Shown here: positions 1-64,000 of the stretch, piece after piece
How the letters are laid out: the number at the start of each line of letters is the position of its first letter
How positions within the stretch are numbered: the first letter of the stretch is position 1
DNA from: Schmidtea polychroa
Lineage: Eukaryota
Direction of reading: 5' to 3'
NCBI GenBank assembly: GCA_044892525.1
Contig: CM097886.1
Span: forward strand, 66,712,001-66,776,000
Length of the DNA: 64,000 bases
Notes under the pieces: generated by a model
Told to the model about the DNA's origin: nothing
Database searches by the model: none
The model's input: only the letters and a program-made list of their open reading frames with translations
Made by a program: the position numbers and the translations under genes

Positions 1-3000
1 ATATCTAAAATATGGCATACTACGTTCTACATAACCTAAAAATCGTTATTTCGTTTTGTTAATTTTATGAAATTATTACAAAAAATATAAATTAAAAATC
101 TATAAAAAATGGTAGACTTGCCTTTTTTTGAGTATATAAATTAATTTTATTTCGTTTTATAACCACTAGCAAAAATAAAAACAAATGTTGACACTGGCAG
201 AAATGTCACGCGTCTACAGCCAACGATTTTTTTTAATTGTCAATATCACGCATACAGAGACATTTATTAGAATAATTTGAAAACACAACGGCTCAGCGTT
301 TTGTTATACTTATGCAACACTGTGCATTAGAGTTCCTTTATTGCATATATACTGAGTTATAAGCGCCAAAATAAATTGTTACATTTAAGAGTTAATCTAA
401 CTCCATATTATTAGACCCGTCTAATTAATATTGTTTTTATATTATTAATGATTCCTTGTTTATGATAATCCTTTTATTCAAATCACATATATTTATGATT
501 TCATTCAATTATATATCAATTTTGTAGAAATATCTATCCATTAATTTTCTGTTGGTTTCAATCATCAGAACTTCCCAATGATACATCAGATCCATTCAAC
601 TCTTTGATTTATTAAATTTCTGTCATTTTTCCTTTTTACTTGATCTGACCTTTTCAAATTTGTTAAATTAATTAATAACGGAAACTACTCAGTTAAAATT
701 CCACAATTACTAAATTTTCTTAATTAAATCAATAATTTTGTTAAATAAAAATTCTAAAAAATATCTTTGTTTAAATTATACGAAAGGACCACACGAACAT
801 TAGTTTTATGATATATTTCGACAGTTTTTCTGTTATCATCAAGTCCTATAGAATAACTATAGAAATTAAAGATTTTTGTACAAATTTATTAATTATATCG
901 AATTTATAATAAAAATATTTTATTCTTTAAAAATTATAACAATTATAATGTAAATTACGAATCATTTTTAAATTGTAGTAATTAGAAAAAAGAAATTTTA
1001 AAATATTGAAATTTTAAATTTTAAAAAATTTGTTTTAATTAATTATGCAATTTTCTATATCACAAAATATTTACTTTTTCAATTATCTTATGCATTTTTA
1101 TAATTTTTAATTAATTACTGAATTTCTCATTAAAATATTTCGTTAATTATTTTATTGATTTGACATTTTTACAATTATCTTAAAAATATATTGTACACAA
1201 AAGCACGTAAATTATGCGTGGTATAGCCACAAATTAAGGTATAACATAAAATATAATTAATTTTAAAATATAGAATAAATATATACGTACAAAACAACGA
1301 ATAAAAAATATGGGCTATGGAGTCCACAATCCTACAGGAGTTCGTGAGTATGATTTTATCATTGACTTATTTATTCATGATTTTTGTGATGATATCTATT
1401 GAAACACTTGTGGCCATTTATATTTTATTGTTTAGAATGGTTGAGAAATGTATATGACATATGTGACTACATTTATGTGATTTTTGGGATGACAGTTTTA
1501 ATTTTTAAATTTTGCAATTATTATTTGTAAATTTTGTTTGTTCTTAAATAAATAGCAAAAAACATGTTCAATAAATTAAATAATTTAACCCCTCCCCAAA
1601 CAATGATAATTAATTATTTAACACCTTCTAAAGGCTTATTATAAAAAAATTTTGTTTTTGACGTAAGGCGTCATTAAGTAAAAATAAGAAAGTTGAAAAA
1701 AATAAATCTCAAAATGGAGTTCATACCTTCCTAAAGGTAAAATGTATTATTTTGAAAAAACTCAAATTTATGATCAGGAATTATCCTCCAAAGATAATGA
1801 TAATTAACATTATTATCATATTCCGAAATTGATGTGAACATTATTAGCCTTGGCGCTTCAACAATATTAAAACAAAATTTTAATTTGTTTGAATTTTTCT
1901 AAAATAATTTTTAATGAATAAGCAAGGATTTTATCATAAAATTATACATGCATAAAACATGCAATAATAATTTTATATCAGTTATTTAAAGCATTTTATA
2001 AACTTAATTAATTTAATTGCATACATTTCAAATTTTAATTTTTCGGTTTTATTTTACTTTTGTATATGTAAAAATAAGAAAAAATCAAATGGCTAAAAAT
2101 ATAAAGGGAAATTGTTTAAATTGTCAATCTTTAGTTTTTCAAAGCTTTCTGTTACAAGTTTAATTCTATGACATTTTCATAGATGTATATAAGATGTTAA
2201 ATTATTTCTTTTTATTCGTGATGTTTATTGGTTTCTCTTAAATTAAAAAATATTAAATTATAAAATAAGCTAAAATAATATAATTAATATGTTTTATTGT
2301 TGATATATATAATATATTATTAAAGGAGTAATTACAGAAAGTTTAGTTCCCTTTCATGATATATGACCTTGAACGTGGCATCATAACACAAATATTTATT
2401 GTTTTATTAACAATGCCATGTCAAAACAATTGTTCTGTAAACAATGAATATAAAGCTCATTTCGAACTCCGATCGCATTTCTTTGCTTTATAATTTTTCC
2501 CATAACATGTTAATAAATGTATAATTTAAAATTTTAATTAACTTTCCTCAGATATTATTTATAATTCTTTTTTTATTATATTTATTATATTTATTAAAAA
2601 GCTTAATTGATTTTCTTGATAAGACCAACGTAGACTTTAATTTAGATTTTATATTGAATCCATTTTTAGATATACTTTTTTTTTCAGGAGAATTAAAAAT
2701 GAAATCATTCTAAATTTTTATTAATATATTATTAAATAATTATTGTTTAAATGCTTAATATCATTATTTTGTTAACCTGTTTATTTATTTATGTTTCATA
2801 TCCACACTATGGATATGGGATTTATTTTATTTTAGATTTTCAGGTACAAATATCATGGTTCCGAACCAACCAACTTTGCGTGTGATGTGCGAGTTGCTGG
2901 ATTTCACTGCGGATCCAAACTCGGCTCACTGTAGCAATGTTGTTTAATTCGGAGTGATCATCGGCCACTGGACAATATAGTAAGATTTATTAAATTTTAA

Positions 3001-3684
3001 TGTTTATATGATTTCTTTTCCCGATTTAACTAATAGTTCTCTCAAATAAATTTAGATTAATAGATACTCGATAAGCATCAGAATTTGTATTAATACCCAA
3101 ACTAGGAAAATAATTTTCGACTCTATTTTGGCGTCCCTTTTTTAAAAGTGGTTCCATCGATTTGTCGGGGAAGTTGCTGACTATTAAATGATCTATTTTC
3201 CTTTCGTATATCGGTGCGTTATTTACCTAGACTAATCATATGTATCAATTAGAGAAAGGCTATCCAAAAAGGCCCGCCAAATTATTTTTACGTCCCGGGA
3301 GTACATTTTACTATGAATAAATTTATGTTACTAAATTATTTTTAATATTAAAATTATTTAACTACGTGAAAATTTAAATCTAATTTGAATTTAAAGTAGG
3401 TACTATTTAGTTTGTGTAACTTCACTTAACCTGGCTGAATACAGCAGCAACAGATTTAACGTCTGATGATGGTTGGTTCAACATTGGCGACACATATTAT
3501 ATTTGTGGTTGGTTGTTGTTTATCTATGGTTGGTGCATGTGATGCGCACACTACCCTGCGCTATTTGGTTGACTCATGCAATAGTGTGAGTGCAGTCTTG
3601 TCTAGAATTTGTTGAAGGGCGATTGTGTTATAATATTATTAACTTAATTTCATATTTATTTATTATTTAAAATAATTATTGAAT

Positions 3685-4860
3685 ATGAGTGCTACTAATA
3701 AAAGAAAAATAGACCTCGAAAATCGAGAATTTCAAGATCGCTGGAAGATAGATTATTTATTTATTCTGAACAAGAATGGTAAACCACAGTGTTTGGAATG
3801 TTTACAAATCATAGTTGTGTGAAAAGAATATAACTTGGAGCGTCATTATTTTTCCATGCGTGAAAAAGTATCATTCGGTCACGTGAGACATGGAAATACC
3901 ACTAGTGAAAAAAATAAAAAAGCAGCAGGATCATCAAATGAATTATTTTAATCAAGAACCAAGATTTCAAAAAGCATCTGTAGGTGTATCGTTTGAAGTT
4001 TGTTTAGAAATAGTAAAAGCAAAGAAGCCATTTTTGGATGGAGAATTAATTAAAATATGTTCCATAAAAATGTCTCAAGTATTTAATAACAACGAAATGG
4101 TAAGAAAATTTCAAACAGTATCACTTTCTCACCAGACTGTAAGCGGACGTGTAAACGAAATTAGCATGCATGTCACTAATAAATTAGAAAACCTAATCAA
4201 TAGTTGCTACTATTTTTCAGTAGCATTGGATGAAAGCACAGACATTTCTGATACTAGTCAAATGCTTATCTTTATAAAAACTGTAAATGAAAACTATAAT
4301 TATTCAGAAGAACTTTTAAAATTACAATCATTACACGGAACAAAAAAAAGGTGGAGATATTTACAAACAATTAAAACGTATAGTAGAGCAGTATGGCGGA
4401 TTTGACAAGTGCACTGCTATTGTAACCGACTGTGCTAAAGCTATGACGGGCAAAGATATTGGGTTCGCGTACTTCTGCAAAAAGAAGGAATAACATGTCG
4501 GATGTTACACTGTATTATCCATCAGGATACATTATATGGTTTCCCTCTACAACTAAAATACGTAATGGACAAGGTTTGTAAAATTACTAATTTAATTTGC
4601 GGCAGAAATCATTCTCTTAAACACCGAAAATTTAAATATTTTTTGAATGAATTGGAAACTGAGTATGAAGATCTGCTTTTACATAGTAACTTCCGTTGGT
4701 TAAGTGCTGGAAAGTACTTGAGGAGATTCTTTACACTTCGAAAAGAAGTTCATCTTTTCTCACAGAAATTGCTGTCGATGAAAATTTGACACCAAATTTA
4801 GTTGATAAAAATTTTATTTATTCATATGCTTTCCTAACGAACATTACAAATTATTTAAAT
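3685..4860 (+). pseudogene. hAT transposase pseudogene (frameshifts, C-terminus truncated)
   Basis: MSATNKRKIDLENREFQDRW start; FSVALDESTD (first catalytic Asp); LHCIIHQ (CxxH); FRWLSAGK motif. The motifs are spread over several frames and end at the MITE at 4861. Confidence 0.9.
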
Positions 4861-5141
4861 CAGCGCTGTCCAACTTATCATAACCCGCGGGCCATATTTT
4901 CTTCACCAAACATTTAGGGGCCAAGAAGGTTGATAAATGAAAAGTCAGTTTATGTTAATTTAAAAAATATTTTATTTATTATTAAATGATCTATTGTGGC
5001 CGTAATTGTTTAGCAACAATATCCTTTATGTAAATTAATTAATTAACATAAACTAACTTTTTATTTATCAACCTTCATGGCCCCCAAAATGTTTGGTGAA
5101 GAAAATATAACCCGCGAACTATGATAAATTGGACAGCGCTG
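4861..5141. mobile_element. hAT-type MITE with about 80-bp imperfect terminal inverted repeats
   Basis: CAGCGCTGTCCAACTTATCATAACCCGCGGGCCATATTTTCTTCACCAAACATTT at 4861 is mirrored by AAAATGTTTGGTGAAGAAAATATAACCCGCGAACTATGATAAATTGGACAGCGCTG ending at 5141. Confidence 0.9.
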
Positions 5142-5638
5142 AATTAGAGCATGATGAAGAAATGTCTGCTAATGTGTTTTCTCAACGTCAACCAATACGT
5201 GGTTTAGGCCTACAATTTGCGAATGATTTTTTTATTTTTATCTTTTATTTTTATTCTATTATGTCAAAATAATTTGATAGATGGATTTTTATATAAAGGG
5301 CAACATAAAATAAATTAAGTTGTAAGTCCTATGTAATTGGACACTTCTGGATTTTCTAGAAAATCAAAATTTTAAGAAAGATATTATTAAGGAAATAAAT
5401 TTAAGAAAGGCGACAGTTACATTTGATGTTACAAATTAAATTTAAATTAATTAGTTAAAATTGTAGTTAAAAGTGTAATTAAAATTAACAACAAAAAATT
5501 TAAAATATTAAAGATAAATAATAAAAAAAGTAGTACAAAGAAAACTATATTTTCAATGAAGAAATCATAATCAATTGTTTAAATATATTCTTTATCTGAA
5601 CATTACTTCTATATTTAAATTTTCTTAATATTTTAAAT

Positions 5639-6411
5639 ATGGAGGATATTTCTAGTTTAACTAATAAGGAGTTGAGAGAATTACTTATTAAATATGAAGA
5701 CAATCCACCTCCAGTGAATGGTTGGTTATAAAATAATATATAATTTTTATTAATACAATAAATTCTGTAGCTTCTACTAGAGGAGCGATCGAACAAAAGA
5801 TTAGAAGAAGTCAAGGTTCTTAAAAATAATTTTAAAATTTAATTATTTTAATTATTCTAGGTGAAATTTCGATGAATTTGTCGGATACAATGGAAGTGGA
5901 AAGGTTTGTCGTTTATAATAAATTTTGTATGTCTTCAATTATATAATGGCGAATTATTTATTTAGTAATGTTTCAACATCTATGACTAATAGTATCAAGG
6001 TGCCTACACCACAGTCTACTCCGCTACTTGTTCGATTTGAAGCGAAGTAATTTGCATTCCAGTTTAATTATTTATTTATTGACAGACCAGATATTCATCA
6101 CATATACGAACGAGAATATACTCCATCATATTGTCGTAAATCTCTCAATGAATATCGAGATAAGACATACGAATCGCCTAAATATAACCTTTTAGATAAA
6201 CCCGGATATACACCACATGCTAAAAAACATGAAATGAAAAGTAATATTATATAGTAATAATAATATTTTATTTATTTTAGATTCAAAAGATGTTAATTCG
6301 GGAACAATGTCAAAATATTTGGCGTTAATTTTGATTTTGGTTCTTATTGCTATTGGAATTTATTTTCTATTAACATGGGATCCTTCATTTGTTAATCCTA
6401 TTGAGTCATGA
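5639..6411 (+). CDS. LEM-domain tail-anchored inner nuclear membrane protein (emerin/LAP2-like), 6 exons
   Basis: Manual splicing over five short GT-AG introns gives MEDISSLTNKELRELLIKYEDNPPPVNASTRGAIEQKIRR, which matches the LEM motif (compare emerin GPVVGSTRRLYEKKI). A Ser/Thr/Tyr-rich linker follows, then a single C-terminal TM helix YLALILILVLIAIGIYFLLTW and TGA at 6409-6411. Confidence 0.85.
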
Positions 6412-7723
6412 ATCGGTTCCGTGCACTTAGTTGCTGATAAAAATCAAGATACGTTTAAATTTAATTGATTAATATTTTTCTATAAAAACTGGATTTTGAT
6501 ATTTTTGAAAATGAATTGTATAAAATTGTTTAATTTGTTATTTTATTAAGGTTCATTTTATTATTTAGTGTTAATTAAATGTAGAAATGAAATAGATCAA
6601 ATAATTGTATATTTTTGTAATTATTTGAATGGGGTTAAGGTGTTAATGTTGTTAAATATTATTGGATGCTGTCAAACTGCTATGTGAATGCATTCAGTCA
6701 AATTGCAGATGGTGTAAATAGCTAATCGAACAATGGATGTTTTTCAATTAGTGATTTCATTAAATATAAAACAACTTGCCTTCCTTTACTCTATTTTGAA
6801 ATTATGTTCACTAATTTGTATTTTGTTAAGAATTTAAAATTTATGGAAATTGATTTTACTCCGTCAATTATTTGGTTTGTTTTACCATTTAAGGACTATA
6901 CGGTGGACAGGTCTAATGCTTTTGCCAACAGGCAAAAGATGGTGTTAGCTTTTGGCACCATTATTATGATTTCTTGTCTGACTTATATAGTCATTATAAT
7001 TCGAAATTGTTCACTTTTAATTCATATTTTTATAATAGCGTTTTGATTTTTATTATTGTTGATAACGTAATGGTGAATATAGCAATAACAACTTCATTTG
7101 CAATTAATTGAAAAAAAATTATATTTTACAAAATGATAATTATTAATTATATTGACATTTATTTATCTTTTAATTTTTATGATTAAAAATGTGATTCATT
7201 ACAACTTAATGGATTCAAAATTAATTAGATAGTTTACCATATAAACAAAATCAACTTTATAAAACTCTTATAAAAATAAATTTTTAGCAAAAAGAATAGA
7301 AAAGTTACTTTACAATTTGTTAAATTATAATTATTTATTTTGTAGGCTTATTGATGTGATAATAATAAAATTTTAATATATATTTTCGAATTGCTGATAT
7401 ATCAAAAACATGAACATTCACACCAAAATTTTGCTATAAACAAACCAAACATGATTTGGGCAACTTAATTTGAGGTAATCCCTTTACCTCAATTCTATAA
7501 TTTTTATTACATGTTCATGTCAATGCTATTGTGCTGAAGAAATTTAAAAAAATTTTAAAAACAAAAATTTAATTCAGAATTCTCCACAATACAAAATAAA
7601 AAGTTGATTCTTTGCTATTCTGCATTAAAAAAGAAAGTTGGTTATACTCCTTTATAATTAAATAAAAATGTGAAATACTTAATCTATGATTAAATTCTAG
7701 TAAAGAACTCAGAAAATATTTTG

Positions 7724-10700
7724 TTAGAATTCTTTCTTCATCGCCCCGAGAGCAAGTAGATAATCACAGTCAAATACTTTAATCTTTAAGTCTAGCGAAA
7801 AGATTTTATTTCGCATTTGCAGAAACTTTAAAATCACGGGAGCTTTAAACATTCCTCCACAGAAGTAAATCTAAATCAAACAATAATATTTTATTTAATA
7901 AATAAATACCGTTTTCAATTTATGAGTTTTACACAATTGAATTACGTGTATCATGGTTTCGTTGAAAAATAAACTGCTTAAAGATTCCAGTAAATCATCA
8001 GGGGAAAAATTCTCTTTTCCTTTATTGTAATCTGCACTTTTACCATATGAAAAAATCGGTAGATGTGGTGGCATTTTCCCATATGGTGATTTCTCATTGT
8101 CCGACATTACTTCCCATACTTGAGTGTCGGTATTTTCTCGATTGCCTTTATTTGCTTTTTCCATGACTTCATCATAATTCTATTTATATTATGTGATTAG
8201 AGAAACAATAANNNNNNNNNNNNNNNNNNNNNNNNNNNNNNNNNNNNNNNNNNNNNNNNNNNNNNNNNNNNNNNNNNNNNNNNNNNNNNNNNNNNNNNNN
8301 NNNNNNNNNNNNNNNNNNNNNNNNNNNNNNNNNNNNNNNNNNNNNNNNNNNNNNNNNNNNNNNNNNNNNNNNNNNNNNNNNNNNNNNNNNNNNNNNNNNN
8401 NNNNNNNNNNNNATTAATTCATATACATTCATATAATTCATGTAAGTTGAAAAAGTGACACAGTTCACTGACTTTACTATTCAGTAAAAACAGCTGTTCT
8501 AATAAAAAAAAACTGATTAATAATTCAAAACTTTTGAGAAATGCAATTGAAAAGCCTTATGAATGGCATAAACAGCAATCAGCTTTTATAACTAATAATA
8601 TATTTTGAAATAAATATTTAACAAATTCTTTTTCAATTTCCAAGCATTTCTAATCACATACTTCATAATTGCTCTTATTAAAGATTTTGTCAACCAGAAC
8701 ACGCTTTCCTTTCAGGACTTAGATCTCTAGATTTATCAGATTCTTTATAAACATTGTATGCAAACTTCGAGATATTCTAAATTTAACAAAGCCTGTGATA
8801 TTACTTATATTTTAGCATTCTCAGTAGCACTGAAACCTTCCTTCAAACAGTGCTTCATACTAGATAACATTTCCCATCTTTATTGACAAAATAATTAGAA
8901 AACTAAATAAATATCTGAACAGTAGAAATACGTGATTATGTAAACCACAACTAAAATCGTCATTTTATGTCACTACAAATAATTGATAAAGATTATCTCA
9001 ACATTTCACAAAATAAATGAATTCTCACATTGGAATCAACCAGACATTTACAGAGACCTCTAAAACTTTCTCCTCCACAAAACGTTGAATTTAACAGTTT
9101 AACTGATTTATCCTTTCTCACTAAAAAATATTTAAAGCTTGAACCAGCCAATACCAAAATATTCGGAACAGTGATGGATTCATCATCCTCAGGAGTTTCA
9201 CTGTCAGTTTTAATTTGCATCGCTCTTACAAACTAAAAATTTTTAAATATATTTAAAATTAGAACTATAAATAGTGCAAGAAATGAATCAAAAATTTTTC
9301 AATTTTCATTTTCAGAAAGTCATGAATTTAAAACAAAAAAAGAGGTTTCTGCTTTTGAGGAAAGTTTAAATTTAATTTAAATTTAGTTTTTAACAAAAAA
9401 ACATTATCACAAGATGAGCTCAAGGCATACCAAAGACAGGCTAACATAAATGATTAAGGAAGTCTCCTAAAAATTTATTATATATGGGTTGTCTTTTTCG
9501 TATTCAATATACTTCTAAGTGTTCAAAATTTAAAATCAGATTGAAAAATTTTACCTAGTATAAAAATTTTAATTAGAAATTAAATTAACGTTTTTTTTAA
9601 AAATAATTTTTAAAAAATAAAAAGTAAATTTTAAAAATTTCACAAAAATCATCGAGAGTTTAAAAACAAAGTTCTAAACCGAAAAAGTCTCCATCAGCAT
9701 GGGCTTCTCCGATTCTGTATTAGGAAAAAATATATAAGACTTAATATGAAAAATAATATTTAATAAATTAGCAATAATAAAAATAAAAATAAACCAGGGG
9801 CTAAGTCTGTCAAATATAATAATCTTAAAGATGGCTTCTTTAATTTAAAATTTAAGGATTAGGATTATTCCCATAAAATTTTTACACAATATATTCACAA
9901 TTTCAGTTGACTCGAAAGCATAAATCTGATTTAATTGAACTCAACTCTCAATGAATAACTATTTTACAAATTTATCCTCGATCTGACTGGAAAATTTCAT
10001 GTACTGCTTTTAGTTCTTCGACAAAAATGACAATTTGCATTCCAAATTATCTAACTAATATAAGACCGTTCTCCATTAATAATCCTTGGGAATCTTCGCT
10101 TAAATAACATATGAATCAAATTTTGTATCCTGATATTGTCGAAATTGACTTTCTTTTTCTTTCTGATGGTGATTGATGGAATCGATAAATTTTTAATTAA
10201 TTTATATTTAAAAATTATATACACCAAGAGAGCGATTTTCATTTAATAAATAATTTATTTGTATTTATTTTTTTAATTACCATCTGTTTCCCGATTTCTC
10301 CCAAGATATGTTAACTTTTTAGTCTGTAGTTATTTACCTTTAATTATTATTGATTAATTTGACATCTCATATGTATCTGTTACAGTTAAAGTATAAACAT
10401 AGACAATTAACTAATTAAAGTTTACATTGCAGTTTTAAATTCAGTTAAAGTATACAGTCACTAGTAAAATTTTTAGACAATAATAAACTGTATATTATAT
10501 CTAGGTAGTATGCTGTATTGCAACATGGAATGCTAGAATAACATTTATGTATTTTATTAGAGAATGTAAAAATTTTTTGTATATGTATACATTTAACTCT
10601 CACATATCTACTTAATTTCTGATTAATTTAAATAACATTATTATAAATATATGAATATCAAAAAAACATCGATATATTTACTGATACATAGTCAAACATT

Positions 10701-13700
10701 TTAATACATACAATGTCAATTGAAAAGAAATCAGCGGTGAAATTTGAAAAAAAGTTCTTATTATTATATATATAATATAACAATAATTAGGAATTTTAAT
10801 ATTTTTTATGATGTGATATATTGCACATAAATACAAATTATTATACTACTATTCATAGATACTAGAACTATGATTTTTGTATGACAGTTATATATTAGCA
10901 CATGGCCATTGAAAATCCTTATCAAACATTTGCCAAGTGTATTTCAAGCGTTTTTGGAATGAAAATACTAATGAGAATATAATTTTTATCAAAACGCATT
11001 ATAAAACAGGTTCACAAGTTCTAGTGAGAATATTATAATATATATTAGATTAATTGTCTAATTGACAGTTAATAAAGGCTCTCACGATTATAATTATTAT
11101 AACAATATAATGTCCAAATGAAACAATAAAATCATAAAGAATTAAACAAAACATCGTTTGGGAAAATTTTTGAATAATAATATACAATTATTGGGTTTTT
11201 GAGGGCCGGCCGCCACTATAGTGGCAAACTAGTTCTAAAAATATCAAATGTGGTTTTTCTTATATAAAATTAAAAAAGAAAATTTTTTTTCAAATAAAAA
11301 AATTTCATAAAACACACTGTTTACATAATATTAGCTAAAAACTAAAATAAATCAAACTATAATGAAAATCACATTTCTGTGTGTATTTTTATAAAACTAA
11401 ACAAAACGAATGATTTTTTTCAAGAAATTTATTTTCTAAAAACTACGAATCAATATGTAAAAATAAGAAAAGACAAAAAATTCAATCGAGAAATAAACTA
11501 TTTTATTTTTATCAATAAATATCAATATGAATGAAATAAACCTATGTGAATATTGAACAATATTTTATAAAAAATATATTATAAAATATTTATATTCATG
11601 TAAATAAATTTTATTTTAAAAATTTTAAAAATTATAAAATTAATTTTTTTTTCCAGTTTTTAATGAAATAAATAAAATATTTATAAAAAAAATAAAATTA
11701 AAATATTTAAATAAATTTAAAAAAAAGCCGGTCCTCAAAGGGTTAAAGTCGGTACTGATTCTGACTTCTCGTGCTCTTTGTCTCGGGTATGAAGATAAAA
11801 CCCAACACAAAAACACTTTATTAAATATCAACAAATTTGGATACAAAGTTTTCAATTACACTCTTTTAGTTCTGCACTCTTTAATAAAAATCGAAAGCAC
11901 TCTTCGACCAACTGGCATTTCCCCAATATTGTTGTTTACTTTTATATTGTTACTCGTCCTGCTTACCTTCACAATTAAAATAGCATAGATCAAAATTACG
12001 ATAAACAGAATAATTGAATAGGCGTCTTCTCGTCTTTGTTCACAGATCTCGTTTTGCTAATTTAAAACTTAAAATTTTCTACCACTCGGGCATCCTACAT
12101 GTGTCAGGTTTTTTAAATGGCTCGGGCTTCCCACCTACCTAATAAATTATAAACATTTATTTTTAATTAATTTGTATTTATTGAATATATTTTTCTTGGG
12201 ACCCCTCACCAGTTCCATATTATTATATATGTGTTCGTCATAACGTTTACTACCCGTACATACCAATTACACCCGACATACATCATTTTGATTTTTTTTC
12301 AAAATTTTTAATTTTTAGATTTTTATAAGTTTTCGTATTTTATTGATTTGTACATTTAACGTTTTGCACATTCCAACTTATTTTGAGCTTATTTTATACG
12401 AACTCCAAAACAATTTTCCCTACATTTCAAAAAAATGCAAAAATTAATGTAAGAATTTGAAAAAAATGAACGAAATGAAATGACATCTTTTGCATAATAA
12501 TAAAAACAAACCATAGGGCTAATAAGGCTCTAGGACCCCATCGATCGAAGTATATGTACTAAATTTTCAATTTTTATATTAATTTCTAAATTGTGTACTC
12601 GGAAAACACAAGGAATACATATTTTAATTTTCTACATTACTTGAGAGCACTATCGAACTATTTTATTAGTTTTAACCTCCTTCTTTAAGTAGGTAAAAGA
12701 TTGAAAAATTTATTATCCATTTCAAAACGAAATTTTTCGAATGAAAAAACGTTATGCGTCTAAAAAGCAAATTACATACCGTATATACTCACATATAAGC
12801 CGACCCCCCAAATTTGGTTGATTAAAATGTCAAAAATAGATGATCCGCGTATAAGCCGAAAAATTTCCAAAATTCTCACAAGGATATTTATTAATATTCA
12901 AGATGTTCAGCGCATCGTGAGTCTTGTTTCAGACATGCTTCCATTATGATAATAATCATGTCTTCACAGTCATGATTACCTATACTATTTGATTTCAAAA
13001 ACCTTTCATTTGTGTAGAAAACCCAATTCTAACAGTTTTGGTTCAATTTTTTGCAGGTTTCGAAATTCCAATTACAACCTTCATCATAAATCGGTTTTTT
13101 CGACCGTCTATGGAAAATCACACAATATATTTTTAACAAGACTATTGGAGATTTTTCGGTCAAAAAGTTTATATTTACGAAAAAATACAATAGTCTTAAT
13201 TTTACAAAAGAGTAATGCTAGCAAAAAATTAATATACTTTATATATTACTATATCTTAAATAAAATCTCACTAATCACCTACTAATTTCGGTTATAAGTA
13301 CGTACTTGTCATCTTTATTTGTCACTTATTATTGTAGATAGTTGTTATTAGTTTATTATGATCATGATTGTTTAAATAGAGTGGGATTTGATAAATATAA
13401 ATTTAATTCTGCTTAAGTATAAAACTACTTTGATCTCTTTGATTTTTTAAGAGTTTCTCTTTTAATTTAATAATATAAGTTTGACCTCGGTATATCCGTG
13501 ACAAAAGTCATCATAGATTAGATTCAAGACATTTCAAAAGCAATTTTTTAAAATAAATCCCGATTCTGCACAGTAGAAATTATAAAATGACAATAAAAGT
13601 CATTAAAATAAAAATTTTTTTTTTAATATTTAGAAATAAATCTATTTTAAGCATAAATTTCATAAAAAATTTTCATAAAGTTTAAGTTGATAAATGCATG

Positions 13701-14329
13701 CNNNNNNNNNNNNNNNNNNNNNNNNNNNNNNNNNNNNNNNNNNNNNNNNNNNNNNNNNNNNNNNNNNNNNNNNNNNNNNNNNNNNNNNNNNNNNNNNNNN
13801 NNNNNNNNNNNNNNNNNNNNNNNNNNNNNNNNNNNNNNNNNNNNNNNNNNNNNNNNNNNTTAACATGGGATTATTCATATCTACTTTATACCTATCTATA
13901 TTCTCTACTATATTTTCGCTATCAGTTTTATATTCTACTTCAGCTAATTTCATATTTTTTGATATCAAATCAAATCCATTGAAAACCGCAAAACTTTCAT
14001 CCACTAAAATCGCGTCGATATTAAATATGGATTTTACAATTTTTCTAAATAAAATCAATAATTCTTATGTGCCATATCAAGCATTACTTGATGGATAATT
14101 TTTTAAATCCCGTCAAATATATTTTGGAACTTGTCTGCCTATCTTTATAGATTTCAAGAAGGAAACTTTCTAATTTCTCATTAATAACCGTTGAAAATCG
14201 CAAAGAAACTTTATCAGTTCGACAAATAAACACAATCTTTGCCGTTACGAGTCCACAGTCAATGGCTAAACTATTCTCATCAATAAATGGGAGGAATGAT
14301 TCCAATAAAACTGCTCCTTCAATAACCAT
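7724..14329 (-). CDS. Divergent type II pantothenate kinase-like protein, copy A
   Basis: Exons 14329-14088, 14044-~13860 (end in gap), 9232-9029, 8179-7910, 7870-7724. Motifs LAIDCGLVTAK, VDESFAVFNG, LVLAGSSFKY, GGESFRGL, GNRENTD, FSYGK, YFCGG, YLLALGA align in order with PanK motifs. Intron phases 2,0,0,0. Joining exons 2 and 3 across the gap is inferred from copies B and C. Confidence 0.8.
11190..11750. mobile_element. piggyBac-like MITE (left end degraded)
   Basis: The right end reads TTAACCCTTTGAGGACCGGC on the minus strand. The left end retains TTTGAGGGCCGGC. The interior is AT-rich. Confidence 0.5.
11747..12278 (-). mobile_element. Solo-LTR-like repeat (same family as the 41-46 kb copies)
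   Basis: Starts TGTCGGGTG on the minus strand. Shares the blocks GGGACCCC, CTCGGGCTTCC, TTCGACCAACTGGC and the 3' AATAAA...CACGAGAAGTCAGA...CCGACTTTA with the repeats at 43-46 kb. Confidence 0.6.
12777..12870. mobile_element. pogo/Tigger-type MITE end (partial)
   Basis: TA followed by CCGTATATACTCACATATAAGCCGA, same terminal family as 14620, 26598 and 53461. Confidence 0.6.
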
Positions 14330-14619
14330 GACTGTGTAAATGAAATGTGCATAAAATATTTCATTTAAATAGACATTTTGAACCATGACCAATGAAAAAT
14401 TAACACTTAAGTCATATAAAATAATTTTCGACAAGTTTAGAAATTAGTTAAAAAATTCAGTTAATTAGGCACTTGAAATAATAAAGTACATAATTTATTT
14501 GTCATTTATTAGGTTATTAAATTATTTAATTTATTATTAAATTATTTTTAAAATACTTTTAAATCGGAGATAACAAAACAAATTCAAACTGTACAAATAT
14601 ATTTTATTAAACAATCAGA

Positions 14620-14981
14620 TATCGTATATACTCGACTAAAAGGCGATTCAAGTATAAGTCGAAGTGTCATTTTTGGTAGAAAATAGTGTCTAAAATCAAT
14701 GACCCAAATATAAGTCGAAACATAAAATCGAACTTATTAAATAAAAGGTTAATATCTACTTTTAATAAAAAATTATCAACATGTTAATACAAATTAATAA
14801 CTTCCGGTTTGTATAGTACAAAAAAAGTAAGTACGGGAAGTATATTCAAATAAATGCAATTAAAATATAATTTAAAATCCTTGGTCTGAAATTCTCCCAT
14901 ATTATTTTCCTCCCGTGTATACGTCGAAGATCCTGAAAAATAGAACTAAATTTCTCGACTTATAGTTGAGTATACACAGTA
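14620..14981. mobile_element. pogo/Tigger-type MITE
   Basis: CGTATATACTCGACTAAAAG...TCTCGACTTATAGTTGAGTATACACAGTA inverted ends, with internal GTATAAGTCGAA subrepeats. Confidence 0.75.
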
Positions 14982-15233
14982 ATTTTATTTAAAATTACAC
15001 TGAAGAGAAGAAGTCAACTTTTTCCATTTTAAAATCATCAAAATTTTCCTCCTGTAGATAATTCGGTACGCATTTAATTTTGAATGTTTATAAATTATTT
15101 CATAGATTTGATAATTTACTTTACCAAATAATTTTTGTTCATTTAAACATTTCCAGGTTCCATAATAAATGCCATCAATTGAGGAAGATTAGTTTTGATT
15201 AAATTGACTATTTGTTGAAATAATAGTTTAGAC

Positions 15234-16426
15234 CAGCACCGGCCAACCCGCGGTTCATTGCAAGATAATTTGCGGTTCTCAAAAGAATTTATAAATATTT
15301 GTAAATATAGCATTTTTACAATGAAATTGCATTATACATCAAGAAAGCTTATGTAGCCAAACATTAAAAATGGACCACGTAATGAATGTAGTTATTAAAT
15401 CTACTAATGTTATTCGTAGTCGTAGACTATCCTATCGTCAATTTCAAGAATATTTGGAAGAAATAATTTCGCACTATAGTGACGTTATTTATTTTTCTAA
15501 AGTACGTTGGCTTAGTTGAGGAAGATGTTTATTAAGATTTTATATCTCAAAGAAGCAATTAAAGTTTTTATGGAATTACAAAATAAACCTATTGCAGAAT
15601 TATCAGACGATAATTGGTTATTAGATTTATGTTTTTTTTTAGACGTGACTGGCCATCTCAGTAGCTTAAATTAAAAACTTCAGGGTGAAAACAAATTAAT
15701 TCCTGAAAGTTGTGGTGAAATTAAATCTTTTATCATGAAATTTCATTTGTGGAAAAATCAATTAAGGAATGCGGATGCAACTCATTTTACTGAATTAGAC
15801 AATATTAGTTCACCAATACAAAAGTATTTTGTAAAATATGCTGATTGTTTGAAGAAATCGAAAGAAGCTTTTGATTCGATATTCGAAGAAATTCCCATCA
15901 TCTGATAAACATTTTGAATTATTTCAAACGCCTTTCAATATTACTGCATGTTCAGCACCATCTGCTTTGCAAATGGAATTATTTGAGCTCCAATGTCATA
16001 CTGAATTGAAAACCATCTTTCTTGAATCAGATGATATAGTACAGTTTTATTCAAAATTTATTGAAAATGCCAAATATCCAAATTTAGGAAAATTTGCTTC
16101 AAATATCATAAGTGCTTTTAGAACTACTGTATTATGCGAATCTTTTTTTCCAAAGTGACGTTTACCAAAAACAAATATCGTGAATCAATTACTAATAAGA
16201 ATTTGCACAATCATTTGCGAATAGCTACATCCAAAATCGAAATTGATATGGATGATTTATCCAAGCAAGTGGAGAAACAGGTTTCCCATTAACCAATTTA
16301 ATTATTTGATTTTATAAATTAAAATTTATATTGAAAAAAATATATAGTAAAATTTTTTTTGCCGCTCATGGAATTTAAGAATTTTTTATTTTCAGCTCAT
16401 CATTTAGTTTGGGTTGGCTGGGCCTG
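15234..16426 (+). mobile_element. hAT (Buster/GTF2IRD2-like) internally deleted element carrying a decayed transposase C-terminal half
   Basis: Exact 8-bp TSD GTTTAGAC (15226-15233, 16427-16434). Ends CAGCACCGGCCAACC / GGTTGGCTGGGCCTG. Fragments MDHVMNVVIKSTNVIR, VRWLS, ALQMELFELQC, TTVLCESFF. Confidence 0.9.
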
Positions 16427-16481
16427 GTTTAGACTTTTGTTTGAATTTCTTCAAGATTTGAAGTAACTGGGTTCAATCTAA

Positions 16482-17254
16482 TGTAGGATCGAGTTTCTTG
16501 CACGTTAAAAATGGTCGCCAAATAATCTCACAACTAATATACTATTAGAAATTGCACTAAATATCACTTTAAAATAACTCACTATTATCCAGTAAGCCAT
16601 CCATAAACCAAGAACCAATAAATAATTACTGTTGATGCTATCGGTGAAATAGAATATTACCATTTATTGATTTGATTCCCAAGTGTTTCCAGTTTAACAA
16701 CAAAAACGAAGTCCAGACAATATAAACTTTTATTGATTAATATAATTGATTATCAATTTTCAGTGGTATCAATAATTCAATATTACAACAATGGATTAAT
16801 TGCTTTTTATAAGCTTTTCGGGAGGAATAGTACGTTTACAATACAACTTGGTATTCACAACTACTTGACTACTGTTTCTGCTTTCAATGATTGGTAGATT
16901 CGAACCAGTTGCTTTCCAAGCTTTAACTCGAAAGTACTTGATACTCGCGAATAAGAACTTTATTTTGTTTTAGATTGCTTTTTCAATTCGACAATGTTTT
17001 CTCGGGTAATTTCGTACTTTACTTTGCATTTCGTTTTAACTCTGTTTTCTCGCCTGTCTTCTTTTTATATTTTATTTCTCTTTTTCGTTTTAACTTAGGT
17101 CTCCGTTTCTTTTCAAATTCTGTCGCTTGATTCAGATTATGTTTCCTTTTATAGTTTGCAATCTAATGGCACTTACTAATATTGAATATAGTTTAGATTC
17201 TTTCCTCCAATACATTTCCTTCCGTCATCTCCAGTTCTTCTAGTATCTCTGACA
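16482..17254 (-). mobile_element. Solo LTR
   Basis: TG...CA termini (TGTCAGAGATAC ... GATCCTACA on minus), near-perfect 5-bp TSD TCTAA/TCTAT, and a purine-skewed body like the other LTR-like repeats. Confidence 0.55.
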
Positions 17255-17605
17255 TCTATCGAAATATATAATTTTTAGAATATCGAAAATTTTGAAAAAA
17301 GTAAATATTCTATATTACGAATATGCTACTTTTACCGTTTCAGAAATTTAAAAAATATCCGCGTGCCGTATAATAAAATATTTCGAGGTATCTTAAATAA
17401 TTTTACTTTATTGAAAAATCATTCTCTAAATACTTTTCCGTTTATTAGATAAATTATACAGTATAAAGTTGTTCGGAAATTTCAAATAAATAACTCTTAT
17501 GAAAAAAATGAAAGACATTGTTGAAATTTGTTTTATTAAATTAATTATACTTAATTTGAACAGTAATTTTATATTTATTACTAAAATATTTACACGTTTT
17601 AATAA

Positions 17606-18082
17606 TGTAAATATTTACAAATTAAATAAATAAAAAAATTAAACAAGTTCAAAAATTTGATGTCATTTTATTTTTTCTTCATAAATTCAAATATGATTAG
17701 TTTTTTCCAAATTTCACAACTGATTATTTCACTTGAAAAAGGCAGTGCCGAAAATTCGTGAGTATCAAAAAACATCGATATATTACTGATTTATAGTCTT
17801 CAAGCTCTCTTTTTAATAAGTTCAATGATTAGTTTTGTCTATAATATAGACAAAACTAATCATTGAACTTATTAAAAAGAGAGCTTGAAGACTATAAATC
17901 AGTAATATATCGATGTTTTTTGATACTCACGAATTTTCGGCACTGCCTTTTTCAAGTGAAATAATCAGTTGTGAAATTTGGAAAAAACTAATCATATTTG
18001 AATTTATGAAGAAAAAATAAAATGACATCAAATTTTTGAACTTGTTTAATTTTTTTATTTATTTAATTTGTAAATATTTACA
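17606..18082. repeat. Long palindrome, 238-bp arms with a 1-nt spacer at 17844
   Basis: The arms read as reverse complements from TGTAAATATTTACAAATT to AATTTGTAAATATTTACA; no mismatch was seen by eye. Confidence 0.95.
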
Positions 18083-18481
18083 GGGGTGGGCACGCATGAG
18101 GTCCTAGAGAGCCACATGGCTCATCAAAGAGCCGCACTTGCCCACACCTGGTATATAGTGTAGTGAGACATGTATTATTTAAATATTGCTTATAAAAAGA
18201 ATCAAACAAGGTAGAATGTAATAAGGAAATATTAAATTTTGATTCTAAATACCGCCATCGAATGACACTATAAATTTTAATTCTGTTTACACCTATTTTG
18301 TGACACAGGTAAAAATGAACTAACCATGAAAATACAATTGCAACAAAAAATTTTTTTTTAAAAATTCAGTTGAAAAAATTTCAAAATAAAAAAATCGAAT
18401 TCAATTTTCAAATTCAATTATCAAAAATTCAATTATCAAAGAGCCGCATGCGGCTCTAAGAGCCGCATTTGCCCACCGTTG
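18081..18481. mobile_element. hAT-type MITE with two right-end copies
   Basis: Left end CAGGGGTGGGCAC. Right-end-like GAGCCGCACTTGCCCACACCTG at about 18130-18151 and GAGCCGCATTTGCCCACCGTTG ending at 18481. Confidence 0.65.
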
Positions 18482-19062
18482 GTCTATATAGATGATATAA
18501 ATGCTTAAAGTACAGTTTGCTTGTTGTTTCATCATTTAAAATTCCAAAATTATTAGTTTGATAATGCAGAATGCTCTGCTGACAGATCATCAAAGATTTC
18601 CGATGATTAAAGTAAGATATTCTTGTAGAAAATCTGATAATAAAGAATTCGTAATATTTGTGAGATAATGAAGACATCAAACAATATTTGGGAATTTTCC
18701 GATGGAAGATGTGTCCGATTTACTTTATTTAATTAATTTTATTTAATCTAATATTAGTTTTGCCCTAACAAATATAAAAAATATTGTATATAAAAATATA
18801 GTTTTGAATAATTTTATTTAATCAATTACTAACAATTCTTAAAACTTTTCATAAAACTTTTCATATGACATCTTGTTTATTTAAATATTTGATGTAAAAA
18901 AATATTTTGAAAAAAATTATATTTTGCAACGCTAAATTTCATTGCAAGCTTGCTTTTTTAAAGGAATTGTGTTGGTATGTTTAAATTTTCTATACATTAG
19001 TCTAAAGCATAATAAAATTATATTTTGCAAAGATATTTTTAACACAGATGTTAGTTGGCATC

Positions 19063-19361
19063 CAGTGCCGGTTCTAGGAATTTTCTGTGTGTAGGCGAGT
19101 GGCGAATTTGCCGCCACAAAAATAAAAAATGTAATTTCTAAATTGAAGAAAAATAGAAAAACATCTGAACTTAATACATATATTTGTATTTTAATACGAA
19201 AAATTAAACAAAATTCAGATTTTTTTACAAGATTTCAACCCCAATCCCAAAAAACAATTTATTTTTCTTGTTGGAATTGACAAAAAAATTAGAAAATGCC
19301 GTCTTCAAAAAGTGCCGCTGTCGGCGGTCGCTGACGTTGCCTACGCTTAAAACCAGGCCTG
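19063..19361. mobile_element. hAT-type MITE
   Basis: Ends CAGTGCCGGTTCTAGG / TTAAAACCAGGCCTG. Degenerate 8-bp TSD TTGGCATC/TTGGGAAC (6/8). Confidence 0.65.
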
Positions 19362-20004
19362 TTGGGAACTATAGAGACTAAAATTACTATAAAAACAAGC
19401 TAAAATTTATCAGTCACTATAAATGTCGAAAATTTGAGAAGTATCTAAAGAATCTTTTGCTTATTGAAAATGGCTTACCAATCGTAGACTTATCTAAAGG
19501 CCAATTTATTGAAATTAATATACCAAGCATAAAAACTTATTAAAATTTAATATTTTACCTATAATTTTTCAAATAGAATATAATATTAAGTAAATCAAAT
19601 TATTATTCCTAGAAAAAAATTATATAGAACACAAATCTGTATATTTATAATTTTAGAAATTTAAAACATCTTTAATGACAATGAATAAAAACGATATTTA
19701 AATCACTACGGGACTTTACTTATTGTCCAATAATAAATCAATATATGTGTGAAAGTCACTCGGTGATTGGTGCAGAAACCCAAAATATAAACCAATTAGA
19801 AAGCAAAGTTCAATATCTTTCTTGAATACTTTCTAAAACTCGTATTTTTATAATTTCGATGATCTTGACATTTGATATTTTTATTAATAATTAATTAAAA
19901 AACCAATATTATTTTTACATATAGAAAAATATAGGTTATATATAAAAAAAACTAAAAAAAATTAAAAAATTTATCAATCTTCAAATTACATATGAATTGA
20001 AATA

Positions 20005-23000
20005 TCATTTTATTAAAGCACCTAAAGCAAGAATATAATCAACATTTAAAACTTTCGTCTCTATTTGATTTGGTATGTATGTCACTCCAAATTGAAGATA
20101 TTTCGTATATATTGGAGAGTTAAACATATCCCCACAAACGTAAACCTAGACCAATAAATAATTGCTGGGTATCAGAATGAAATTACATAATTTGTTTTAA
20201 AGACTTTGCACAACTTATGTATCTGATTATTTGTTTCGTTTAAAAATACAAAACTCAAGGAGTCCAACAAATCGTTTGGGTTAAAATATTCTTTATCCTT
20301 ATTATAATCCGCACATTTGCCGAAGGACAACATTGGTAAATCTAGAGGATTTTCTCCATACGGCGAATTTGTATTATCAGCTATCATTTCCCATATTTGC
20401 GAATCTATTTTCTCTCTATTACCTTTAGATGCCAGTAAAATGTTCTCATTAAAATTCTTAATGAGAAAATTATAAATTTAAGAAACTTTTATTAGAACAA
20501 TAATATAAAAAATAATTACTCAAAATATTTTTATCCAGAAGGGTAACTTAGGATAATAAAGGTATTTGTTTGTTTGTTTCATTAATTTAAAAACATTGTA
20601 TGCGGGACACGTACTAGTACGTTTTTTTACGATTGGCACTTGAGTGCGGGTCACGTACTAGTACGTTTTTGAGATGAATTACTGACATGATTAAAAATCG
20701 AATACTTTTTTTTGTTTATTGTTTTGTTTTGTTATTCATTATTTTGGTAACTTGGTGAAAACGCGGCCGAGTCCATTTTCAGAGACCGACGGTAGCGGTC
20801 ACTATACGACCATTTGAAGAAATCAAAAAAATATATAATGTAATTCGAAAAAATTAAAACTATATATATATTTAAATTTTCATATTTACGATATTATTAT
20901 AAATGTTCCCACCAAAATATGAAACGTTGGTTAAAAATTTAAATAATTTTCGATTTATTGAGATTTTATTGAAAAACTAAATTTGCACAAAAAACCCCGC
21001 TACAGCACAACTCCGCCAAAAAATGTACCCGCATACAATGTGTTAATCATGTAAATTTGATTGAAACGTTGATAAGTATTCCGACATTGGTTTTCAACTG
21101 AAATAATATAATATTTTGGCCTTTTCTGTGTGTAACGAGGTACGGTACTCCGGGTACAAACATACCACAAGCTAAAAAAGAATAAATAAATAGTTGCCAT
21201 CTGAAAGATTTAGAAAGTTTCCTTACCAATACTACCAGTCAATTAATTTTCAAGCAATTTGAAAACAATTTCTTTACAATAAGTGAATTTGAATGAAATA
21301 GCAAAGCTTCAAAGTGGAAAGAGCCTAATCATGTACATATATATTTCAAACTATAACCGGATTTTATAAGTAGTCGCGTTAAAATTTTCCATACTTCATT
21401 TTGTATTTGTTTTATGTAAATAGTATAATCTTTGCTGATACATGTACTTAAAAACTATATATGAATGTTGTTTAAATAGTTGCGTATTAATCGTCAACGA
21501 GTGAAACAGAATCATGATAATTTAAGGAATATTTTATTAAGTGCACTATATCAAGGTTCATTTTTCGGAAAAACTCGCACATTTATCAAAAATATTGCAT
21601 TTAAACAATTGTTAAATTAAGTATTTTGCATTATGAAATAATTAAAAATTACTTTTTAAAATAGAATTTTATGTTTTAATTTGTATACTGTTAGAACATA
21701 AAAATAACTAATCAATATAAACTTAAAATTTAAACAGAAAACGGCCTTCATTTTTAACGGGTTACTTAATCAACACACATACACACATAAATATAAGCAG
21801 ATGAAACGTATAAACTTACAGAAGGATGCCCACACACTTGGTAGTGGCATACAGTCCAAATAACAGGACAAAATCAAAATAGATTTGGTTCTATCCACAA
21901 ACATCATAATGGAAAATAAGTACACAATTTTGAGTTAATTGTATTTTCTATGCAACAACAAAAAATGTCACGTTAATATTATGTTTAAATTGTCTATTTA
22001 TAACAGATTCAATTTAGAAATAATTTTAATATGTCGGTGACCGTACAATATATAACTTTTTGATAGAACCACCAAATATAGCAAAGATCACACGACGTGC
22101 CAAACTCGTTATATTAATGTTTTTTTAGCGCAGACCAAAATTATTAAGAATAAAAAAGATTTGTTTGCTGCTGTTACTTTCCAGTAAATATCAACAATTT
22201 TAAATATAGTGTTTTTTTTTCAAATGAAATGCGCATTTAAATATAACTTGCATTTTAAAAACCTGCGAGCGTACTATATTCGAGGAAGGACTGTAGCCAC
22301 AAATAATTATTAAGTAAAATAAATGAAATGATTTTATAAACGTTTTTGACAAAAAATAAAAAATTATTGGCAATTTTTTCGCAAAATTATAAATACTATA
22401 TTCTTACATTTGAGTCTACTAGACATTTAAAGATACCTTTCAGGGTTTCTCCAGCAAACATGGAATAGCTTATTAGTTTCACTGTTCCGTAATTATTTAG
22501 TAAATAATATTTAATGACTGAGCCAGCCAATATCATGATGCTAGGAAATTTTATAACTCCGTTATTAGACTTTGAGTCTTCCGTTGATGGAAATTTCATT
22601 GACTGAAGAAGCTGAAATAAAAAAAAAACTCATTAATTTCTATTGGGGATAAAGTTGTGCAAATCTAACTGAGCACATTTGCATTGTTTTGAAAAGAGTA
22701 AAAGAGTAAAACATTATTAAAAAATTAAATGCCTTATTACAAATTTTGCAATTTTATTTACTTAAAACTCATATTATTATGAGTAAACATTGAAAGTTAA
22801 AAATCTTTTTAAGAAGTTATATACAAGAAAGTCTAATATATTTATTAATAATAATTTTTAGAATACACATTTATGGATTTCACAAAAATTAAAAATTTAT
22901 TTTTAATCTTTTGCATTTTTCACTTTTTAATTGCACTAAACTTATATTTTTATAATTTTTCATTTTTTAAAAATATATGTCGAATATTACTGATGTTTAA

Positions 23001-24063
23001 TAAAGATTAAATAAATTAAAACATGTGATCATGAGGAATATCTTTTCCGAAATAGTAATCTGTCTCTCAAAATGCGTGACGAATGGCAGGCGATCATTGT
23101 AAAACAGATATTCTCAAATCAGATATTATCCCGTCAACTTGAAGAGCATAATATAAATATTTAAAGCAAAATATTATTTGTTTAGGACAGTGGTTCTCAA
23201 ACGGTGTTCCGCGAAAAAAATGACATTTTATCTTTAAATTTGCATTTAAGATACATATCATCAAAAACCTCAATTAATCTTTTTATAAGATGATTCAATA
23301 AGAAAGCCGTTACACAGATATATAAACATACAAATATGAAAGTGTTTTTATTGCTTGTTATTGTTGCGCGTGGTATTTCCTTTGCTTATAAGAAGGTATT
23401 GTTTACGTTTACGACAGATTTATAGTAATTTGTGATTGGTCACTCATTGTGGGCAAGTAATTTTTTTGTCAGTGTTCCGCGTAAAAAAATCATGTGAATG
23501 GTGTTCCGCGCTTTTATATTAATTGAGAACAACTGGTTTAGGAGAACATCAACATAAAGTCTAATAAAAATGAATTATTAAATACCTTTTCCCATAATGG
23601 ATTGGAAAAGTTTATTTTATATTTCTCATAGAGATGGACGCCCCCTTCTACTTTTATTTCAATTTCACTCAATTGATAATTATCCGAAATCAATTGCACT
23701 CCATGAGAAAGTGCTGAAATCTCCTCAACAACATTTGCATCGGCATCAAATACAGATTTTACCATCGTTCTAAGACATTCTATAAAAAAAATGAAAATTT
23801 ACAATTTACTTTGCCCATAGATTTTTAAATCCAACTACAAAAATTTTCTCAAACGCATTTTGACCAAATGTTTCTTGAATTTCCAAAAGAGCATTTTCCA
23901 ATTCCTCATTGAGAACGCTTAGAGAACGCAACACCCGTTCATGATTTTCAAGTCCAACACTGAAAACTATCTTGGACGAAGAAATGCCACAGTCAACGGC
24001 CAACTGATTACCATTAATAAATGGTAATAATGATTCCGGTAGCTGTACAGCTTTATTCAACAT
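20005..24063 (-). CDS. Divergent type II pantothenate kinase-like protein, copy B (350 aa)
   Basis: Exons 24063-23810, 23769-23586, 22611-22408, 20456-20187, 20145-20005 splice GT-AG into one open frame. Motifs [52 protein letters not shown]. Confidence 0.88.
20591..21042. mobile_element. piggyBac-like MITE in intron 3 of copy B
   Basis: Inverted ends ACATTGTATGCGGG / CCCGCATACAATGTG next to TTAA. Internal duplicated motif TGCGGG(A/T)CACGTACTAGTACGTTTTT. Confidence 0.6.
23188..23535. mobile_element. hAT Charlie/Buster-type MITE in intron 2 of copy B
   Basis: TIR CAGTGGTTCTCAA / TTGAGAACAACTG. Exact 8-bp TSD GTTTAGGA (23180-23187, 23536-23543). Confidence 0.92.
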
Positions 24064-25845
24064 TTCAACGTCAATTAAGAAGTGTGACCAATAAGTACAA
24101 CTTAAAATCAAAGTACAAAAGGTGAAGAATATTACGTACAAGCACAATGTGACAAATACAAACATACATTTTATTATTTATTAATTCAATCTTTACGATT
24201 CTATATTGGTAAAGTTTTGACGGCTGACGGCTCTTAGTTAAAAATGCAGATTACAAAGATCACAAATGATATATAAGTAAAATCATTAAATTTTTGTTCA
24301 CCTTTAATCTGTTTTTATTTTCTTTTTAAATATCATTTATTTTTATTATAACTATAAGTCTATTTTTTTAAGTGTAATTGAAAATAAATGATATTTTAAC
24401 ACAAATAAAATGACAATCAACTCTTATGTGAAAGAAAGCCAATGGAATGTGTTATATAGAGGAGCCGGTGCTATAAAATTAATTAGAAAATTTTTAAAAT
24501 TTAAAAATAAAAGTTACACAACATGAAATTTCATTATTTAAAATATCTAATTAAATTTTTAAGGTTGCATAAAAGTTAAAATTTAATCTCATGTTTATTA
24601 AATGATATAAACACAAATGAAATATTTAAATTTTCTTCATTAAAACAAAAATACTTTTATCATAACACAATAATAATTATACCTGTTATTGGTTGTGTAT
24701 TATTTTAAGTTGATCATTATCTTTTTATTAATGATTTGTGTTTGGAAGATTTATAGAACCCAATAGAGTCACCTATAAAAATATTTGGCGGGACAGTCGG
24801 GGTGCGTGTATGTAGTGCGTGCTACAATATAAATAATAAACAAATAACAAAAACAGTTATTAACAAATAACAAAAACAGAATTACACTTTTTATTCAAAG
24901 ATAATAAAAAATGTCACGCACTTTATGTTGTTGAAGATAGTATCTCTTTGGATTATATTTTCTTTAATCTTAAAGTGAATTGATTTTGTTTTATTTCAAT
25001 TTTTTAAAATTTTCCATTCTCTATAGTAAATTATAACTATAGAGAATTGCTATATAGATCCTTTTGTTGGATCATGGGGGCCGTTATTCGAATTGAGTTA
25101 AATAGTATAATTTATAATTACAATAAAAAAATTATGCATAAAACATTAACATTACATTACAATACCCAATAAATAAAAATCTAACTGTTTATAGATTTGT
25201 AAGCATATGTTAATTTTTAATTATTTTGAATTATTATTATATTCATTAAAACAAAATATTAGAATATCAAAATTAAGCTCAATGAATAAAGAATTAAACA
25301 GTTAACAATTTGATATCATTATGACATTTTTTGAAAGTTTTATGAGTTACTATCAAAAAGGTGCGTTAAAAAAGTTATGAAAAAATTCGGCAAATATCTT
25401 TAATTAAATAATTATTTACAACCTTTGATATAAATGAGGAAGGCCAACAATATTTTCGATATTTAATTAAAAATGAAAAATTCTGATGACTTTGACATAA
25501 ATATTTATTGTTCACCACAAGAAAACATTTACCTTGACATCATTTTAATAAATAACTACAGAAAATATTGAATGTTAAATCAAATAATTAATAATTAATT
25601 AAATAATTCGTTACCAATGATGGCGAAGCTCGTGATATAGCCCATATTGATCTAGGCTGCTCATACTTTGAATAAAATACACATGCTGACCATTGTTCAA
25701 AATTTTACAACATTAAAAATTTTTCAAAATTATTTTTATCGTGCAAAATTTTCAAAATTACAAATTCAAAATGACAAACGTTATGCACAAAATTGTAAAT
25801 AAAAAATAATTAATATTTCAAAAAACTCTTTACATGTTGGCAGCG

Positions 25846-27080
25846 TCAGCTCTAGGGGGCAGACAACCGGGAAAAGGATTAATTTCAAAACACTAGTGAC
25901 ACTAGACAGTAGAGTTAGATAGAGACCTTAAAGGCTTTAAGATTTCACATGGAAGATGCATACGATGCTTTGCTAAGCATTTCTGAAAACCAAGAAATTG
26001 ATATTTTAGTAATAGACGAAGCCTCAGGTTTATTAAATTGCATTAAACAGTTTAAGTTTTTATATTCAATAGTTATCTGGCATAGAATATTAAAGTGTAT
26101 AATTCCAATATGCAAGATGATGCAAACAAAAGATTTCGATATAGCATATGCACTTAATCTTTTACAAAACTGCAAAAAGCTTTTTAGGGATCTTCGATAG
26201 GATAAGTCCTTCAATGAAACTATTGTTTATGCAAGAGAACTGACTGATGAAATCGACGTTGATTCTAATTTTGAATCAAAAATACCACGACACCGTGTAA
26301 GAAGAAAGGAAACCAACTCATCATTCGAAGCACGAGATGGAATGATAAAAGATCCCAAAGAAAGACAAGATAAACTTCTGAAAGCATCATAGTAATTATT
26401 TTCAATTTTTATATATAATATATAATACATATTTTCAATATAATATATACGATTCGAAAACTACTATTTTAAAACACTGCAAGGATTTTGAAATGATATT
26501 AACTGGGAATTTTGTTGACATAAATGGGGTAGAATTAACCTATGAAAATTATGTGGTTTCCCGCTTAAAGAAAATAAAGAAAATCCTAAACAATGTACCG
26601 TATATACTCCCGTACAAGTCGAGTAAATTTTAAGAGGTTTTTAAGTCCTAAATTGGAAACCCGCGTAAAAGTCGAAGTAACAAAAATAAAAAAAAGATTT
26701 AATGATTTCATAAAAAATTAATTTGTATGTTTTTTGACCCGCGTATAAGTCGAAGTGGCTATTTTGACTTGAAAATTTGACGTAAATTTCTCGACTTATA
26801 CGCGAGTATATACGGTATTTAAATTAATGACAATGTTAAATGTTGCTCCAAACCTTAGTGTTGTCTTAAAAAGATTGCTTAATACTCCAATAATTGTAGC
26901 AAGTCGCGAGAGAAGTTTCTCTAAATTAAAATTCATTAAAAACTTCTTACGTTCCACTATAACGCAAAATCGCCTTAATGGTTTTGGCAATTTTAGCGAT
27001 TGAGCATGAAATTGCTGATCAAATAAACATGAAATAAAAATTCTTCCAGAACTAAAAGTGAGAAAAAACGTTTCTTATGA
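25846..27080 (+). pseudogene. hAT (ZMYM1/Tip100-like) transposase remnant, C-terminal part
   Basis: DEASGLLNCIKQFKFLYSIVIWHRIL, KIPRHRVRRK and the dimerisation motif TPIIVASRERSFSKLKFIKNFLRST. It has stops and frameshifts and is interrupted by the MITE at 26598. Confidence 0.85.
26598..26815. mobile_element. pogo/Tigger-type MITE
   Basis: TA-CCGTATATACTCCCGTACAAGTCGAG ... CTCGACTTATACGCGAGTATATACGG-TA, with TA TSD. Confidence 0.9.
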
Positions 27081-27725
27081 TTTTAGCGAAGTTGATGTTA
27101 TTTTTGTTTAGTTTTTATATGATATAAGTTTTGTTATTTTAATTGTGCAGTAATCCATCTTTATAATTTCATTAAAGAATAATTTTTAATTTCTACTGTT
27201 TTGTACTACTTAATAAAAGTTAGAAGCTGTGAAGATGTTAAGTGTCACAATTGACTTTTTTAAAAATTTTCCTTTGTGCTTTAAGTGCTAACAACCTTTT
27301 ATATTAACTCTGTGACTATTACTAACTATAGCCGGTTAAAATTACGGGAAGAAAATCAAATTTTTTACTACATTTTCAAAGAAATTTTTTTATTCATTTC
27401 AAAAGCGCTTTAGTTAAAACATTTTGTGGTTATTTTGGAATATTTTAACAATCTATCCTCATTGAAGATCANNNNNNNNNNNNNNNNNNNNNNNNNNNNN
27501 NNNNNNNNNNNNNNNNNNNNNNNNNNNNNNNNNNNNNNNNNNNNNNNNNNNNNNNNNNNNNNNNNNNNNNNNNNNNNNNNNNNNNNNNNNNNNNNNNNNN
27601 NNNNNNNNNNNNNNNNNNNNNNNNNNNNNNNNNNNNNNNNNNNNNNNNNNNNNNNNNNNNNNNNNNNTTTTTGTCGGATGTCTCACTTGAATAAAATAAA
27701 CAGTACAAGCTTTGTGATACCCAGT

Positions 27726-27788
27726 GCAAATCCCAATAGTAGACTAGTTTCGAGCTTTTGGCTCTCATCAGTACTATGCAGGAAACGC
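27726..27788 (-). ncRNA. Type I hammerhead ribozyme with short palindromic helix III (retrozyme/Penelope-like)
   Basis: The minus strand reads GCG-UU-UCC-UGC-AUAGUA CUGAUGA GAGC-CAAAA-GCUC GAAA CUAG UC^UACUAU-UG-GGA-UU-UGC. This gives both conserved core boxes, a 4-bp helix II, a 6-bp helix I with an extension, and a GUC cleavage triplet (cut between 27742 and 27741). Confidence 0.88.
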
Positions 27789-28010
27789 GAAGATTTCTCT
27801 TCGTGCCAGGTATACAATATTGCTGATTCAACTCTATTGCATACTTTCCCCGGTACACTGGAAATCACATCACTTGCAAATAGCTTGGTCACAGAAAAAT
27901 CTGTAAGCTTGTAAACATGGCGTATGAAAAATTATTATTATTATTAGTATAAAGTGATGATTTCATGGTAGCAGCATTTATTATTTAAAACAATCAAATG
28001 ATAATTTAAG

Positions 28011-28139
28011 CCTTTTGCTGCAAATAATGTATTTAATGAAAATATTTTCGACTATAAGATAGTCCTTGTCAAGGAGATTGTTAAGGACTATCTTATAGTC
28101 GACATTTTTTTCATTAAATACATTATTTGCAGCAAAAGG
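28011..28139. repeat. Foldback/hairpin MITE-like repeat running into a gap
   Basis: CCTTTTGCTGCAAATAATGTATTTAATGAAAA...TCGACTATAAGATAGTCCTT pairs with AAGGACTATCTTATAGTCGA...TTTTCATTAAATACATTATTTGCAGCAAAAGG. A related sequence lies at about 61081-61210. Confidence 0.8.
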
Positions 28140-28682
28140 NNNNNNNNNNNNNNNNNNNNNNNNNNNNNNNNNNNNNNNNNNNNNNNNNNNNNNNNNNNNN
28201 NNNNNNNNNNNNNNNNNNNNNNNNNNNNNNNNNNNNNNNNNNNNNNNNNNNNNNNNNNNNNNNNNNNNNNNNNNNNNNNNNNNNNNNNNNNNNNNNNNNN
28301 NNNNNNNNNNNNNNNNNNNNNNNNNNNNNNNNNNNNNNNNNNNNNNNNNNNNNNNNNNNNNNNNNNNNNNNNNNNNNNNNNNNNNNNNNNNNNNNNNNNN
28401 NNNNNNNNNNNNNNNNNNNNNNNNNNNNNNNNNNNNNNNNNNNNNNNNNNNNNNNNNNNNNNNNNNNNNNNNNNNNNNNNNNNNNNNNNNNNNNNNNNNA
28501 TTGGTGTTTTTTATTTATTTTTTACACATGAAGGAAATTCTGCCTCTATGGATTCTTGATAAATAATATCTATTTCTTAGAAAAACAAATGAAAACAATA
28601 TAATTTTTGCAATTTTTATAATTGTTACATTGCAAACATATTTAAGCACTGAAAATTCTTAAATCACAATTGTATTTGTATA

Positions 28683-31600
28683 TCATTTTTCCAGGGCACC
28701 CAAAGCAAGAATATAATCCACATGTAAAAGCTTCGTTTCTATTAGCATTGGCATAATCATTTCACTAAGTTGAAGAATTTTGGAAAATATTGGATAATTA
28801 AATATATCTCCACAAAAATAAACCTAAACCAATTAATATCTATTTTCATTCAAAAGGAAATTACATATTTTATCTTGAAAGCCTTGCATAACGTTTTTAT
28901 TTGATGATTTATTTCCATTAAGAATAAAAAACTCAAAGACTCCAACATGTCGTTCGGGATGAAATCCTCTTTACCTTTATCATAATCGGCACATTTACCA
29001 AAAGAGAATATCGGAAGATCAGGAGGAAATTGTCCATATGGTGAAATTGGATTATCAGACAAAACTTCATAAACTTGTGTATCGGTTTTCTCTCTATTAC
29101 CTTTATATGCCAGCAACATGTTTTCCTTGAAATTCTAAATTTTCAAATTATGAATTTGTGGACTTACATATAAACATTACAAATATTAATTATTTTTCAT
29201 CAAATAATTTAGTTGAAACTTACAAATGTTCACTGACAAATTTACAATAGTTATTATTTGTTTTAATAATAGTTATTTGTTTTATTATTTACATTTTAAT
29301 TTTTATTATACTATACAAAAAGATACCACTTTATACTTAAAATATATAAAACATGCACAATAAAATATTACTTATAAAATAAAGACTATTTTTGAAGAAA
29401 AAATAATCTAATTATAAAAAAATGAAAAAGTTACTATGATTATTGAGAACATCTGAAAATTTAGGATCAACTAAAACATTCATAAAAAGTCTAAATTAAA
29501 CATTAAACATTCAACTACACAATTCAGCCATATGGGTTATTTAAAACTCGCTCAACATTGCTTTATACAGACTTGGTAGCTTTTTATTTTTACAGTTGTT
29601 GTTCAAAATATATATTAGATTCAGTGATTATTTTTAAAGTAGCAAAGTCAGAACGTGCTTGCATGATGAATGTTGAATTCTGGCTTCTCAGGTTATAATG
29701 TTAAATAATAAAAATAATAAAAAATGACATAATCTGAGGAGCCACATATTAAACATTCATTAAACAGCCATGAAGACATTATTACAAAATAATTATAAAG
29801 GTTTACATAATACACCAATCCTTCGAATTACGCGGTACCCATTTTACGTGGTTTCACTTTTACGCGGTCATAAAAAATAATATTTTTTAATGAAATCAAA
29901 CATATTTGGTGGCAAGTGTCTCTCAGTGACATCGATGAATTGTTTATTGAAAAGGAAATAGACGAAGAAGAATTGATTTATATGGTGTCAAGAAACGAAC
30001 AAGAGAATGTTGAAAGTAGCGTTGATAGTAATATTACTAATAAATCAAATAAATTTACATGTAAAGACATTTCTGAAATTTTACAATTGGCCAGTAACTT
30101 AGAAAATAAGGTTTTGGCCACTGATCCTGATATTGACCGTGCTGTTAAATTTCAGCGAGACATTAAAAGCCTTTGCGCACAATACAGTGAAATTTACAAA
30201 GATTTAAAAAAAAAGAAAAAACAAAAATTGGTTACAGACTATTTAATAAGACGAGAAGAAGAGCATCTGCTGGATTTGAATCCGATGATAGCAGCGATTT
30301 CGAGCCAAAAAAAAAGAAAAAATTGGTTGAATTAGTATATAGTAGTGAGGAGGCGGAATAATTAAATTACAATTATTCCTTTTAATATACCTTTTAACTA
30401 TGAACATGTTATAAATTTTACAATTTAAAATTTAAATGTCAATTTTTTAAATCTATTTCTAAATAAAATTGTATTTTTTAATGCCTTGTTTTACGCGAGT
30501 TTCTGGAACCTATCCCCTTACGTTATATGAACTGGAAGTCTCGATTTATGCAGATTTTTATTTTCTGGAACCTATCTATCATTTTTGTATGAATTTGAAA
30601 TGTCGATTTACGCGGTTTCGATTTGCGCGTTAGTTTCTTGGAACGTAAATCTAATATCTCATTACAATTGCATCACAACCAAGTTAATTAATTTATTAAT
30701 AAAAGTAAAAGTGTAAATTTGTTTTCGTATTTTTTTAAAAATCCAACAATAATAAAAAATAATAATATTATACAATATTTTCATAATGTAATGATTGTAT
30801 ATTGTTGTATTTTCATGATATTACATTTATAGAACGACACAATTCACGTATTAACACTGATAAATTTTGTAAATAAATAATTTCTACATCTTACATTTGA
30901 ATCGACAAGACATTTAAATAGACCCTTCAAGGTTTCACCAGCAAACATGGAATAGGAAATTAATTTCGCTGTTCCATCACTGCTCATTAAATAAATTTTA
31001 AAAGCCGAGCCACCCAATACAACGATGCTTGGAAAATTTATAACACTCTCACCGGATTTTGTGGCATCTGGCGTTGAAACCTGCATTGCTTCAATAAACT
31101 GAAATATTAAAACATTATTAATTGCTGCATACATCTATTTTTATTGAAATAAATTAAAGAAATACATTTCATCTGTATTATACTATGTTTCTTTAGTTGT
31201 ATAAAAACCTTTTAGCATTATTAACCATTCCTATTATTGGAATAGTACAATCAATGGAGTCAATACCAATCAGTCAGCAATACAAGAATACATTAGGGAA
31301 CCAGCTGATAAAACTGTAAGACTGTCTAAATCTTTACAAGAATACACATCTTATTTCATCATGTTGTTATAAGTCGCCCCATGAATACCAGAAGTTGGTA
31401 GCAAAATCAAGGGCAAACAATCAAGAGCAATATAACAAAGTTTTTCTTTGATATCTCGCACAATTTCTCTTTCGGCCGTAGTTGTAAAACTGTATCCTCT
31501 GCCTGTCATAATTTTAATTGGATAATTAGTTAAGTCTCTTCCGGCCGAATCAATTCTCAAAATAGCATGAGGTAGAGTATATGCTTCATAAATTGACAGT

Positions 31601-34600
31601 GTGCGGTAGAACAACTGCGGAATCTAAAACAATGCCTGTAGTTCTTCCTGAAGCATAAAACGACAGCACACATTGAATAGGCATCGTACATAGGAGGAAC
31701 ATTGAATGTTTAAAACATTATTTGAGTCACTTGGGATTCAGTGGCACTTCGAAAATAAATCCACTCGTCAAAACGTTTATATTTTAGACACAAAAAAACG
31801 AAATTGAAAGCATCAGAACAACAACACCTGGAATACAAATTCCAGAAAATTCAAAAAATAATTCTACTTAACAAAATCACCTTACAATTAAACAAAAAAA
31901 CATCCAACTCCTCGTATCTATGTGCTCACCCAACAGACAAAGCCAAATAACTATTGCGCACACTGACGCGACAACCGAAATAAAATAGCTATAGGATTCA
32001 ATTCTTCAGTCATAAGTCAATAGTTTTTAATAAATCTATTTCAATCAAATAATGTAAAATTTAATTTAACAATCTCACAATTACTAAACAAATGTTTACA
32101 AGACAAATAATAATTCTGATATTTTTATATTTTATATATTTTTACAGACATAAAATTTTAAGATTCAATATTTTCATACATTATTTGAAATTATAGTTTA
32201 TTTATTTATTTTTATTTTTTATTAACATTTATATTTTTTGAAACCCTTCTATATAAATATTTGAAATAACTTTTTAAAATAATTTTCATTCTTAACTTTT
32301 GTGTTTGTTAATGTTCTTCCTCAAAATTAGCATGGAATATACTTATACAAGGAGACATTGACACTTAACCCGTGGCTCCCTAAATATGATAGATCATGTA
32401 TACAAGGGGTTCAGACTATTTAAGTTTCCAAAATGTCGTAGATCATTATTAAATTCAATAAAGATTATATTTACACACACACACACACACTGAAAATTTA
32501 AATTATGTGCTACGATAAAATTCATTTTCTGGAATGCTCGAAATTAAAAAAAGTTTCATTAACCATTAAAACAAATGATAATTAAAATCACAGATTGAAT
32601 ATTTAGTTGTAGGAGTTAGGAAAAATTATAAAATTTTATCAAGATAAAAAAAAATATTAAAAATATTAATGATAACAATCAAAAGTCACTTGAAAATAAA
32701 ATTCATGTCTGTCATTCTACAATGGTAAATGAAAATACATGACCTTCAATTGTGATAATAATTGACATTTACTCACACAATTTAAATAAATAAAAACCAC
32801 CAAAATTCAATTATGAAAAAGTACAATTAAAACAAACTATTTGCATTCACAAGGTTCCTTCAAAATAGCCAAAAAATACAAACATTTTAGAAATGAATAG
32901 TTATAATCTAAGTTAAATTTAATTTATCTTAAGACATTTTTTTTATAGCATAAATCTTCCATCGAATTCATTTCTCCACAGCTTAACTCCATTTTGGTTT
33001 GGATGCCCTCATATTTGCAATAAGTGATTATTTAATTAATTAAACAAACAGCATTCTTTTTCGGACGTCGTTTTCCGAACAATATTGAATTCATGTAAGT
33101 TGGTCGTTATTACATGTAATAAAGATGAAAAAAATTATTTACTTTTTTAAATTTTAATATTGGACAATTTTGAGAAAGTTACTTTGTTGGCATTGTTTGC
33201 AATAAGTCATGCTGGTGGGCTGTTTTGTCGGGTCTATTTTTGACAGGGTACCATTTATTAAAAAAAAATTTTTGAATCCTCTTCCCTCAAACCATAGAAA
33301 TTGATATTTTTAATAATTTTATTAATTTTATTTTGATGCAATAAATATTTTCATGATTAAATTAATATAATATTATAAAGATGTCTTTTTGGAAATATTT
33401 TATTTCCATTTCATTTTTATTTATACTTTCGAAAAATGTCATTTTTACAATTTTATTCGATTAGTCTTTTATTAATTTGATGTTATATCAATCATATTAT
33501 ATGAGGTATCCATAAAGTCTGAGTAGCTAAGGCTTCTGAAACGATTTCAGGGGAAATTGAAACCGAAATATATTCTGCTGTTTTCAGTGGGTTTTAATTT
33601 ATGATCCATATATTTGCCATATAATGGTCAGCAAATACGAAATATAAAATATCTTAAATAGTTACAAACCATTCCAAATCTAGTCTGTCGTGGTGCACTT
33701 GCAATACTTTAAATTGTTTCCTATTTTCATAAGTATAAAGACAATTGTAGCTTTGTTACAATATGTGATAGAATGAATCTGTTAAAAGCAAAAGAAAAAA
33801 GAAACACTTAAATTATTGTTCTTGCTAATTTTCAACATGTCCATCATCATTACTAATACAAAGTGGAATACAATTCTGTAGTTTTCAGAAAAAAATTTGG
33901 AGCTGATTTTCATAAATGCCAGTAATCATAACTGCTATCCTGTTTTCCAAATGAATACTAAATAACATTTTTAAAGACCAAAATCCTAGATACTTCAAGC
34001 TTCCTAATCCGTACAGATTCTCAGATATTTTTAATTTCACACGAACTTTATGATGTAAATAATTTGGACTAAAAATATAATGACCACATTTTATTATTAA
34101 TTTATTTTATATTTCTTTGACACTCACTTCTTTTCTAACAATTTGTTAAATTTTTGTTTTAATGAATAGAAAACAAAATATTGATTTATAATCCAAAAGA
34201 AATAAAGATAAAAAATTGTAAATAAAAATAGATCAAAAGTGAATAAGTAAAAAGATTTTAATCTTTTAACTGGTGAATTTACTTATGAATATTATTAAAA
34301 TGACTAGTCTGTTTAGTGAAGCCTTTCAGTATGAGGTTTCTACGAGTGTTTAAATGTATAGTATAGAGCAGGGGTTGGGAACCTTTTTATATCCATAGGC
34401 AACATTGAAATTTGTCGCCTTCAAATGGGGCCACAGTCAAAAAGTATTTTAATATTAATTATTTTCATTTTAAATCTTTTGTTTATATACAGTTAGTAAT
34501 TAAAACAATGTTTATAATCAGCCTCCAGATTTGAAAAATGCAGCTGTACGAAATATTTTGGAAAATGTTTATTATTTTTGAATCGAAAAATTGATGCAAA

Positions 34601-35845
34601 TAAGTCATCATTTCACAAATGAGTGCTCAATAATCGTATTTATTCGTCTACATACGTTTTGTATTTGAATGATTGACTTTTATATTTCGTTCTTTGTACT
34701 CGACGGGATGCTTGTACAGTACGGTATATATACAGAGTTAACACCCCAGCATCGATATCTCATCATCATATTTAACTGTGAATGTTATTCCTGGTGCCAC
34801 ACAACTCCATAATCATTCAATTTGGCTAGAAAGATTCGAATATCCTATGGTGAAAACAGATGATTCGGCCACATTAGTAAATATAAATAATTACGCGAGC
34901 AAATAATCAGAAGAAAACGAAAATTATTCAAAAATCATTAACAAAGGAAACTACTCAATCTAGATTTTCACCATTAATTATATTTGTAAGGTTTTATGGT
35001 CTCTATATATATATACAGTTCAGTAGTTACAAGTATTTTTATTTGTATATAAATTAAGATTTATTTCGATAAGGCTCCGGAGGCCGCACACGAAGCTCCG
35101 GCAGGCTGCAGGTTCCCCACCCCTGGTATAGAGCGTGATATTTCCTACAGTCCACTGAATATTAGTTATTAAAATTCCACGACAAATTAACTCGTCATAA
35201 TCATTTAATTGAGAATTTTACTATAGTGAGTTTATTCACCATACCCAGTCAAAAGGTAATTATATAATATAGTATATTTATTATAAGAAGACAATTTATA
35301 ATTAAAAGATATTAGTTGTTTGAATGGACATTATTAAGCGATGTATGAAATATTATTAATTGACTACTTTTTTGAACATTGGATTATTCATATCTACTTT
35401 ATATTTCTCATAAAGTGATAAACTTTCTTCACTTTTTATTTCTATTTCACTCAATTGAAAATTATCCGAAATCAATTGCACTCCATGAGAAAGTGCTGAA
35501 ATCTCCTCAACAACCTTTGCATCGGCATCAAATACAGATTTTACCATCGTTCTAAGAAATTCTATAAAAAAAATGCAAATTTACAATTTACTTTGCCCAT
35601 AGATTTTTAAATCCAACTACAAAAATTTTCTCAAACGCATTTTGACCAAATGTTTCTTGGATTTCCAAAAGAGCATTTTCCAATTCCTCATTGAGAACGC
35701 TTAGAGAACGCAACACCCGTTCATGATTTTCAAGTCCAACACTGAAAACTATCTTGGACGAAGAAATGCCACAGTCAACGGCCAACTGATTACCATTAAT
35801 AAATGGTAATAAAGATTCCGGTAACTGTACAGCTTTATTCAACAT
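28683..35845 (-). CDS. Divergent type II pantothenate kinase-like protein, copy C (350 aa)
   Basis: Exons 35845-35592, 35551-35368, 31098-30895, 29134-28865, 28823-28683 have the same lengths and phases as copy B and give an open frame. Motifs [52 protein letters not shown]. Confidence 0.88.
29810..30650 (+). mobile_element. pogo/Tigger element remnant (transposase C-terminal tail)
   Basis: ORF 29916-30335 [18 protein letters not shown]...[17 protein letters not shown] resembles the Tigger tail. It is flanked by TTTACGCGG-type subterminal repeats. Confidence 0.7.
31270..31760 (-). pseudogene. Actin pseudogene, intronless and internally deleted, in intron 2 of copy C
   Basis: [69 protein letters not shown], then a jump to [13 protein letters not shown]; frameshifts present. 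Confidence 0.92.
34369..35125. mobile_element. hAT Buster-type non-autonomous element in intron 2 of copy C
   Basis: TIR CAGGGGTTGGGAACC / GGTTCCCCACCCCTG. Exact 8-bp TSD GTATAGAG. Confidence 0.92.
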
Positions 35846-35994
35846 TTCAACGTCAATTAAAAAGTGTGAACAAATAAATAAAACTAATGATTAATGTTCA
35901 AAAGGTAAAGAAAATAAATATTTGACATGTAGCACACTTATCACACATTTACATATTGATCAGTTGCACTGTGCAAATCTATATTGGTCAATTT

Positions 35995-38900
35995 TCACAA
36001 TTTAATTCGATTAACAATGGACTTCATATTAAGCAATTCGGCATTGAGATTCTTTTCATTAATCAAAAAGAAACATCGGATCAGGGAATCGGTTGTTGCT
36101 TTGTCAACCAAATATTTTCTCCAAGCCTCCAGACCTTTACTTAACAAAAGCTTTTGATTGTATTTTCCCCTGTAGGTGGATTCAAGTTCAGTAATTACTG
36201 ATTCGGGAATTCGAAGTTTACGAAACAAATGTCGAGTCCTCGAAATTGGGAATTTATTGCTGATGATTGGCATTAATTTATCGAGAATAGTAGCTAAAAT
36301 ATGAAATAAAATTATACAAAAATATGTAATGTTATTAAAATCTTTTATCGTTTTCATCAGTAATTTATTTTCATTTTCAGTTTTCATTAAATTCATTCTT
36401 TTCATAATAGTGATCAGTATTTTGTTTTTATTTGAAATAATTTTCGCACAACCAAATAAACATTTGAAGATGACTTTGCCGAACATTCGTGTTAAATATA
36501 AAACTAAATATTGATTTACAGTCTGAAAAAATTTCGCAATAGAGGAAATAAATAAATAAAAATATTATTTATTTAAATAAAAAAATTTTTTAATTTGTTT
36601 AGTTTTACTTTTTAGATGTAAAGAAATTGTTAAAAGAAAAGAATTTTCATTATTCAATTTAATTAAAATTATTTTAGTAGAATAAGACAGTTGTTATGCT
36701 TTTTAAGTAGTCGAAATAATAGGTAGTTAGTGGCCCTCTGGAGCAGACCATACCACACCTAGAGAATATTTTTTTAGTTCTCCAGAAGGGTAATTACTGT
36801 AAATTGGAAATGAGACTGCTCCAGATGAGTAATTTTTAACTACATCACATTTTTCAAACTACAGTCAAGTGGTATTTTTGGTCCTAGGAATTTTTGTACA
36901 CAAAATCTGAGTTTCGGTCTATCTATCCAAACATGATCTATCTAAGCATATAAAATCAAATTTATATAGAACAAAGCCGCTATCAAGTTCTCATCAATTT
37001 TAATATTTTTAAAAGTAGATTTTAATGTGTATGTTACAAGTATTTTATCAGTACTAAATAATCGTACATTCATTCTTCTATTCAAGTTTAGTGACAGTCG
37101 GATTTTGTTTACAAAAATTGTATAGACCTTAAAAATATATTGGCTTTTTAACGAGGACTGGGATTTCGTGACAAAACTATTGAGACCCTCTGACTACAGT
37201 GTGAATTTGATAAAAATACCCTGTCGCCCACTGCAACACAGGATTTTTAGCGAGCCTCGGATTTTGTGTACAAAAAATCCTGAGACCAAAAATACCCTCT
37301 CACTAGTGTGAAAAATGTTATAAAATTAAAAATTACCCACCTGGAGCACTCTCATTTCCGATTTACAGTGATTACCCCCCAGGAATACTAACATAGATTT
37401 TTCTAGGAGAGGTAGGGGGTACCAGAAGGTCTGTTCCTAATACCTACTTGAAATGTCTAAACTCGATTTACGTAGTTCCGAAAGAAAACATCAGTCTTTT
37501 TTTTACATAGTAAAAAATTCCGGTCTTTTTATTTCTAAGTATTAAGAAGAATATTGCATACATTTGAAACTAAAAAAAACAACTCCGTGGAGAAAAAACT
37601 AAAGCATAAATACAACAAATCCTAAATTCCTTTTTACAATTAACTGCAAGGTTAGAGGATAATATCGCTATAAACGTAGTAAATTTGAACATAAAAACGA
37701 AGCTAGAGGTTTCATCTCTAGATTTCATATTTATTTCTATATTTTAATTATATGTACACAAATGTATACACTTGCAATTATGAATGCTTTTCATATTTAA
37801 TTATAATATAGATTTTAATAAGTAAACATTACATTAAAAGTTCTTTTAAAAATAACTTTCATGTTTGTGACTCTCATTTCATTGTACATATTTATTCGTT
37901 AATTTTCGTATGTAAAGCATCAGACAAAGTACCATATGTTTAAAACAAAATGTTTAAAAAGTACATAAGCATGCGTTTAAATCAACGAAAAATGACAGAT
38001 TTTAATAAATAATTTGTATTTATAGTAAATGTGTTGTTTAAATTAGTGAACGCAGTTAAAATGAAATTTCGTAAACTGAACGACAACGTTATGGTTTTGA
38101 TGATAATTGGATTATTTTAAAAATATTTGCGTGTTGTTTAAATATTTCAGATTTTGGTGGGTGTTTTAAAACAAAATTTCATATTTTAATATTTTTCAAC
38201 AAATTTCTCGATAAATGAAGGAAATAAAAATTTCCTAAAAACTGTGTCAAAATTTGCTCTGAAGATTATTATGTTATTTATTTTCAAGGTCTTCAATAAC
38301 TTTTTAATACCCACTACGAACTGATGTATATTACGAATTTCGATTGCATCTTAATTGCATGTTACTATTTATAGATTTATAATGTAATTTATTTCCTAAG
38401 GTTCGCAACTTTGTATATATTATATATTAATTTATTAAATAGGGAAATTAATTTTACCATCCAATTCACTGTATGCCGTAAGATAGCTGCATATTGGAAT
38501 CATTTGTCCACAGTTGTATACATCAGATGGAGGAATTTTGCAGGGATTTCCTTGTAAATTCAAATATCTTAGCTTACTAAATTTCGTAAAGGCGGTTGCT
38601 GGAAGAACTGAAATTACATTGTTCGACAAATCCAAAGACTCAAGTCTGTCTTGAAACTCCAATACAAAACCAGATTCTATCACTTTAATTTTATTTCCAC
38701 TCAATGAAATCGAAGTTAAATTTTTCATTTGAAACATTTGCTCAGGAATCAACCTCAGACAATTATTTGAGAAATTGATTTCTTTAAGATTATTCAGCTG
38801 ACCCAAGCGCTCATCTATTTCTGTTAATTTTTTCCCTTTATCTTGATCGTATTTGAATACTTTCAATGAAGTAAATGAAAAAACAATTTCAAGAATTCCA

Positions 38901-40407
38901 TCACTATTTGTGTTTGATAGATTCAAATTTTCTATACTATTTAATTTGACTATACCGTTTGATTGAATTGATTCGACAGGATTATCCGACAAATCAAAAT
39001 CGATTATTGATTCGGGTAGGCATGGAAATGACTGAATTCTGTTTCTACTCAAATTGAATGTCTGCAATCGTGTCAAAGATATTATTGATTCCGGAATTGC
39101 CTCGATTTCATTGGCTGTAATTTCAATGGAATTTAATGTAGCGATTTTTGTGAGAATTTCCGGAAAATTATTGAATCTATTATTTGATAAGTTAATTTTT
39201 CGAAGAGATTCCATATATTCCATAATTACCGGCAAAGAATTCAGTTCATTGTTGCTTAGGTCTAAAATTTGCAATTTTTTGAGAGAACCAAAAATTTCCG
39301 GAATCTCGCTGATTTTATTATTGGTCCATTTCAAAACGGCTAAAGAAAGACAGTTTTTAAAATCTATTGGCAACTGTGTAATGTGATTGTTACTGATATC
39401 GAGTATTCTCAAATTGTTATAATAACCAAAATCATCAGAAAGAGATGAAAAATTGCATTGATCAATCAACAATTCACTCAACGAAGTCAAGAGAATTGAT
39501 CCAGGTAGATTTGTAATTTTGGAATTTCCAGGAAGATTTAAGTATTTCAAAGATAATAATTCTCCTATATTTGATGGAATTTCGATAAACTTATTAAATG
39601 ATAGATTTAAAACTATTAACTTTTTCAATTTTCCAATATCCATTGATAAATATTGGAGATCATTGTAACAAATGTTTAATTCCAAAAGATTAACCAATTC
39701 AAAGATATACTGAGGCAGATTTGTAAAATTATTATTCCCAAGTTGTAAGATTTCAAGATGTTGTAGTTCTTTAATTGTTTCCGGTAAATTACTCAAGTCA
39801 TTATTATTTACTATTAAACTCGTAAGCTGTTTAAGGGAGCCAACACCGTTTGGAATGGAACCTAAGTGATTGTGACTGCAATCAAACGATAACAATTCAG
39901 ACAGAAAACATAAAGTTTCCGGGAATGTATTTAATTGATTTCCACTTATGTTAAAAAATTGAAGTTTTGAAAAATTCTCGATTAATTCTGACAATACTGT
40001 CAAATTATTATTAGCTAAATCTAAATAAATCAAATTTTCCAAATCAAAAAAAGTGTCTTCCAAATTTGAAATATAGTTATGTGAAAGATTCAAATACGTA
40101 AGAGATGTTAGTTGATTAATTGCTATCGGAATTTCTATTATTTCATTACCGTTTGCTATTAGTCCTTCTAAATCTTTTAAATTACACAATTTATCGATTT
40201 TCTTTACTTTGGAATAGCTACAATTAAGGATATTAAACCTTTCCTTTTCAACGAAATCTTCATTAACACTATCAATTTCTTCTTTTGTTAGAGTTTTACA
40301 AATTTTATTTTCATAAATAAGTGCGTTAAAACTCCTAAATTATATTTTATATCTTACAATTAGGTTTAATAATAAAAATGTTACTTTAAGTTATCGTATT
40401 CAATCAT
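35995..40407 (-). CDS. LRRD1: Leucine-rich repeat and death domain-containing protein
   Basis: Exons 40407-40385, 40334-38458, 36293-35995 (phases 2, 1). More than 20 LRRs end in PPSDVYNCGQMIPICSYLTAYSELD, which splices in frame to ATILDKLMPIISNKF...LFRKLRIPESVITELE...LEAWRK...ATTDSLIRCF (death fold). This LRR-cap/death junction matches the LRRD1 C-terminus as I recall it. Confidence 0.82.
36720..37446. mobile_element. Foldback MITE with long imperfect inverted repeats, in the LRRD1 intron
   Basis: TACTGTAAATTGGAAATGAGACTGCTCCAG pairs with CTGGAGCACTCTCATTTCCGATTTACAGTG, and GGTATTTTTGGTC...TTTTTGTACACAAAATC pairs with GATTTTGTGTACAAAAAA...GACCAAAAATACC. Confidence 0.75.
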
Positions 40408-41162
40408 TATATAAATTAAATTATCACAGAGTTGTTACTAGGATACGCAAAACATGTCATTATTTAAACAATAACTTATATAAATAATTTATTTCATACT
40501 TAAAAATTACTTCATGATACTTCATGCAATTTTATTTTTTTAAATCTTTATTTTGATATTAAATTATTGAAAAGTAATTTGTTAGGAATTTTAGGAAAAA
40601 TGTCTGCAGGTGGAATTTAATCAGAAAATATTTAACGAATATATTCCTATAATTAGCCAGAAGTGATGAATTTATTAAATGAATCAGTTTTCATTGCAAA
40701 ATTTGACAACAATAATAAGATAAAACTTTGAGGGTTCTCCAATTACGAACGCAGAGCCGTACTTACTTTTATCCTCAGCCAGACATTCACTAGAGTCGTA
40801 AATTCTCAGATGCACACATGGTCTCTGGCCTTGCGGGTGCAACGAACCTAATTCGTTCCTGATTTCACGTCGATATATTAAATAAATTTTAGTTGCTGTT
40901 GATTTCATTTTGTCGTTTTGGTTTATGTAGATTCTGGTGCCTCCCAGATTTATTATTTTAATAACTGCTCAGAATAATGGTCATGACTTTTTATCGGTGG
41001 CTTTTGTGTGTTATTCACCCGGAAATTAGAAAGATGTTTGGTTTGCCTTGGGACGACTGAGTTTTCAAATTTACAATGCTCGGTGTGATTTTTAATATCG
41101 CGAATGTTGAAGTTAATTTAACTGCGATAATATTTGCCAATTCAACTTTAACATCAAACTTT

Positions 41163-41926
41163 TGACTAACCTCTGACTCCACGTGTCCTTTTAATCGTAA
41201 TTAACAAAACAATGAACTATCCAACGTATATTTGAATCACAAAAATCTCTCAAAATTCAATGATACAATCAACGACAGAGTTTTAGAAGTTTAATCGGTT
41301 CTCCGCTCGGTGCTGATGCTTTGTCAAAATCTTTATAAATATTCACCTTTTAATCGAACTTTTCCTATTTGATCTGGTCCAATTCAATTTTCTTCTCACG
41401 CCTCAAATATTTCCTAACTCTATCCTTTAGTTTCCCTAAATTCCTGATTACCCTAAGCTCAGTTTCTTTCTGTTCCTAGCTGAGGCAAAATGCCGATTTG
41501 CTCTGACTTTCCCATTCCTTATACTCTTCGAAATCAGAATGACAAATGGCTATTGCCGAGCCAATCTCTTTCTTGACATTCGACTCCACATATCTTTTCA
41601 TTTTCTTGTTTTTCCTTTTTTACTCATCATTTTGCACTCTTCCTAGCACTTTTTGAAAATTTCGTTATCACCATGTTATTCCCCGCTATCTGTTCCCCCA
41701 TGACCAATTTTCTAGACTTTAATTCGAATTTATGAATTTTTTATCGATTTTTCTCAATTCACCTTTCTTGTTATTTTCTCATATACTGATGCACCTCATC
41801 GAGCCTTTTTACCCATTTTATTTCTTCGCATTGTCAATTCTCTCTTTGACCAGTCTTATCCTTCTCTCATTCTTTTAATTAAAAATATAATTCAATTTTA
41901 ATTTTAATTATTTTATAACCCCAACA
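41163..41926 (-). mobile_element. Solo-LTR-like repeat
   Basis: On minus: TGTTGGGGTTAT ... GACACGTGGAGTCAGAGGTTAGTCA, carrying the family 3' motif. Confidence 0.55.
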
Positions 41927-42949
41927 GTTAGATGGTCGCTACCCATATCCTACTGGACATTAGAAGAACGAGCTCTTAGTGTTCTATAACAAACAAAGGA
42001 ATTTAGTTTAAATGTTGAATTTAGGTTTGTCATCTGCATGTTCTATGAGTCGATTACAAGTACAATCAAATGTGAATGGCTCACTCCACACGACTCACTG
42101 GACATCAGTGTGATGAGCCCTTAGTGTTATGTACTAAGACCTTTATAATCACGACTGAACTAAAAAGCTGGGCATGATTCCCGATATTCTATATAAATTA
42201 ACTTTGTCAGTTGACGTTCCACGGTTACTCATCTTACATTTTGCGAGCATCGCACTGACACACACGAGCTAGCAGTTCTTTAAGAATGTTTTATATATCA
42301 TTTTTTATTATATTGATATTTGTAACCTGTCGCGTTTAATAATTCTATTTACTATTTTTTTTATTTAACTTCAAGAAGATTTTCCTTTTACGTTGTACTT
42401 TTTATGTGCTAACGAGAATTTTAAAATAGTTACACAGTTGCGTTCGCTTTTCGACACATTAAAACAAGGTAAAAACTCGAATGTTGAAGTACTACAATTA
42501 TTATAATTGGTAATGTTATTATTGGAGTTGTAGTTGTAGTTATTATTATTATTATTATTTTGACACTTAAAGTGTCGATTATTTTATTATCGATTATTTT
42601 ATTAGTGACCCTTCAAAAGTCATCTACTTAAAAATATTTACAAGAGGTTAGATTTGACTTTGATTTACATTCCTAATTGAGATAAAGAGTTATGAAGAGA
42701 GTTATAAAGAATTATGAATAATGTTAGAATAGAGAGAAATGTTTGTGGGGTCCATTATGCAACATTTTCAATTAATTATTATTTATTTCTAAAGATGATG
42801 AATTTTCATCCTCAATTTGCCTAAACTAATAATAATGTAATGATTTAATGAATTAATTAAATAATCTCAACAAATCTGTTACCAATTGATCAATAATTGA
42901 GAATAGTTGTGACTCAATTGCTGATGCAACTATTGGGTTATTAATCAAT

Positions 42950-43760
42950 AAGGTCGGTTAGTTTTTGACTCCTCGTGTCCCTTTTATAAAATCAAATAAC
43001 TAAAACCCAACACAGAACAAATTTATTGATTCTCGGAGTAAATTACAATTTATCACTAATTTGCACTTTTCTATCAGATATTTCTTTGAGTCAACAGACA
43101 GACCAATGGGTAGTTTCCTTATCTGAAACGTTAAACCAGTTTGAAACTATAATAAAAGTTTGTTTCTTTCTTTCACTAATTTCTGGTTGATTTACTGTTA
43201 GCTTCTTTTCAAATACCACACTCAATTCTTGCTGTCTTTGACCAAATGCAATTTACTTCTCGACATTTCTTCTTTCTTTACCTCTTCTTTGAAAATAATT
43301 TAATTATCAACCAGCAATTATTCCAGAAATTCATGTCTAATTGCCTTACCCACAAGGCCTGTCTTTGAAAATTTATCTAAAATAAATCTGATCATATAAT
43401 AATCTCTCGGGTCTCCCATTGTCTCGAGCTTTCCATTAACGATTAAAAAATTATTTTAATTAATTTGTTTTTGCGTTATAACTTTTCCCGGGGACCCCTT
43501 ATTAAATTTTTTATTATTATCATTGCATTCTTCTTTCGTTTTGGCGTTCAACCATACCCATTTCCCCAATCAATATTAATTTTTAATATTTATAGATTTT
43601 TCATTAATTTTTGTACTTTAATTATTTTGGTGTTTTTTTTGATTTTACCTGTGTTTCTAATTTATGTTTGTGCCTTTAATATATTACCTAGACACAACAT
43701 AATATTCTCTTTTACTGATCATTATAATTATTTACAATTATTTTCCTTCTATAGGTTGGC
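42950..43760 (-). mobile_element. Solo-LTR-like repeat (5' boundary approximate)
   Basis: 3' motif AATAAATTTGTTCTGTGTTGGGTTTT...CACGAGGAGTCAAAAACTAACCGACCTTA, plus the GGGACCCC and CTCGAGCTTTCCATTA blocks. Confidence 0.65.
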
Positions 43761-44359
43761 AAAAACCGGTCTGTCGGTCAAACAAAAAAAGAATTACAAA
43801 CTTGGGAAAAATTTGATATTTTTGTTTTTTCTTGACGATATATCTGTTTTATTTGTTTTGAAGATTTACACATTATTTACATATTGTTTTTTCATTAAAA
43901 AATTTAGTATATCATGGAATTTCGAAATTTCCTGATTGCACTCTGACCCCCAGAAAATATTTTGAAACTAAAATGGACTTTCATCCAAAGTATTTCTCCA
44001 CCTATGTTCTAAAAATAACAATTTGATAAAATAAATTGCAAATAAATTAAATATTCCATCTCAATATAAACTATCAAAATAATATAATAATCAATTATCA
44101 ATATTATTTTATAACATTATAAGATTCTATGATCCAGATTTTGGGCCCCTTCAGTTATCGACAAGAAATTCTTTCCAATCGTCTTCGTCATGTAACATTT
44201 TTCATTGACCATTTAGAAGCAAATGTTTAGGATTACAATGTTTGCTTCAAAACGAATACAAATAAATATGCTAAACCCTTATCGCCAGTTAAGACCTTTT
44301 AAATGGACACTATAATTTAATAATTTCAAAACAAATTTGCTGTGAGTATACTGTTCCTC

Positions 44360-45246
44360 TATGTAATGATATTTTAGGTGGACTGGAAATCCGCGTTATA
44401 TACAGATTATTTACCATAATTTACCATTAACTAGAAGTAAAAAATAATAATGTTCCTGTTGGGGTTAGAGCAAAAACAAAATAAATTTCACAGGGTACCA
44501 GAAAGCAGAACAAAAATTGGTAAAATCAATATAAGTACAAAATTAATTAAAATTTAATAAAAATTAAAAATCAATATTGAACGGGGGTATCGGGTATGGT
44601 TAAATGCCAAATTGTTAGACGAGGTTAGAAAGCATAATAAAAATGTAATAGGGTGACCATAGAAAAAGTTAATAAGGAAAAACAAATTAATTAAAATTAA
44701 TTAATCTGTAATGGAAAGCCCGAGCCAATGGAAAGCCCGAGCCCATGGGAAACCCGAGCACTGAAGAAAACCCGATGCGCAGTGAGACCTGAGACACCGG
44801 ATAAGGGAATAACAATTCGAATTATAATTGCAGGGTAAATAAATTAAAATAATTGTCGAACCGTTCAAAATTTACTTAGGGTGCCCGGGGAAACAATTAA
44901 TTTCATTTTGTTAGATAATTGGCCTCTTAAAAACAGTATAAAAGGAGATCTTAGAAATGAGCAAGCCGCCATTTGGTCGAAGAGGAAAAGGAAAAAGCTA
45001 AGCAGAAAATCCAGCAAGGACAAGTCAAAAGAGGAAATTGGTGAATTATAAAGAAGCCAGAATAGTACAAGAAAAGGTAATTGCCCCTTGGGTTTTTACC
45101 TCATAAAATAAATTTGAATTGAGAGAAAGGTGCAAACAGTGACAGATTGTAATTGTGATAAAAATCAAATAAATTTATTCTGTGTTGAGTTTTCATTGAT
45201 TTGGTAAAATAAGAACACGAGGAGTCAGAGACAGGACCGACTTACA
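44360..45246 (+). mobile_element. Solo-LTR-like repeat (5' boundary approximate)
   Basis: TATAAAAGG box, AATAAATTTATTCTGTGTTGAGTTTT...CACGAGGAGTCAGAGACAGGACCGACTTACA end, and internal ~17-bp repeats AATGGAAAGCCCGAGCC. Confidence 0.68.
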
Positions 45247-45389
45247 AAAAAAAAACTCAACATTCCACATGCCATGACGAGTAAATCATACTGTGACATA
45301 ACTAAATATTTACACCAGATATCAAATTGTAATGTCTCCAACCCTTGTTAAATTGAGGGATTCATAAAATTAAAATTGTTGGGTTAATA

Positions 45390-46270
45390 TTTAACAAGTC
45401 CAATAGTTTTTGACTCCTCGTGTACTTTTCCAATCAAGTAACAAAAACTAACATAGAACAACTTTATTCGAACTGTATCACAATTACAAATAGTCACTCA
45501 ATTTGCAACTTTCTTTCTTAGACACTCGTTACCGTAAGATAAGTTGCACAAGGGATATTCACCTTTCTGGTACAATAAATTATAATTTTGCTCAGGATTT
45601 ACTTCTATTAATTTCTCTTGGAATCTCTTGATTTGTAGTTTCTCGCTAACGTTATTTCTTCGACCAACTGGCAACTCGTCTCTGTTTAGCTTTTCCTATT
45701 ATACTTTTCAAAACAACATTGTCAATATCAAATTAATTCCACAGGGAATACCGACCTTTACCCCACCGTTATTTTAATCCTTGTGAGGATTATTGACTTT
45801 CTCCTTATTCATTGGCTATTCGTTATTTCAATCTTAGGTGATGGAATTTTTGTTATCCCGCTAATATTTTTTCTAGACGGCCGCTCGATCAATTTGCTTT
45901 ACTTCCCAATTAGTAGGGTCTTATTGCTTTCAGCGTTTTCCTCATTGGTCAAGTTTCTCGTTGTATCAGGCTTCTCATTAGCTCGGGATCTCCATTAGCG
46001 ATTAATTAATTTTTAATTAGATTGTTATTTTATTATAACTTTCCCTAGGGACCCTTCAATAAATTTTTATTATTGTTTTTAAATTTGTCTCATGATTTCC
46101 CCGATTGATATTACCTTTTACCTTTTATTCATTTTTCTAATTAATTTTCGCACTTTTGTTATTCCGGTGTTTTTATTGATTTTTATTCTACTTTCGTTCT
46201 ATTTTGTGATTTTTTTACATTACGCCAACCAAATTATTTTCCTCTTCTAATTGTCCGTCATTACGACTAT
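45390..46270 (-). mobile_element. Solo-LTR-like repeat
   Basis: Same 3' motif (CACGAGGAGTCAAAAACT), with TTCGACCAACTGGC and AGGGACCCTT blocks. Confidence 0.65.
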
Positions 46271-46495
46271 AGATCAAATTGTCTCTCCTCATGTTTCACT
46301 ATTTTAAATAAGCGAGAGTGTATTATTGTTATATTTTTCATAATAATAATAAAAAAGTGAGTCAAATAAATTGAATTTTTACAAATACAACTTTTAATGA
46401 AGAACTTTGATAAAAACACTCATCAGCCTTTACTTTAAACTATTTAAACTCCATTCAGTTGCATTATTTGTTTTCATCGTGAAAAATCTAAGAAA

Positions 46496-49016
46496 ATGAA
46501 AACATTTAATATAGAAAAATCCATTCTTACAAATTCTGAATGCTTTCTCACAATTGACATTGGAGTTTCAACAATAAAATGCTTCTACCTCGACAAAGAA
46601 AATGACCATTATAACGAAAATTCACAGAATAATGATGTAATTTTTACATTAAAATCTACAAATTTCAACATTCAAATTGAAAACTTTCTACAAAATATCA
46701 AATCTAACTTGTCAACTCTTGAAACCATTGAAACAAAATTAATATTAATTTGTGGAATTCAATGCAAACATTTCCAGTGAACCTTTGACGATTATAAAAA
46801 TGAAATTTTAATGATAATCTCTTAGATCGGAAATCTCGAAGGTGTTTGGTTGTGAGGTAAAAGTTGTATCAGAAATGACTGCGTTTGCGAATGGTGTGAG
46901 ATATTTTGTAAATCATCATGAAAGGGATACATTTTACCATCAAGCCGAAAATATTTCAGATACTCCTGCAAAATTTCAAAGTAAAATGCGGGAACAAGTG
47001 ATTATTAGTAATAAAATTAATTTCAATTAATTGTCATTTAGTTATTGAAAAGTTGGAAAGCAAAACGCGAGTTATTATTAAAGGATTCAACGAGTGAAGA
47101 ATATCCATGTCTCTATGTGAATGGGGGATCCAGTTGCCGTTATATATTAGTTGATGAATATGGTAAAGGAAAAGAGGTTTCATTTAATAGTTACGGAGGA
47201 AGCACTTTCCAAGGCTTAGCAAAATGTCTAATAGATGAAAATGTAATTTAATTTATTAAATTATAATAGTATGGTTATAAGCCGAAGGATCAAACATATA
47301 ATAATTCTTTCCAAACATTTAAAACTAAATAATTTTTGAAACTTCATATATTGTTTTAAATACTTTATAAAACCTTTCACTTTTTCATAATTTTATTTCA
47401 ATTTGACCAAACAAATCGTCATACAATACATGTACATATATATACGTGCGCAAAAAAAATTTGACAGTATACTTTCTTTTCATTTTTGTCAGTATTCCTT
47501 TACTTTATTCACCATAACTCATACGCAATAATAAAAAAATTATGAAATCTATAGAAACTATAAATAATGCCAAAATGGATGTTTCAGTTCCAAGAAAACT
47601 TCGTTTAATTCACAGAGTCATCTATAGGCTGACATACAAAATGTTTTCAGCCAATAAAATGAGATCATGAATTCTATTTGATACAATACATATGTGAATG
47701 TAGAACATGTTGAAGCCGCTACGATGTGTCCAAGATTCTCACCAAAATGAGCACAACTGGCTCAGTATCTCAACGTGAAGGAAGTTGAAGAAAGCGAAAG
47801 ACAACTGGCAGAGAGAACCGGATCGTCAAATGTGTCACATTAGCCAATCGAGAAACAAAGCTTTCTGGTGTTGTGAATATTTTAAAATCTGACCATGGAA
47901 TAAACATCAGTCGAGACACTATTCGTCGTAGGTTGAATGAACAGGGGATAGCCACTTACTCTTGTCGACATGTTCCTATAGAAGGCGAGTCATATGACTT
48001 CATATGACCAAATATAGCTTTTTAATTTAAGCAATTTTAAACACCTTTATGGCCACGGCCCTCTTAGACAGTTGGGTACTTACTATTCTTTGGTTCTTAA
48101 TTTGTCAATCTTAACCATTCAACGCTTCCTTATCATTTTACCGCTTGAGTGCAACATTTATTGATAAAATGTTTTATTTTTTGGTCATTTTGATCTGTTA
48201 ACGTTTTTGAAGGCATTTCACTTATTTTAATTTTGAAAATATATCAAAAATTGAATTCTACGCAACAGAAACCTGTTGCAATGCCTTTTCACTTGTTATT
48301 TAACACTTGGTAAAGGCAAAGCCAAAAATTTGTTTTGGTTAGAATTAGATTTTTGATATTTTGTCAGAATGAAAAAATAATATACATATATCAACAAAAA
48401 CATATTTAGAAACGGATAAAAGTTCCATGACAAACATCACGGTAAAAATAAACGTATGCATATAAACATACAGCATTTTTATATATTAGTAAAAACGAAG
48501 TAACACGTCCTTTGAAATTTATTTTCTTTAATTAAAGAACACTTCAAAACTGCTTGAAATGGCTGAAGTTGGATTCAAAGAAAACACTGACACTCAAATC
48601 AAAGACATATTTGACGATTTCAAAAACAACCCATACGGAAAATTTTCACCAAATATGCCCTTATTTGCATACGGAAAAGCAACGGATTATACGTCAGTTG
48701 ATCAGATCCCATTTAAAGATGAAGACATTTCCCAATCTCTGGTATCAATGGTAATCCAGAATTCAATATTGTCTGCTAATAGAATAGCATTTACGACATT
48801 ATGTAAAAAGGTTTGTAACAAAAGTTCTGAAGATATATTTTTACTCTTTTCTAAACTTAGATTTATATTGGAGGGTATTTGTTTCAGCACAAATCCTTCT
48901 TGGTGGAATACTCTAAATTCTGCGTGAGGCTACCAGGAATAATAAAAATACACTTTTTGAAGTGTGGATTCGAGGCAAATCTTGGTTTGTTGGTTAACCA
49001 TAATCAAACAGAATAA
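46496..49016 (+). CDS. Divergent type II pantothenate kinase-like protein, copy D (360 aa)
   Basis: Exons 46496-46776, 46826-46997, 47042-47242, 48538-48810, 48861-49016 give an open frame. Motifs LTIDIGVSTIK, VSEMTAFANG, LYVNGGSSCRY, YGGSTFQGL, FAYGK, EDISQSL, YIGGYL. Confidence 0.9.
47450..47980 (+). pseudogene. Tc1-like transposase N-terminal remnant with left TIR, in intron 3 of copy D
   Basis: YDVSKILTKMSTTGSVSQREGS*RKRKTTGRENRIVK...HGINISRDTIRRRLNEQG matches the Tc1 HTH and GRPRK linker. A TIR-like TACGTGCGCAAAAAAAATTTGACA lies near 47450. Confidence 0.8.
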
Positions 49017-49429
49017 ACATAACGGAATCATATATAATAATATTAGTGACATTTTTTTATATATATTTTTTCCACATTCACTTTATGAACATAAACATGT
49101 ATAAATAATACAGAAATTAAGAGTTACAAAATATTAAATAATTACAATAATTTACAGACTGTATTTATTAAACTTTATACAATGGCGACTCGTACTCAAA
49201 AACTTTGTGAAAGCAATAAAAAAAAATTTAAAAAAATTAAAAAATTTTTTTATTTATATAAAAACTCAAATCCTTCGACAAAATTCTTTAATTACTAAAT
49301 CACAAAAAAATTGTCTTTAGTAGCCAAAAGTTCTTTTTAAAAGATATTAAAAATTAAAAATATAGAATTTCTCAAAATTGAAGTGCAAGCAATGCTTGCA
49401 CTGCTTATATGGACGAGCCGCCACCGACT

Positions 49430-49640
49430 TTATAGCAAGTTTTAAACTTAGTCATGTTGATTATGAGGACATTATTTATTTTTTGGACGTAAGATAGTTA
49501 AGGCGAGGTAAAATGTTAAAAAGATTTTATGATTTGCGAAATGAAATCAATTCGTTTATGGTATCAAAAATCAAAATGTGTGCCAGAACTTGATGATGAA
49601 AATTGGCTCACGTATTTGACATTTTTAGTAGACTGGGCAG
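49430..49640 (+). pseudogene. hAT (GTF2IRD2-like) transposase fragment
   Basis: HVDYEDIIY, RGKMLKRFYDLRNEINSFM, PELDDENWLTYLTFLVD. Confidence 0.75.
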
Positions 49641-50566
49641 AATTTTCTTTATTTTCCCGAGAAAAATAAGAATTTTCCAGTAGTCATTGACGTATTGAAG
49701 AATTTTGTGGGAGAGTTAGTAAAATTTATCGATTCAAATCATCCATCATAACATACTTTAATGTACATAAACGTATTGTTTATAGGACTCTAAGAGGTAC
49801 ATGCTGAATATTAACTCTTGGGCCTGATGGAACTGATTTTAGCTTCATAATAGTTGAGGAGTATAATTTTCATAATTAACCGAAAAATTAGTAAGACTAG
49901 AAATAAAATTCATAAAAAGCAAAAGTTTCCTGTATTTTCAGCTTTGCAATGAATACTTCCTTATTTCCACCCCTGGATTTTAGGAAATCTCTTTTAAATC
50001 TCCCTTTTTAATGAATGTACAATAAAACTTTATGACATATAATTATTGAACATGTTGAGGTTCACAAAATTTCAACTTTGTTGTCTGTTCTGTGCTCATT
50101 GTCTTGCACGTTCTAGTTTAAATTTCAAAAGTTGATAACTAAATATAAAATTCGTCTATAATACAAGAGATTTTTGGATCTGGTCTGACTAAAACATCAA
50201 TCAGTATTTATACCTAAATTATATGTCCGTTACATTTTAGGTACCTATATGCTTGTTATTTATTTTTATTATTATCTCTATTTTTATTTTTTTTAAATTG
50301 GCGCCTCATGGTCATAAAAAAACGTTTTTATGGACAATAAAATGCATCAAAAAGATTTTGCGCCAAAACTTGAGCAGTTATATGCTTTTATTTTAAACTG
50401 ATCAACAAAATTGTGGGCCAACAAAATTAAAAATATAAATATTAATTTTTTATTAATAAAATAAATGTGGTGCCTCCGAAATTCTAATTAATAAATATAT
50501 TAATTTAATAATTAAATTACAAATGCATTATCAAATTAAGTAAATTAAATCACGTTGTTTAAATAT

Positions 50567-51581
50567 TGTTGAGGATACCTAAATGATAAATTATAAATAA
50601 ATAAATAAAATTATTTGGGGGAAGATCATCATGATAAACGGGACGATCTAGAGGAACTCAGACAAGAAAACGGAAGCAAAAAGAAATGAGAAATGAGAAA
50701 GAGGAAGTAAACAAAAGAAATTAAACAAGAAATTAAAACCAAGGTCAGTACTAATTAACTAATACAAAAATGAAAAGGAATTTTGAAATCGTGAAAAAAG
50801 GAAAACAACAATATTCTTATCTCGACAGCTTGCCAGTCATAACGTAATTGCCGGGAGATGGCGGTTGAATAAAAAAGCAAAAGGGAAACTATCTTGACAG
50901 CCGTCAGAAATAAAAATGGAATAGCCGGGGAAAGTAGGAGAAAGAAAGTAGAAAACACTTGATTATCTTGAGTGCCAAGTGCCAAACTATCGAAGACAGG
51001 GAGAGACGAAATTAGACAAAAGCGGGACAAAAAGTGACGCAAATTTGAGAGACGATTTGAGAGACAATTTGAGAGAAAAGTATAGAAACGAATTTAGAAG
51101 ACAATTTTGGAGAAAATTTGGAAGACAATTTAAGAGACAATTTGGGAGATAAAATTAGTGGAGAAAAATTAGACAACGTTGGGCGAAGCGTTATTGGAGA
51201 AACGATTTGTGAAAAATAATTGTAAAGGAAACGAGTGTGGAGAATAATTATTGGAGAAGAGTTGAAGAAAAGAATTAGTTGAAAAATAAAACGAAAAAAA
51301 GTTACTTGAGTATTTGAATATATTTGTGAAGGTCAAAGAAAACAACCAGCTCAAAGTCCCAGTTGATAAACCAATCAGTAATTTGTGATCTTTTAATCCG
51401 GTGTTATACGCAAGTGCTATTCCTCACTGAGTGTTGTAATAAGCATTGTATAGTCACCAAGTAGAGTGTTGAATTGATTGTCAGTGTAAAGTGAAAGTTT
51501 ATTTGTGATTATCAATAAAGATTTCTGTTGTCAAATGTTATTTGTGGATCGTATAAAGACACGTTTGGAGTCAGAGTAACA
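50567..51581 (+). mobile_element. Solo LTR nested in the Gypsy 5' LTR
   Basis: TGTT...AACA termini, AATAAA, and family 3' motif GACACGTTTGGAGTCAGAGTAACA. Internal degenerate GAGACAATTT repeats. Confidence 0.65.
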
Positions 51582-52779
51582 TTTAAAATTATCGCCAACT
51601 CAATAAACCAACAATATTCATTTTTTACGAACATCGCTACTTTTTAATTCAAAATGTTCTTACAACGCTTCATGGACACACTTTTCCGTAATATACAGAT
51701 CAACGCGTCAGATTCCTTGCCAACATACCCTCATCCACCGATTTCAAGCCTTTTCCCAAATGACTTGATCTAATCCGCAGTTTTCCACTACCAACCACCG
51801 TCACACAACTACATAACATTTTGGGGATATTCAATTTCTATCACAGATTCATAAAAAACACATCACACATAACGGCACCTTTTTTAGCACTGAATACAGG
51901 AAAAACATTCCACCATTAACTGGTCCAGCAAAACACGTGACGCATTCAACATAGTCAAAAACGCTCTAGACAAGATTACAACTCTTCACAACTCTTTACA
52001 ACCCGTGTCATGTCCTCCCATTCACCCTCACAACAGACACATTAAATATATTCTTTCGTCAAATTCATGACAGTATTTCAATTCCAACTAAATTTTTCTC
52101 TAGAAATTTTCATTGCCCGAGTCAAAGTACAGCGCATTCAACAGAGAATTACTCGCTATTTTTCTAGCTGTAAATCACGGCGGTCACATTTTAGAAAGTA
52201 AAGAATTCACAATCTTCACTGATCAAAAACCTCTTATCCATTGTATCACCATGAAAGACCCATCAAACAGGGTACACCTTCAAATAACATACCTATAATC
52301 TTTCAACATTAAGTTTGTCCAAGTCTCCGGTAAAGATAACGTGATCTCTAACTATCTTTCTAGTAACATTTCAGCATCTATCTCATCAATCCCGGTCCTT
52401 ACTCAAGATATTCACCGTTCGACACCACCAACCTCAGAAGATCCAGTCCACTTCAAAGACTCACTACAGACAATAGATGGTATACATTACGACACAATGT
52501 ATAAAAACACTCTCAGACCAATCCAACACTATCCGCTCCGGAAACAAGCATTTCTCGCCATCTATAGCTTGCAGTGCAAGCATTGCACCACCCAAGAATT
52601 AAGTCCACACACCACATCCAACTCCAAAAAGTCATATGGTTCTCATTATTCAAAGACGTAAAACAGTAGGCGCCCCAATGTGAAGGCTGCCACAACACAA
52701 AATAAACAGACACACTAAACCACCAATCATCCCTTTCACAACGGTCTTGAGATTCGACACACTCCACATTGACCTAGTA

Positions 52780-52830
52780 GGCATACTACGGCATACTACG
52801 GCATACTACAGCATACTACGGCATACTTCG
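52780..52830. repeat. 10-bp tandem repeat (GGCATACTAC) x5
   Basis: Read directly, just upstream of the 3' LTR. Confidence 0.95.
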
Positions 52831-53029
52831 GCGGAGACTATTGTAGTGCATTCGAGTTTTCAATAAATATATTAATTTAATAATCAGATTACAAATATAT
52901 TATTAAATTAAGTGAATTAAATTACGTTGTTTAAATATTCATTTTTCCTTTCAAACATCACTACCTTTTATTTCAAAATATATATAAAACCATAGAATTT
53001 TATCAATTTTGATGAAAGTCTACTTTTTC

Positions 53030-53458
53030 TGAATCCAATATTACAATATTCGAAACGTCAGCTCGTCACACATGCCACTATCTCGCTTCTATATTAAATT
53101 AATTGTTATCAACACCAAATATCCTATTATTGAAATACTCATGCGCCATCAATATTCGAAGTTCTACTAACGAAAATATCAAATCGCATTACAAATCCTC
53201 AAATGAACATCAGATCACCCTTGATTGGAGCTATACCAAATATAAGTGGATCAATAATCACTCATTAATCTTCAATGACAAATCCATTGTTTACGATTAA
53301 TTAAACTCGTCGCATCCTGGATTGTATAAATGCATTGCTAGAAGAAATTCTGAATACAATCATCAAATAAAAATTCACAAACCTAATGGATTATTTTATG
53401 AATTTATCGAAGCATCAACATTCTTCAAACTTAATCGATTTTATGAATATATTTTAAA
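53030..53458 (+). pseudogene. Possible immunoglobulin-like domain remnant
   Basis: One frame gives YSC...LDW...LNSSHPGLYKCIARRNS (Ig C-W-GxYxC order) with two in-frame TAA stops. It is cut by a MITE at 53461. Confidence 0.35.
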
Positions 53459-53460
53459 TA

Positions 53461-53686
53461 CCGTATATTTCGGCGTATAAGGCGACCGTCAGATAAGACG
53501 AGGTACAAAATTAGAGCAAATTTTTATGATTTATCATATATCGGTTGTAGTAGTATTAATACAACTAGTATAAATACAACTACCTGTACTGTAATACTTT
53601 CTTTTATATCGGTTGTATAAGACGACCCACAATTTTCAAGGGTGATTTTTTGACTTTAGGGGCGTCTTATACGCCGAAATAGACGG
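53461..53686. mobile_element. pogo/Tigger-type MITE
   Basis: TA-CCGTATATTTCGGCGTATAAGGCGAC ... GTCTTATACGCCGAAATAGACGG-TA. Confidence 0.9.
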
Positions 53687-55321
53687 TAATTGTCTTATAT
53701 TCCTACAATAAAATCTTTTAAAGTTTATTATAGTTATTATAACTTTTTTATAAAAAATAATTTTTAATATAATATTCTACAAAATGAAATTTAAATAAAT
53801 TATTTTAATTTCATAAAATTACACACAGACATGTGATATACCACCATATATAGAGTAGTTTATTCATTTTTATAAACCGAATTCAATATATTACTGTTTC
53901 GTGTTTATTTAAATATAATATGCATGTGTCTACAAATAACATAAATCTGTTAATAAAATCAATAAAAAATTATAATAAATATTGAAATATTATCATCAAC
54001 GGTTTATGATCATTAATACTCAAAATTATATTGTCATCGAGATAAATTTTCAATAAGATCAAATATTGTTGCGACGATTAAGAATTGACTTCAAACGGTA
54101 ATTGTTAAATATATTAATAACTTTTTCATCAGCAATAGATGTTCACAAAATGAAATCGGTTCAAAATTCCACAAATCTTGCGAATACTACATTTTATTTT
54201 GTAAATCTTTTAATATCTAACTAATTAATGTAACAACTAATAATCAAACGCGCCGAAAAATGTTATTGACCAGAAAACATTTGTCTATAGTTGAAACTTA
54301 AATGAAGATAAAGGGAGTTTAAAGTGAAGGTGAAGATTTTACGAAACAACTAATATTATTCAAATTACAACAAATTTGCCACCAAATTAAATGGATTTAT
54401 ACTTGACCATCAAATTTGTATGAAAAATGGGAGGGTACCAATAAAATTTCCATCAACCAAACAGCGTCTTAATCTTAAAAATACCTAACTATTTAAAAAC
54501 CAGTCATAACGTTAGTAACTTTTGTTAGCAAAGGGTTCTTGAAAACACCAGAATGCTCTTGAAGTTAGATTTGAAAGAATATATTCTATAGCAAACAAAT
54601 GACGCAGAATTTATAATTATTCCAAATCCTTCTCCAAATCCCATTCTTAATAAAAGAAACAAATTCCATTATAATTGCTCGAAATAATTTTCATTAATTA
54701 ATAATATAAAGTGAAAAATAATATACAAATAATNNNNNNNNNNNNNNNNNNNNNNNNNNNNNNNNNNNNNNNNNNNNNNNNNNNNNNNNNNNNNNNNNNN
54801 NNNNNNNNNNNNNNNNNNNNNNNNNNNNNNNNNNNNNNNNNNNNNNNNNNNNNNNNNNNNNNNNNNNNNNNNNNNNNNNNNNNNNNNNNNNNNNNNNNNN
54901 NNNNNNNNNNNNNNNNNNNNNNNNNNNNNNNNNNNNNNNNNNNNNNNNNNNNNNNNNNNNNNNNNNNNNNNNNNNNNNNNNNNNNNNNNNNNNNNNNNNN
55001 NNNNNNNNNGCATTAAAAGAAAATATGTGATTGGCAGACGGAACTTATGAATCAACCAGTTATATCATCTCTGGACGTTAGTTTACATTGGTTATAGAAT
55101 TATTTGTCCGGTATCCAAATAATGGAATAGATTAAATATATTTTGTCATAATTCAAAATCTGACGTAGCCATAAATGAAATATTTTAAGCTGGCTATCAT
55201 ATTAAGTAGACTTTGTTAATGAATATTTCGTTACACGTTTGATCTTTGATCCAGGTCTAATCATAACCCATTTACAAATATTATCATGAATTCTACAACT
55301 CTCTAATCATTCAATTTATCA

Positions 55322-56951
55322 ATGGAGAAACTGAAAATAGAAAAATCCAATTTGACAAGTAGTTCTACTTACGTAACAATAGACATTGGAATATATTTAC
55401 TGAAATGCCTTTACATCAACCATGAAGATGATGAATACAATTCTGATTTACAAAACCATGATATTATTTTCACATGCAAGATCATCGAGGCTAAAAATGA
55501 ATTTTGTGAATTAATTAAAACAATTAAATCTAAAATAACAAATTTGACATTTTATCAAACCAAAATCGTCTTACTCTGTGGGATGAAGGCTAATCATTAT
55601 CGGTTGGATAAAAATATTATAATAAATAATTAACATAATTCAGAGGACAAATTTCTAAAATATTTGATTGTGAAGTAAAACTTGTATCTGAAATGCAGGC
55701 AATGTCAATTGGGCTTCGNNNNNNNNNNNNNNNNNNNNNNNNNNNNNNNNNNNNNNNNNNNNNNNNNNNNNNNNNNNNNNNNNNNNNNNNNNNNNNNNNN
55801 NNNNNNNNNNNNNNNNNNNNNNNNNNNNNNNNNNNNNNNNNNNNNNNNNNNNNNNNNNNNNNNNNNNNNNNNNNNNNNNNNNNNNNNNNAGAAAGTGTAG
55901 AATTTCCAATGTTATCAATGCACAGTAAGTCAATTGATATGGTTAGTTACTTTTTATGAAAACTATTTCACAATAAAATTAGTTTCGTAGATGTTGGAGT
56001 GATAAAATCGAAAAAGAATGCATCAATAAAATGAATAAGAATTTTCCAATTCTCTATGTTAGTGTAGGATCCGTATCAAGGTTTATATTAGTCAATGAAA
56101 CTGGAGAAGGAAAGGAGATTTCATTGAATACACTAGGGGGTGGTACATTTTTAGGACTAGCAAAAAGCTTGCTGAATGAAAATGTTTGTTTCTATCTTAT
56201 TTCAAATTNNNNNNNNNNNNNNNNNNNNNNNNNNNNNNNNNNNNNNNNNNNNNNNNNNNNNNNNNNNNNNNNNNNNNNNNNNNNNNNNNNNNNNNNNNNN
56301 NNNNNNNNNNNNNNNNNNNNNNNNNNNNNNNNNNNNNNNNNNNNNNNNNNNNNNNNNNNNNNNNNNNNNNNNNNNNNNNNNNNNNNNNNNNNNNNNNNNN
56401 NNNNNNNNNNNNNNNNNNNNNNNATTGTTTTTATTTATCAAAATTCCAGAATTTCAACAGTATTATATCTAAAGCTGAAAATGGAGATAAAGGAAATATT
56501 GATACCCAAAGAAAAGATATAAAACCCGCAAAAGATTTAGAAAATTCTTCGAGTGGAAGGTATTTGGCTGACTTGACTGTATTTCCATTTGGTAAAGCTA
56601 TGGATATTGAATCAAATTATACCTTACCGTACAAACTCGAAGACATTTCTCAATCTTTAGTTGCAATGATTATAGAGAGTGTTTCTTTTTTCAGCTTTCG
56701 TGTAGCGTTTATGACTTGTTGCAAAAGTGTAAGTTTTTAAAGAAAATCAAAAGTATTTAAATTGATCAACATTTCTATTTTAAAATTAGATTTATTATGG
56801 AGGGTGCTTATTCCAACCGAAAGCTTTTCGAATAGAATATAGAAAATTCTGTCAACGCTTACCAGAGTTAATAAAAAGTTATTTTCTAAAAACAGGAATG
56901 GAAACAAATATTGGTCTATTATTATTAAATAAAACAAATTTTACAATTTAA
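55322..56951 (+). CDS. Divergent type II pantothenate kinase-like protein, copy E (gap in exon 2)
   Basis: Exons 55322-55602, 55644-55941 (contains a gap), 55983-56183, 56450-56728, 56790-56951. Motifs VTIDIGIYLLK, VSEMQAMSIG, LYVSVGSVSRF, TLGGGTFLGL, FPFGK, EDISQSL. Confidence 0.85.
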
Positions 56952-59468
56952 ATACATTTAATTCGATATTATTAAATATTCAAATTCATGTTATTATATA
57001 AAATTTTGTTATAATACACGGAAATTAATATTTGAATTTTATTAGCAAAAGTATTTTTAATCTGTTTACTTTATGCAATTTTTTATGATTAAAACAGAAA
57101 ATTATTATAAGAAAAAATGAATATTTATCAGTGTTGTTTTAAAGTTAAATAGATGTTTAAACCAAAATTTGTTATATATTTTGTTTATATTGAATTTTAT
57201 ATATGATGAAAATAAAATTATTTTTCTGAGAATTGCTTTATTGGATGTTGTGAAAAAACAATAAATTAAGATATATGTGTTAAGATGTGTAAATTAATTA
57301 AAATTAAATTAAATTGTGTGTATAAAAGTCAAAATATTTTATGGAAAATAAATGGATAAATATTTAATAAGTAAGACCCAAAAATATTGAAATTCTATTT
57401 ACAATATAATTTTACACAAACATCTGTTCACACAATTAGTATATAATTCTGGACAGTAGATTTTTTCAACTCAAATCTAATCTTTATAACAAATAATTTG
57501 GTCAATAAACATATTACCTTAAATGAAACTGCCTCAAGCAATTTTCGAATACAATAGCTAATATTAGCTTACATTCTTTCTGTAAAACTTCACCTTAACA
57601 ACAATGTAACTCTGTCTCTACTTATGTAGAACTTAACCGACATCAAATCATTCAATCTGTAAGTCATATAATCACTTTCTAAATGTCCTATATAAACAAG
57701 TATAATGAATCTTACATATTTTGTTTTCTTACTAAAATGATTAATGTTGCCAACAAAATTTAATTAATTAATTAATTAAAGACTTCATCTATTCATAATT
57801 ACGCTATTATTATTTAGCTTTTAATTTTTAATATTTTAATTAATTTTGCACTTAATTTGTTTTTTTACTTTTGCTGCATTTTTAATTGATTTGCAATCGG
57901 TCTCTTGTTAAAATATTATTTACACTTATTTGCATAACCCCAACAATTTGTAGTTGATGTCTCTAACTTCTCCTCTTTTCCTCGACCAAGTTTCTATTGA
58001 CCCATTACTTGTCAAAATATTTTTCAAATCACAAAATCTGATTCCATAAAAACCTTTTTCAGCTTTTAATCCTCCAGAAATATGTTAATTTTTACCTTCA
58101 AAATTTAATAAATAGATTTTATACCACCCTAGAAAATGGCACCAGTGTTTCGATCTTACAAAATGAGTTTCCTCGTGGTTGAACGACAAGTTATCGCGCA
58201 TTTATTGATTTTTAAGTGGAAATTTGCAGAAGGACTTTTTGATTATTCTTAATATAGAAACCCTATTTTATACAGACATACTACACAAAAAAGATGTGTT
58301 CTTTAACAACAAACAAGATTTTATAAAAAAATCAAGGAAACTATTTTTTTTAATAGACGTTTTGTGTTTTTTGAGGAATCTTTTCGGGAGCATTGGGAAC
58401 GCGAAAAAACTAATCCTTCATGAAAAAGTAAAAGTTGCGTCTTGATTCAACTAAGAAGAATCTGAAATAAAATCCTCGAAAAGATTAGTTCTCCAAGAAA
58501 TTAAGACAAAGAAAAATCAATCGATAATTTTCAGAAATTCGGTTGTTTATTTATGATAGTTCATCGAAAAAATTGAGATATTTAGATGGGACTTTCAACC
58601 TTCCGAACTAGTTTTAAATAAAGATCTCGAATATGAATCGTGAAATATGAATCTTGGCTTAAATAAACTCATTATAGCAATAATAGCAATGTTTTTCTTT
58701 TAAATGTGTTTCATAACAAAGATCTCGAATATTTGTTTAAAAATCAAATAGTTGCGCGGGAAATTTCACATTTTTGAATTATTTTCATTTCAACATGTTT
58801 ATTAACTCTAAACGGTTATATAAACAATGTTTGTAAAACATTAATTTAAATGGATTTACAACTTGAAGCTATTTATAAAATTGTCGGCCCTAGTGATAGT
58901 GATAAAACGTTTTTTTGTATGTAAATTGTTGCAATATAATCTTGTTGTTGAAAAATTCCATAAAACTATTGGCACCAAGATTTGAAAACTGGAAAAGGTT
59001 TGACTCATTCAGAATTTTGTAAAGTTCAAATGGAAGAGAAGTTGATGATTTGTATCAAGAAACAAACAAAGAAAAGTATATTTAATAATTTTTTTACAAA
59101 GATTTCCAGACGTGTTGGAATTACAGTTATTTGTACAACCAAAACATACAAAATAAATGTTGTTAATCAGTATTATTTTGTTTATCTACATAGTTGAAAA
59201 AAAAAGAAAATTCAACAATTATTACAACTTTCGGAAAGGGGCTGTAGAATATCAATACAATATAGAAGTATTGCATCACAGAATATTATACACTTAACCT
59301 TAATAATATGTATCTTGAGACATTATTTGATATATTTAGTAACATTATTACGTAAGTTTTCCGATAAAATGTGTACTTATAATTCTCATTTAAGGACTTC
59401 GATAAAATTTTCAAATATAAATATTCTAAAAGTCGTTGAGTTTTATAACTTGTGAAAAATATAAGAAA

Positions 59469-62062
59469 ATGAAAACATTTAATATAGAAAAATCCATTCT
59501 TACAAATTCTGAATGCTTTCTCACAATTGACATTGGAGTTTCAACAATAAAATGCTTCTACCTCGACAAAGAAAATGACCATTATAACGAAAATTCACAG
59601 AATAATGATGTAATTTTTACATTAAAATCTACAAATTTCAACATTCAAATTGAAAACTTTCTACAAAATATCAAATCTAACTTGTCAACTCTTGAAACCA
59701 TTCAAACAAAATTAATATTAATTTGTGGAATTCAATGCAAACATTTTCAGTGAACCTTTGACGATTATAAAAATGAAATTTTAATGATAATCTCTTAGAT
59801 CGGAAATCTCGAAGGTGTTTGGTTGTGAGGTAAAGGTTGTATCAGAAATGACTGCGTTTGCGAATGGAGTGAGATATTTTATAAATCATCATGAAAGGGA
59901 TACATTTTACCATCCACCAGAAAGTGTGTCAAATATGTATGAGCAAGTTCATAGTAAAATGCTGGAAAATGTAATTATTTATATAAAAATTAATTTCAAT
60001 TAATTGTAATTTAGTTATTGAAAAGTTGGAAAGCAAAACGCGAGTTATTATTAAAGGATTCAACGAGTGAAGAATATCCATGTCTCTATGTGAATGGGGG
60101 ATCCAGTTGCCGTTATATATTAGTTGATGAATATGGTAAAGGAAAAGAGATTTCATTTAATAGTTACGGAGGAAGTACTTTCCAAGGCTTAGCAAAATGT
60201 CTAATAGATGAAAATGTAATTTAATTTATTAAGTTATAATCCTATGCTTATAGCTGAAGGGGAGGGGTAGAACTATAATATAAACTTTTTTTTCTTCAGA
60301 GCCATGGCCGTATTAATAAGTTTGAGCGCCCTGGGCTAAATAAAATTTTGCACCCCTACATACTCTTATTATAAAAATTCAATTTTATTTTCAAAAATTC
60401 AAAACTTAAATATGTATTTACGCAAAACAAAATTCAAAAAATTTATATAAATATGTGAATTAAATATTAATTTTTAATTTAAATATGTCTTTTGCGGCAT
60501 TTATTTTTAGCAAATATATCTATAATTTTCTTGTGATCCATTTTCTCAAGGACATCCGATTCTATTGACAAAATACTTAAATTATTTAATTTGTATTGTC
60601 CTAAAGATGATCTTAGATGATTTTTTATTCTCTTGAGAGTTGAAAACGACCTTTCTCCGCTACAATTTGTACAGGCGATACTTAAATATATTCGTAGAGC
60701 TGTTGTTATATTCGGAAAAGTGCATTCAATTTGCGATTCAATTATTGTTATATTTTTTCTCATCCATATAATTTATATGGATGAGAAAAAATATAACATT
60801 GAACACATTACTAACTTAAATCACAGATACGCTAAATATAAAGAAAATTACTTTTTTTTAAATTAAAAAAAAGCAATTAAATTTCACCATATTGTTTTCT
60901 TAGCGCCCCTGGGCTGTAGCCCAATTAGCCCTATGGTTAATGGGGCCATGTTCAGAGCTATTATAACTCTTTTTTGTCAGAGTAAACTTTCGATTTTATA
61001 ACTCTTCAAAAATTATAAATAAAATATTTTAATTTGGTTAAACATTGCTGAATTAAAAAAATACTATATAATATAAATAAAAAGTGATGATTACTTGGTA
61101 GCAGCATCAATTGAAAAGGGCTCCATTTTAGTCGAAATTTTTTTCATTTGTATTAAATATATTATTCGCAGCAAAAGGCCTTAATTATCATTAAATTGTT
61201 TTAAAATAAAAATATATTATAAAATTTTATTACTGCATTAAATCACATACATAGTTTTTATATTTAATTTTTAATTTATTTAATAATTGATTTAATATTA
61301 ATAATTCTTATAATTTTAATTTGATTATGTTAATTTCATCTTTAAATTATTAATAATTTATTTTTGATATATAATCTAACGTTGATTATGATTTATATTA
61401 AAAATATTAGATTAAAATTAAATAGCATTAAATTAAAATTTATCACTATTGCATAGTAATAGTTTAATTTATGTTATTGAGACTCTTATTTATTGTCATT
61501 AAGGTTCTTATTAATTGATTAAAAGATTTAATAATGTTTAATGATTCTTTTCAATTTACATATTTTAATTTAAGAACATAAATAAATTGCTTGCGATGGC
61601 TGAAATTGGAAACAGAGAAAATATTGACACTCAAATCAAAGACGTATTAGATGATAATAAACTGTCCCCATATGGAAAGTATCCACCAAATTTACCTATA
61701 TTTTCATTTGGTAAAGCAATGGATTATACTTCAACTGACAAAATTACATGTCAAAATGAAGACATTTCTCAATCCTTGGTGTCAATGATAGTTGACAATT
61801 CTGTATTCTTTGCTTTAAGGATAGCGACGATGACATTATGTAAAAAGGTTTGTAAAAAAAGTTCTGAAAATTTTATATTAAATGATTTTTTTTAATTTAG
61901 ATTTATTTTGGAGGTAATTTGTTTCAACACAAATCCTTTTTGGTGGAATACTCTAAATTCTGCATCAGGCTACCAGAAACAATAAAGACTCATTTTCTAA
62001 AGTGTGGATTCGAAACAAATATTGGTTTGGTGGTTGAAAATAATCAAACGGAATCCATTTAA
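59469..62062 (+). CDS. Divergent type II pantothenate kinase-like protein, copy F (362 aa)
   Basis: Exons 59469-59749, 59799-59970, 60015-60215, 61575-61847, 61901-62062 give an open frame. Exons 1-3 are nearly identical to copy D. Confidence 0.9.
60303..60950 (-). mobile_element. hAT non-autonomous element carrying the dimerisation domain, in intron 3 of copy F
   Basis: TIR CATGGCCGTATTAA / TTAATGGGGCCATG. Exact 8-bp TSD TTCAGAGC. ORF FPNITTALRIYLSIACTNCSGERSFSTLKRIKNHLRS. Confidence 0.93.
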
Positions 62063-62124
62063 ATTTAGTTTTAAAATAAAACCTATTAGTAATATTTTTT
62101 AATAATAACATTCATAAATAATTT

Positions 62125-62200
62125 ATTAAAAAGAAAGCTTGAAGACTATAAATCAGTAATATATCGATGTTTTTTGATACTCACGAATTTTCGGCACTAT
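62125..62200. repeat. Single copy of the repeat end found at the centre of the 17.6-kb palindrome
   Basis: GCTTGAAGACTATAAATCAGTAATATATCGATGTTTTTTGATACTCACGAATTTTCGGCACT matches about 17883-17944. A degenerate copy lies at about 10660-10695. Confidence 0.8.
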
Positions 62201-63439
62201 AATACAATCGTTTAATTATATATATATACGTTGCGGTATTTTAAATGCATTTTGTGATCATAATATTAATTATACTTTTGATGGAAATATAACTATTAAA
62301 AGTCAGTATAAAAGCAGAAAATAATAATAAATTTATTTATTTATAAAAATACATAATAAAATATTGTTCAAATTTAAACAAAAAATCTGATTTTTTTTCT
62401 ATAATTTTTAAAGTTTTTGAAAAACATACACGATTGAAAATATTGGAATTTAAAAAAGTGCCACGTAAAATCCATCTAGAAAAATTTACATTTAAATTTT
62501 AAAATAATAATTATAATGAGTACCGAATCAATTTCCAGCAAATTAAAAAAAGAAAATTTAATTGCTTACAAACTAATTTTTCAAAAGATAGGATGTAGAT
62601 ATGTAATTTTTAAATTGAATATAATAGAAGCAGACAATTTGTGAATCACACTCACGTGACATTCAACATTTAATTTATTAATAACATAAATAGCTACACC
62701 AAACCGTTTCCTATAATATAACAAAAAATCAATAATCTTACATTATAGAAACATACATACTTAGTTTGATTTCACGTTGATGTTCTCATTTATAGCTCAG
62801 TGAGATAAATCTTATACTATAGAAATCTGAAGTGGAAGAAAAATTAAAAACTGCACACAAGCACAACACATACTATAAAACACATACAAACTTTTGATTC
62901 GTAGAAGTGTAACGCTGAGATACGTTTATACAATAACTTTATTTTAGACAATTTTTAGAAAAAAAACGCTGAAAATTTTTTAAAATATATTTTTAATGAA
63001 ATTATCAAGAGCAGATGAATTTGGTTCAATATCTTTTCAATCAAGATTTGATTTCCTGAAAGAAGCCTTATTGAGCTCAGAAAAAAAAATTAAAAAATTA
63101 AAAAAATTATTTTAATCAGCGATTTTTCCCAAAATGTTTTAAAAAATACATATTTTTGGTGATTGATTTATTTAATTAATTATAATTAAAAATATATCTG
63201 ACTCACATTTTTTCGAAATAATTCCAAAATACTTAAAAATAAATCTCATAAAATTCCTAAAAAACCCTGAAAACTAATTAAAAATAATTTATAATTATAT
63301 TGTCGATTGAAAGTAATATTTAAGAACTTGAATAATGATCTCATATCTCATATGGATCAAAATTCAAGTCTTAAAACTTACTTTAAATAAAAAAAATACT
63401 TGAAATCCATTTGTAAAATAACTAAAATAAATTTTCAAA

Positions 63440-64000
63440 ATACATAAATGATGAGCAATTCAGTGTACATCAGGAGTGTACATCAAGCAACTGAAGCTAG
63501 CTACAAAATCTCACAGTGTATTAAAAATTTCGGAAAGCCATTCGGTGATTATATTACAGAGATTTTCCTCAAGTGCTCTGAAGTGCTGTTTGATTATCTT
63601 CCCAATAAAAACATAATTATTTCAAGGATAAAAGAAATGCCTACTCCTGCTAGGACGGTTGAGAGAGGCATTACAGAAATGGGTCAGAATATAAAAGAAC
63701 AGCACACTGATGCGTTAAGGAATGCTAGCGTCCTGAGTGTGGCACTTGTTGAGAGTGTTGATATAAACGGGATACCACATTTGTCAATTGTAACTAGACA
63801 CAGTGATACTGAAATGCGTGAGGAATTATGTTGTCTCGAATCTATGCATGGTAATACAACGAGAAAAGATATTTTAAAAACGTTTATCGATCATTTTGAA
63901 AAAAGAGAAATTGACATCAAGAAGATATTTGCTGTTACGACAGATGGTGCTCCTGCCATGGTAGGTAGGCTAAATGGATTCGTTAATTTACTTGAAGAAA
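63440..64000 (+). pseudogene. hAT (GTF2IRD2/ZBED5-like) transposase fragment, runs off the window
   Basis: ATEASYKIS...SVALVESVD (catalytic Asp replaced by Val)...EELCCLESMHGNTT...AVTTDGAPAMVG. Confidence 0.88.

Follow-up and report, generated by a model that had tools for sequence, protein, structure and literature searches.

Six paralogous genes were found in the window (the whole stretch of 64,000 nucleotides that was analysed). They are, as judged by profile matches and by structure models of relatives, homologues of the type II pantothenate kinase (PanK-II; Fumble, ASKHA) fold, as the first-pass annotation had proposed. In the preferred reading, to which a probability of about one half was assigned, they represent a rare, uncharacterised branch of PanK-II, and the encoded proteins would be ASKHA kinases acting as dimers, or subunits that bind ATP, with a substrate that is not pantothenate.

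The loci extend over positions 7724-62062 with A-C on the minus strand and D-F on the plus strand (Table 1), and an LRR/death-domain gene is located between the two triplets. The homologue search with the latter gave mostly generic LRR matches, and the named full-coverage matches were from trematodes and cestodes. Neither a seventh copy nor a stray exon was detected by tblastn within the 64-kb window, and the window gave no match in Rfam and tRNA scans. The sole Pfam match among the further window ORFs checked was a degenerate actin fragment within intron 2 of gene C.

Table 1. Coordinates of genes, gene-conversion tracts and assembly gaps in the window, with full-length profile scores of the spliced proteins.
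Feature	Clade	Position	Strand	Structure or remark	Score (bits)
Gene A	ABC	7724..14329	-	exons 14329-14088, 14044-13860 (cut by gap), 9232-9029, 8179-7910, 7870-7724 (incl. stop)	225 (wider-family profile)
Gene B	ABC	20005..24063	-	exons 24063-23810, 23769-23586, 22611-22408, 20456-20187, 20145-20005; intact 350-aa ORF	181 (wider-family profile)
Gene C	ABC	28683..35845	-	exons 35845-35592, 35551-35368, 31098-30895, 29134-28865, 28823-28683; intact 350-aa ORF	198 (wider-family profile)
Gene D	DEF	46496..49016	+	exons 46496-46776, 46826-46997, 47042-47242, 48538-48810, 48861-49016; intact 360-aa ORF	219 (family profile)
Gene E	DEF	55322..56951	+	exons 55322-55602, 55644-55718 plus tail 55890 to ~55910 or 55924, 55983-56183, 56450-56728, 56790-56951	160 (family profile, in two pieces)
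Gene F	DEF	59469..62062	+	exons 59469-59749, 59799-59970, 60015-60215, 61575-61847, 61901-62062; intact 362-aa ORF	243 (family profile)
Gene-conversion tract of D	DEF	46482..47262	+	paired with F 59455-60235; 97-100% identical incl. introns 1 and 2	
Gene-conversion tract of B	ABC	23700..24100	-	paired with C ~35480-35885; 97-100% over exon 1, intron 1 and first half of exon 2	
Gap		8212-8412		within A intron 3; both splice sites visible	
Gap		13702-13859		takes 3' end of A exon 2; last visible coding base 13860	
Gaps		27472-27667 and 28140-28499		downstream of C stop (28683-28685); outside coding sequence	
Gap		54734-55009		313 nt upstream of E ATG	
Gap		55719-55889		inside E exon 2; exon seen at 55644-55718, then ~35 nt past gap	
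Gap		56209-56423		E intron 3; splice sites visible	

Homology and membership in a rare subfamily

Pfam searches on the window were performed with single exons, the spliced window proteins were scored by local HMMER with the family profile, and TIGR00555 scoring was done on family relatives. Exons 1-4 of gene D aligned one after another along the Pfam Fumble profile (positions 2-75, 94-138, 139-192 and 193-271), and exons 3 and 4 of gene E matched with 29.2 and 19.5 bits, respectively. The exons of A-C alone gave no Pfam match; these genes are tied to the family by their full-length scores against the family profile. This profile was built without P0001 and P0003, two environmental transcripts, and matched all six spliced proteins over full length with 160-243 bits (hmmsearch). 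A profile of the family also matched PANK1 and PANK3 end to end in the PDB with an E-value of 1e-35, and the exon 3 profile matched PANK3 in the PDB. P0001 and P0003, which are 33-44% identical to the window proteins, were used as proxies for structure modelling. They scored 92.8 and 50.8 bits against Fumble, and the best 50 Foldseek matches of their AlphaFold models (pLDDT 82, pTM 0.82) were all PanK-II. The fold of PanK-II (human PANK1-3, yeast Cab1, S. aureus CoaA type II; PF03630, TIGR00555) is thus predicted for the whole length of the window proteins, which consist of a single domain of ~350-360 aa and are ~15-19% identical to solved PanKs.

The exon 4 profile gave 29 matches among 1.84 billion representative proteins (E<=0.001); all were of the ~360-aa subfamily type and none was a canonical PanK. 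The only named members were uncharacterised Fumble-domain proteins of Macrostomum lignano, a free-living flatworm (e.g. PAA87033.1 BOX15_Mlig027024g1, PAA64627.1 BOX15_Mlig022685g1 and UniRef A0A1I8H9N6). The closest relatives were P0001 (D-F clade) and P0003 (A-C clade), both from one JGI sample and present as intronless full-length CDS on contigs of 1.15-1.18 kb. Their GC content of 32-33% compares to 31.9% for the window CDS, which stand in 27% GC sequence. P0001 shares 42-44% identity with D and F (44% with F), and P0003 shares 33-38% with A-C.

Length, full-length profile match and motifs (K-G-x-R-x-N-x-D-T-Q, SPYG, F-x-F-G-K and E-D-L-x-x-S-L, with E deviating at SPYG) are shared by the window proteins, the Macrostomum proteins, P0001 and P0003, and several divergent paralogues occur per genome. 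T-G-x-G in PHOSPHATE 2 and a C-terminal G-H-x-G-A are retained by most other subfamily members, whereas the two clades of the window, together with P0001 and P0003, are a pair on long branches that has degenerated further. Protein identity between A-C and D-F was 22-29%, in agreement with the great divergence noted earlier. In the phylogenetic tree, each clade grouped with its own environmental relative (support 100/100); since each has its own closest relative, the A-C/D-F split is old and precedes the separation from these relatives. AU tests of within-triplet duplications before versus after the split from P0001 and P0003 gave p values of 0.135 and 0.397, and the position that P0001 took beside E in the tree is accordingly not claimed here. 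With regard to the earlier idea of an expansion forming a new family, the array cannot be read just as a canonical PanK that multiplied locally; it belongs to an older, rare subfamily with Macrostomum and environmental relatives.

Homologue searches over a word index, started from P0001 and from the family alignment of 14 sequences, gave nothing beyond the proteins already found. Exact look-ups with two ORFs of the window gave no match. When metagenomes were scanned, the exon 4 alignment yielded no relative, and the exon 5 alignment yielded only P0001's own contig besides one match (L004) that was rejected as a bacterial false positive. No description of this subfamily was found in the literature.

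Active site and comparison with degenerate kinases

Residue roles were assigned according to published work on PanK (Glu138 catalytic; Arg207 and Ser195 pantothenate-binding), in which the active site is formed by two protomers (PMC8366970). The equivalent of Glu138 was kept in all six proteins, for E in that piece of exon 2 which can be read. Asp, the first Gly and Lys of PHOSPHATE 1 (D-x-G-x-T-x-x-K) and the Gly-Ser loop were likewise present in 6/6, and the ADENOSINE Gly was kept. PHOSPHATE 2, which is T-G-G-G in PanK and T-G-x-G in most of the subfamily, was reduced to G-F-K, G-I-Q or G-M-K in every copy, leaving one Gly; this loss may impair nucleotide binding.

In A-C, Leu occupies the Arg207 position, Lys the Ser195 position, and Asp or Glu position 137; in D-F, the corresponding residues are Glu, Arg and Ser. 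The pocket segment with Tyr254', Tyr258', Val268' and Ala269' aligned to SPYG...F-x-F-G-K, with no Tyr at the Tyr254 and Tyr258 columns; the PANK3 numbering of this segment was checked against the PANK1 alignment. At this position the second protomer closes the substrate pocket in PanK. The SPYG and FGK columns were nearly invariant among 20 family members, with S-S-S-G in E as a deviation. With the equivalents of Arg207, Ser195, Tyr254 and Tyr258 all replaced and Glu138 retained, the remodelled pantothenate pocket described in the first-pass annotation was confirmed. The residues at 195 and 207 differ among subfamily members and so do not point to one particular substrate. Furthermore, the PHOSPHATE 1 Asp is replaced by His in P0003 and Ser192 by Ala in P0001, so that strict conservation of the catalytic residues does not hold in the two clades.

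A different interpretation is that the proteins are pseudo-PanKs, i.e. non-catalytic regulatory or scaffolding subunits, possibly acting as A-C plus D-F pairs or together with a canonical PanK, comparable to PanK2-PanK1 of Apicomplexa. This is considered possible, if rather unlikely. It would be in line with the two-protomer active site (PMC8366970), the loss of the PHOSPHATE 2 glycines from both clades and the substitutions in P0003 and P0001, and also with an acidic residue at 137 in A-C only and the joint retention of both clades in the window and in one environmental sample. Yet all six retain Glu138, the Gly-Ser loop and both Asp and Lys of PHOSPHATE 1, and the pocket region has not decayed but carries a strongly conserved new motif. 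PANK4-type proteins are defined by substitution of both Glu138 and Arg207 and by a C-terminal DUF89 phosphatase (PMC8861153). The N-terminal pseudo-PanK domain of human PANK4 shares the PanK fold and the loss of Arg207 with the window proteins, and pantothenate phosphorylation is expected for neither; however, its Glu138 is changed to Val and it is fused to DUF89, whereas in the window proteins the Glu is retained and nothing follows the kinase fold (350-362 aa). The parallel to PANK4 drawn earlier thus does not fit.

The apicomplexan heteromer is a true pantothenate kinase with complementary subunits, one paralogue providing Asp137 and the other Tyr254 and Tyr258. Two very divergent, co-retained PanK-fold paralogues, one with more deviant nucleotide motifs, are common to both systems, and a composite site makes a heterodimer conceivable. 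The complementarity is only half matched, with an acidic residue at 137 in A-C; as Tyr254 and Tyr258 are absent from both clades, it is not reproduced, and the apicomplexan parallel of the first-pass annotation fits only loosely. An extended version, in which the two clades are halves of an obligate heterodimer (D-F catalytically competent, A-C degenerate) whose composite SPYG...FGK pocket phosphorylates a non-pantothenate metabolite, a new small-molecule kinase activity confined to flatworm-like invertebrates, appears distinctly unlikely.

Clear PanK-II homology and the catalytic Glu would also be expected if the genes encoded the real pantothenate kinases of the organism, duplicated and fast-evolving. 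This is very unlikely in view of the replacement of Arg207, Ser195, Tyr254 and Tyr258 and the failure of the exon 4 profile to recover canonical PanKs at E<=0.001 among 1.84 billion representatives. Moreover, the TIGR00555 scores of family members (60-118 bits for P0001, P0003, P0004, P0005, P0009, P0010 and P0012) were less than half of the equivalog cutoff of 247.6.

Integrity of the copies, selection and gene conversion

Gene models were built by hand on GT-AG splice sites. Exons 1-5 were 242-281, 172-185, 201-204, 270-279 and 141-162 nt long. The six loci lie at the span reported before. All-against-all BLASTP of stop-free segments placed exons 3 and 4 in six-member clusters, and exons 1, 2 and 5 in three-member clusters. 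Genes B, C, D and F have complete ORFs without internal stop and intron phases of 2,0,0,0, and introns of A-C and D-F lie in the same alignment columns. The chance of a 350-codon open spliced frame was estimated as ~1e-13, with ~8% stops among random codons at the base composition of the window. For gene A, a possible alternative in-frame ATG is located 19 codons upstream.

Seven assembly gaps fall across the array, two of them inside exon 2 (A and E); the one at 56209-56423 is missing from the program-made gap list. The gap in A hides ~2 codons and the exon 2/intron 2 donor, as deduced by homology with C. The sequence after the gap in E joins exon 3 in frame by at least two GT-AG choices, either with the donor GTTATC at 55911 (phase 0) or with the strong donor GTAAGT at 55925 and AG at 55989-55990 (phase 2). 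Gene E may thus be intact or broken, and its intron 2 may be of phase 0 or phase 2. Because exon 2 of A and of E reaches into gaps, only four of the six genes (B, C, D and F) can be called intact, and the initial description of six five-exon genes with open frames and phases 2,0,0,0 is confirmed for these four.

Values of dN/dS (NG86) were 0.17-0.41 for unsaturated pairs, and 0.25 for B versus C over exons 3-5. The ratio near 1 named earlier as a refuting result was not observed, and the frames are kept open under purifying rather than diversifying selection, apart from one loop.

Each clade is a tandem triplet partly homogenised by gene conversion. The D/F tract has sharp edges, beyond which identity falls to random level, and contains a divergent, apparently unconverted island at ~46902-47021 (end of exon 2; pN 0.27, pS 0.24). 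Outside their tract, identity between B and C falls to ~74% in the 3' parts. The locus provides a clean case of sharp-edged gene conversion between old paralogues.

The 3' halves of the copies are only 74-78% identical in DNA and the long introns are unalignable; the copies are therefore distinct loci and not assembly duplicates, a concern raised in the first-pass annotation. The reading that the genes are silent or decaying pseudogenes, or an artefact of duplicated or chimeric contigs, is likewise hardly credible. The draft state of the assembly with its gaps, the near-identical 5' parts in D/F and B/C, and the strongest donor past the E gap being out of the usual family phase could be taken in its favour, but four complete ORFs of 350-362 codons in 27% GC sequence, dN/dS well under 1 and full-length transcripts of relatives (P0001, P0003) stand against it. 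The secreted parasite effector family suggested earlier is the least probable explanation, having nothing beyond copy number and divergence in its favour, since the N-termini run into the first beta strand without a signal-peptide-like hydrophobic stretch, relatives come from a free-living flatworm and environmental samples, and selection is purifying except for one loop.

Proposed function and significance

If the genes encode kinases or ATP-binding subunits for another substrate, as preferred here, the proteins would dimerise, as all PanK-II enzymes do, and the dimers would bind ATP and transfer phosphate to some small molecule that is not pantothenate, or would at least bind that molecule. 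The window proteins would not be the CoA-pathway kinase of the organism. Of the two types, D-F would be more likely to be catalytic, and A-C would be the partner that has degenerated further.

The PanK-II fold is a drug target that has been studied in depth, and to our knowledge all known members act on pantothenate or are dead (PANK4). That one branch dropped pantothenate recognition, yet conserves another pocket motif and is kept as multiple copies within a genome, suggests a kinase or ligand-binding activity still to be assigned. As the pantothenate-recognition residues are lost and the subfamily is small and unstudied, the genes are a lead for a new enzyme activity and not ordinary vitamin B5 kinases. 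If the DNA comes from a flatworm, to which the sole named relatives and the best named matches of the adjacent LRR gene point, the branch could mark a lineage-specific metabolism.

Gene models, sequence gaps and neighbouring features

The window has a G+C content of 27.3% and contains seven runs of N. Stop-free segments were compared all against all by BLASTP; two exon types formed clusters of six and the rest clusters of three, corresponding to three paralogous pantothenate kinase (PanK)-like loci on the minus strand (A-C) and three on the plus strand (D-F). A tblastn search of the window, queried with the six proteins as well as their relatives, found no seventh copy or fragment. GT-AG gene models were built by codon-level comparison of all six copies at every junction. 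The intron phases of 2,0,0,0 reported in the first-pass annotation were reproduced, with the introns of both groups at matching alignment columns; intron 2 of E, with two splice options, is excepted. Short introns (39-61 nt) occupy the first and fourth positions and, in D and F, also the second; the remaining introns measure 0.27-4.6 kb.

Genes B, C, D and F are unbroken open reading frames of 350, 350, 360 and 362 codons, respectively. These frames are not due to chance, since about 8% of random codons are estimated to be stops at the window composition. The gene starts match those of two full-length transcript-derived relatives, and the five exons thus cover the whole coding sequence. In gene A, another in-frame ATG is located 19 codons 5' of the chosen one (14386-14329, minus strand) and could lengthen the gene; homology with B, C and P0003, an environmental relative of A-C, favours the downstream ATG.

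The earlier description of six intact paralogues holds for B, C, D and F, whereas exon 2 of A and of E is cut by a gap. The other four of the six gaps listed previously are intronic or outside genes. By homology with C, the gap in A hides the 3' end of exon 2, about two codons, together with the donor. The gap in E takes the middle of exon 2; 75 nt at the start of this exon, including the context of the catalytic Glu, are readable, and about 35 nt past the gap are open in a frame resembling P0001, an environmental relative of D-F. Two in-frame splicing options join this tail to exon 3, one of which uses a strong donor (GTAAGT at 55925) together with an acceptor shifted 8 nt downstream from its usual place, and would change the phase. 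The protein pieces of A and E were joined by X across the gaps. A further run of N, outside the earlier gap list, is flanked by readable splice sites.

Coordinates of gaps, diverged segments and neighbouring features in the window
Feature	Position	Strand	Location	Match
Gap	13702-13859		A exon 2	
Gap	55719-55889		E exon 2	
Further run of N	56209-56423		E intron 3	
Diverged island, D	46902-47021		D exon 2, end	
Diverged island, F	59875-59994		F exon 2, end	
Long LRR open frame and downstream Death-domain ORF	35995-36486 and 38435-40300	-		LRR_8, 192.9 bits
Tc1/mariner transposase DNA-binding-domain fragment	47789-48004	+	D intron 3	HTH_Tnp_Tc3_2, 32.8 bits
Degenerate actin fragment	31354-31623	-	C intron 2	Pfam Actin, 28.6 bits
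Repeated ORFs	3887-4402 and 63448-63999	+		
Inverted or dispersed repeats	36748-36911/37417-37256; 43406-43628/44741-44522; 27977-28072/61210-61111			

Between the triplets, the LRR frame and the Death-domain ORF, the latter with a weak domain match (E 0.12), probably represent a single PIDD/LRDD-like gene. The best named full-coverage matches of the LRR gene were from Schistosoma mekongi, Hydatigera taeniaeformis and Paragonimus kellicotti. The LRR gene followed by a death-domain-like ORF indicates a metazoan source, and a flatworm is suggested by the short introns, by relatives of the PanK-like proteins named in one flatworm alone and by these trematode and cestode matches. The actin fragment is likely a processed pseudogene remnant. 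The repeated ORFs and the inverted or dispersed repeats (74-79% identity) had no match in Pfam and are probably transposon remnants.

Family membership and history of the copies

Exons 1-4 of D matched Pfam Fumble at successive profile positions, as did exons 3 and 4 of E; no Fumble match was obtained for the exons of A-C searched one by one. A profile of exon 3 from the six copies matched human PANK3, PANK1 and PANK2 and yeast Cab1 in the expected segment. With an exon 4 profile of the six translations, 29 proteins were retrieved from 1.84 billion representatives (E<=0.001, best 98.7 bits), and canonical PanK was absent from these matches. The proteins are about 360 aa long and share a common motif set; among them, only a number of distinct hypothetical proteins of Macrostomum lignano are named, the others being encoded on anonymous transcript-sized contigs. 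The six spliced window proteins scored 160-243 bits end to end against a wider-family profile of 12 members from which P0001 and P0003 were left out. PANK1 and PANK3 chains were matched over their full length by the family profile (E 1e-35), which, with the Fumble matches of D and E, bears out the PanK-II homology proposed from the sequence. Against the curated equivalog model for type II PanK, with its cutoff of 247.6, family members reached only 60-118 bits. A planarian differentiation marker goes by the name 'pantothenate kinase 1' (pk1, PMC5794332) and could be either a canonical PanK or one of this subfamily.

P0001 shares 42-44% identity with D and F, and P0003 shares 33-38% with A-C. 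Both are full-length intronless coding sequences on contigs 1147 and 1182 nt long (L001, L002) from one JGI sample (3300030569), with a G+C content of 32-33% versus 31.9% for the window coding sequences. The shared sample and matching base composition suggest that one related organism expresses both clade types. Their AlphaFold models (pLDDT 82, pTM 0.82) had only type II PanK among the top 50 structure matches (TM about 0.65-0.72).

A maximum-likelihood tree was calculated from the six window proteins and 14 relatives. The clades (A, B, C, P0003) and (D, E, F, P0001) each received 100/100 support, so A-C and D-F had split before the source lineage diverged from the organism(s) carrying P0001 and P0003. 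The two clades grouped together on long branches, away from the remaining family members (94/90). For the age of the within-triplet duplications relative to the P0001/P0003 split, AU p values were 0.135 and 0.397.

DNA self-comparison revealed a sharply bounded D/F tract of 97-100% identity, with an identical intron 1; it starts 14 nt before the ATG and ends after the first 20 nt of intron 3. For B and C, a like tract runs through exon 1 and intron 1 and covers half of exon 2. These tracts are a gene-conversion signature between old paralogues. Assembly duplication is contradicted by the 3' halves of D and F, which are 77.6% identical, and by their unalignable long introns and flanks; the same applies to B and C. 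The D/F tract includes a diverged island of about 120 nt (72-87% identity, pN ~ pS) coding for a variable loop, which reflects either two separate conversion events or escape of the loop from homogenisation.

Active site, selection and possible function

Residue roles were assigned according to human PANK3 (PMC8366970, PMC8861153). All six proteins retain the Asp, first Gly and Lys of PHOSPHATE 1, the Gly-Ser loop, the ADENOSINE Gly and the equivalent of the catalytic Glu138. At position 137, A-C have an acidic residue (Asp or Glu) and D-F a Ser. The remodelled substrate pocket noted earlier was recovered in the residue mapping: Arg207 and Ser195 are replaced by Leu and Lys, respectively, in A-C and by Glu and Arg in D-F, and the segment with Tyr254', Tyr258', Val268' and Ala269', contributed by the partner protomer in PANK3, is replaced by SPYG...F-x-F-G-K. 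The Tyr, Gly, Phe, Gly and Lys columns of this motif are nearly invariant among 20 family members; in E alone the SPYG site reads S-S-S-G. The mapping shows a PanK-fold family that, as judged from these residues, has given up pantothenate recognition and kept the catalytic core, with a new conserved motif fixed where the pocket closes across the dimer interface.

The dN/dS ratio (Nei-Gojobori) was 0.35 for D against F and 0.25 for B against C over exons 3-5, and 0.17-0.41 for other unsaturated pairs, most inter-clade pairs being saturated at synonymous sites and the method being crude in an AT-rich genome. Every value was well below 1, and the neutrality that would have spoken against functional genes was not observed.

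That the proteins are pseudoenzymes or regulatory subunits, including an A-C/D-F heterodimer, is a live alternative. It is favoured by the degenerate PHOSPHATE 2 loop: where PanK has T-G-G-G and most family members have T-G-x-G, the six have G-F-K, G-I-Q or G-M-K; the loop is degenerate in P0001 and P0003 too. Residue losses in P0003, where the PHOSPHATE 1 Asp is His, point the same way; in P0001, Ser192 is replaced by Ala. The complementarity of the apicomplexan PanK complex is only half matched by the window proteins. The PANK4 pattern does not apply, because the six genes keep the Glu and are without a DUF89 domain, and nothing in the six proteins points to the secretion that might be expected of a parasite effector.

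On the most likely reading, the six proteins would be dimeric ASKHA kinases, or at least ATP- and ligand-binding proteins, for a different substrate. The first-pass annotation was largely right and the finding is real: the family is an uncharacterised variant, new within a known fold family and rare in public data.

Follow-up and report, generated by a model that had tools for sequence, protein, structure and literature searches.

Background

Non-LTR retrozymes have been described in metazoans, and flatworms (platyhelminths) are among the hosts named in the portion of PMC7229834 used here. With these elements, as portrayed in PMC7229834 and in the preprint of Li et al. (10.64898/2026.07.22.740005), the repeat family analysed in this study has in common a unit within 150-450 bp and a GC content below 50% (37% here), a type I hammerhead of canonical form in which the palindromic helix III is short, a highly self-paired predicted circle, and co-occurring Penelope-like elements (PLEs). 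PLEs have been called a 'strong candidate' for moving animal retrozymes (PMC7229834), and both the mover enzyme and the transcription of animal retrozymes are still argued from co-occurrence. What sets our family apart is a head identical to the start of U1 snRNA, of which the portions of the two sources used here make no mention for metazoan non-LTR retrozymes; in addition, two PLE-type 3' ends, inversions and microsatellite targeting have been counted here, in contrast to the retrozymes of these sources. No report of a U1-headed retrozyme was found in the literature searched, though the further invertebrate retrozymes given in the supplement of PMC7229834 may include this family.

The newt/salamander satellite 2 resembles our family in being a hammerhead tandem repeat (~330 bp) that cleaves best as a dimer (PMC7229834, PMC6155905), and an snRNA-type promoter has been reported for it (PMC2220036, citing Coats 1994). 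The link to snRNA differs, being in our family a piece of transcribed U1 sequence with a putative promoter, and satellite 2 may itself have a U1-like head. SINEU of crocodilians (Kojima 2015, PMC4494074) is, like our family, a non-autonomous retroelement with an acquired U1 5' sequence, in the case of SINEU probably through template switching. However, the heads of SINEU are 5'-terminal, the elements are likely moved by Tx1, and no ribozyme is described for them, the term 'hammerhead' being absent from PMC4494074, whereas the head in our family measures 16-19 nt and lies inside a tandem unit beside a hammerhead, in copies with ragged 5' ends, which places the family outside SINEU.

With PLEs (PMC4209133, PMC8557442, PMC11167929) our insertions share 5' truncation, inverted 5' pieces, an optional tail of 30-40 nt, and microsatellite or ATT targets. 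Truncation, inverted 5' copies, tails and a microsatellite bias are given as PLE features in PMC8557442, and a PLE enzyme is reported to cut at ATT and to begin reverse transcription internally, at two sites separated by 30-40 nt, which gives an optional tail specific to PLEs (PMC11167929). Minimal PLE hammerheads with a U3-A8 core have already been described (PMC4209133). The hammerhead of our family, in contrast, is canonical rather than minimal, and its unit has no homology to the two PLE families sampled in the genome.

Results and discussion

A type I hammerhead that is convincing only as a member of a family

We analysed a window of 64 kb, by which we mean the whole stretch of DNA under study, for which a complete type I hammerhead ribozyme had been predicted at 27726-27788. 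Reading the minus strand from 27788 to 27726, we recovered all elements that this prediction had listed. The hammerhead proper (27736-27777, minus strand) consists of a 6-bp helix I formed by AUAGUA (27777-27772) and UACUAU (27741-27736), the core CUGAUGA (27771-27765), a 4-bp helix II capped by a CAAAA loop (GAGC-CAAAA-GCUC), the GAAA, a 2-bp palindromic helix III (A-CUAG-U) and a GUC triplet (27744-27742), with the cut site predicted between 27742 and 27741. The window copy therefore has the CUGANGA core, the GAAA and the NUH triplet that define a type I hammerhead, together with an open-ended helix I of 6 bp and a helix II of 4 bp with G10.1-C11.1, as type I demands; the computed pairing probabilities are 0.86 for helix I and 1.0 for helix II. 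The predicted extension of helix I is also present (UCCUG/UGGGA, 27731-27783, minus strand), but the UGC/UG internal loop said to interrupt it does not appear in the minimum-energy fold, which has a single bulged C and two G-U pairs instead. For the putative contact between loop 1 and loop 2, as in type I hammerheads, a 1-nt bulge thus stands in place of an internal loop, and loop II is altered in organism B (see below).

Taken alone, the motif is modestly supported. The 63-nt stretch has a z-score of -1.75 relative to shuffled sequences, with 13 of 200 shuffles folding equally well; a loose core pattern matches six times in the 64-kb window where 7.05 matches are expected; and scanning the window with Rfam at the gathering threshold gave no hits. 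A covariance-model search had been suggested as a check, and it did return a hammerhead match, albeit a sub-threshold one: Hammerhead_HH9 (RF02275), with 23 bits (E-value 0.0046) in the window and, in a further search, 26.5 bits, both under the gathering cut-off of 52 in a result that gives only the best hit per clan. It is the family that excludes both chance and an error in the consensus, since the exact core plus helix II occurs 1,009 times in the genome (781 Mb, AT-rich, with four large contigs), while a reversed-pattern control yields 0 matches. The possibility that the core bases are consensus errors, which the original prediction had named as a way to be wrong, is thereby ruled out.

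The window copy is a truncated unit of a 378-nt tandem repeat

The hammerhead is embedded in a 5'-truncated retrozyme copy of 282 nt (27650-27931, minus strand), which covers positions 1-289 of a 378-nt unit and is 94.8% identical to a young unit. We used the natural unit L017:1508-1885 (37% GC) as the reference for this alignment, and took the final few bases and the 3' flank of the window copy from the genome's own copy of the locus (L001). The flanks of the window copy are (AAT)n-type tracts. Having a single hammerhead in a lone truncated unit with no tandem partner, it would be at best a weak cleaver and is probably a dead end. By itself, this copy is an ordinary truncated passenger.

A DNA search with the surrounding 472 nt returned at least 109 matches from the best 40 of 4,262 candidates, many of them with a 378-nt period. 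The unit carries one type I hammerhead and forms arrays of up to ~11 units, which are dispersed on all four large contigs. The family hence has the composition of non-LTR retrozymes, namely, tandem units of 150-450 bp with a GC content below 50% and one type I hammerhead per unit, in a genome that also harbors an autonomous PLE. Terminal repeats were not seen in the end maps of the retrozyme insertions, and no RT gene is attached in the insertions examined. An 'active' retrozyme locus as the Li et al. preprint (10.64898/2026.07.22.740005) describes it is represented by arrays elsewhere in the genome, and not by the window copy, which is a single fragment (1-289).

At four separate loci, three on different chromosomes and one on a small contig, the full units of the arrays show 0 differences from the reference unit; only in one array do two of the nine full units depart from it, by the same two changes. 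A fifth array deviates from the reference at 8-10 positions. These near-zero differences between dispersed arrays indicate that the family has spread recently. In the array of ~11 units at L017-L024 (G000:C2:10.176-10.180 Mb), two units lying four apart share two substitutions, one of which breaks helix II. Identical variant units at this distance within one array show that duplication at the DNA level, or a multimeric template, contributes to array structure as well. The core is intact in all 19 independent copies that were chosen for their resemblance to the window copy (30 loci, of which 11 were dropped as overlaps) and in 23 of 27 pattern-picked copies. However, core and all helices are kept in only 12 of the 27 pattern-picked insertions, and two same-strand cores are found in just one of them, so most copies are decaying.

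Folding predictions agree with the behavior expected of a retrozyme. The circular natural monomer is predicted to fold at -119 kcal/mol, compared with -76.7 ± 4.9 kcal/mol for 60 shuffled sequences, none of which is as low (z = -8.6), and to be 69% paired, in line with the highly self-paired circles of retrozymes. The dimer-type palindromic helix III proposed for this ribozyme also holds up in the models: in a natural two-unit stretch, a 6-bp ACUAGU/ACUAGU helix lies 0.9 kcal/mol above the minimum-energy fold, and the ACUAGU duplex has a predicted energy of -6.2 kcal/mol, so that activation through dimers is predicted.

A U1-identical head beside the ribozyme

Positions 121-136 of the unit are identical to nt 1-16 of the U1 genes that Rfam finds in the same genome, and over 19 nt the unit matches a U1 variant with one mismatch; the chance of the 16-nt match is ~6e-8 per unit, calculated post hoc. 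The head lies 46 nt before the core, the combination of head and core start occurs in 838 copies genome-wide, and the exact head is present in 16 of the 19 copies of the similarity-based sample described above. In the window copy itself a remnant is left (27802-27813, minus strand), with four nucleotides deleted and one substituted. Beyond nt 16-19 the similarity ends, and Rfam detects on the unit no U1 match of the kind that a U1 gene with stem-loop I, stem-loop II and Sm site would give. A relaxed pattern designed for a second U1-headed family gave 948 matches; among the 100 of them that were listed, every one looks like a member of the family described here. In metagenome and viral contigs, the pattern of U1 head and core matched 26 times and once, respectively; as none of these matches has more than two helix II pairs, they were rejected as chance hits. 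Divergent U1 variants were seen at L035, L040 and L041; two of them begin with AAACTAACC in place of ATACTTACC, and another forms an array of ~30 copies with a period of 1.7-1.8 kb on contig C4.

On the minus strand of the window copy, the head is accompanied by an upstream complementary arm (27835-27853), by a predicted hairpin with a GAAA tetraloop between head and hammerhead (27786-27805), and by a 3' strand, UUUGCACUGGGUAUCAC (27714-27730), which can pair with the head. The folding models for long RNA and for the circle pair the head with the upstream arm, which would sequester it, and hence the head would be masked in the circle. In an RNA starting at the head, in contrast, the models let the head pair downstream with the 3' strand and so close a junction around the ribozyme.

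The 3' strand also marks the end of the module that is found again in a second organism, B (run X6, of unrecorded library type, one of the 4 runs among the 16 listed from which contigs were compared). The contigs of organism B align mainly from about the third base of the head to the end of the 3' strand, i.e., over ~100 nt, and the letters beside this module are unlike on both sides (13 and 16 contigs, respectively). Loop II and the hairpin are changed in organism B, and no change in the core or in helices I and II is found among the rows listed. Five contigs leave the alignment at helix I, with unlike letters upstream, so that not all related hammerheads of organism B need carry the head. 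A few low-depth near-identical pieces in organism B may be carry-over from organism A. Most likely, a single capture event, with U1 RNA or a U1 gene as the source, gave rise to the head, which has since been kept within a folded module around the ribozyme. Its retention in organism B despite a diverged unit points to a borrowed snRNA-gene promoter or to a link with a splicing factor; for the latter, we found no description for retrozymes in the literature searched.

Retrozyme insertions carry the signature of Penelope-like elements

We mapped the ends of 27 independent insertions, namely, the first 30 of the 838 pattern matches minus three that fell in insertions already counted, all picked regardless of their ends. 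Their 3' ends lie at unit positions 242-250 in 18 cases, at 276-289 in eight, and at 257 in one; they thus fall into two classes ~40 nt apart, at ~50 and ~90 nt past the predicted cut and not at the cut itself. An inverted piece is present in 11 of the 27 insertions, and a microsatellite flank likewise in 11 of 27, against a background of 3.6%. The insertions therefore carry the PLE signature of two 3' ends, 5' inversions and (AAT)n targets.

Searching the genome for the GIY-YIG domain gave 143 matches, and the loci retrieved include two PLE families. A member of the first family (L119) has an uninterrupted ORF of 856 aa with both an RVT_1 domain (E-value 5e-14) and a GIY-YIG domain (E-value 5e-6). 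The 3' ends of this PLE also come in two forms, ~38 nt apart (six long and three short, n = 9), and eight of the nine run into (AAT)n or (ATT)n tracts, as the retrozyme insertions do. We therefore regard it as the candidate helper. A 3' end of this family also adjoins the 5' end of the retrozyme copy in the window, as an inverted pair at 27933-28139 (27933-28072 on the minus and 28069-28139 on the plus strand), a long hairpin that accounts for spurious miRNA matches in Rfam; a minimal hammerhead core of the U3-A8 type lies inside it at 28072 (minus strand).

The original prediction had associated the motif with metazoan non-LTR retrozymes and PLEs. Membership of this world is upheld, but the motif does not belong to the minimal ribozymes of PLE terminal repeats, which are characterized by a short helix I, a usually long helix II with a bulge, and a location in a repeat that flanks an RT-GIY-YIG ORF: both PLE families seen in this genome have other hammerheads, of the minimal kind. 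Moreover, blastn revealed no homology between the unit and PLE terminal repeats at 30 GIY-YIG loci and at six longer loci (four of them new), in contrast to Xenopus retrozymes, for which homology to PLE terminal repeats is described in the preprint 10.64898/2026.07.22.740005. Aligning the 3' end of the unit with that of the PLE gave a score equalled by 20% of shuffles, and one weak match to the unit was seen among the PLE loci (L104, 64% identity, E-value 6e-4). Strong matches at L093 and L123 turned out to be neighbouring retrozyme insertions and were discarded. As no homology connects the unit with PLEs, we infer the helper from the insertion signature only.

Several further PLE remnants were noticed. 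A 3' end of the second family forms a perfect 238-nt inverted repeat at 17606-18082 of the window, with minimal U3-A8 hammerheads at 17733 (plus strand) and 17955 (minus strand), and other remnants of this family lie at 62123-62198 and 10645-10693, while an older remnant of the first family's 3' end lies at 61051-61210. At L118, L119 and L123, TTCCAG/G, resembling a 3' splice site, directly precedes the PLE hammerhead, and at L119 the terminal-repeat copies start at or beside it, as if a spliced or trans-spliced RNA had been the template.

A model for the spread of the family

Taking these results together, the element in the window is a truncated copy of a 378-nt tandem repeat, whose unit has a hammerhead motif and the first 16 bases of U1 and which is present in ~1,000 copies, and we consider it likely that this repeat is a non-LTR retrozyme put into (AAT)n tracts by a PLE enzyme. 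In the cycle that we propose, the tandem arrays would be transcribed, and the ACUAGU palindromes of neighbouring hammerheads would pair into the predicted 6-bp helix III, leading to cleavage after GUC. By analogy to published retrozymes, the released 378-nt monomers would then be circularised by a host ligase. The PLE endonuclease would nick at ATT repeats, and reverse transcription by the PLE enzyme would be initiated internally, either ~50 or ~90 nt past the cut, and proceed to a varying extent on the circular RNA or on a multimer. Such copying would account for what is observed, namely, 3' ends at fixed and 5' ends at variable positions, 5' inversions, and arrays of less than one to ~11 units, and the window copy would be such a product, stopped after 282 nt. 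Since the two-start 'tail' signature of PLEs, identical young arrays, and an intact PLE ORF whose ends and targets agree with those of the retrozyme are found together, trans-mobilisation becomes testable in vitro with a named enzyme and template.

Alternative explanations and the origin of the U1 head

One proposal would add to this retrozyme account: the repeat may descend from a U1 gene, with an internal snRNA-type RNA polymerase II promoter that is still active and from which transcription starts at the head. We regard this as conceivable but doubtful, and hold the same reserve towards its corollary that self-cleavage would release a capped, U1-headed fragment of 76 nt along with monomers. 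The motif TATG(C/T)AA occurs at -68 to -77 in seven of nine distinct U1/U2/U5 upstream regions of the genome; a related word is located at -67 in older copies of the retrozyme and, in the window copy, at 27869-27880 (minus strand; 67 nt before the head, score 5.25). This match is weak, however, because 3.5% of background windows score as high for the older copies and 16% for the youngest subfamily; the best-scoring word of the unit is at -30, inside a hairpin arm; and the motif was seeded on the same genes that were used to test it. In favor of the proposal, the similarity to organism B starts at the head, but that to U1 is absent beyond nt 16-19. The junction closed in head-started RNA is predicted with a probability of 0.51 in two older copies and 0.75 in the window copy, but the pairing between head and 3' strand drops to 0.04 in the youngest unit. 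Newt satellite 2, another hammerhead repeat, is reported to use such a promoter (cited in PMC2220036); in our unit, an snRNA-type promoter is no more than weakly supported. The full version, in which a U1-derived retrozyme driven by an snRNA promoter, conserved in two species and moved by a PLE, makes capped head-first RNAs that are cut into a 76-nt U1 mimic and circles with a masked head, seems to us rather improbable; if it were true, the family would be a selfish ribozyme circle with a switchable spliceosomal recognition sequence. The head might instead have arisen by convergence, as the antisense strand of a hairpin whose formation hides a 5' splice site of the unit, e.g., an intron donor that stems from a PLE terminal repeat. 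Introns are indeed possible in PLE terminal repeats (PMC4209133), and in older copies a donor-like CAG/GTAAAG arm upstream pairs with the head. Yet the match is 5 nt longer than the 11 nt of complement to a splice site (chance ~2e-4) and, in comparison with a U1 variant, reaches 19 nt if one mismatch is allowed, and no copy without the putative intron was found, the two matches to such a form being explained by a microhomology deletion; we therefore deem convergence unlikely.

That the family is an ordinary satellite spread by DNA recombination, with the hammerhead as a passive relic, appears very unlikely to us. The tandem arrays and the repeated variant unit in one array would suit such a satellite, but fixed 3' ends, ragged 5' ends, 5' inversions and mostly single truncated copies fit reverse transcription, and the module, unlike its flanks, is conserved in organism B. 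We give the least credence of all to co-option of the window copy as a regulatory ribozyme of the upstream PanK-like gene, where it would cut read-through RNA and aid termination. It does lie on the same strand, ~750 nt past the stop of the gene, with an intact core; nevertheless, it was inserted recently (94.8% identity to young units), as one of ~1,000 copies, its lone ribozyme has a 2-bp helix III, it is situated ~590 nt beyond the AATAAA at 28519, and in those parts of the window that are readable, no further hammerhead of this kind accompanies another PanK-like copy.

The PanK-like neighbourhood

The location between two PanK copies had been considered part of the prediction, but it looks incidental, since ~750 nt separate the element, which lies within a microsatellite tract, from the stop of copy C upstream (stop at 28683, AATAAA at 28519, beginning of the retrozyme copy at 27931), and nothing was found to connect the ribozyme with PanK beyond their common strand. 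The neighbouring PanK-like genes are paralogous to each other, with 66% identity over one exon, and their matches to the Fumble/PanK family are single-exon matches, all below the cut-off. At least six diverged Fumble/PanK-like paralogues are arranged in two clusters, at 7.7-36 kb on the minus strand and at 46-62 kb on the plus strand of the window, and some of the copies have near-identical exon blocks. A leucine-rich-repeat reading frame of 634 codons (38435-40339, minus strand) lies between the two clusters, and a reading frame at 31354-31623 (minus strand) resembles what we take to be a degenerate actin fragment.

Follow-up and report, generated by a model that had tools for sequence, protein, structure and literature searches.

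Six genes in the analysed window, the whole 64-kb stretch of DNA, appear to be working members of an uncharacterised branch of the type II pantothenate kinases (PanK; Fumble, ASKHA). From their sequences, we give slightly less than an even chance to the reading that they encode probable dimeric kinases with a substrate other than pantothenate. In all six copies (A-F), the residue corresponding to PANK3 Ser195 is Lys (A-C) or Arg (D-F) and the residue corresponding to Arg207 is Leu (A-C) or Glu (D-F), as an earlier sequence-only reading of this DNA had proposed (Table 1). Together with Glu138, these two residues bind pantothenate (PMC8366970), and the E138A variant of PANK3 is inactive (PMC6199309). 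The same reading had Asp17, Lys24, Glu138 and Ser192 kept and the second P-loop Gly and the TGGG loop changed, and we observed exactly this in 6/6 copies.

Table 1. Gene models of the six copies and codons equivalent to PANK3 positions 195 and 207; exons are given in the order of transcription.
Copy	Span	Strand	Exons	Length	195-equivalent	207-equivalent
A	7724-14329	-	14329-14088, 14044-13860, 9232-9029, 8179-7910, 7870-7724		Lys 9133-9131	Leu 9097-9095
B	20005-24063	-	24063-23810, 23769-23586, 22611-22408, 20456-20187, 20145-20005	350 aa	Lys 22512-22510	Leu 22476-22474
C	28683-35845	-	35845-35592, 35551-35368, 31098-30895, 29134-28865, 28823-28683	350 aa	Lys 30999-30997	Leu 30963-30961
D	46496-49016	+	46496-46776, 46826-46997, 47042-47242, 48538-48810, 48861-49016	360 aa	Arg 47138-47140	Glu 47174-47176
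E	55322-56951	+	55322-55602, 55644-55718 (then masked N), 55983-56183, 56450-56728, 56790-56951		Arg 56079-56081	Glu 56115-56117
F	59469-62062	+	59469-59749, 59799-59970, 60015-60215, 61575-61847, 61901-62062	362 aa	Arg 60111-60113	Glu 60147-60149

The six loci were found by tblastn with the exons of copy D as queries. The span previously assigned to copy D, 46496-47242, covers only its exons 1-3, and the gene ends at 49016. Copies B, C, D and F have intact open reading frames of 350-362 amino acids, and A and E are open wherever they are unmasked. Masking makes part of E unreadable (N runs at 55719-55889 and 56209-56423), as well as 2-3 codons of A, whose exon 2 runs into masked N at 13859-13702. 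The GT-AG introns are conserved in at least four copies. The 5' half of copy F is almost identical to that of D except for a patch of 19 codons where exon 2 ends, and the exon 1 protein of B is identical to that of C. Copy A looked like a broken gene because an exon-1/2-like stretch at 10120-9680 contains frameshifts and stops. This candidate was rejected, as tblastn with the exons of B located the real exons 1-2 at 14329-13860 and not next to exon 3; the stretch at 10120-9680 is a decayed partial duplicate of exons 1-2 inside an intron of copy A. The introns of the cluster also hold a transposon remnant and an actin fragment.

The assignment of positions 195 and 207 depends on the alignment register, which had been set by a manual gap-free alignment to PANK3. 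The six peptides quoted in support of it are all present in the window, and each was reproduced by the exon-3 alignment. Pairwise HMMER, profile HMMER and MAFFT all returned the manual register. A phmmer search of D exon 3 against PDB chains aligned without gaps on PANK3 from the VNIGSGVS motif to the GGGTF motif, and the same register was obtained for the orthologue-like protein P0005 against PANK1 in a pairwise comparison, for a 32-sequence profile against full-length PANK1/3, and in the MAFFT alignment with canonical PanKs. The spacing between the GS and GG motifs is equal in all sequences. Lys206, which adjoins position 207, is invariant in the six copies. In copies D-F Arg195 always occurs together with Glu207, and P0005 and Macrostomum P0006, two relatives from other organisms, show the same combination; the number of independent cases known so far is two. 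A salt-bridged Arg195-Glu207 pair would explain this co-occurrence no less well than a free charge for substrate binding, and the two side chains may simply fill the pocket.

Besides the four catalytic positions, Gly19, Gly191 and the adenosine-motif Gly are kept in the six copies. The P-loop reads DIGVS, DIGIY, DCGIS or DCGLV, as opposed to DIGGT in pantothenate kinases (EC 2.7.1.33) of the PANK1-3 type, so that the second Gly is replaced by Val, Ile or Leu, and in A and E the hydroxyl of Thr21 is also gone. The TGGG loop, ATGGGA in the PANK1-3 type, has become CGIQ, CGMK, VGFK or TGFK. These changes of the P-loop and the TGGG loop could weaken or abolish ATP binding. Asp137 is kept only in copy A, which has both Asp137 and Glu138. 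None of the copies has the equivalents of the partner-flap residues Tyr254 and Tyr258, while the flap positions corresponding to PANK3 250, 253 and 254 remain hydrophobic; such positions hold the gem-dimethyl group in PANK3 (PMC6199309).

The six copies are predicted to share the PanK-II fold. At the level of single exons, the Fumble profile (PF03630, cut-off 28.5 bits) matched D exon 3 with 28.1 bits and E exon 3 with 29.2 bits, and F exon 4 scored above the cut-off with 31 bits. Full-length relatives gave 92.8 (P0005), 50.8 (P0002), 122 (P0004) and 162 bits (P0041). As a structural proxy we used P0005, which is not a window protein and groups with copy E inside the D-F clade. Its AlphaFold2 model (pLDDT 88.2, pTM 0.88) retrieved only type II PanKs among the top 50 PDB matches, namely human PANK1/2/3, yeast Cab1 and S. 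aureus PanK-II (E ~1e-19, TM ~0.66). The P0005 homodimer model reached an ipSAE of 0.72, a value that may reflect memory of solved PanK dimers; the best of 3 controls scored 0.00. Across three runs at least 78% of the contacts agreed, with a partner pLDDT of at least 75. Of 30 proteins solved as one-chain pairs, 21 attained the dimer mark, as against 0 of 23 solved as single chains.

Copy D is transcribed and spliced. Four GT..AG joints were found in RNA-type contigs of runs X1-X3 and were absent from the DNA run X5. RNA contigs over exons 1-2 of D contain a mix of D-like and F-like bases and could not be assigned to a single copy; those specific to D are a contig covering the patch and the contigs joining exons 3, 4 and 5. 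A 116-nt RNA contig matched 30 nt on either side of the patch with 56 unmatched nt between them, which would fit a spliced copy F transcript. The six copies are under purifying selection: dN/dS among them was 0.18-0.41 where dS was measurable, with the exception of 0.55 for C-E at near-saturated dS. Between copies dS exceeds 1, and it is saturated between the subclades A-C and D-F. Asp17, Lys24, Glu138 and Ser192 belong to the only 40 of 302 columns (13%) that do not vary between the six copies; the hypergeometric probability that all four catalytic positions fall among them is ~3e-4.

These results bear on two further explanations of the cluster. According to the first, the copies are decaying duplicates, either pseudogenes or genes under relaxed constraint, whose shared substitutions are inherited damage. 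The long stems of both subclades, the decayed exon 1-2 duplicate within the copy A intron and the intronic transposon remnant and actin fragment would be expected from such a history. We consider it very improbable and already largely refuted by the 350-362-residue reading frames with GT-AG introns conserved in at least four copies, the expression and splicing of copy D, dN/dS far below 1 despite dS above 1, and the invariant catalytic residues. The six copies are real genes. The earlier view that the copies look more like a case of changed specificity than of simple decay is supported by the spliced copy D, the intact reading frames, dN/dS, the invariant catalytic residues and the Arg195/Glu207 pair in relatives, and the published residue roles on which it drew were confirmed; the charge shift from 207 to 195 is not supported in the form proposed (see below). 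According to the second explanation, the proteins are still pantothenate or pantetheine kinases, in which the carboxylate or amide would be held by Lys/Arg195, or by Lys206 after a one-residue strand shift. The invariant Lys206 beside position 207, a basic residue at 195 retained over saturated divergence and a flap still hydrophobic at the positions that bind the gem-dimethyl group in PANK3 are in line with this idea. It is nevertheless improbable in our view, because three alignment methods agree on one gap-free register, residue 206 on the strand faces away from the direction of 207, and D-F place an acidic Glu exactly at 207. Moreover, the genome already has two canonical PanKs, and the wider clade has no conserved basic residue at 195, 206 or 207.

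Both canonical PanK loci keep Glu138, Ser195 and Arg207. With every pantothenate-binding residue present in these two proteins, the six copies are not required for CoA synthesis. A neighbouring paralogue at C2:65.25 Mb has Gln in place of Glu138. Host metabolites had been listed among the substrates to be screened, which is not applicable here, as the genome resembles one from a free-living flatworm.

Within a wider annelid and flatworm clade, which split from canonical PanKs with an SH-aLRT support of 100, the window cluster forms a fast-evolving subclade. The named clade members belong to Macrostomum lignano, Owenia fusiformis and Capitella teleta and carry hypothetical annotations throughout. 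In a set of 21-26 relatives that excludes the window cluster and its two nearest relatives P0002 and P0005, Asp17 is kept in 100%, Lys24 in 91%, Glu138 in 87% and Ser192 in 88%, and Ser195 in 12%, Arg207 in 4% and Gly216 in 0%, with Lys or Arg dominant at 216. The clade has conserved motifs of its own, e.g. an SPYG loop and a DTQ stretch. The loss of Ser195 and Arg207 is therefore ancient and not an event of the cluster. By the same token, the suggested move of the positive charge from 207 to 195 within the six copies is not supported, since neither position is conserved as basic clade-wide and the basic residue of the clade sits at PANK3 Gly216, from which it was lost in the cluster. The window subclade gained Lys/Arg195 and lost Lys216, the second P-loop Gly and the TGGG loop, and its two subclades sit on long stems (1.1 and 1.18 substitutions per site). 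This genome contains at least 11 exon-4 matches, some of them not from intact genes. The clade was reached only by exhaustive profile search: word-indexed protein searches gave no matches with the C2:65.25 Mb paralogue (L008) as query and only P0005 itself with P0005. Scanning metagenome contigs with an exon-3 profile yielded 126 pattern matches, of which 0 were confirmed, and a search of the literature turned up no description of a family of PanK-like or Fumble-domain paralogues.

The six proteins resemble human PANK1-3 and yeast Cab1 in the ASKHA two-domain fold, in length and in full-length profile homology. They also resemble them in Asp17, Gly19, Lys24, Glu138, Gly191, Ser192 and the adenosine-motif Gly, and, judging from the P0005 model, they may dimerise through the same helix and flap. 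They differ in Lys/Arg at 195, Leu/Glu at 207, the replaced TGGG loop and second P-loop Gly, the lost Tyr254 and Tyr258, and their placement in a separate clade. PANK4 carries E138V and R207W and is fused to a DUF89 phosphatase (PMC8861153). Like PANK4, the window proteins are PanK-II paralogues without Arg207 beside active PanKs; unlike PANK4, they keep Glu138 and stop after the kinase fold at ~360 residues, with Fumble only and no second domain. Apicomplexan PanK1 and PanK2 have complementary losses, Asp137 in one and Tyr254/Tyr258 in the other, and together form one complete pantothenate site (PMC8366970). The parallel lies in several divergent PanK-II paralogues per genome, each without some residues of the composite site. 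In contrast to the apicomplexan pair, the same pantothenate contacts are missing from both window subclades, and the genome has canonical PanKs as well. With clade members from Macrostomum lignano, Owenia fusiformis and Capitella teleta, such as PAA87033.1, CAH1779408.1 and ELU06650.1, the window proteins share the retained catalytic residues and the lack of Arg207. Most of these relatives keep a TGxG loop, a small second P-loop residue and Lys/Arg216, whereas the window cluster has none of the three and evolves faster.

A serious rival is that the six proteins are ligand-binding pseudoenzymes, which would retain the PanK-like fold and dimer without phosphate transfer and would serve to sense ligands or to regulate or scaffold partner proteins, possibly each other or a canonical PanK. 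We regard this as a real possibility, at roughly one chance in three. The TGGG loop, the second P-loop Gly, Ser195, Arg207 and Lys216 are gone in 6/6 copies, Tyr254 and Tyr258 in all and Asp137 in all but A; an Arg195/Glu207 pair could close the pocket, and the C2:65.25 Mb paralogue has even dispensed with Glu138. The dimer interface is predicted to be kept, and precedents exist in the kinase-like domain of PANK4 and in the apicomplexan PanK1/PanK2 heteromer with its one active site (PMC8366970, PMC8861153). Conservation of Asp17, Lys24, Glu138 and Ser192 could likewise be caused by ligand binding or folding rather than catalysis. Set against this are the invariance of these four residues in 6/6 copies, compared with 13% of columns, and their 87-100% retention clade-wide. 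Glu138 is gone from PANK4, the known pseudo-PanK, and the losses in A-C and D-F do not complement each other to give a full site, unlike in apicomplexans.

If the six proteins are indeed kinases with a substrate other than pantothenate, they would form PanK-like homo- or heterodimers in which the flap of the partner closes the pocket, and Glu138 would still serve as the base in phosphorylating a hydroxyl of a small molecule. Since flap positions 250, 253 and 254 are hydrophobic, the pocket may still recognise a pantoyl-like or other apolar moiety. In the planarian-type cluster, Lys/Arg216 would have been replaced by Lys195 with Leu207 (A-C) or by the Arg195-Glu207 pair (D-F). Together with the loss of TGGG, this replacement would mean that the pocket and the grip on the nucleotide changed again within an already non-pantothenate family. 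More speculatively, and in our estimate unlikely, the whole clade would constitute a new small-molecule kinase family whose substrate is not pantothenate. The six-gene cluster would then represent a second re-engineering of the pocket (216 to 195 or to the 195-207 pair, and the glycine loop to Lys/Gln), giving distinct substrates or regulatory heterodimers.

To our knowledge, type II PanKs have been treated as single-purpose enzymes, the only well-studied departures being PANK4, with its dead kinase domain, and the apicomplexan heteromer, with its single site. In the present case a whole clade has kept the catalytic machinery and dropped the pantothenate anchors, which points to an unrecognised kinase activity or a ligand-sensing role on the PanK scaffold. 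For the pocket specificity of PanKs, the cluster and its relatives offer a resource of expressed genes, natural variants at 195, 207 and 216, and canonical controls in the same genome. In planarian papers, "pantothenate kinase 1" has served as a marker of differentiated cells and "pank3" has appeared in a stem-cell screen. The label "pantothenate kinase" on genes of the kind described here is probably wrong, and the genes so mislabelled may include the planarian markers pk or pank.

The three open frames between 46496 and 47242, and then the downstream exons of copy F, were used as tblastn queries, which located six paralogous PanK-like loci in the window, A, B and C on the minus strand and D, E and F on the plus strand; all six peptide strings quoted by the sequence-only reading were found there. 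The G+C content of the window is about 26% and long open reading frames are scarce; it occupies C2:66712001-66776000 of an intron-bearing genome of 781 Mb. The segment originally described does hold exons 1-3 of copy D, but the gene is incomplete without two more exons further downstream. We conclude that copy D is a transcribed and spliced gene of 360 amino acids because RNA-type contigs (three runs from two studies, all on copy D exons and none elsewhere) carry its four joints, whereas a DNA run spans the entire stretch without them. A contig across exons 3-4-5 has zero mismatches to copy D and is D-specific, since D and F differ by 37% in that region. Contigs across exons 1-2 combine bases typical of D with others typical of F, and the geometry of a 116-nt contig appears to fit a spliced F transcript. 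The other copies were modelled on the same intron positions and phases, giving intact reading frames for B and C (350 amino acids each) and F (362), a frame open in every stretch not masked by N for E, and two or three masked codons for A. A segment considered as the 5' end of copy A was rejected, as the true exons 1-2 lie 4.6 kb upstream of exon 3; the segment instead derives from exons 1-2 by partial duplication and has since decayed, with two or more frameshifts, some 16 codons deleted and several stops.

Coordinates of features in the window and of related loci elsewhere in the genome
Feature	Position	Strand	Detail
Copy D, five exons	46496-49016	+	
Copy D splice joints	46776/46826; 46997/47042; 47242/48538; 48810/48861	+	all GT..AG
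Mixed D-like/F-like bases	46730, 46774, 46862, 46908		in RNA and DNA contigs
Copy A exons 1-2	14329-13860	-	
Decayed duplicate of exons 1-2	10120-9680	-	inside the 4.6-kb intron 2 of copy A
Actin-like fragment	31354-31623	-	copy C intron 2; matches positions 158-246 of the Pfam Actin profile (E 7e-7); probably part of a processed pseudogene
Leucine-rich repeat ORF	38435-40189	-	584 aa, single exon, between A-C and D-F; almost wholly repeats (LRR_8, E 6e-58)
Tc1/mariner-type transposase helix-turn-helix remnant	47873-48007	+	copy D intron 3 (1295 nt; matching copy F intron similar in length); PF01498, E 5.9e-6
High-copy repeats flanking copy D	45927-46053; 49229-49482		DNA-run contig depth ~7,000-15,000 vs ~60-100 nearby
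Conversion-like tract, D/F	46496-47242 vs 59469-60215		interrupted by a 56-nt patch (46942-46997) different at most positions
Conversion-like tract, B/C	23586-24063 vs 35368-35845		
Exon-4 matches, C2:65.25 Mb (two)	C2:65246761-65251150		L008, L019, L021
Exon-4 match, C2:10.97 Mb	C2:10895461-10974679		L022
Exon-4 matches, C1:103.26 Mb (two)	C1:103259552-103266648		L007, L023
Canonical PanK loci (two)	C1:129.9 Mb; C3:72.9 Mb		both retain Glu138, Ser195 and Arg207; Asp or Glu precedes Glu138

The replacement of Ser195 (human PANK3 numbering) by Lys (A-C) or Arg (D-F), and of Arg207 by Leu (A-C) or Glu (D-F), stands as first proposed. The codons were located, and the substitutions could be assigned because four alignments share one register without gaps: a phmmer comparison of D exon 3 with PDB chains, in which PANK3 was matched from VNIGSGVS through GGGTF; the full-length relative P0005, close to D-F, against PANK1; a 32-sequence profile against PANK1/3 over the whole length (E about 1e-67); and a MAFFT alignment with canonical PanKs. 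The functional roles given for these residues in the sequence-only reading agree with published work. Pantothenate is hydrogen-bonded by Glu138, Ser195 and Arg207 and, from the partner protomer, by Val268' and Ala269' (PMC8366970), PANK3 E138A is catalytically dead and Arg207 hydrogen-bonds pantothenate (PMC6199309), and PANK4 carries E138V and R207W (PMC8861153).

Only 57 matches came back when 1.84 billion cluster representatives were searched exhaustively with a profile of the exon-4 alignment, about 40 of them PanK-like proteins of roughly 360 amino acids and the remainder canonical PanKs and fragments. The divergent proteins group as a single clade apart from canonical PanKs (SH-aLRT 100) in a tree built by maximum likelihood. 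Within this clade, a subclade (support 85) unites D-F plus P0005, A-C plus P0002 and the C2:65.25 Mb paralogue, with long stems for A-C (1.18 substitutions per site) and D-F (1.1). The named members, all "hypothetical", come from the flatworm Macrostomum lignano and the annelids Owenia fusiformis and Capitella teleta, and our literature search found no description of such a PanK-like family. Among AlphaFold-DB clusters, the top match (TM 0.80) has an accession that seems to be numbered in series with those of the Macrostomum entries, and all subsequent matches are canonical PanKs. The genome holds 11 exon-4 matches, six in the window and five outside; the intact gene L008 (369 amino acids) has a TGTG loop and Lys216, and in its neighbour L021 Gln replaces Glu138 and the GS motif is lost.

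We scored the columns invariant in six canonical PanKs across 21-26 clade members other than the window cluster, P0002 and P0005. Asp17 was kept in 100%, Lys24 in 91%, Ser192 in 88% and Glu138 in 87% of this wider clade, Ser195 in 12%, Arg207 in 4% and Gly216 in 0%, the last usually being Lys/Arg within a GGK-S/T-F-L-G-L motif. The clade has therefore long lacked the pantothenate anchors, and the "charge relocation" does not hold as an event in the six copies. New in the window cluster are Lys/Arg195, found beyond it and P0005 only in the Macrostomum protein P0006; loss of the clade Lys216 to Glu (A-C), Ser (D, F) or Gly (E); loss of the TGxG loop to CGIQ, CGMK, VGFK or TGFK; and a bulky residue in place of the second P-loop Gly. 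Glu207 is always accompanied by Arg195, once in the group of D-F and P0005 and a second time, independently, in P0006; with n=2 independent cases only, this is no more than suggestive of a coupled pair.

In the confident AlphaFold2 model of P0005 (pLDDT 88.2, pTM 0.88), the best PDB matches of which are solely type II PanKs, the 195 and 207 equivalents are Arg184, at the opening of strand 183-188, and Glu196, within strand 195-200. The two-copy model reached an ipSAE of 0.72, the best of three controls giving 0.00. Runs shared 78% or more of their contacts, with a partner pLDDT of 75 or higher; the result may reflect the predictor's memory of PanK dimers already solved. The dimer mark was attained by 21 of 30 one-chain-pair structures and 0 of 23 single-chain structures. 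The modelled interface involves P-loop residues 24-25 and GS-loop residues 181-182, a helix beginning at the 216-equivalent (200-214) and the partner flap (259-264, equivalent to Val268'/Ala269'), so that a composite pocket resembling that of PANK3 is plausible.

That the copies are merely decaying duplicates is very improbable, being largely refuted by intact reading frames, splicing and dN/dS, in agreement with the original view that this is not simple decay. Whole-gene pairwise dN/dS was 0.31 (B-C) and 0.41 (D-F); exons 3-5 gave 0.18-0.38 where dS was measurable, with an outlier of 0.55 for C-E, where dS was near-saturated. Because dS between the subclades is saturated and dN/dS is low, the copies are old and constrained. 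The 5' halves of B/C and D/F are near-identical (pS 0-0.08) and the 3' halves have pS 0.3-0.7; by their sequence the 5' tracts look like gene conversion.

Residual pantothenate or pantetheine kinase activity, relying on Lys195 or Lys206, is unlikely. Lys206 is invariant in 6/6 copies and could reach the site of Arg207 through a local strand bulge, but Glu207 in D-F and the two canonical PanKs in the genome argue against it. A ligand-binding or regulatory pseudoenzyme is a more serious contender, to which we give about one chance in three, given the lost glycine loops and a possible plugging of the pocket by Arg195-Glu207. Invariant columns number 40 of the 302 present in all six copies and include Asp17, Gly19, Lys24, Glu138, Gly191, Ser192, Lys206 and Gly215; the four catalytic positions all fall among them (hypergeometric P ~3e-4), although such positions are often structurally important too and hence not independent. 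Our tentative preference, held at slightly less than even odds, is that the six copies are dimeric ASKHA kinases still using the Glu138 base on a substrate other than pantothenate. The organism is apparently a free-living, planarian-type flatworm, a view supported here by the closest named homologues being Macrostomum proteins, and the host metabolites once suggested as a substrate pool are therefore not relevant. If the copies are such kinases, the window cluster would represent a second remodelling of the pocket and the nucleotide loops.
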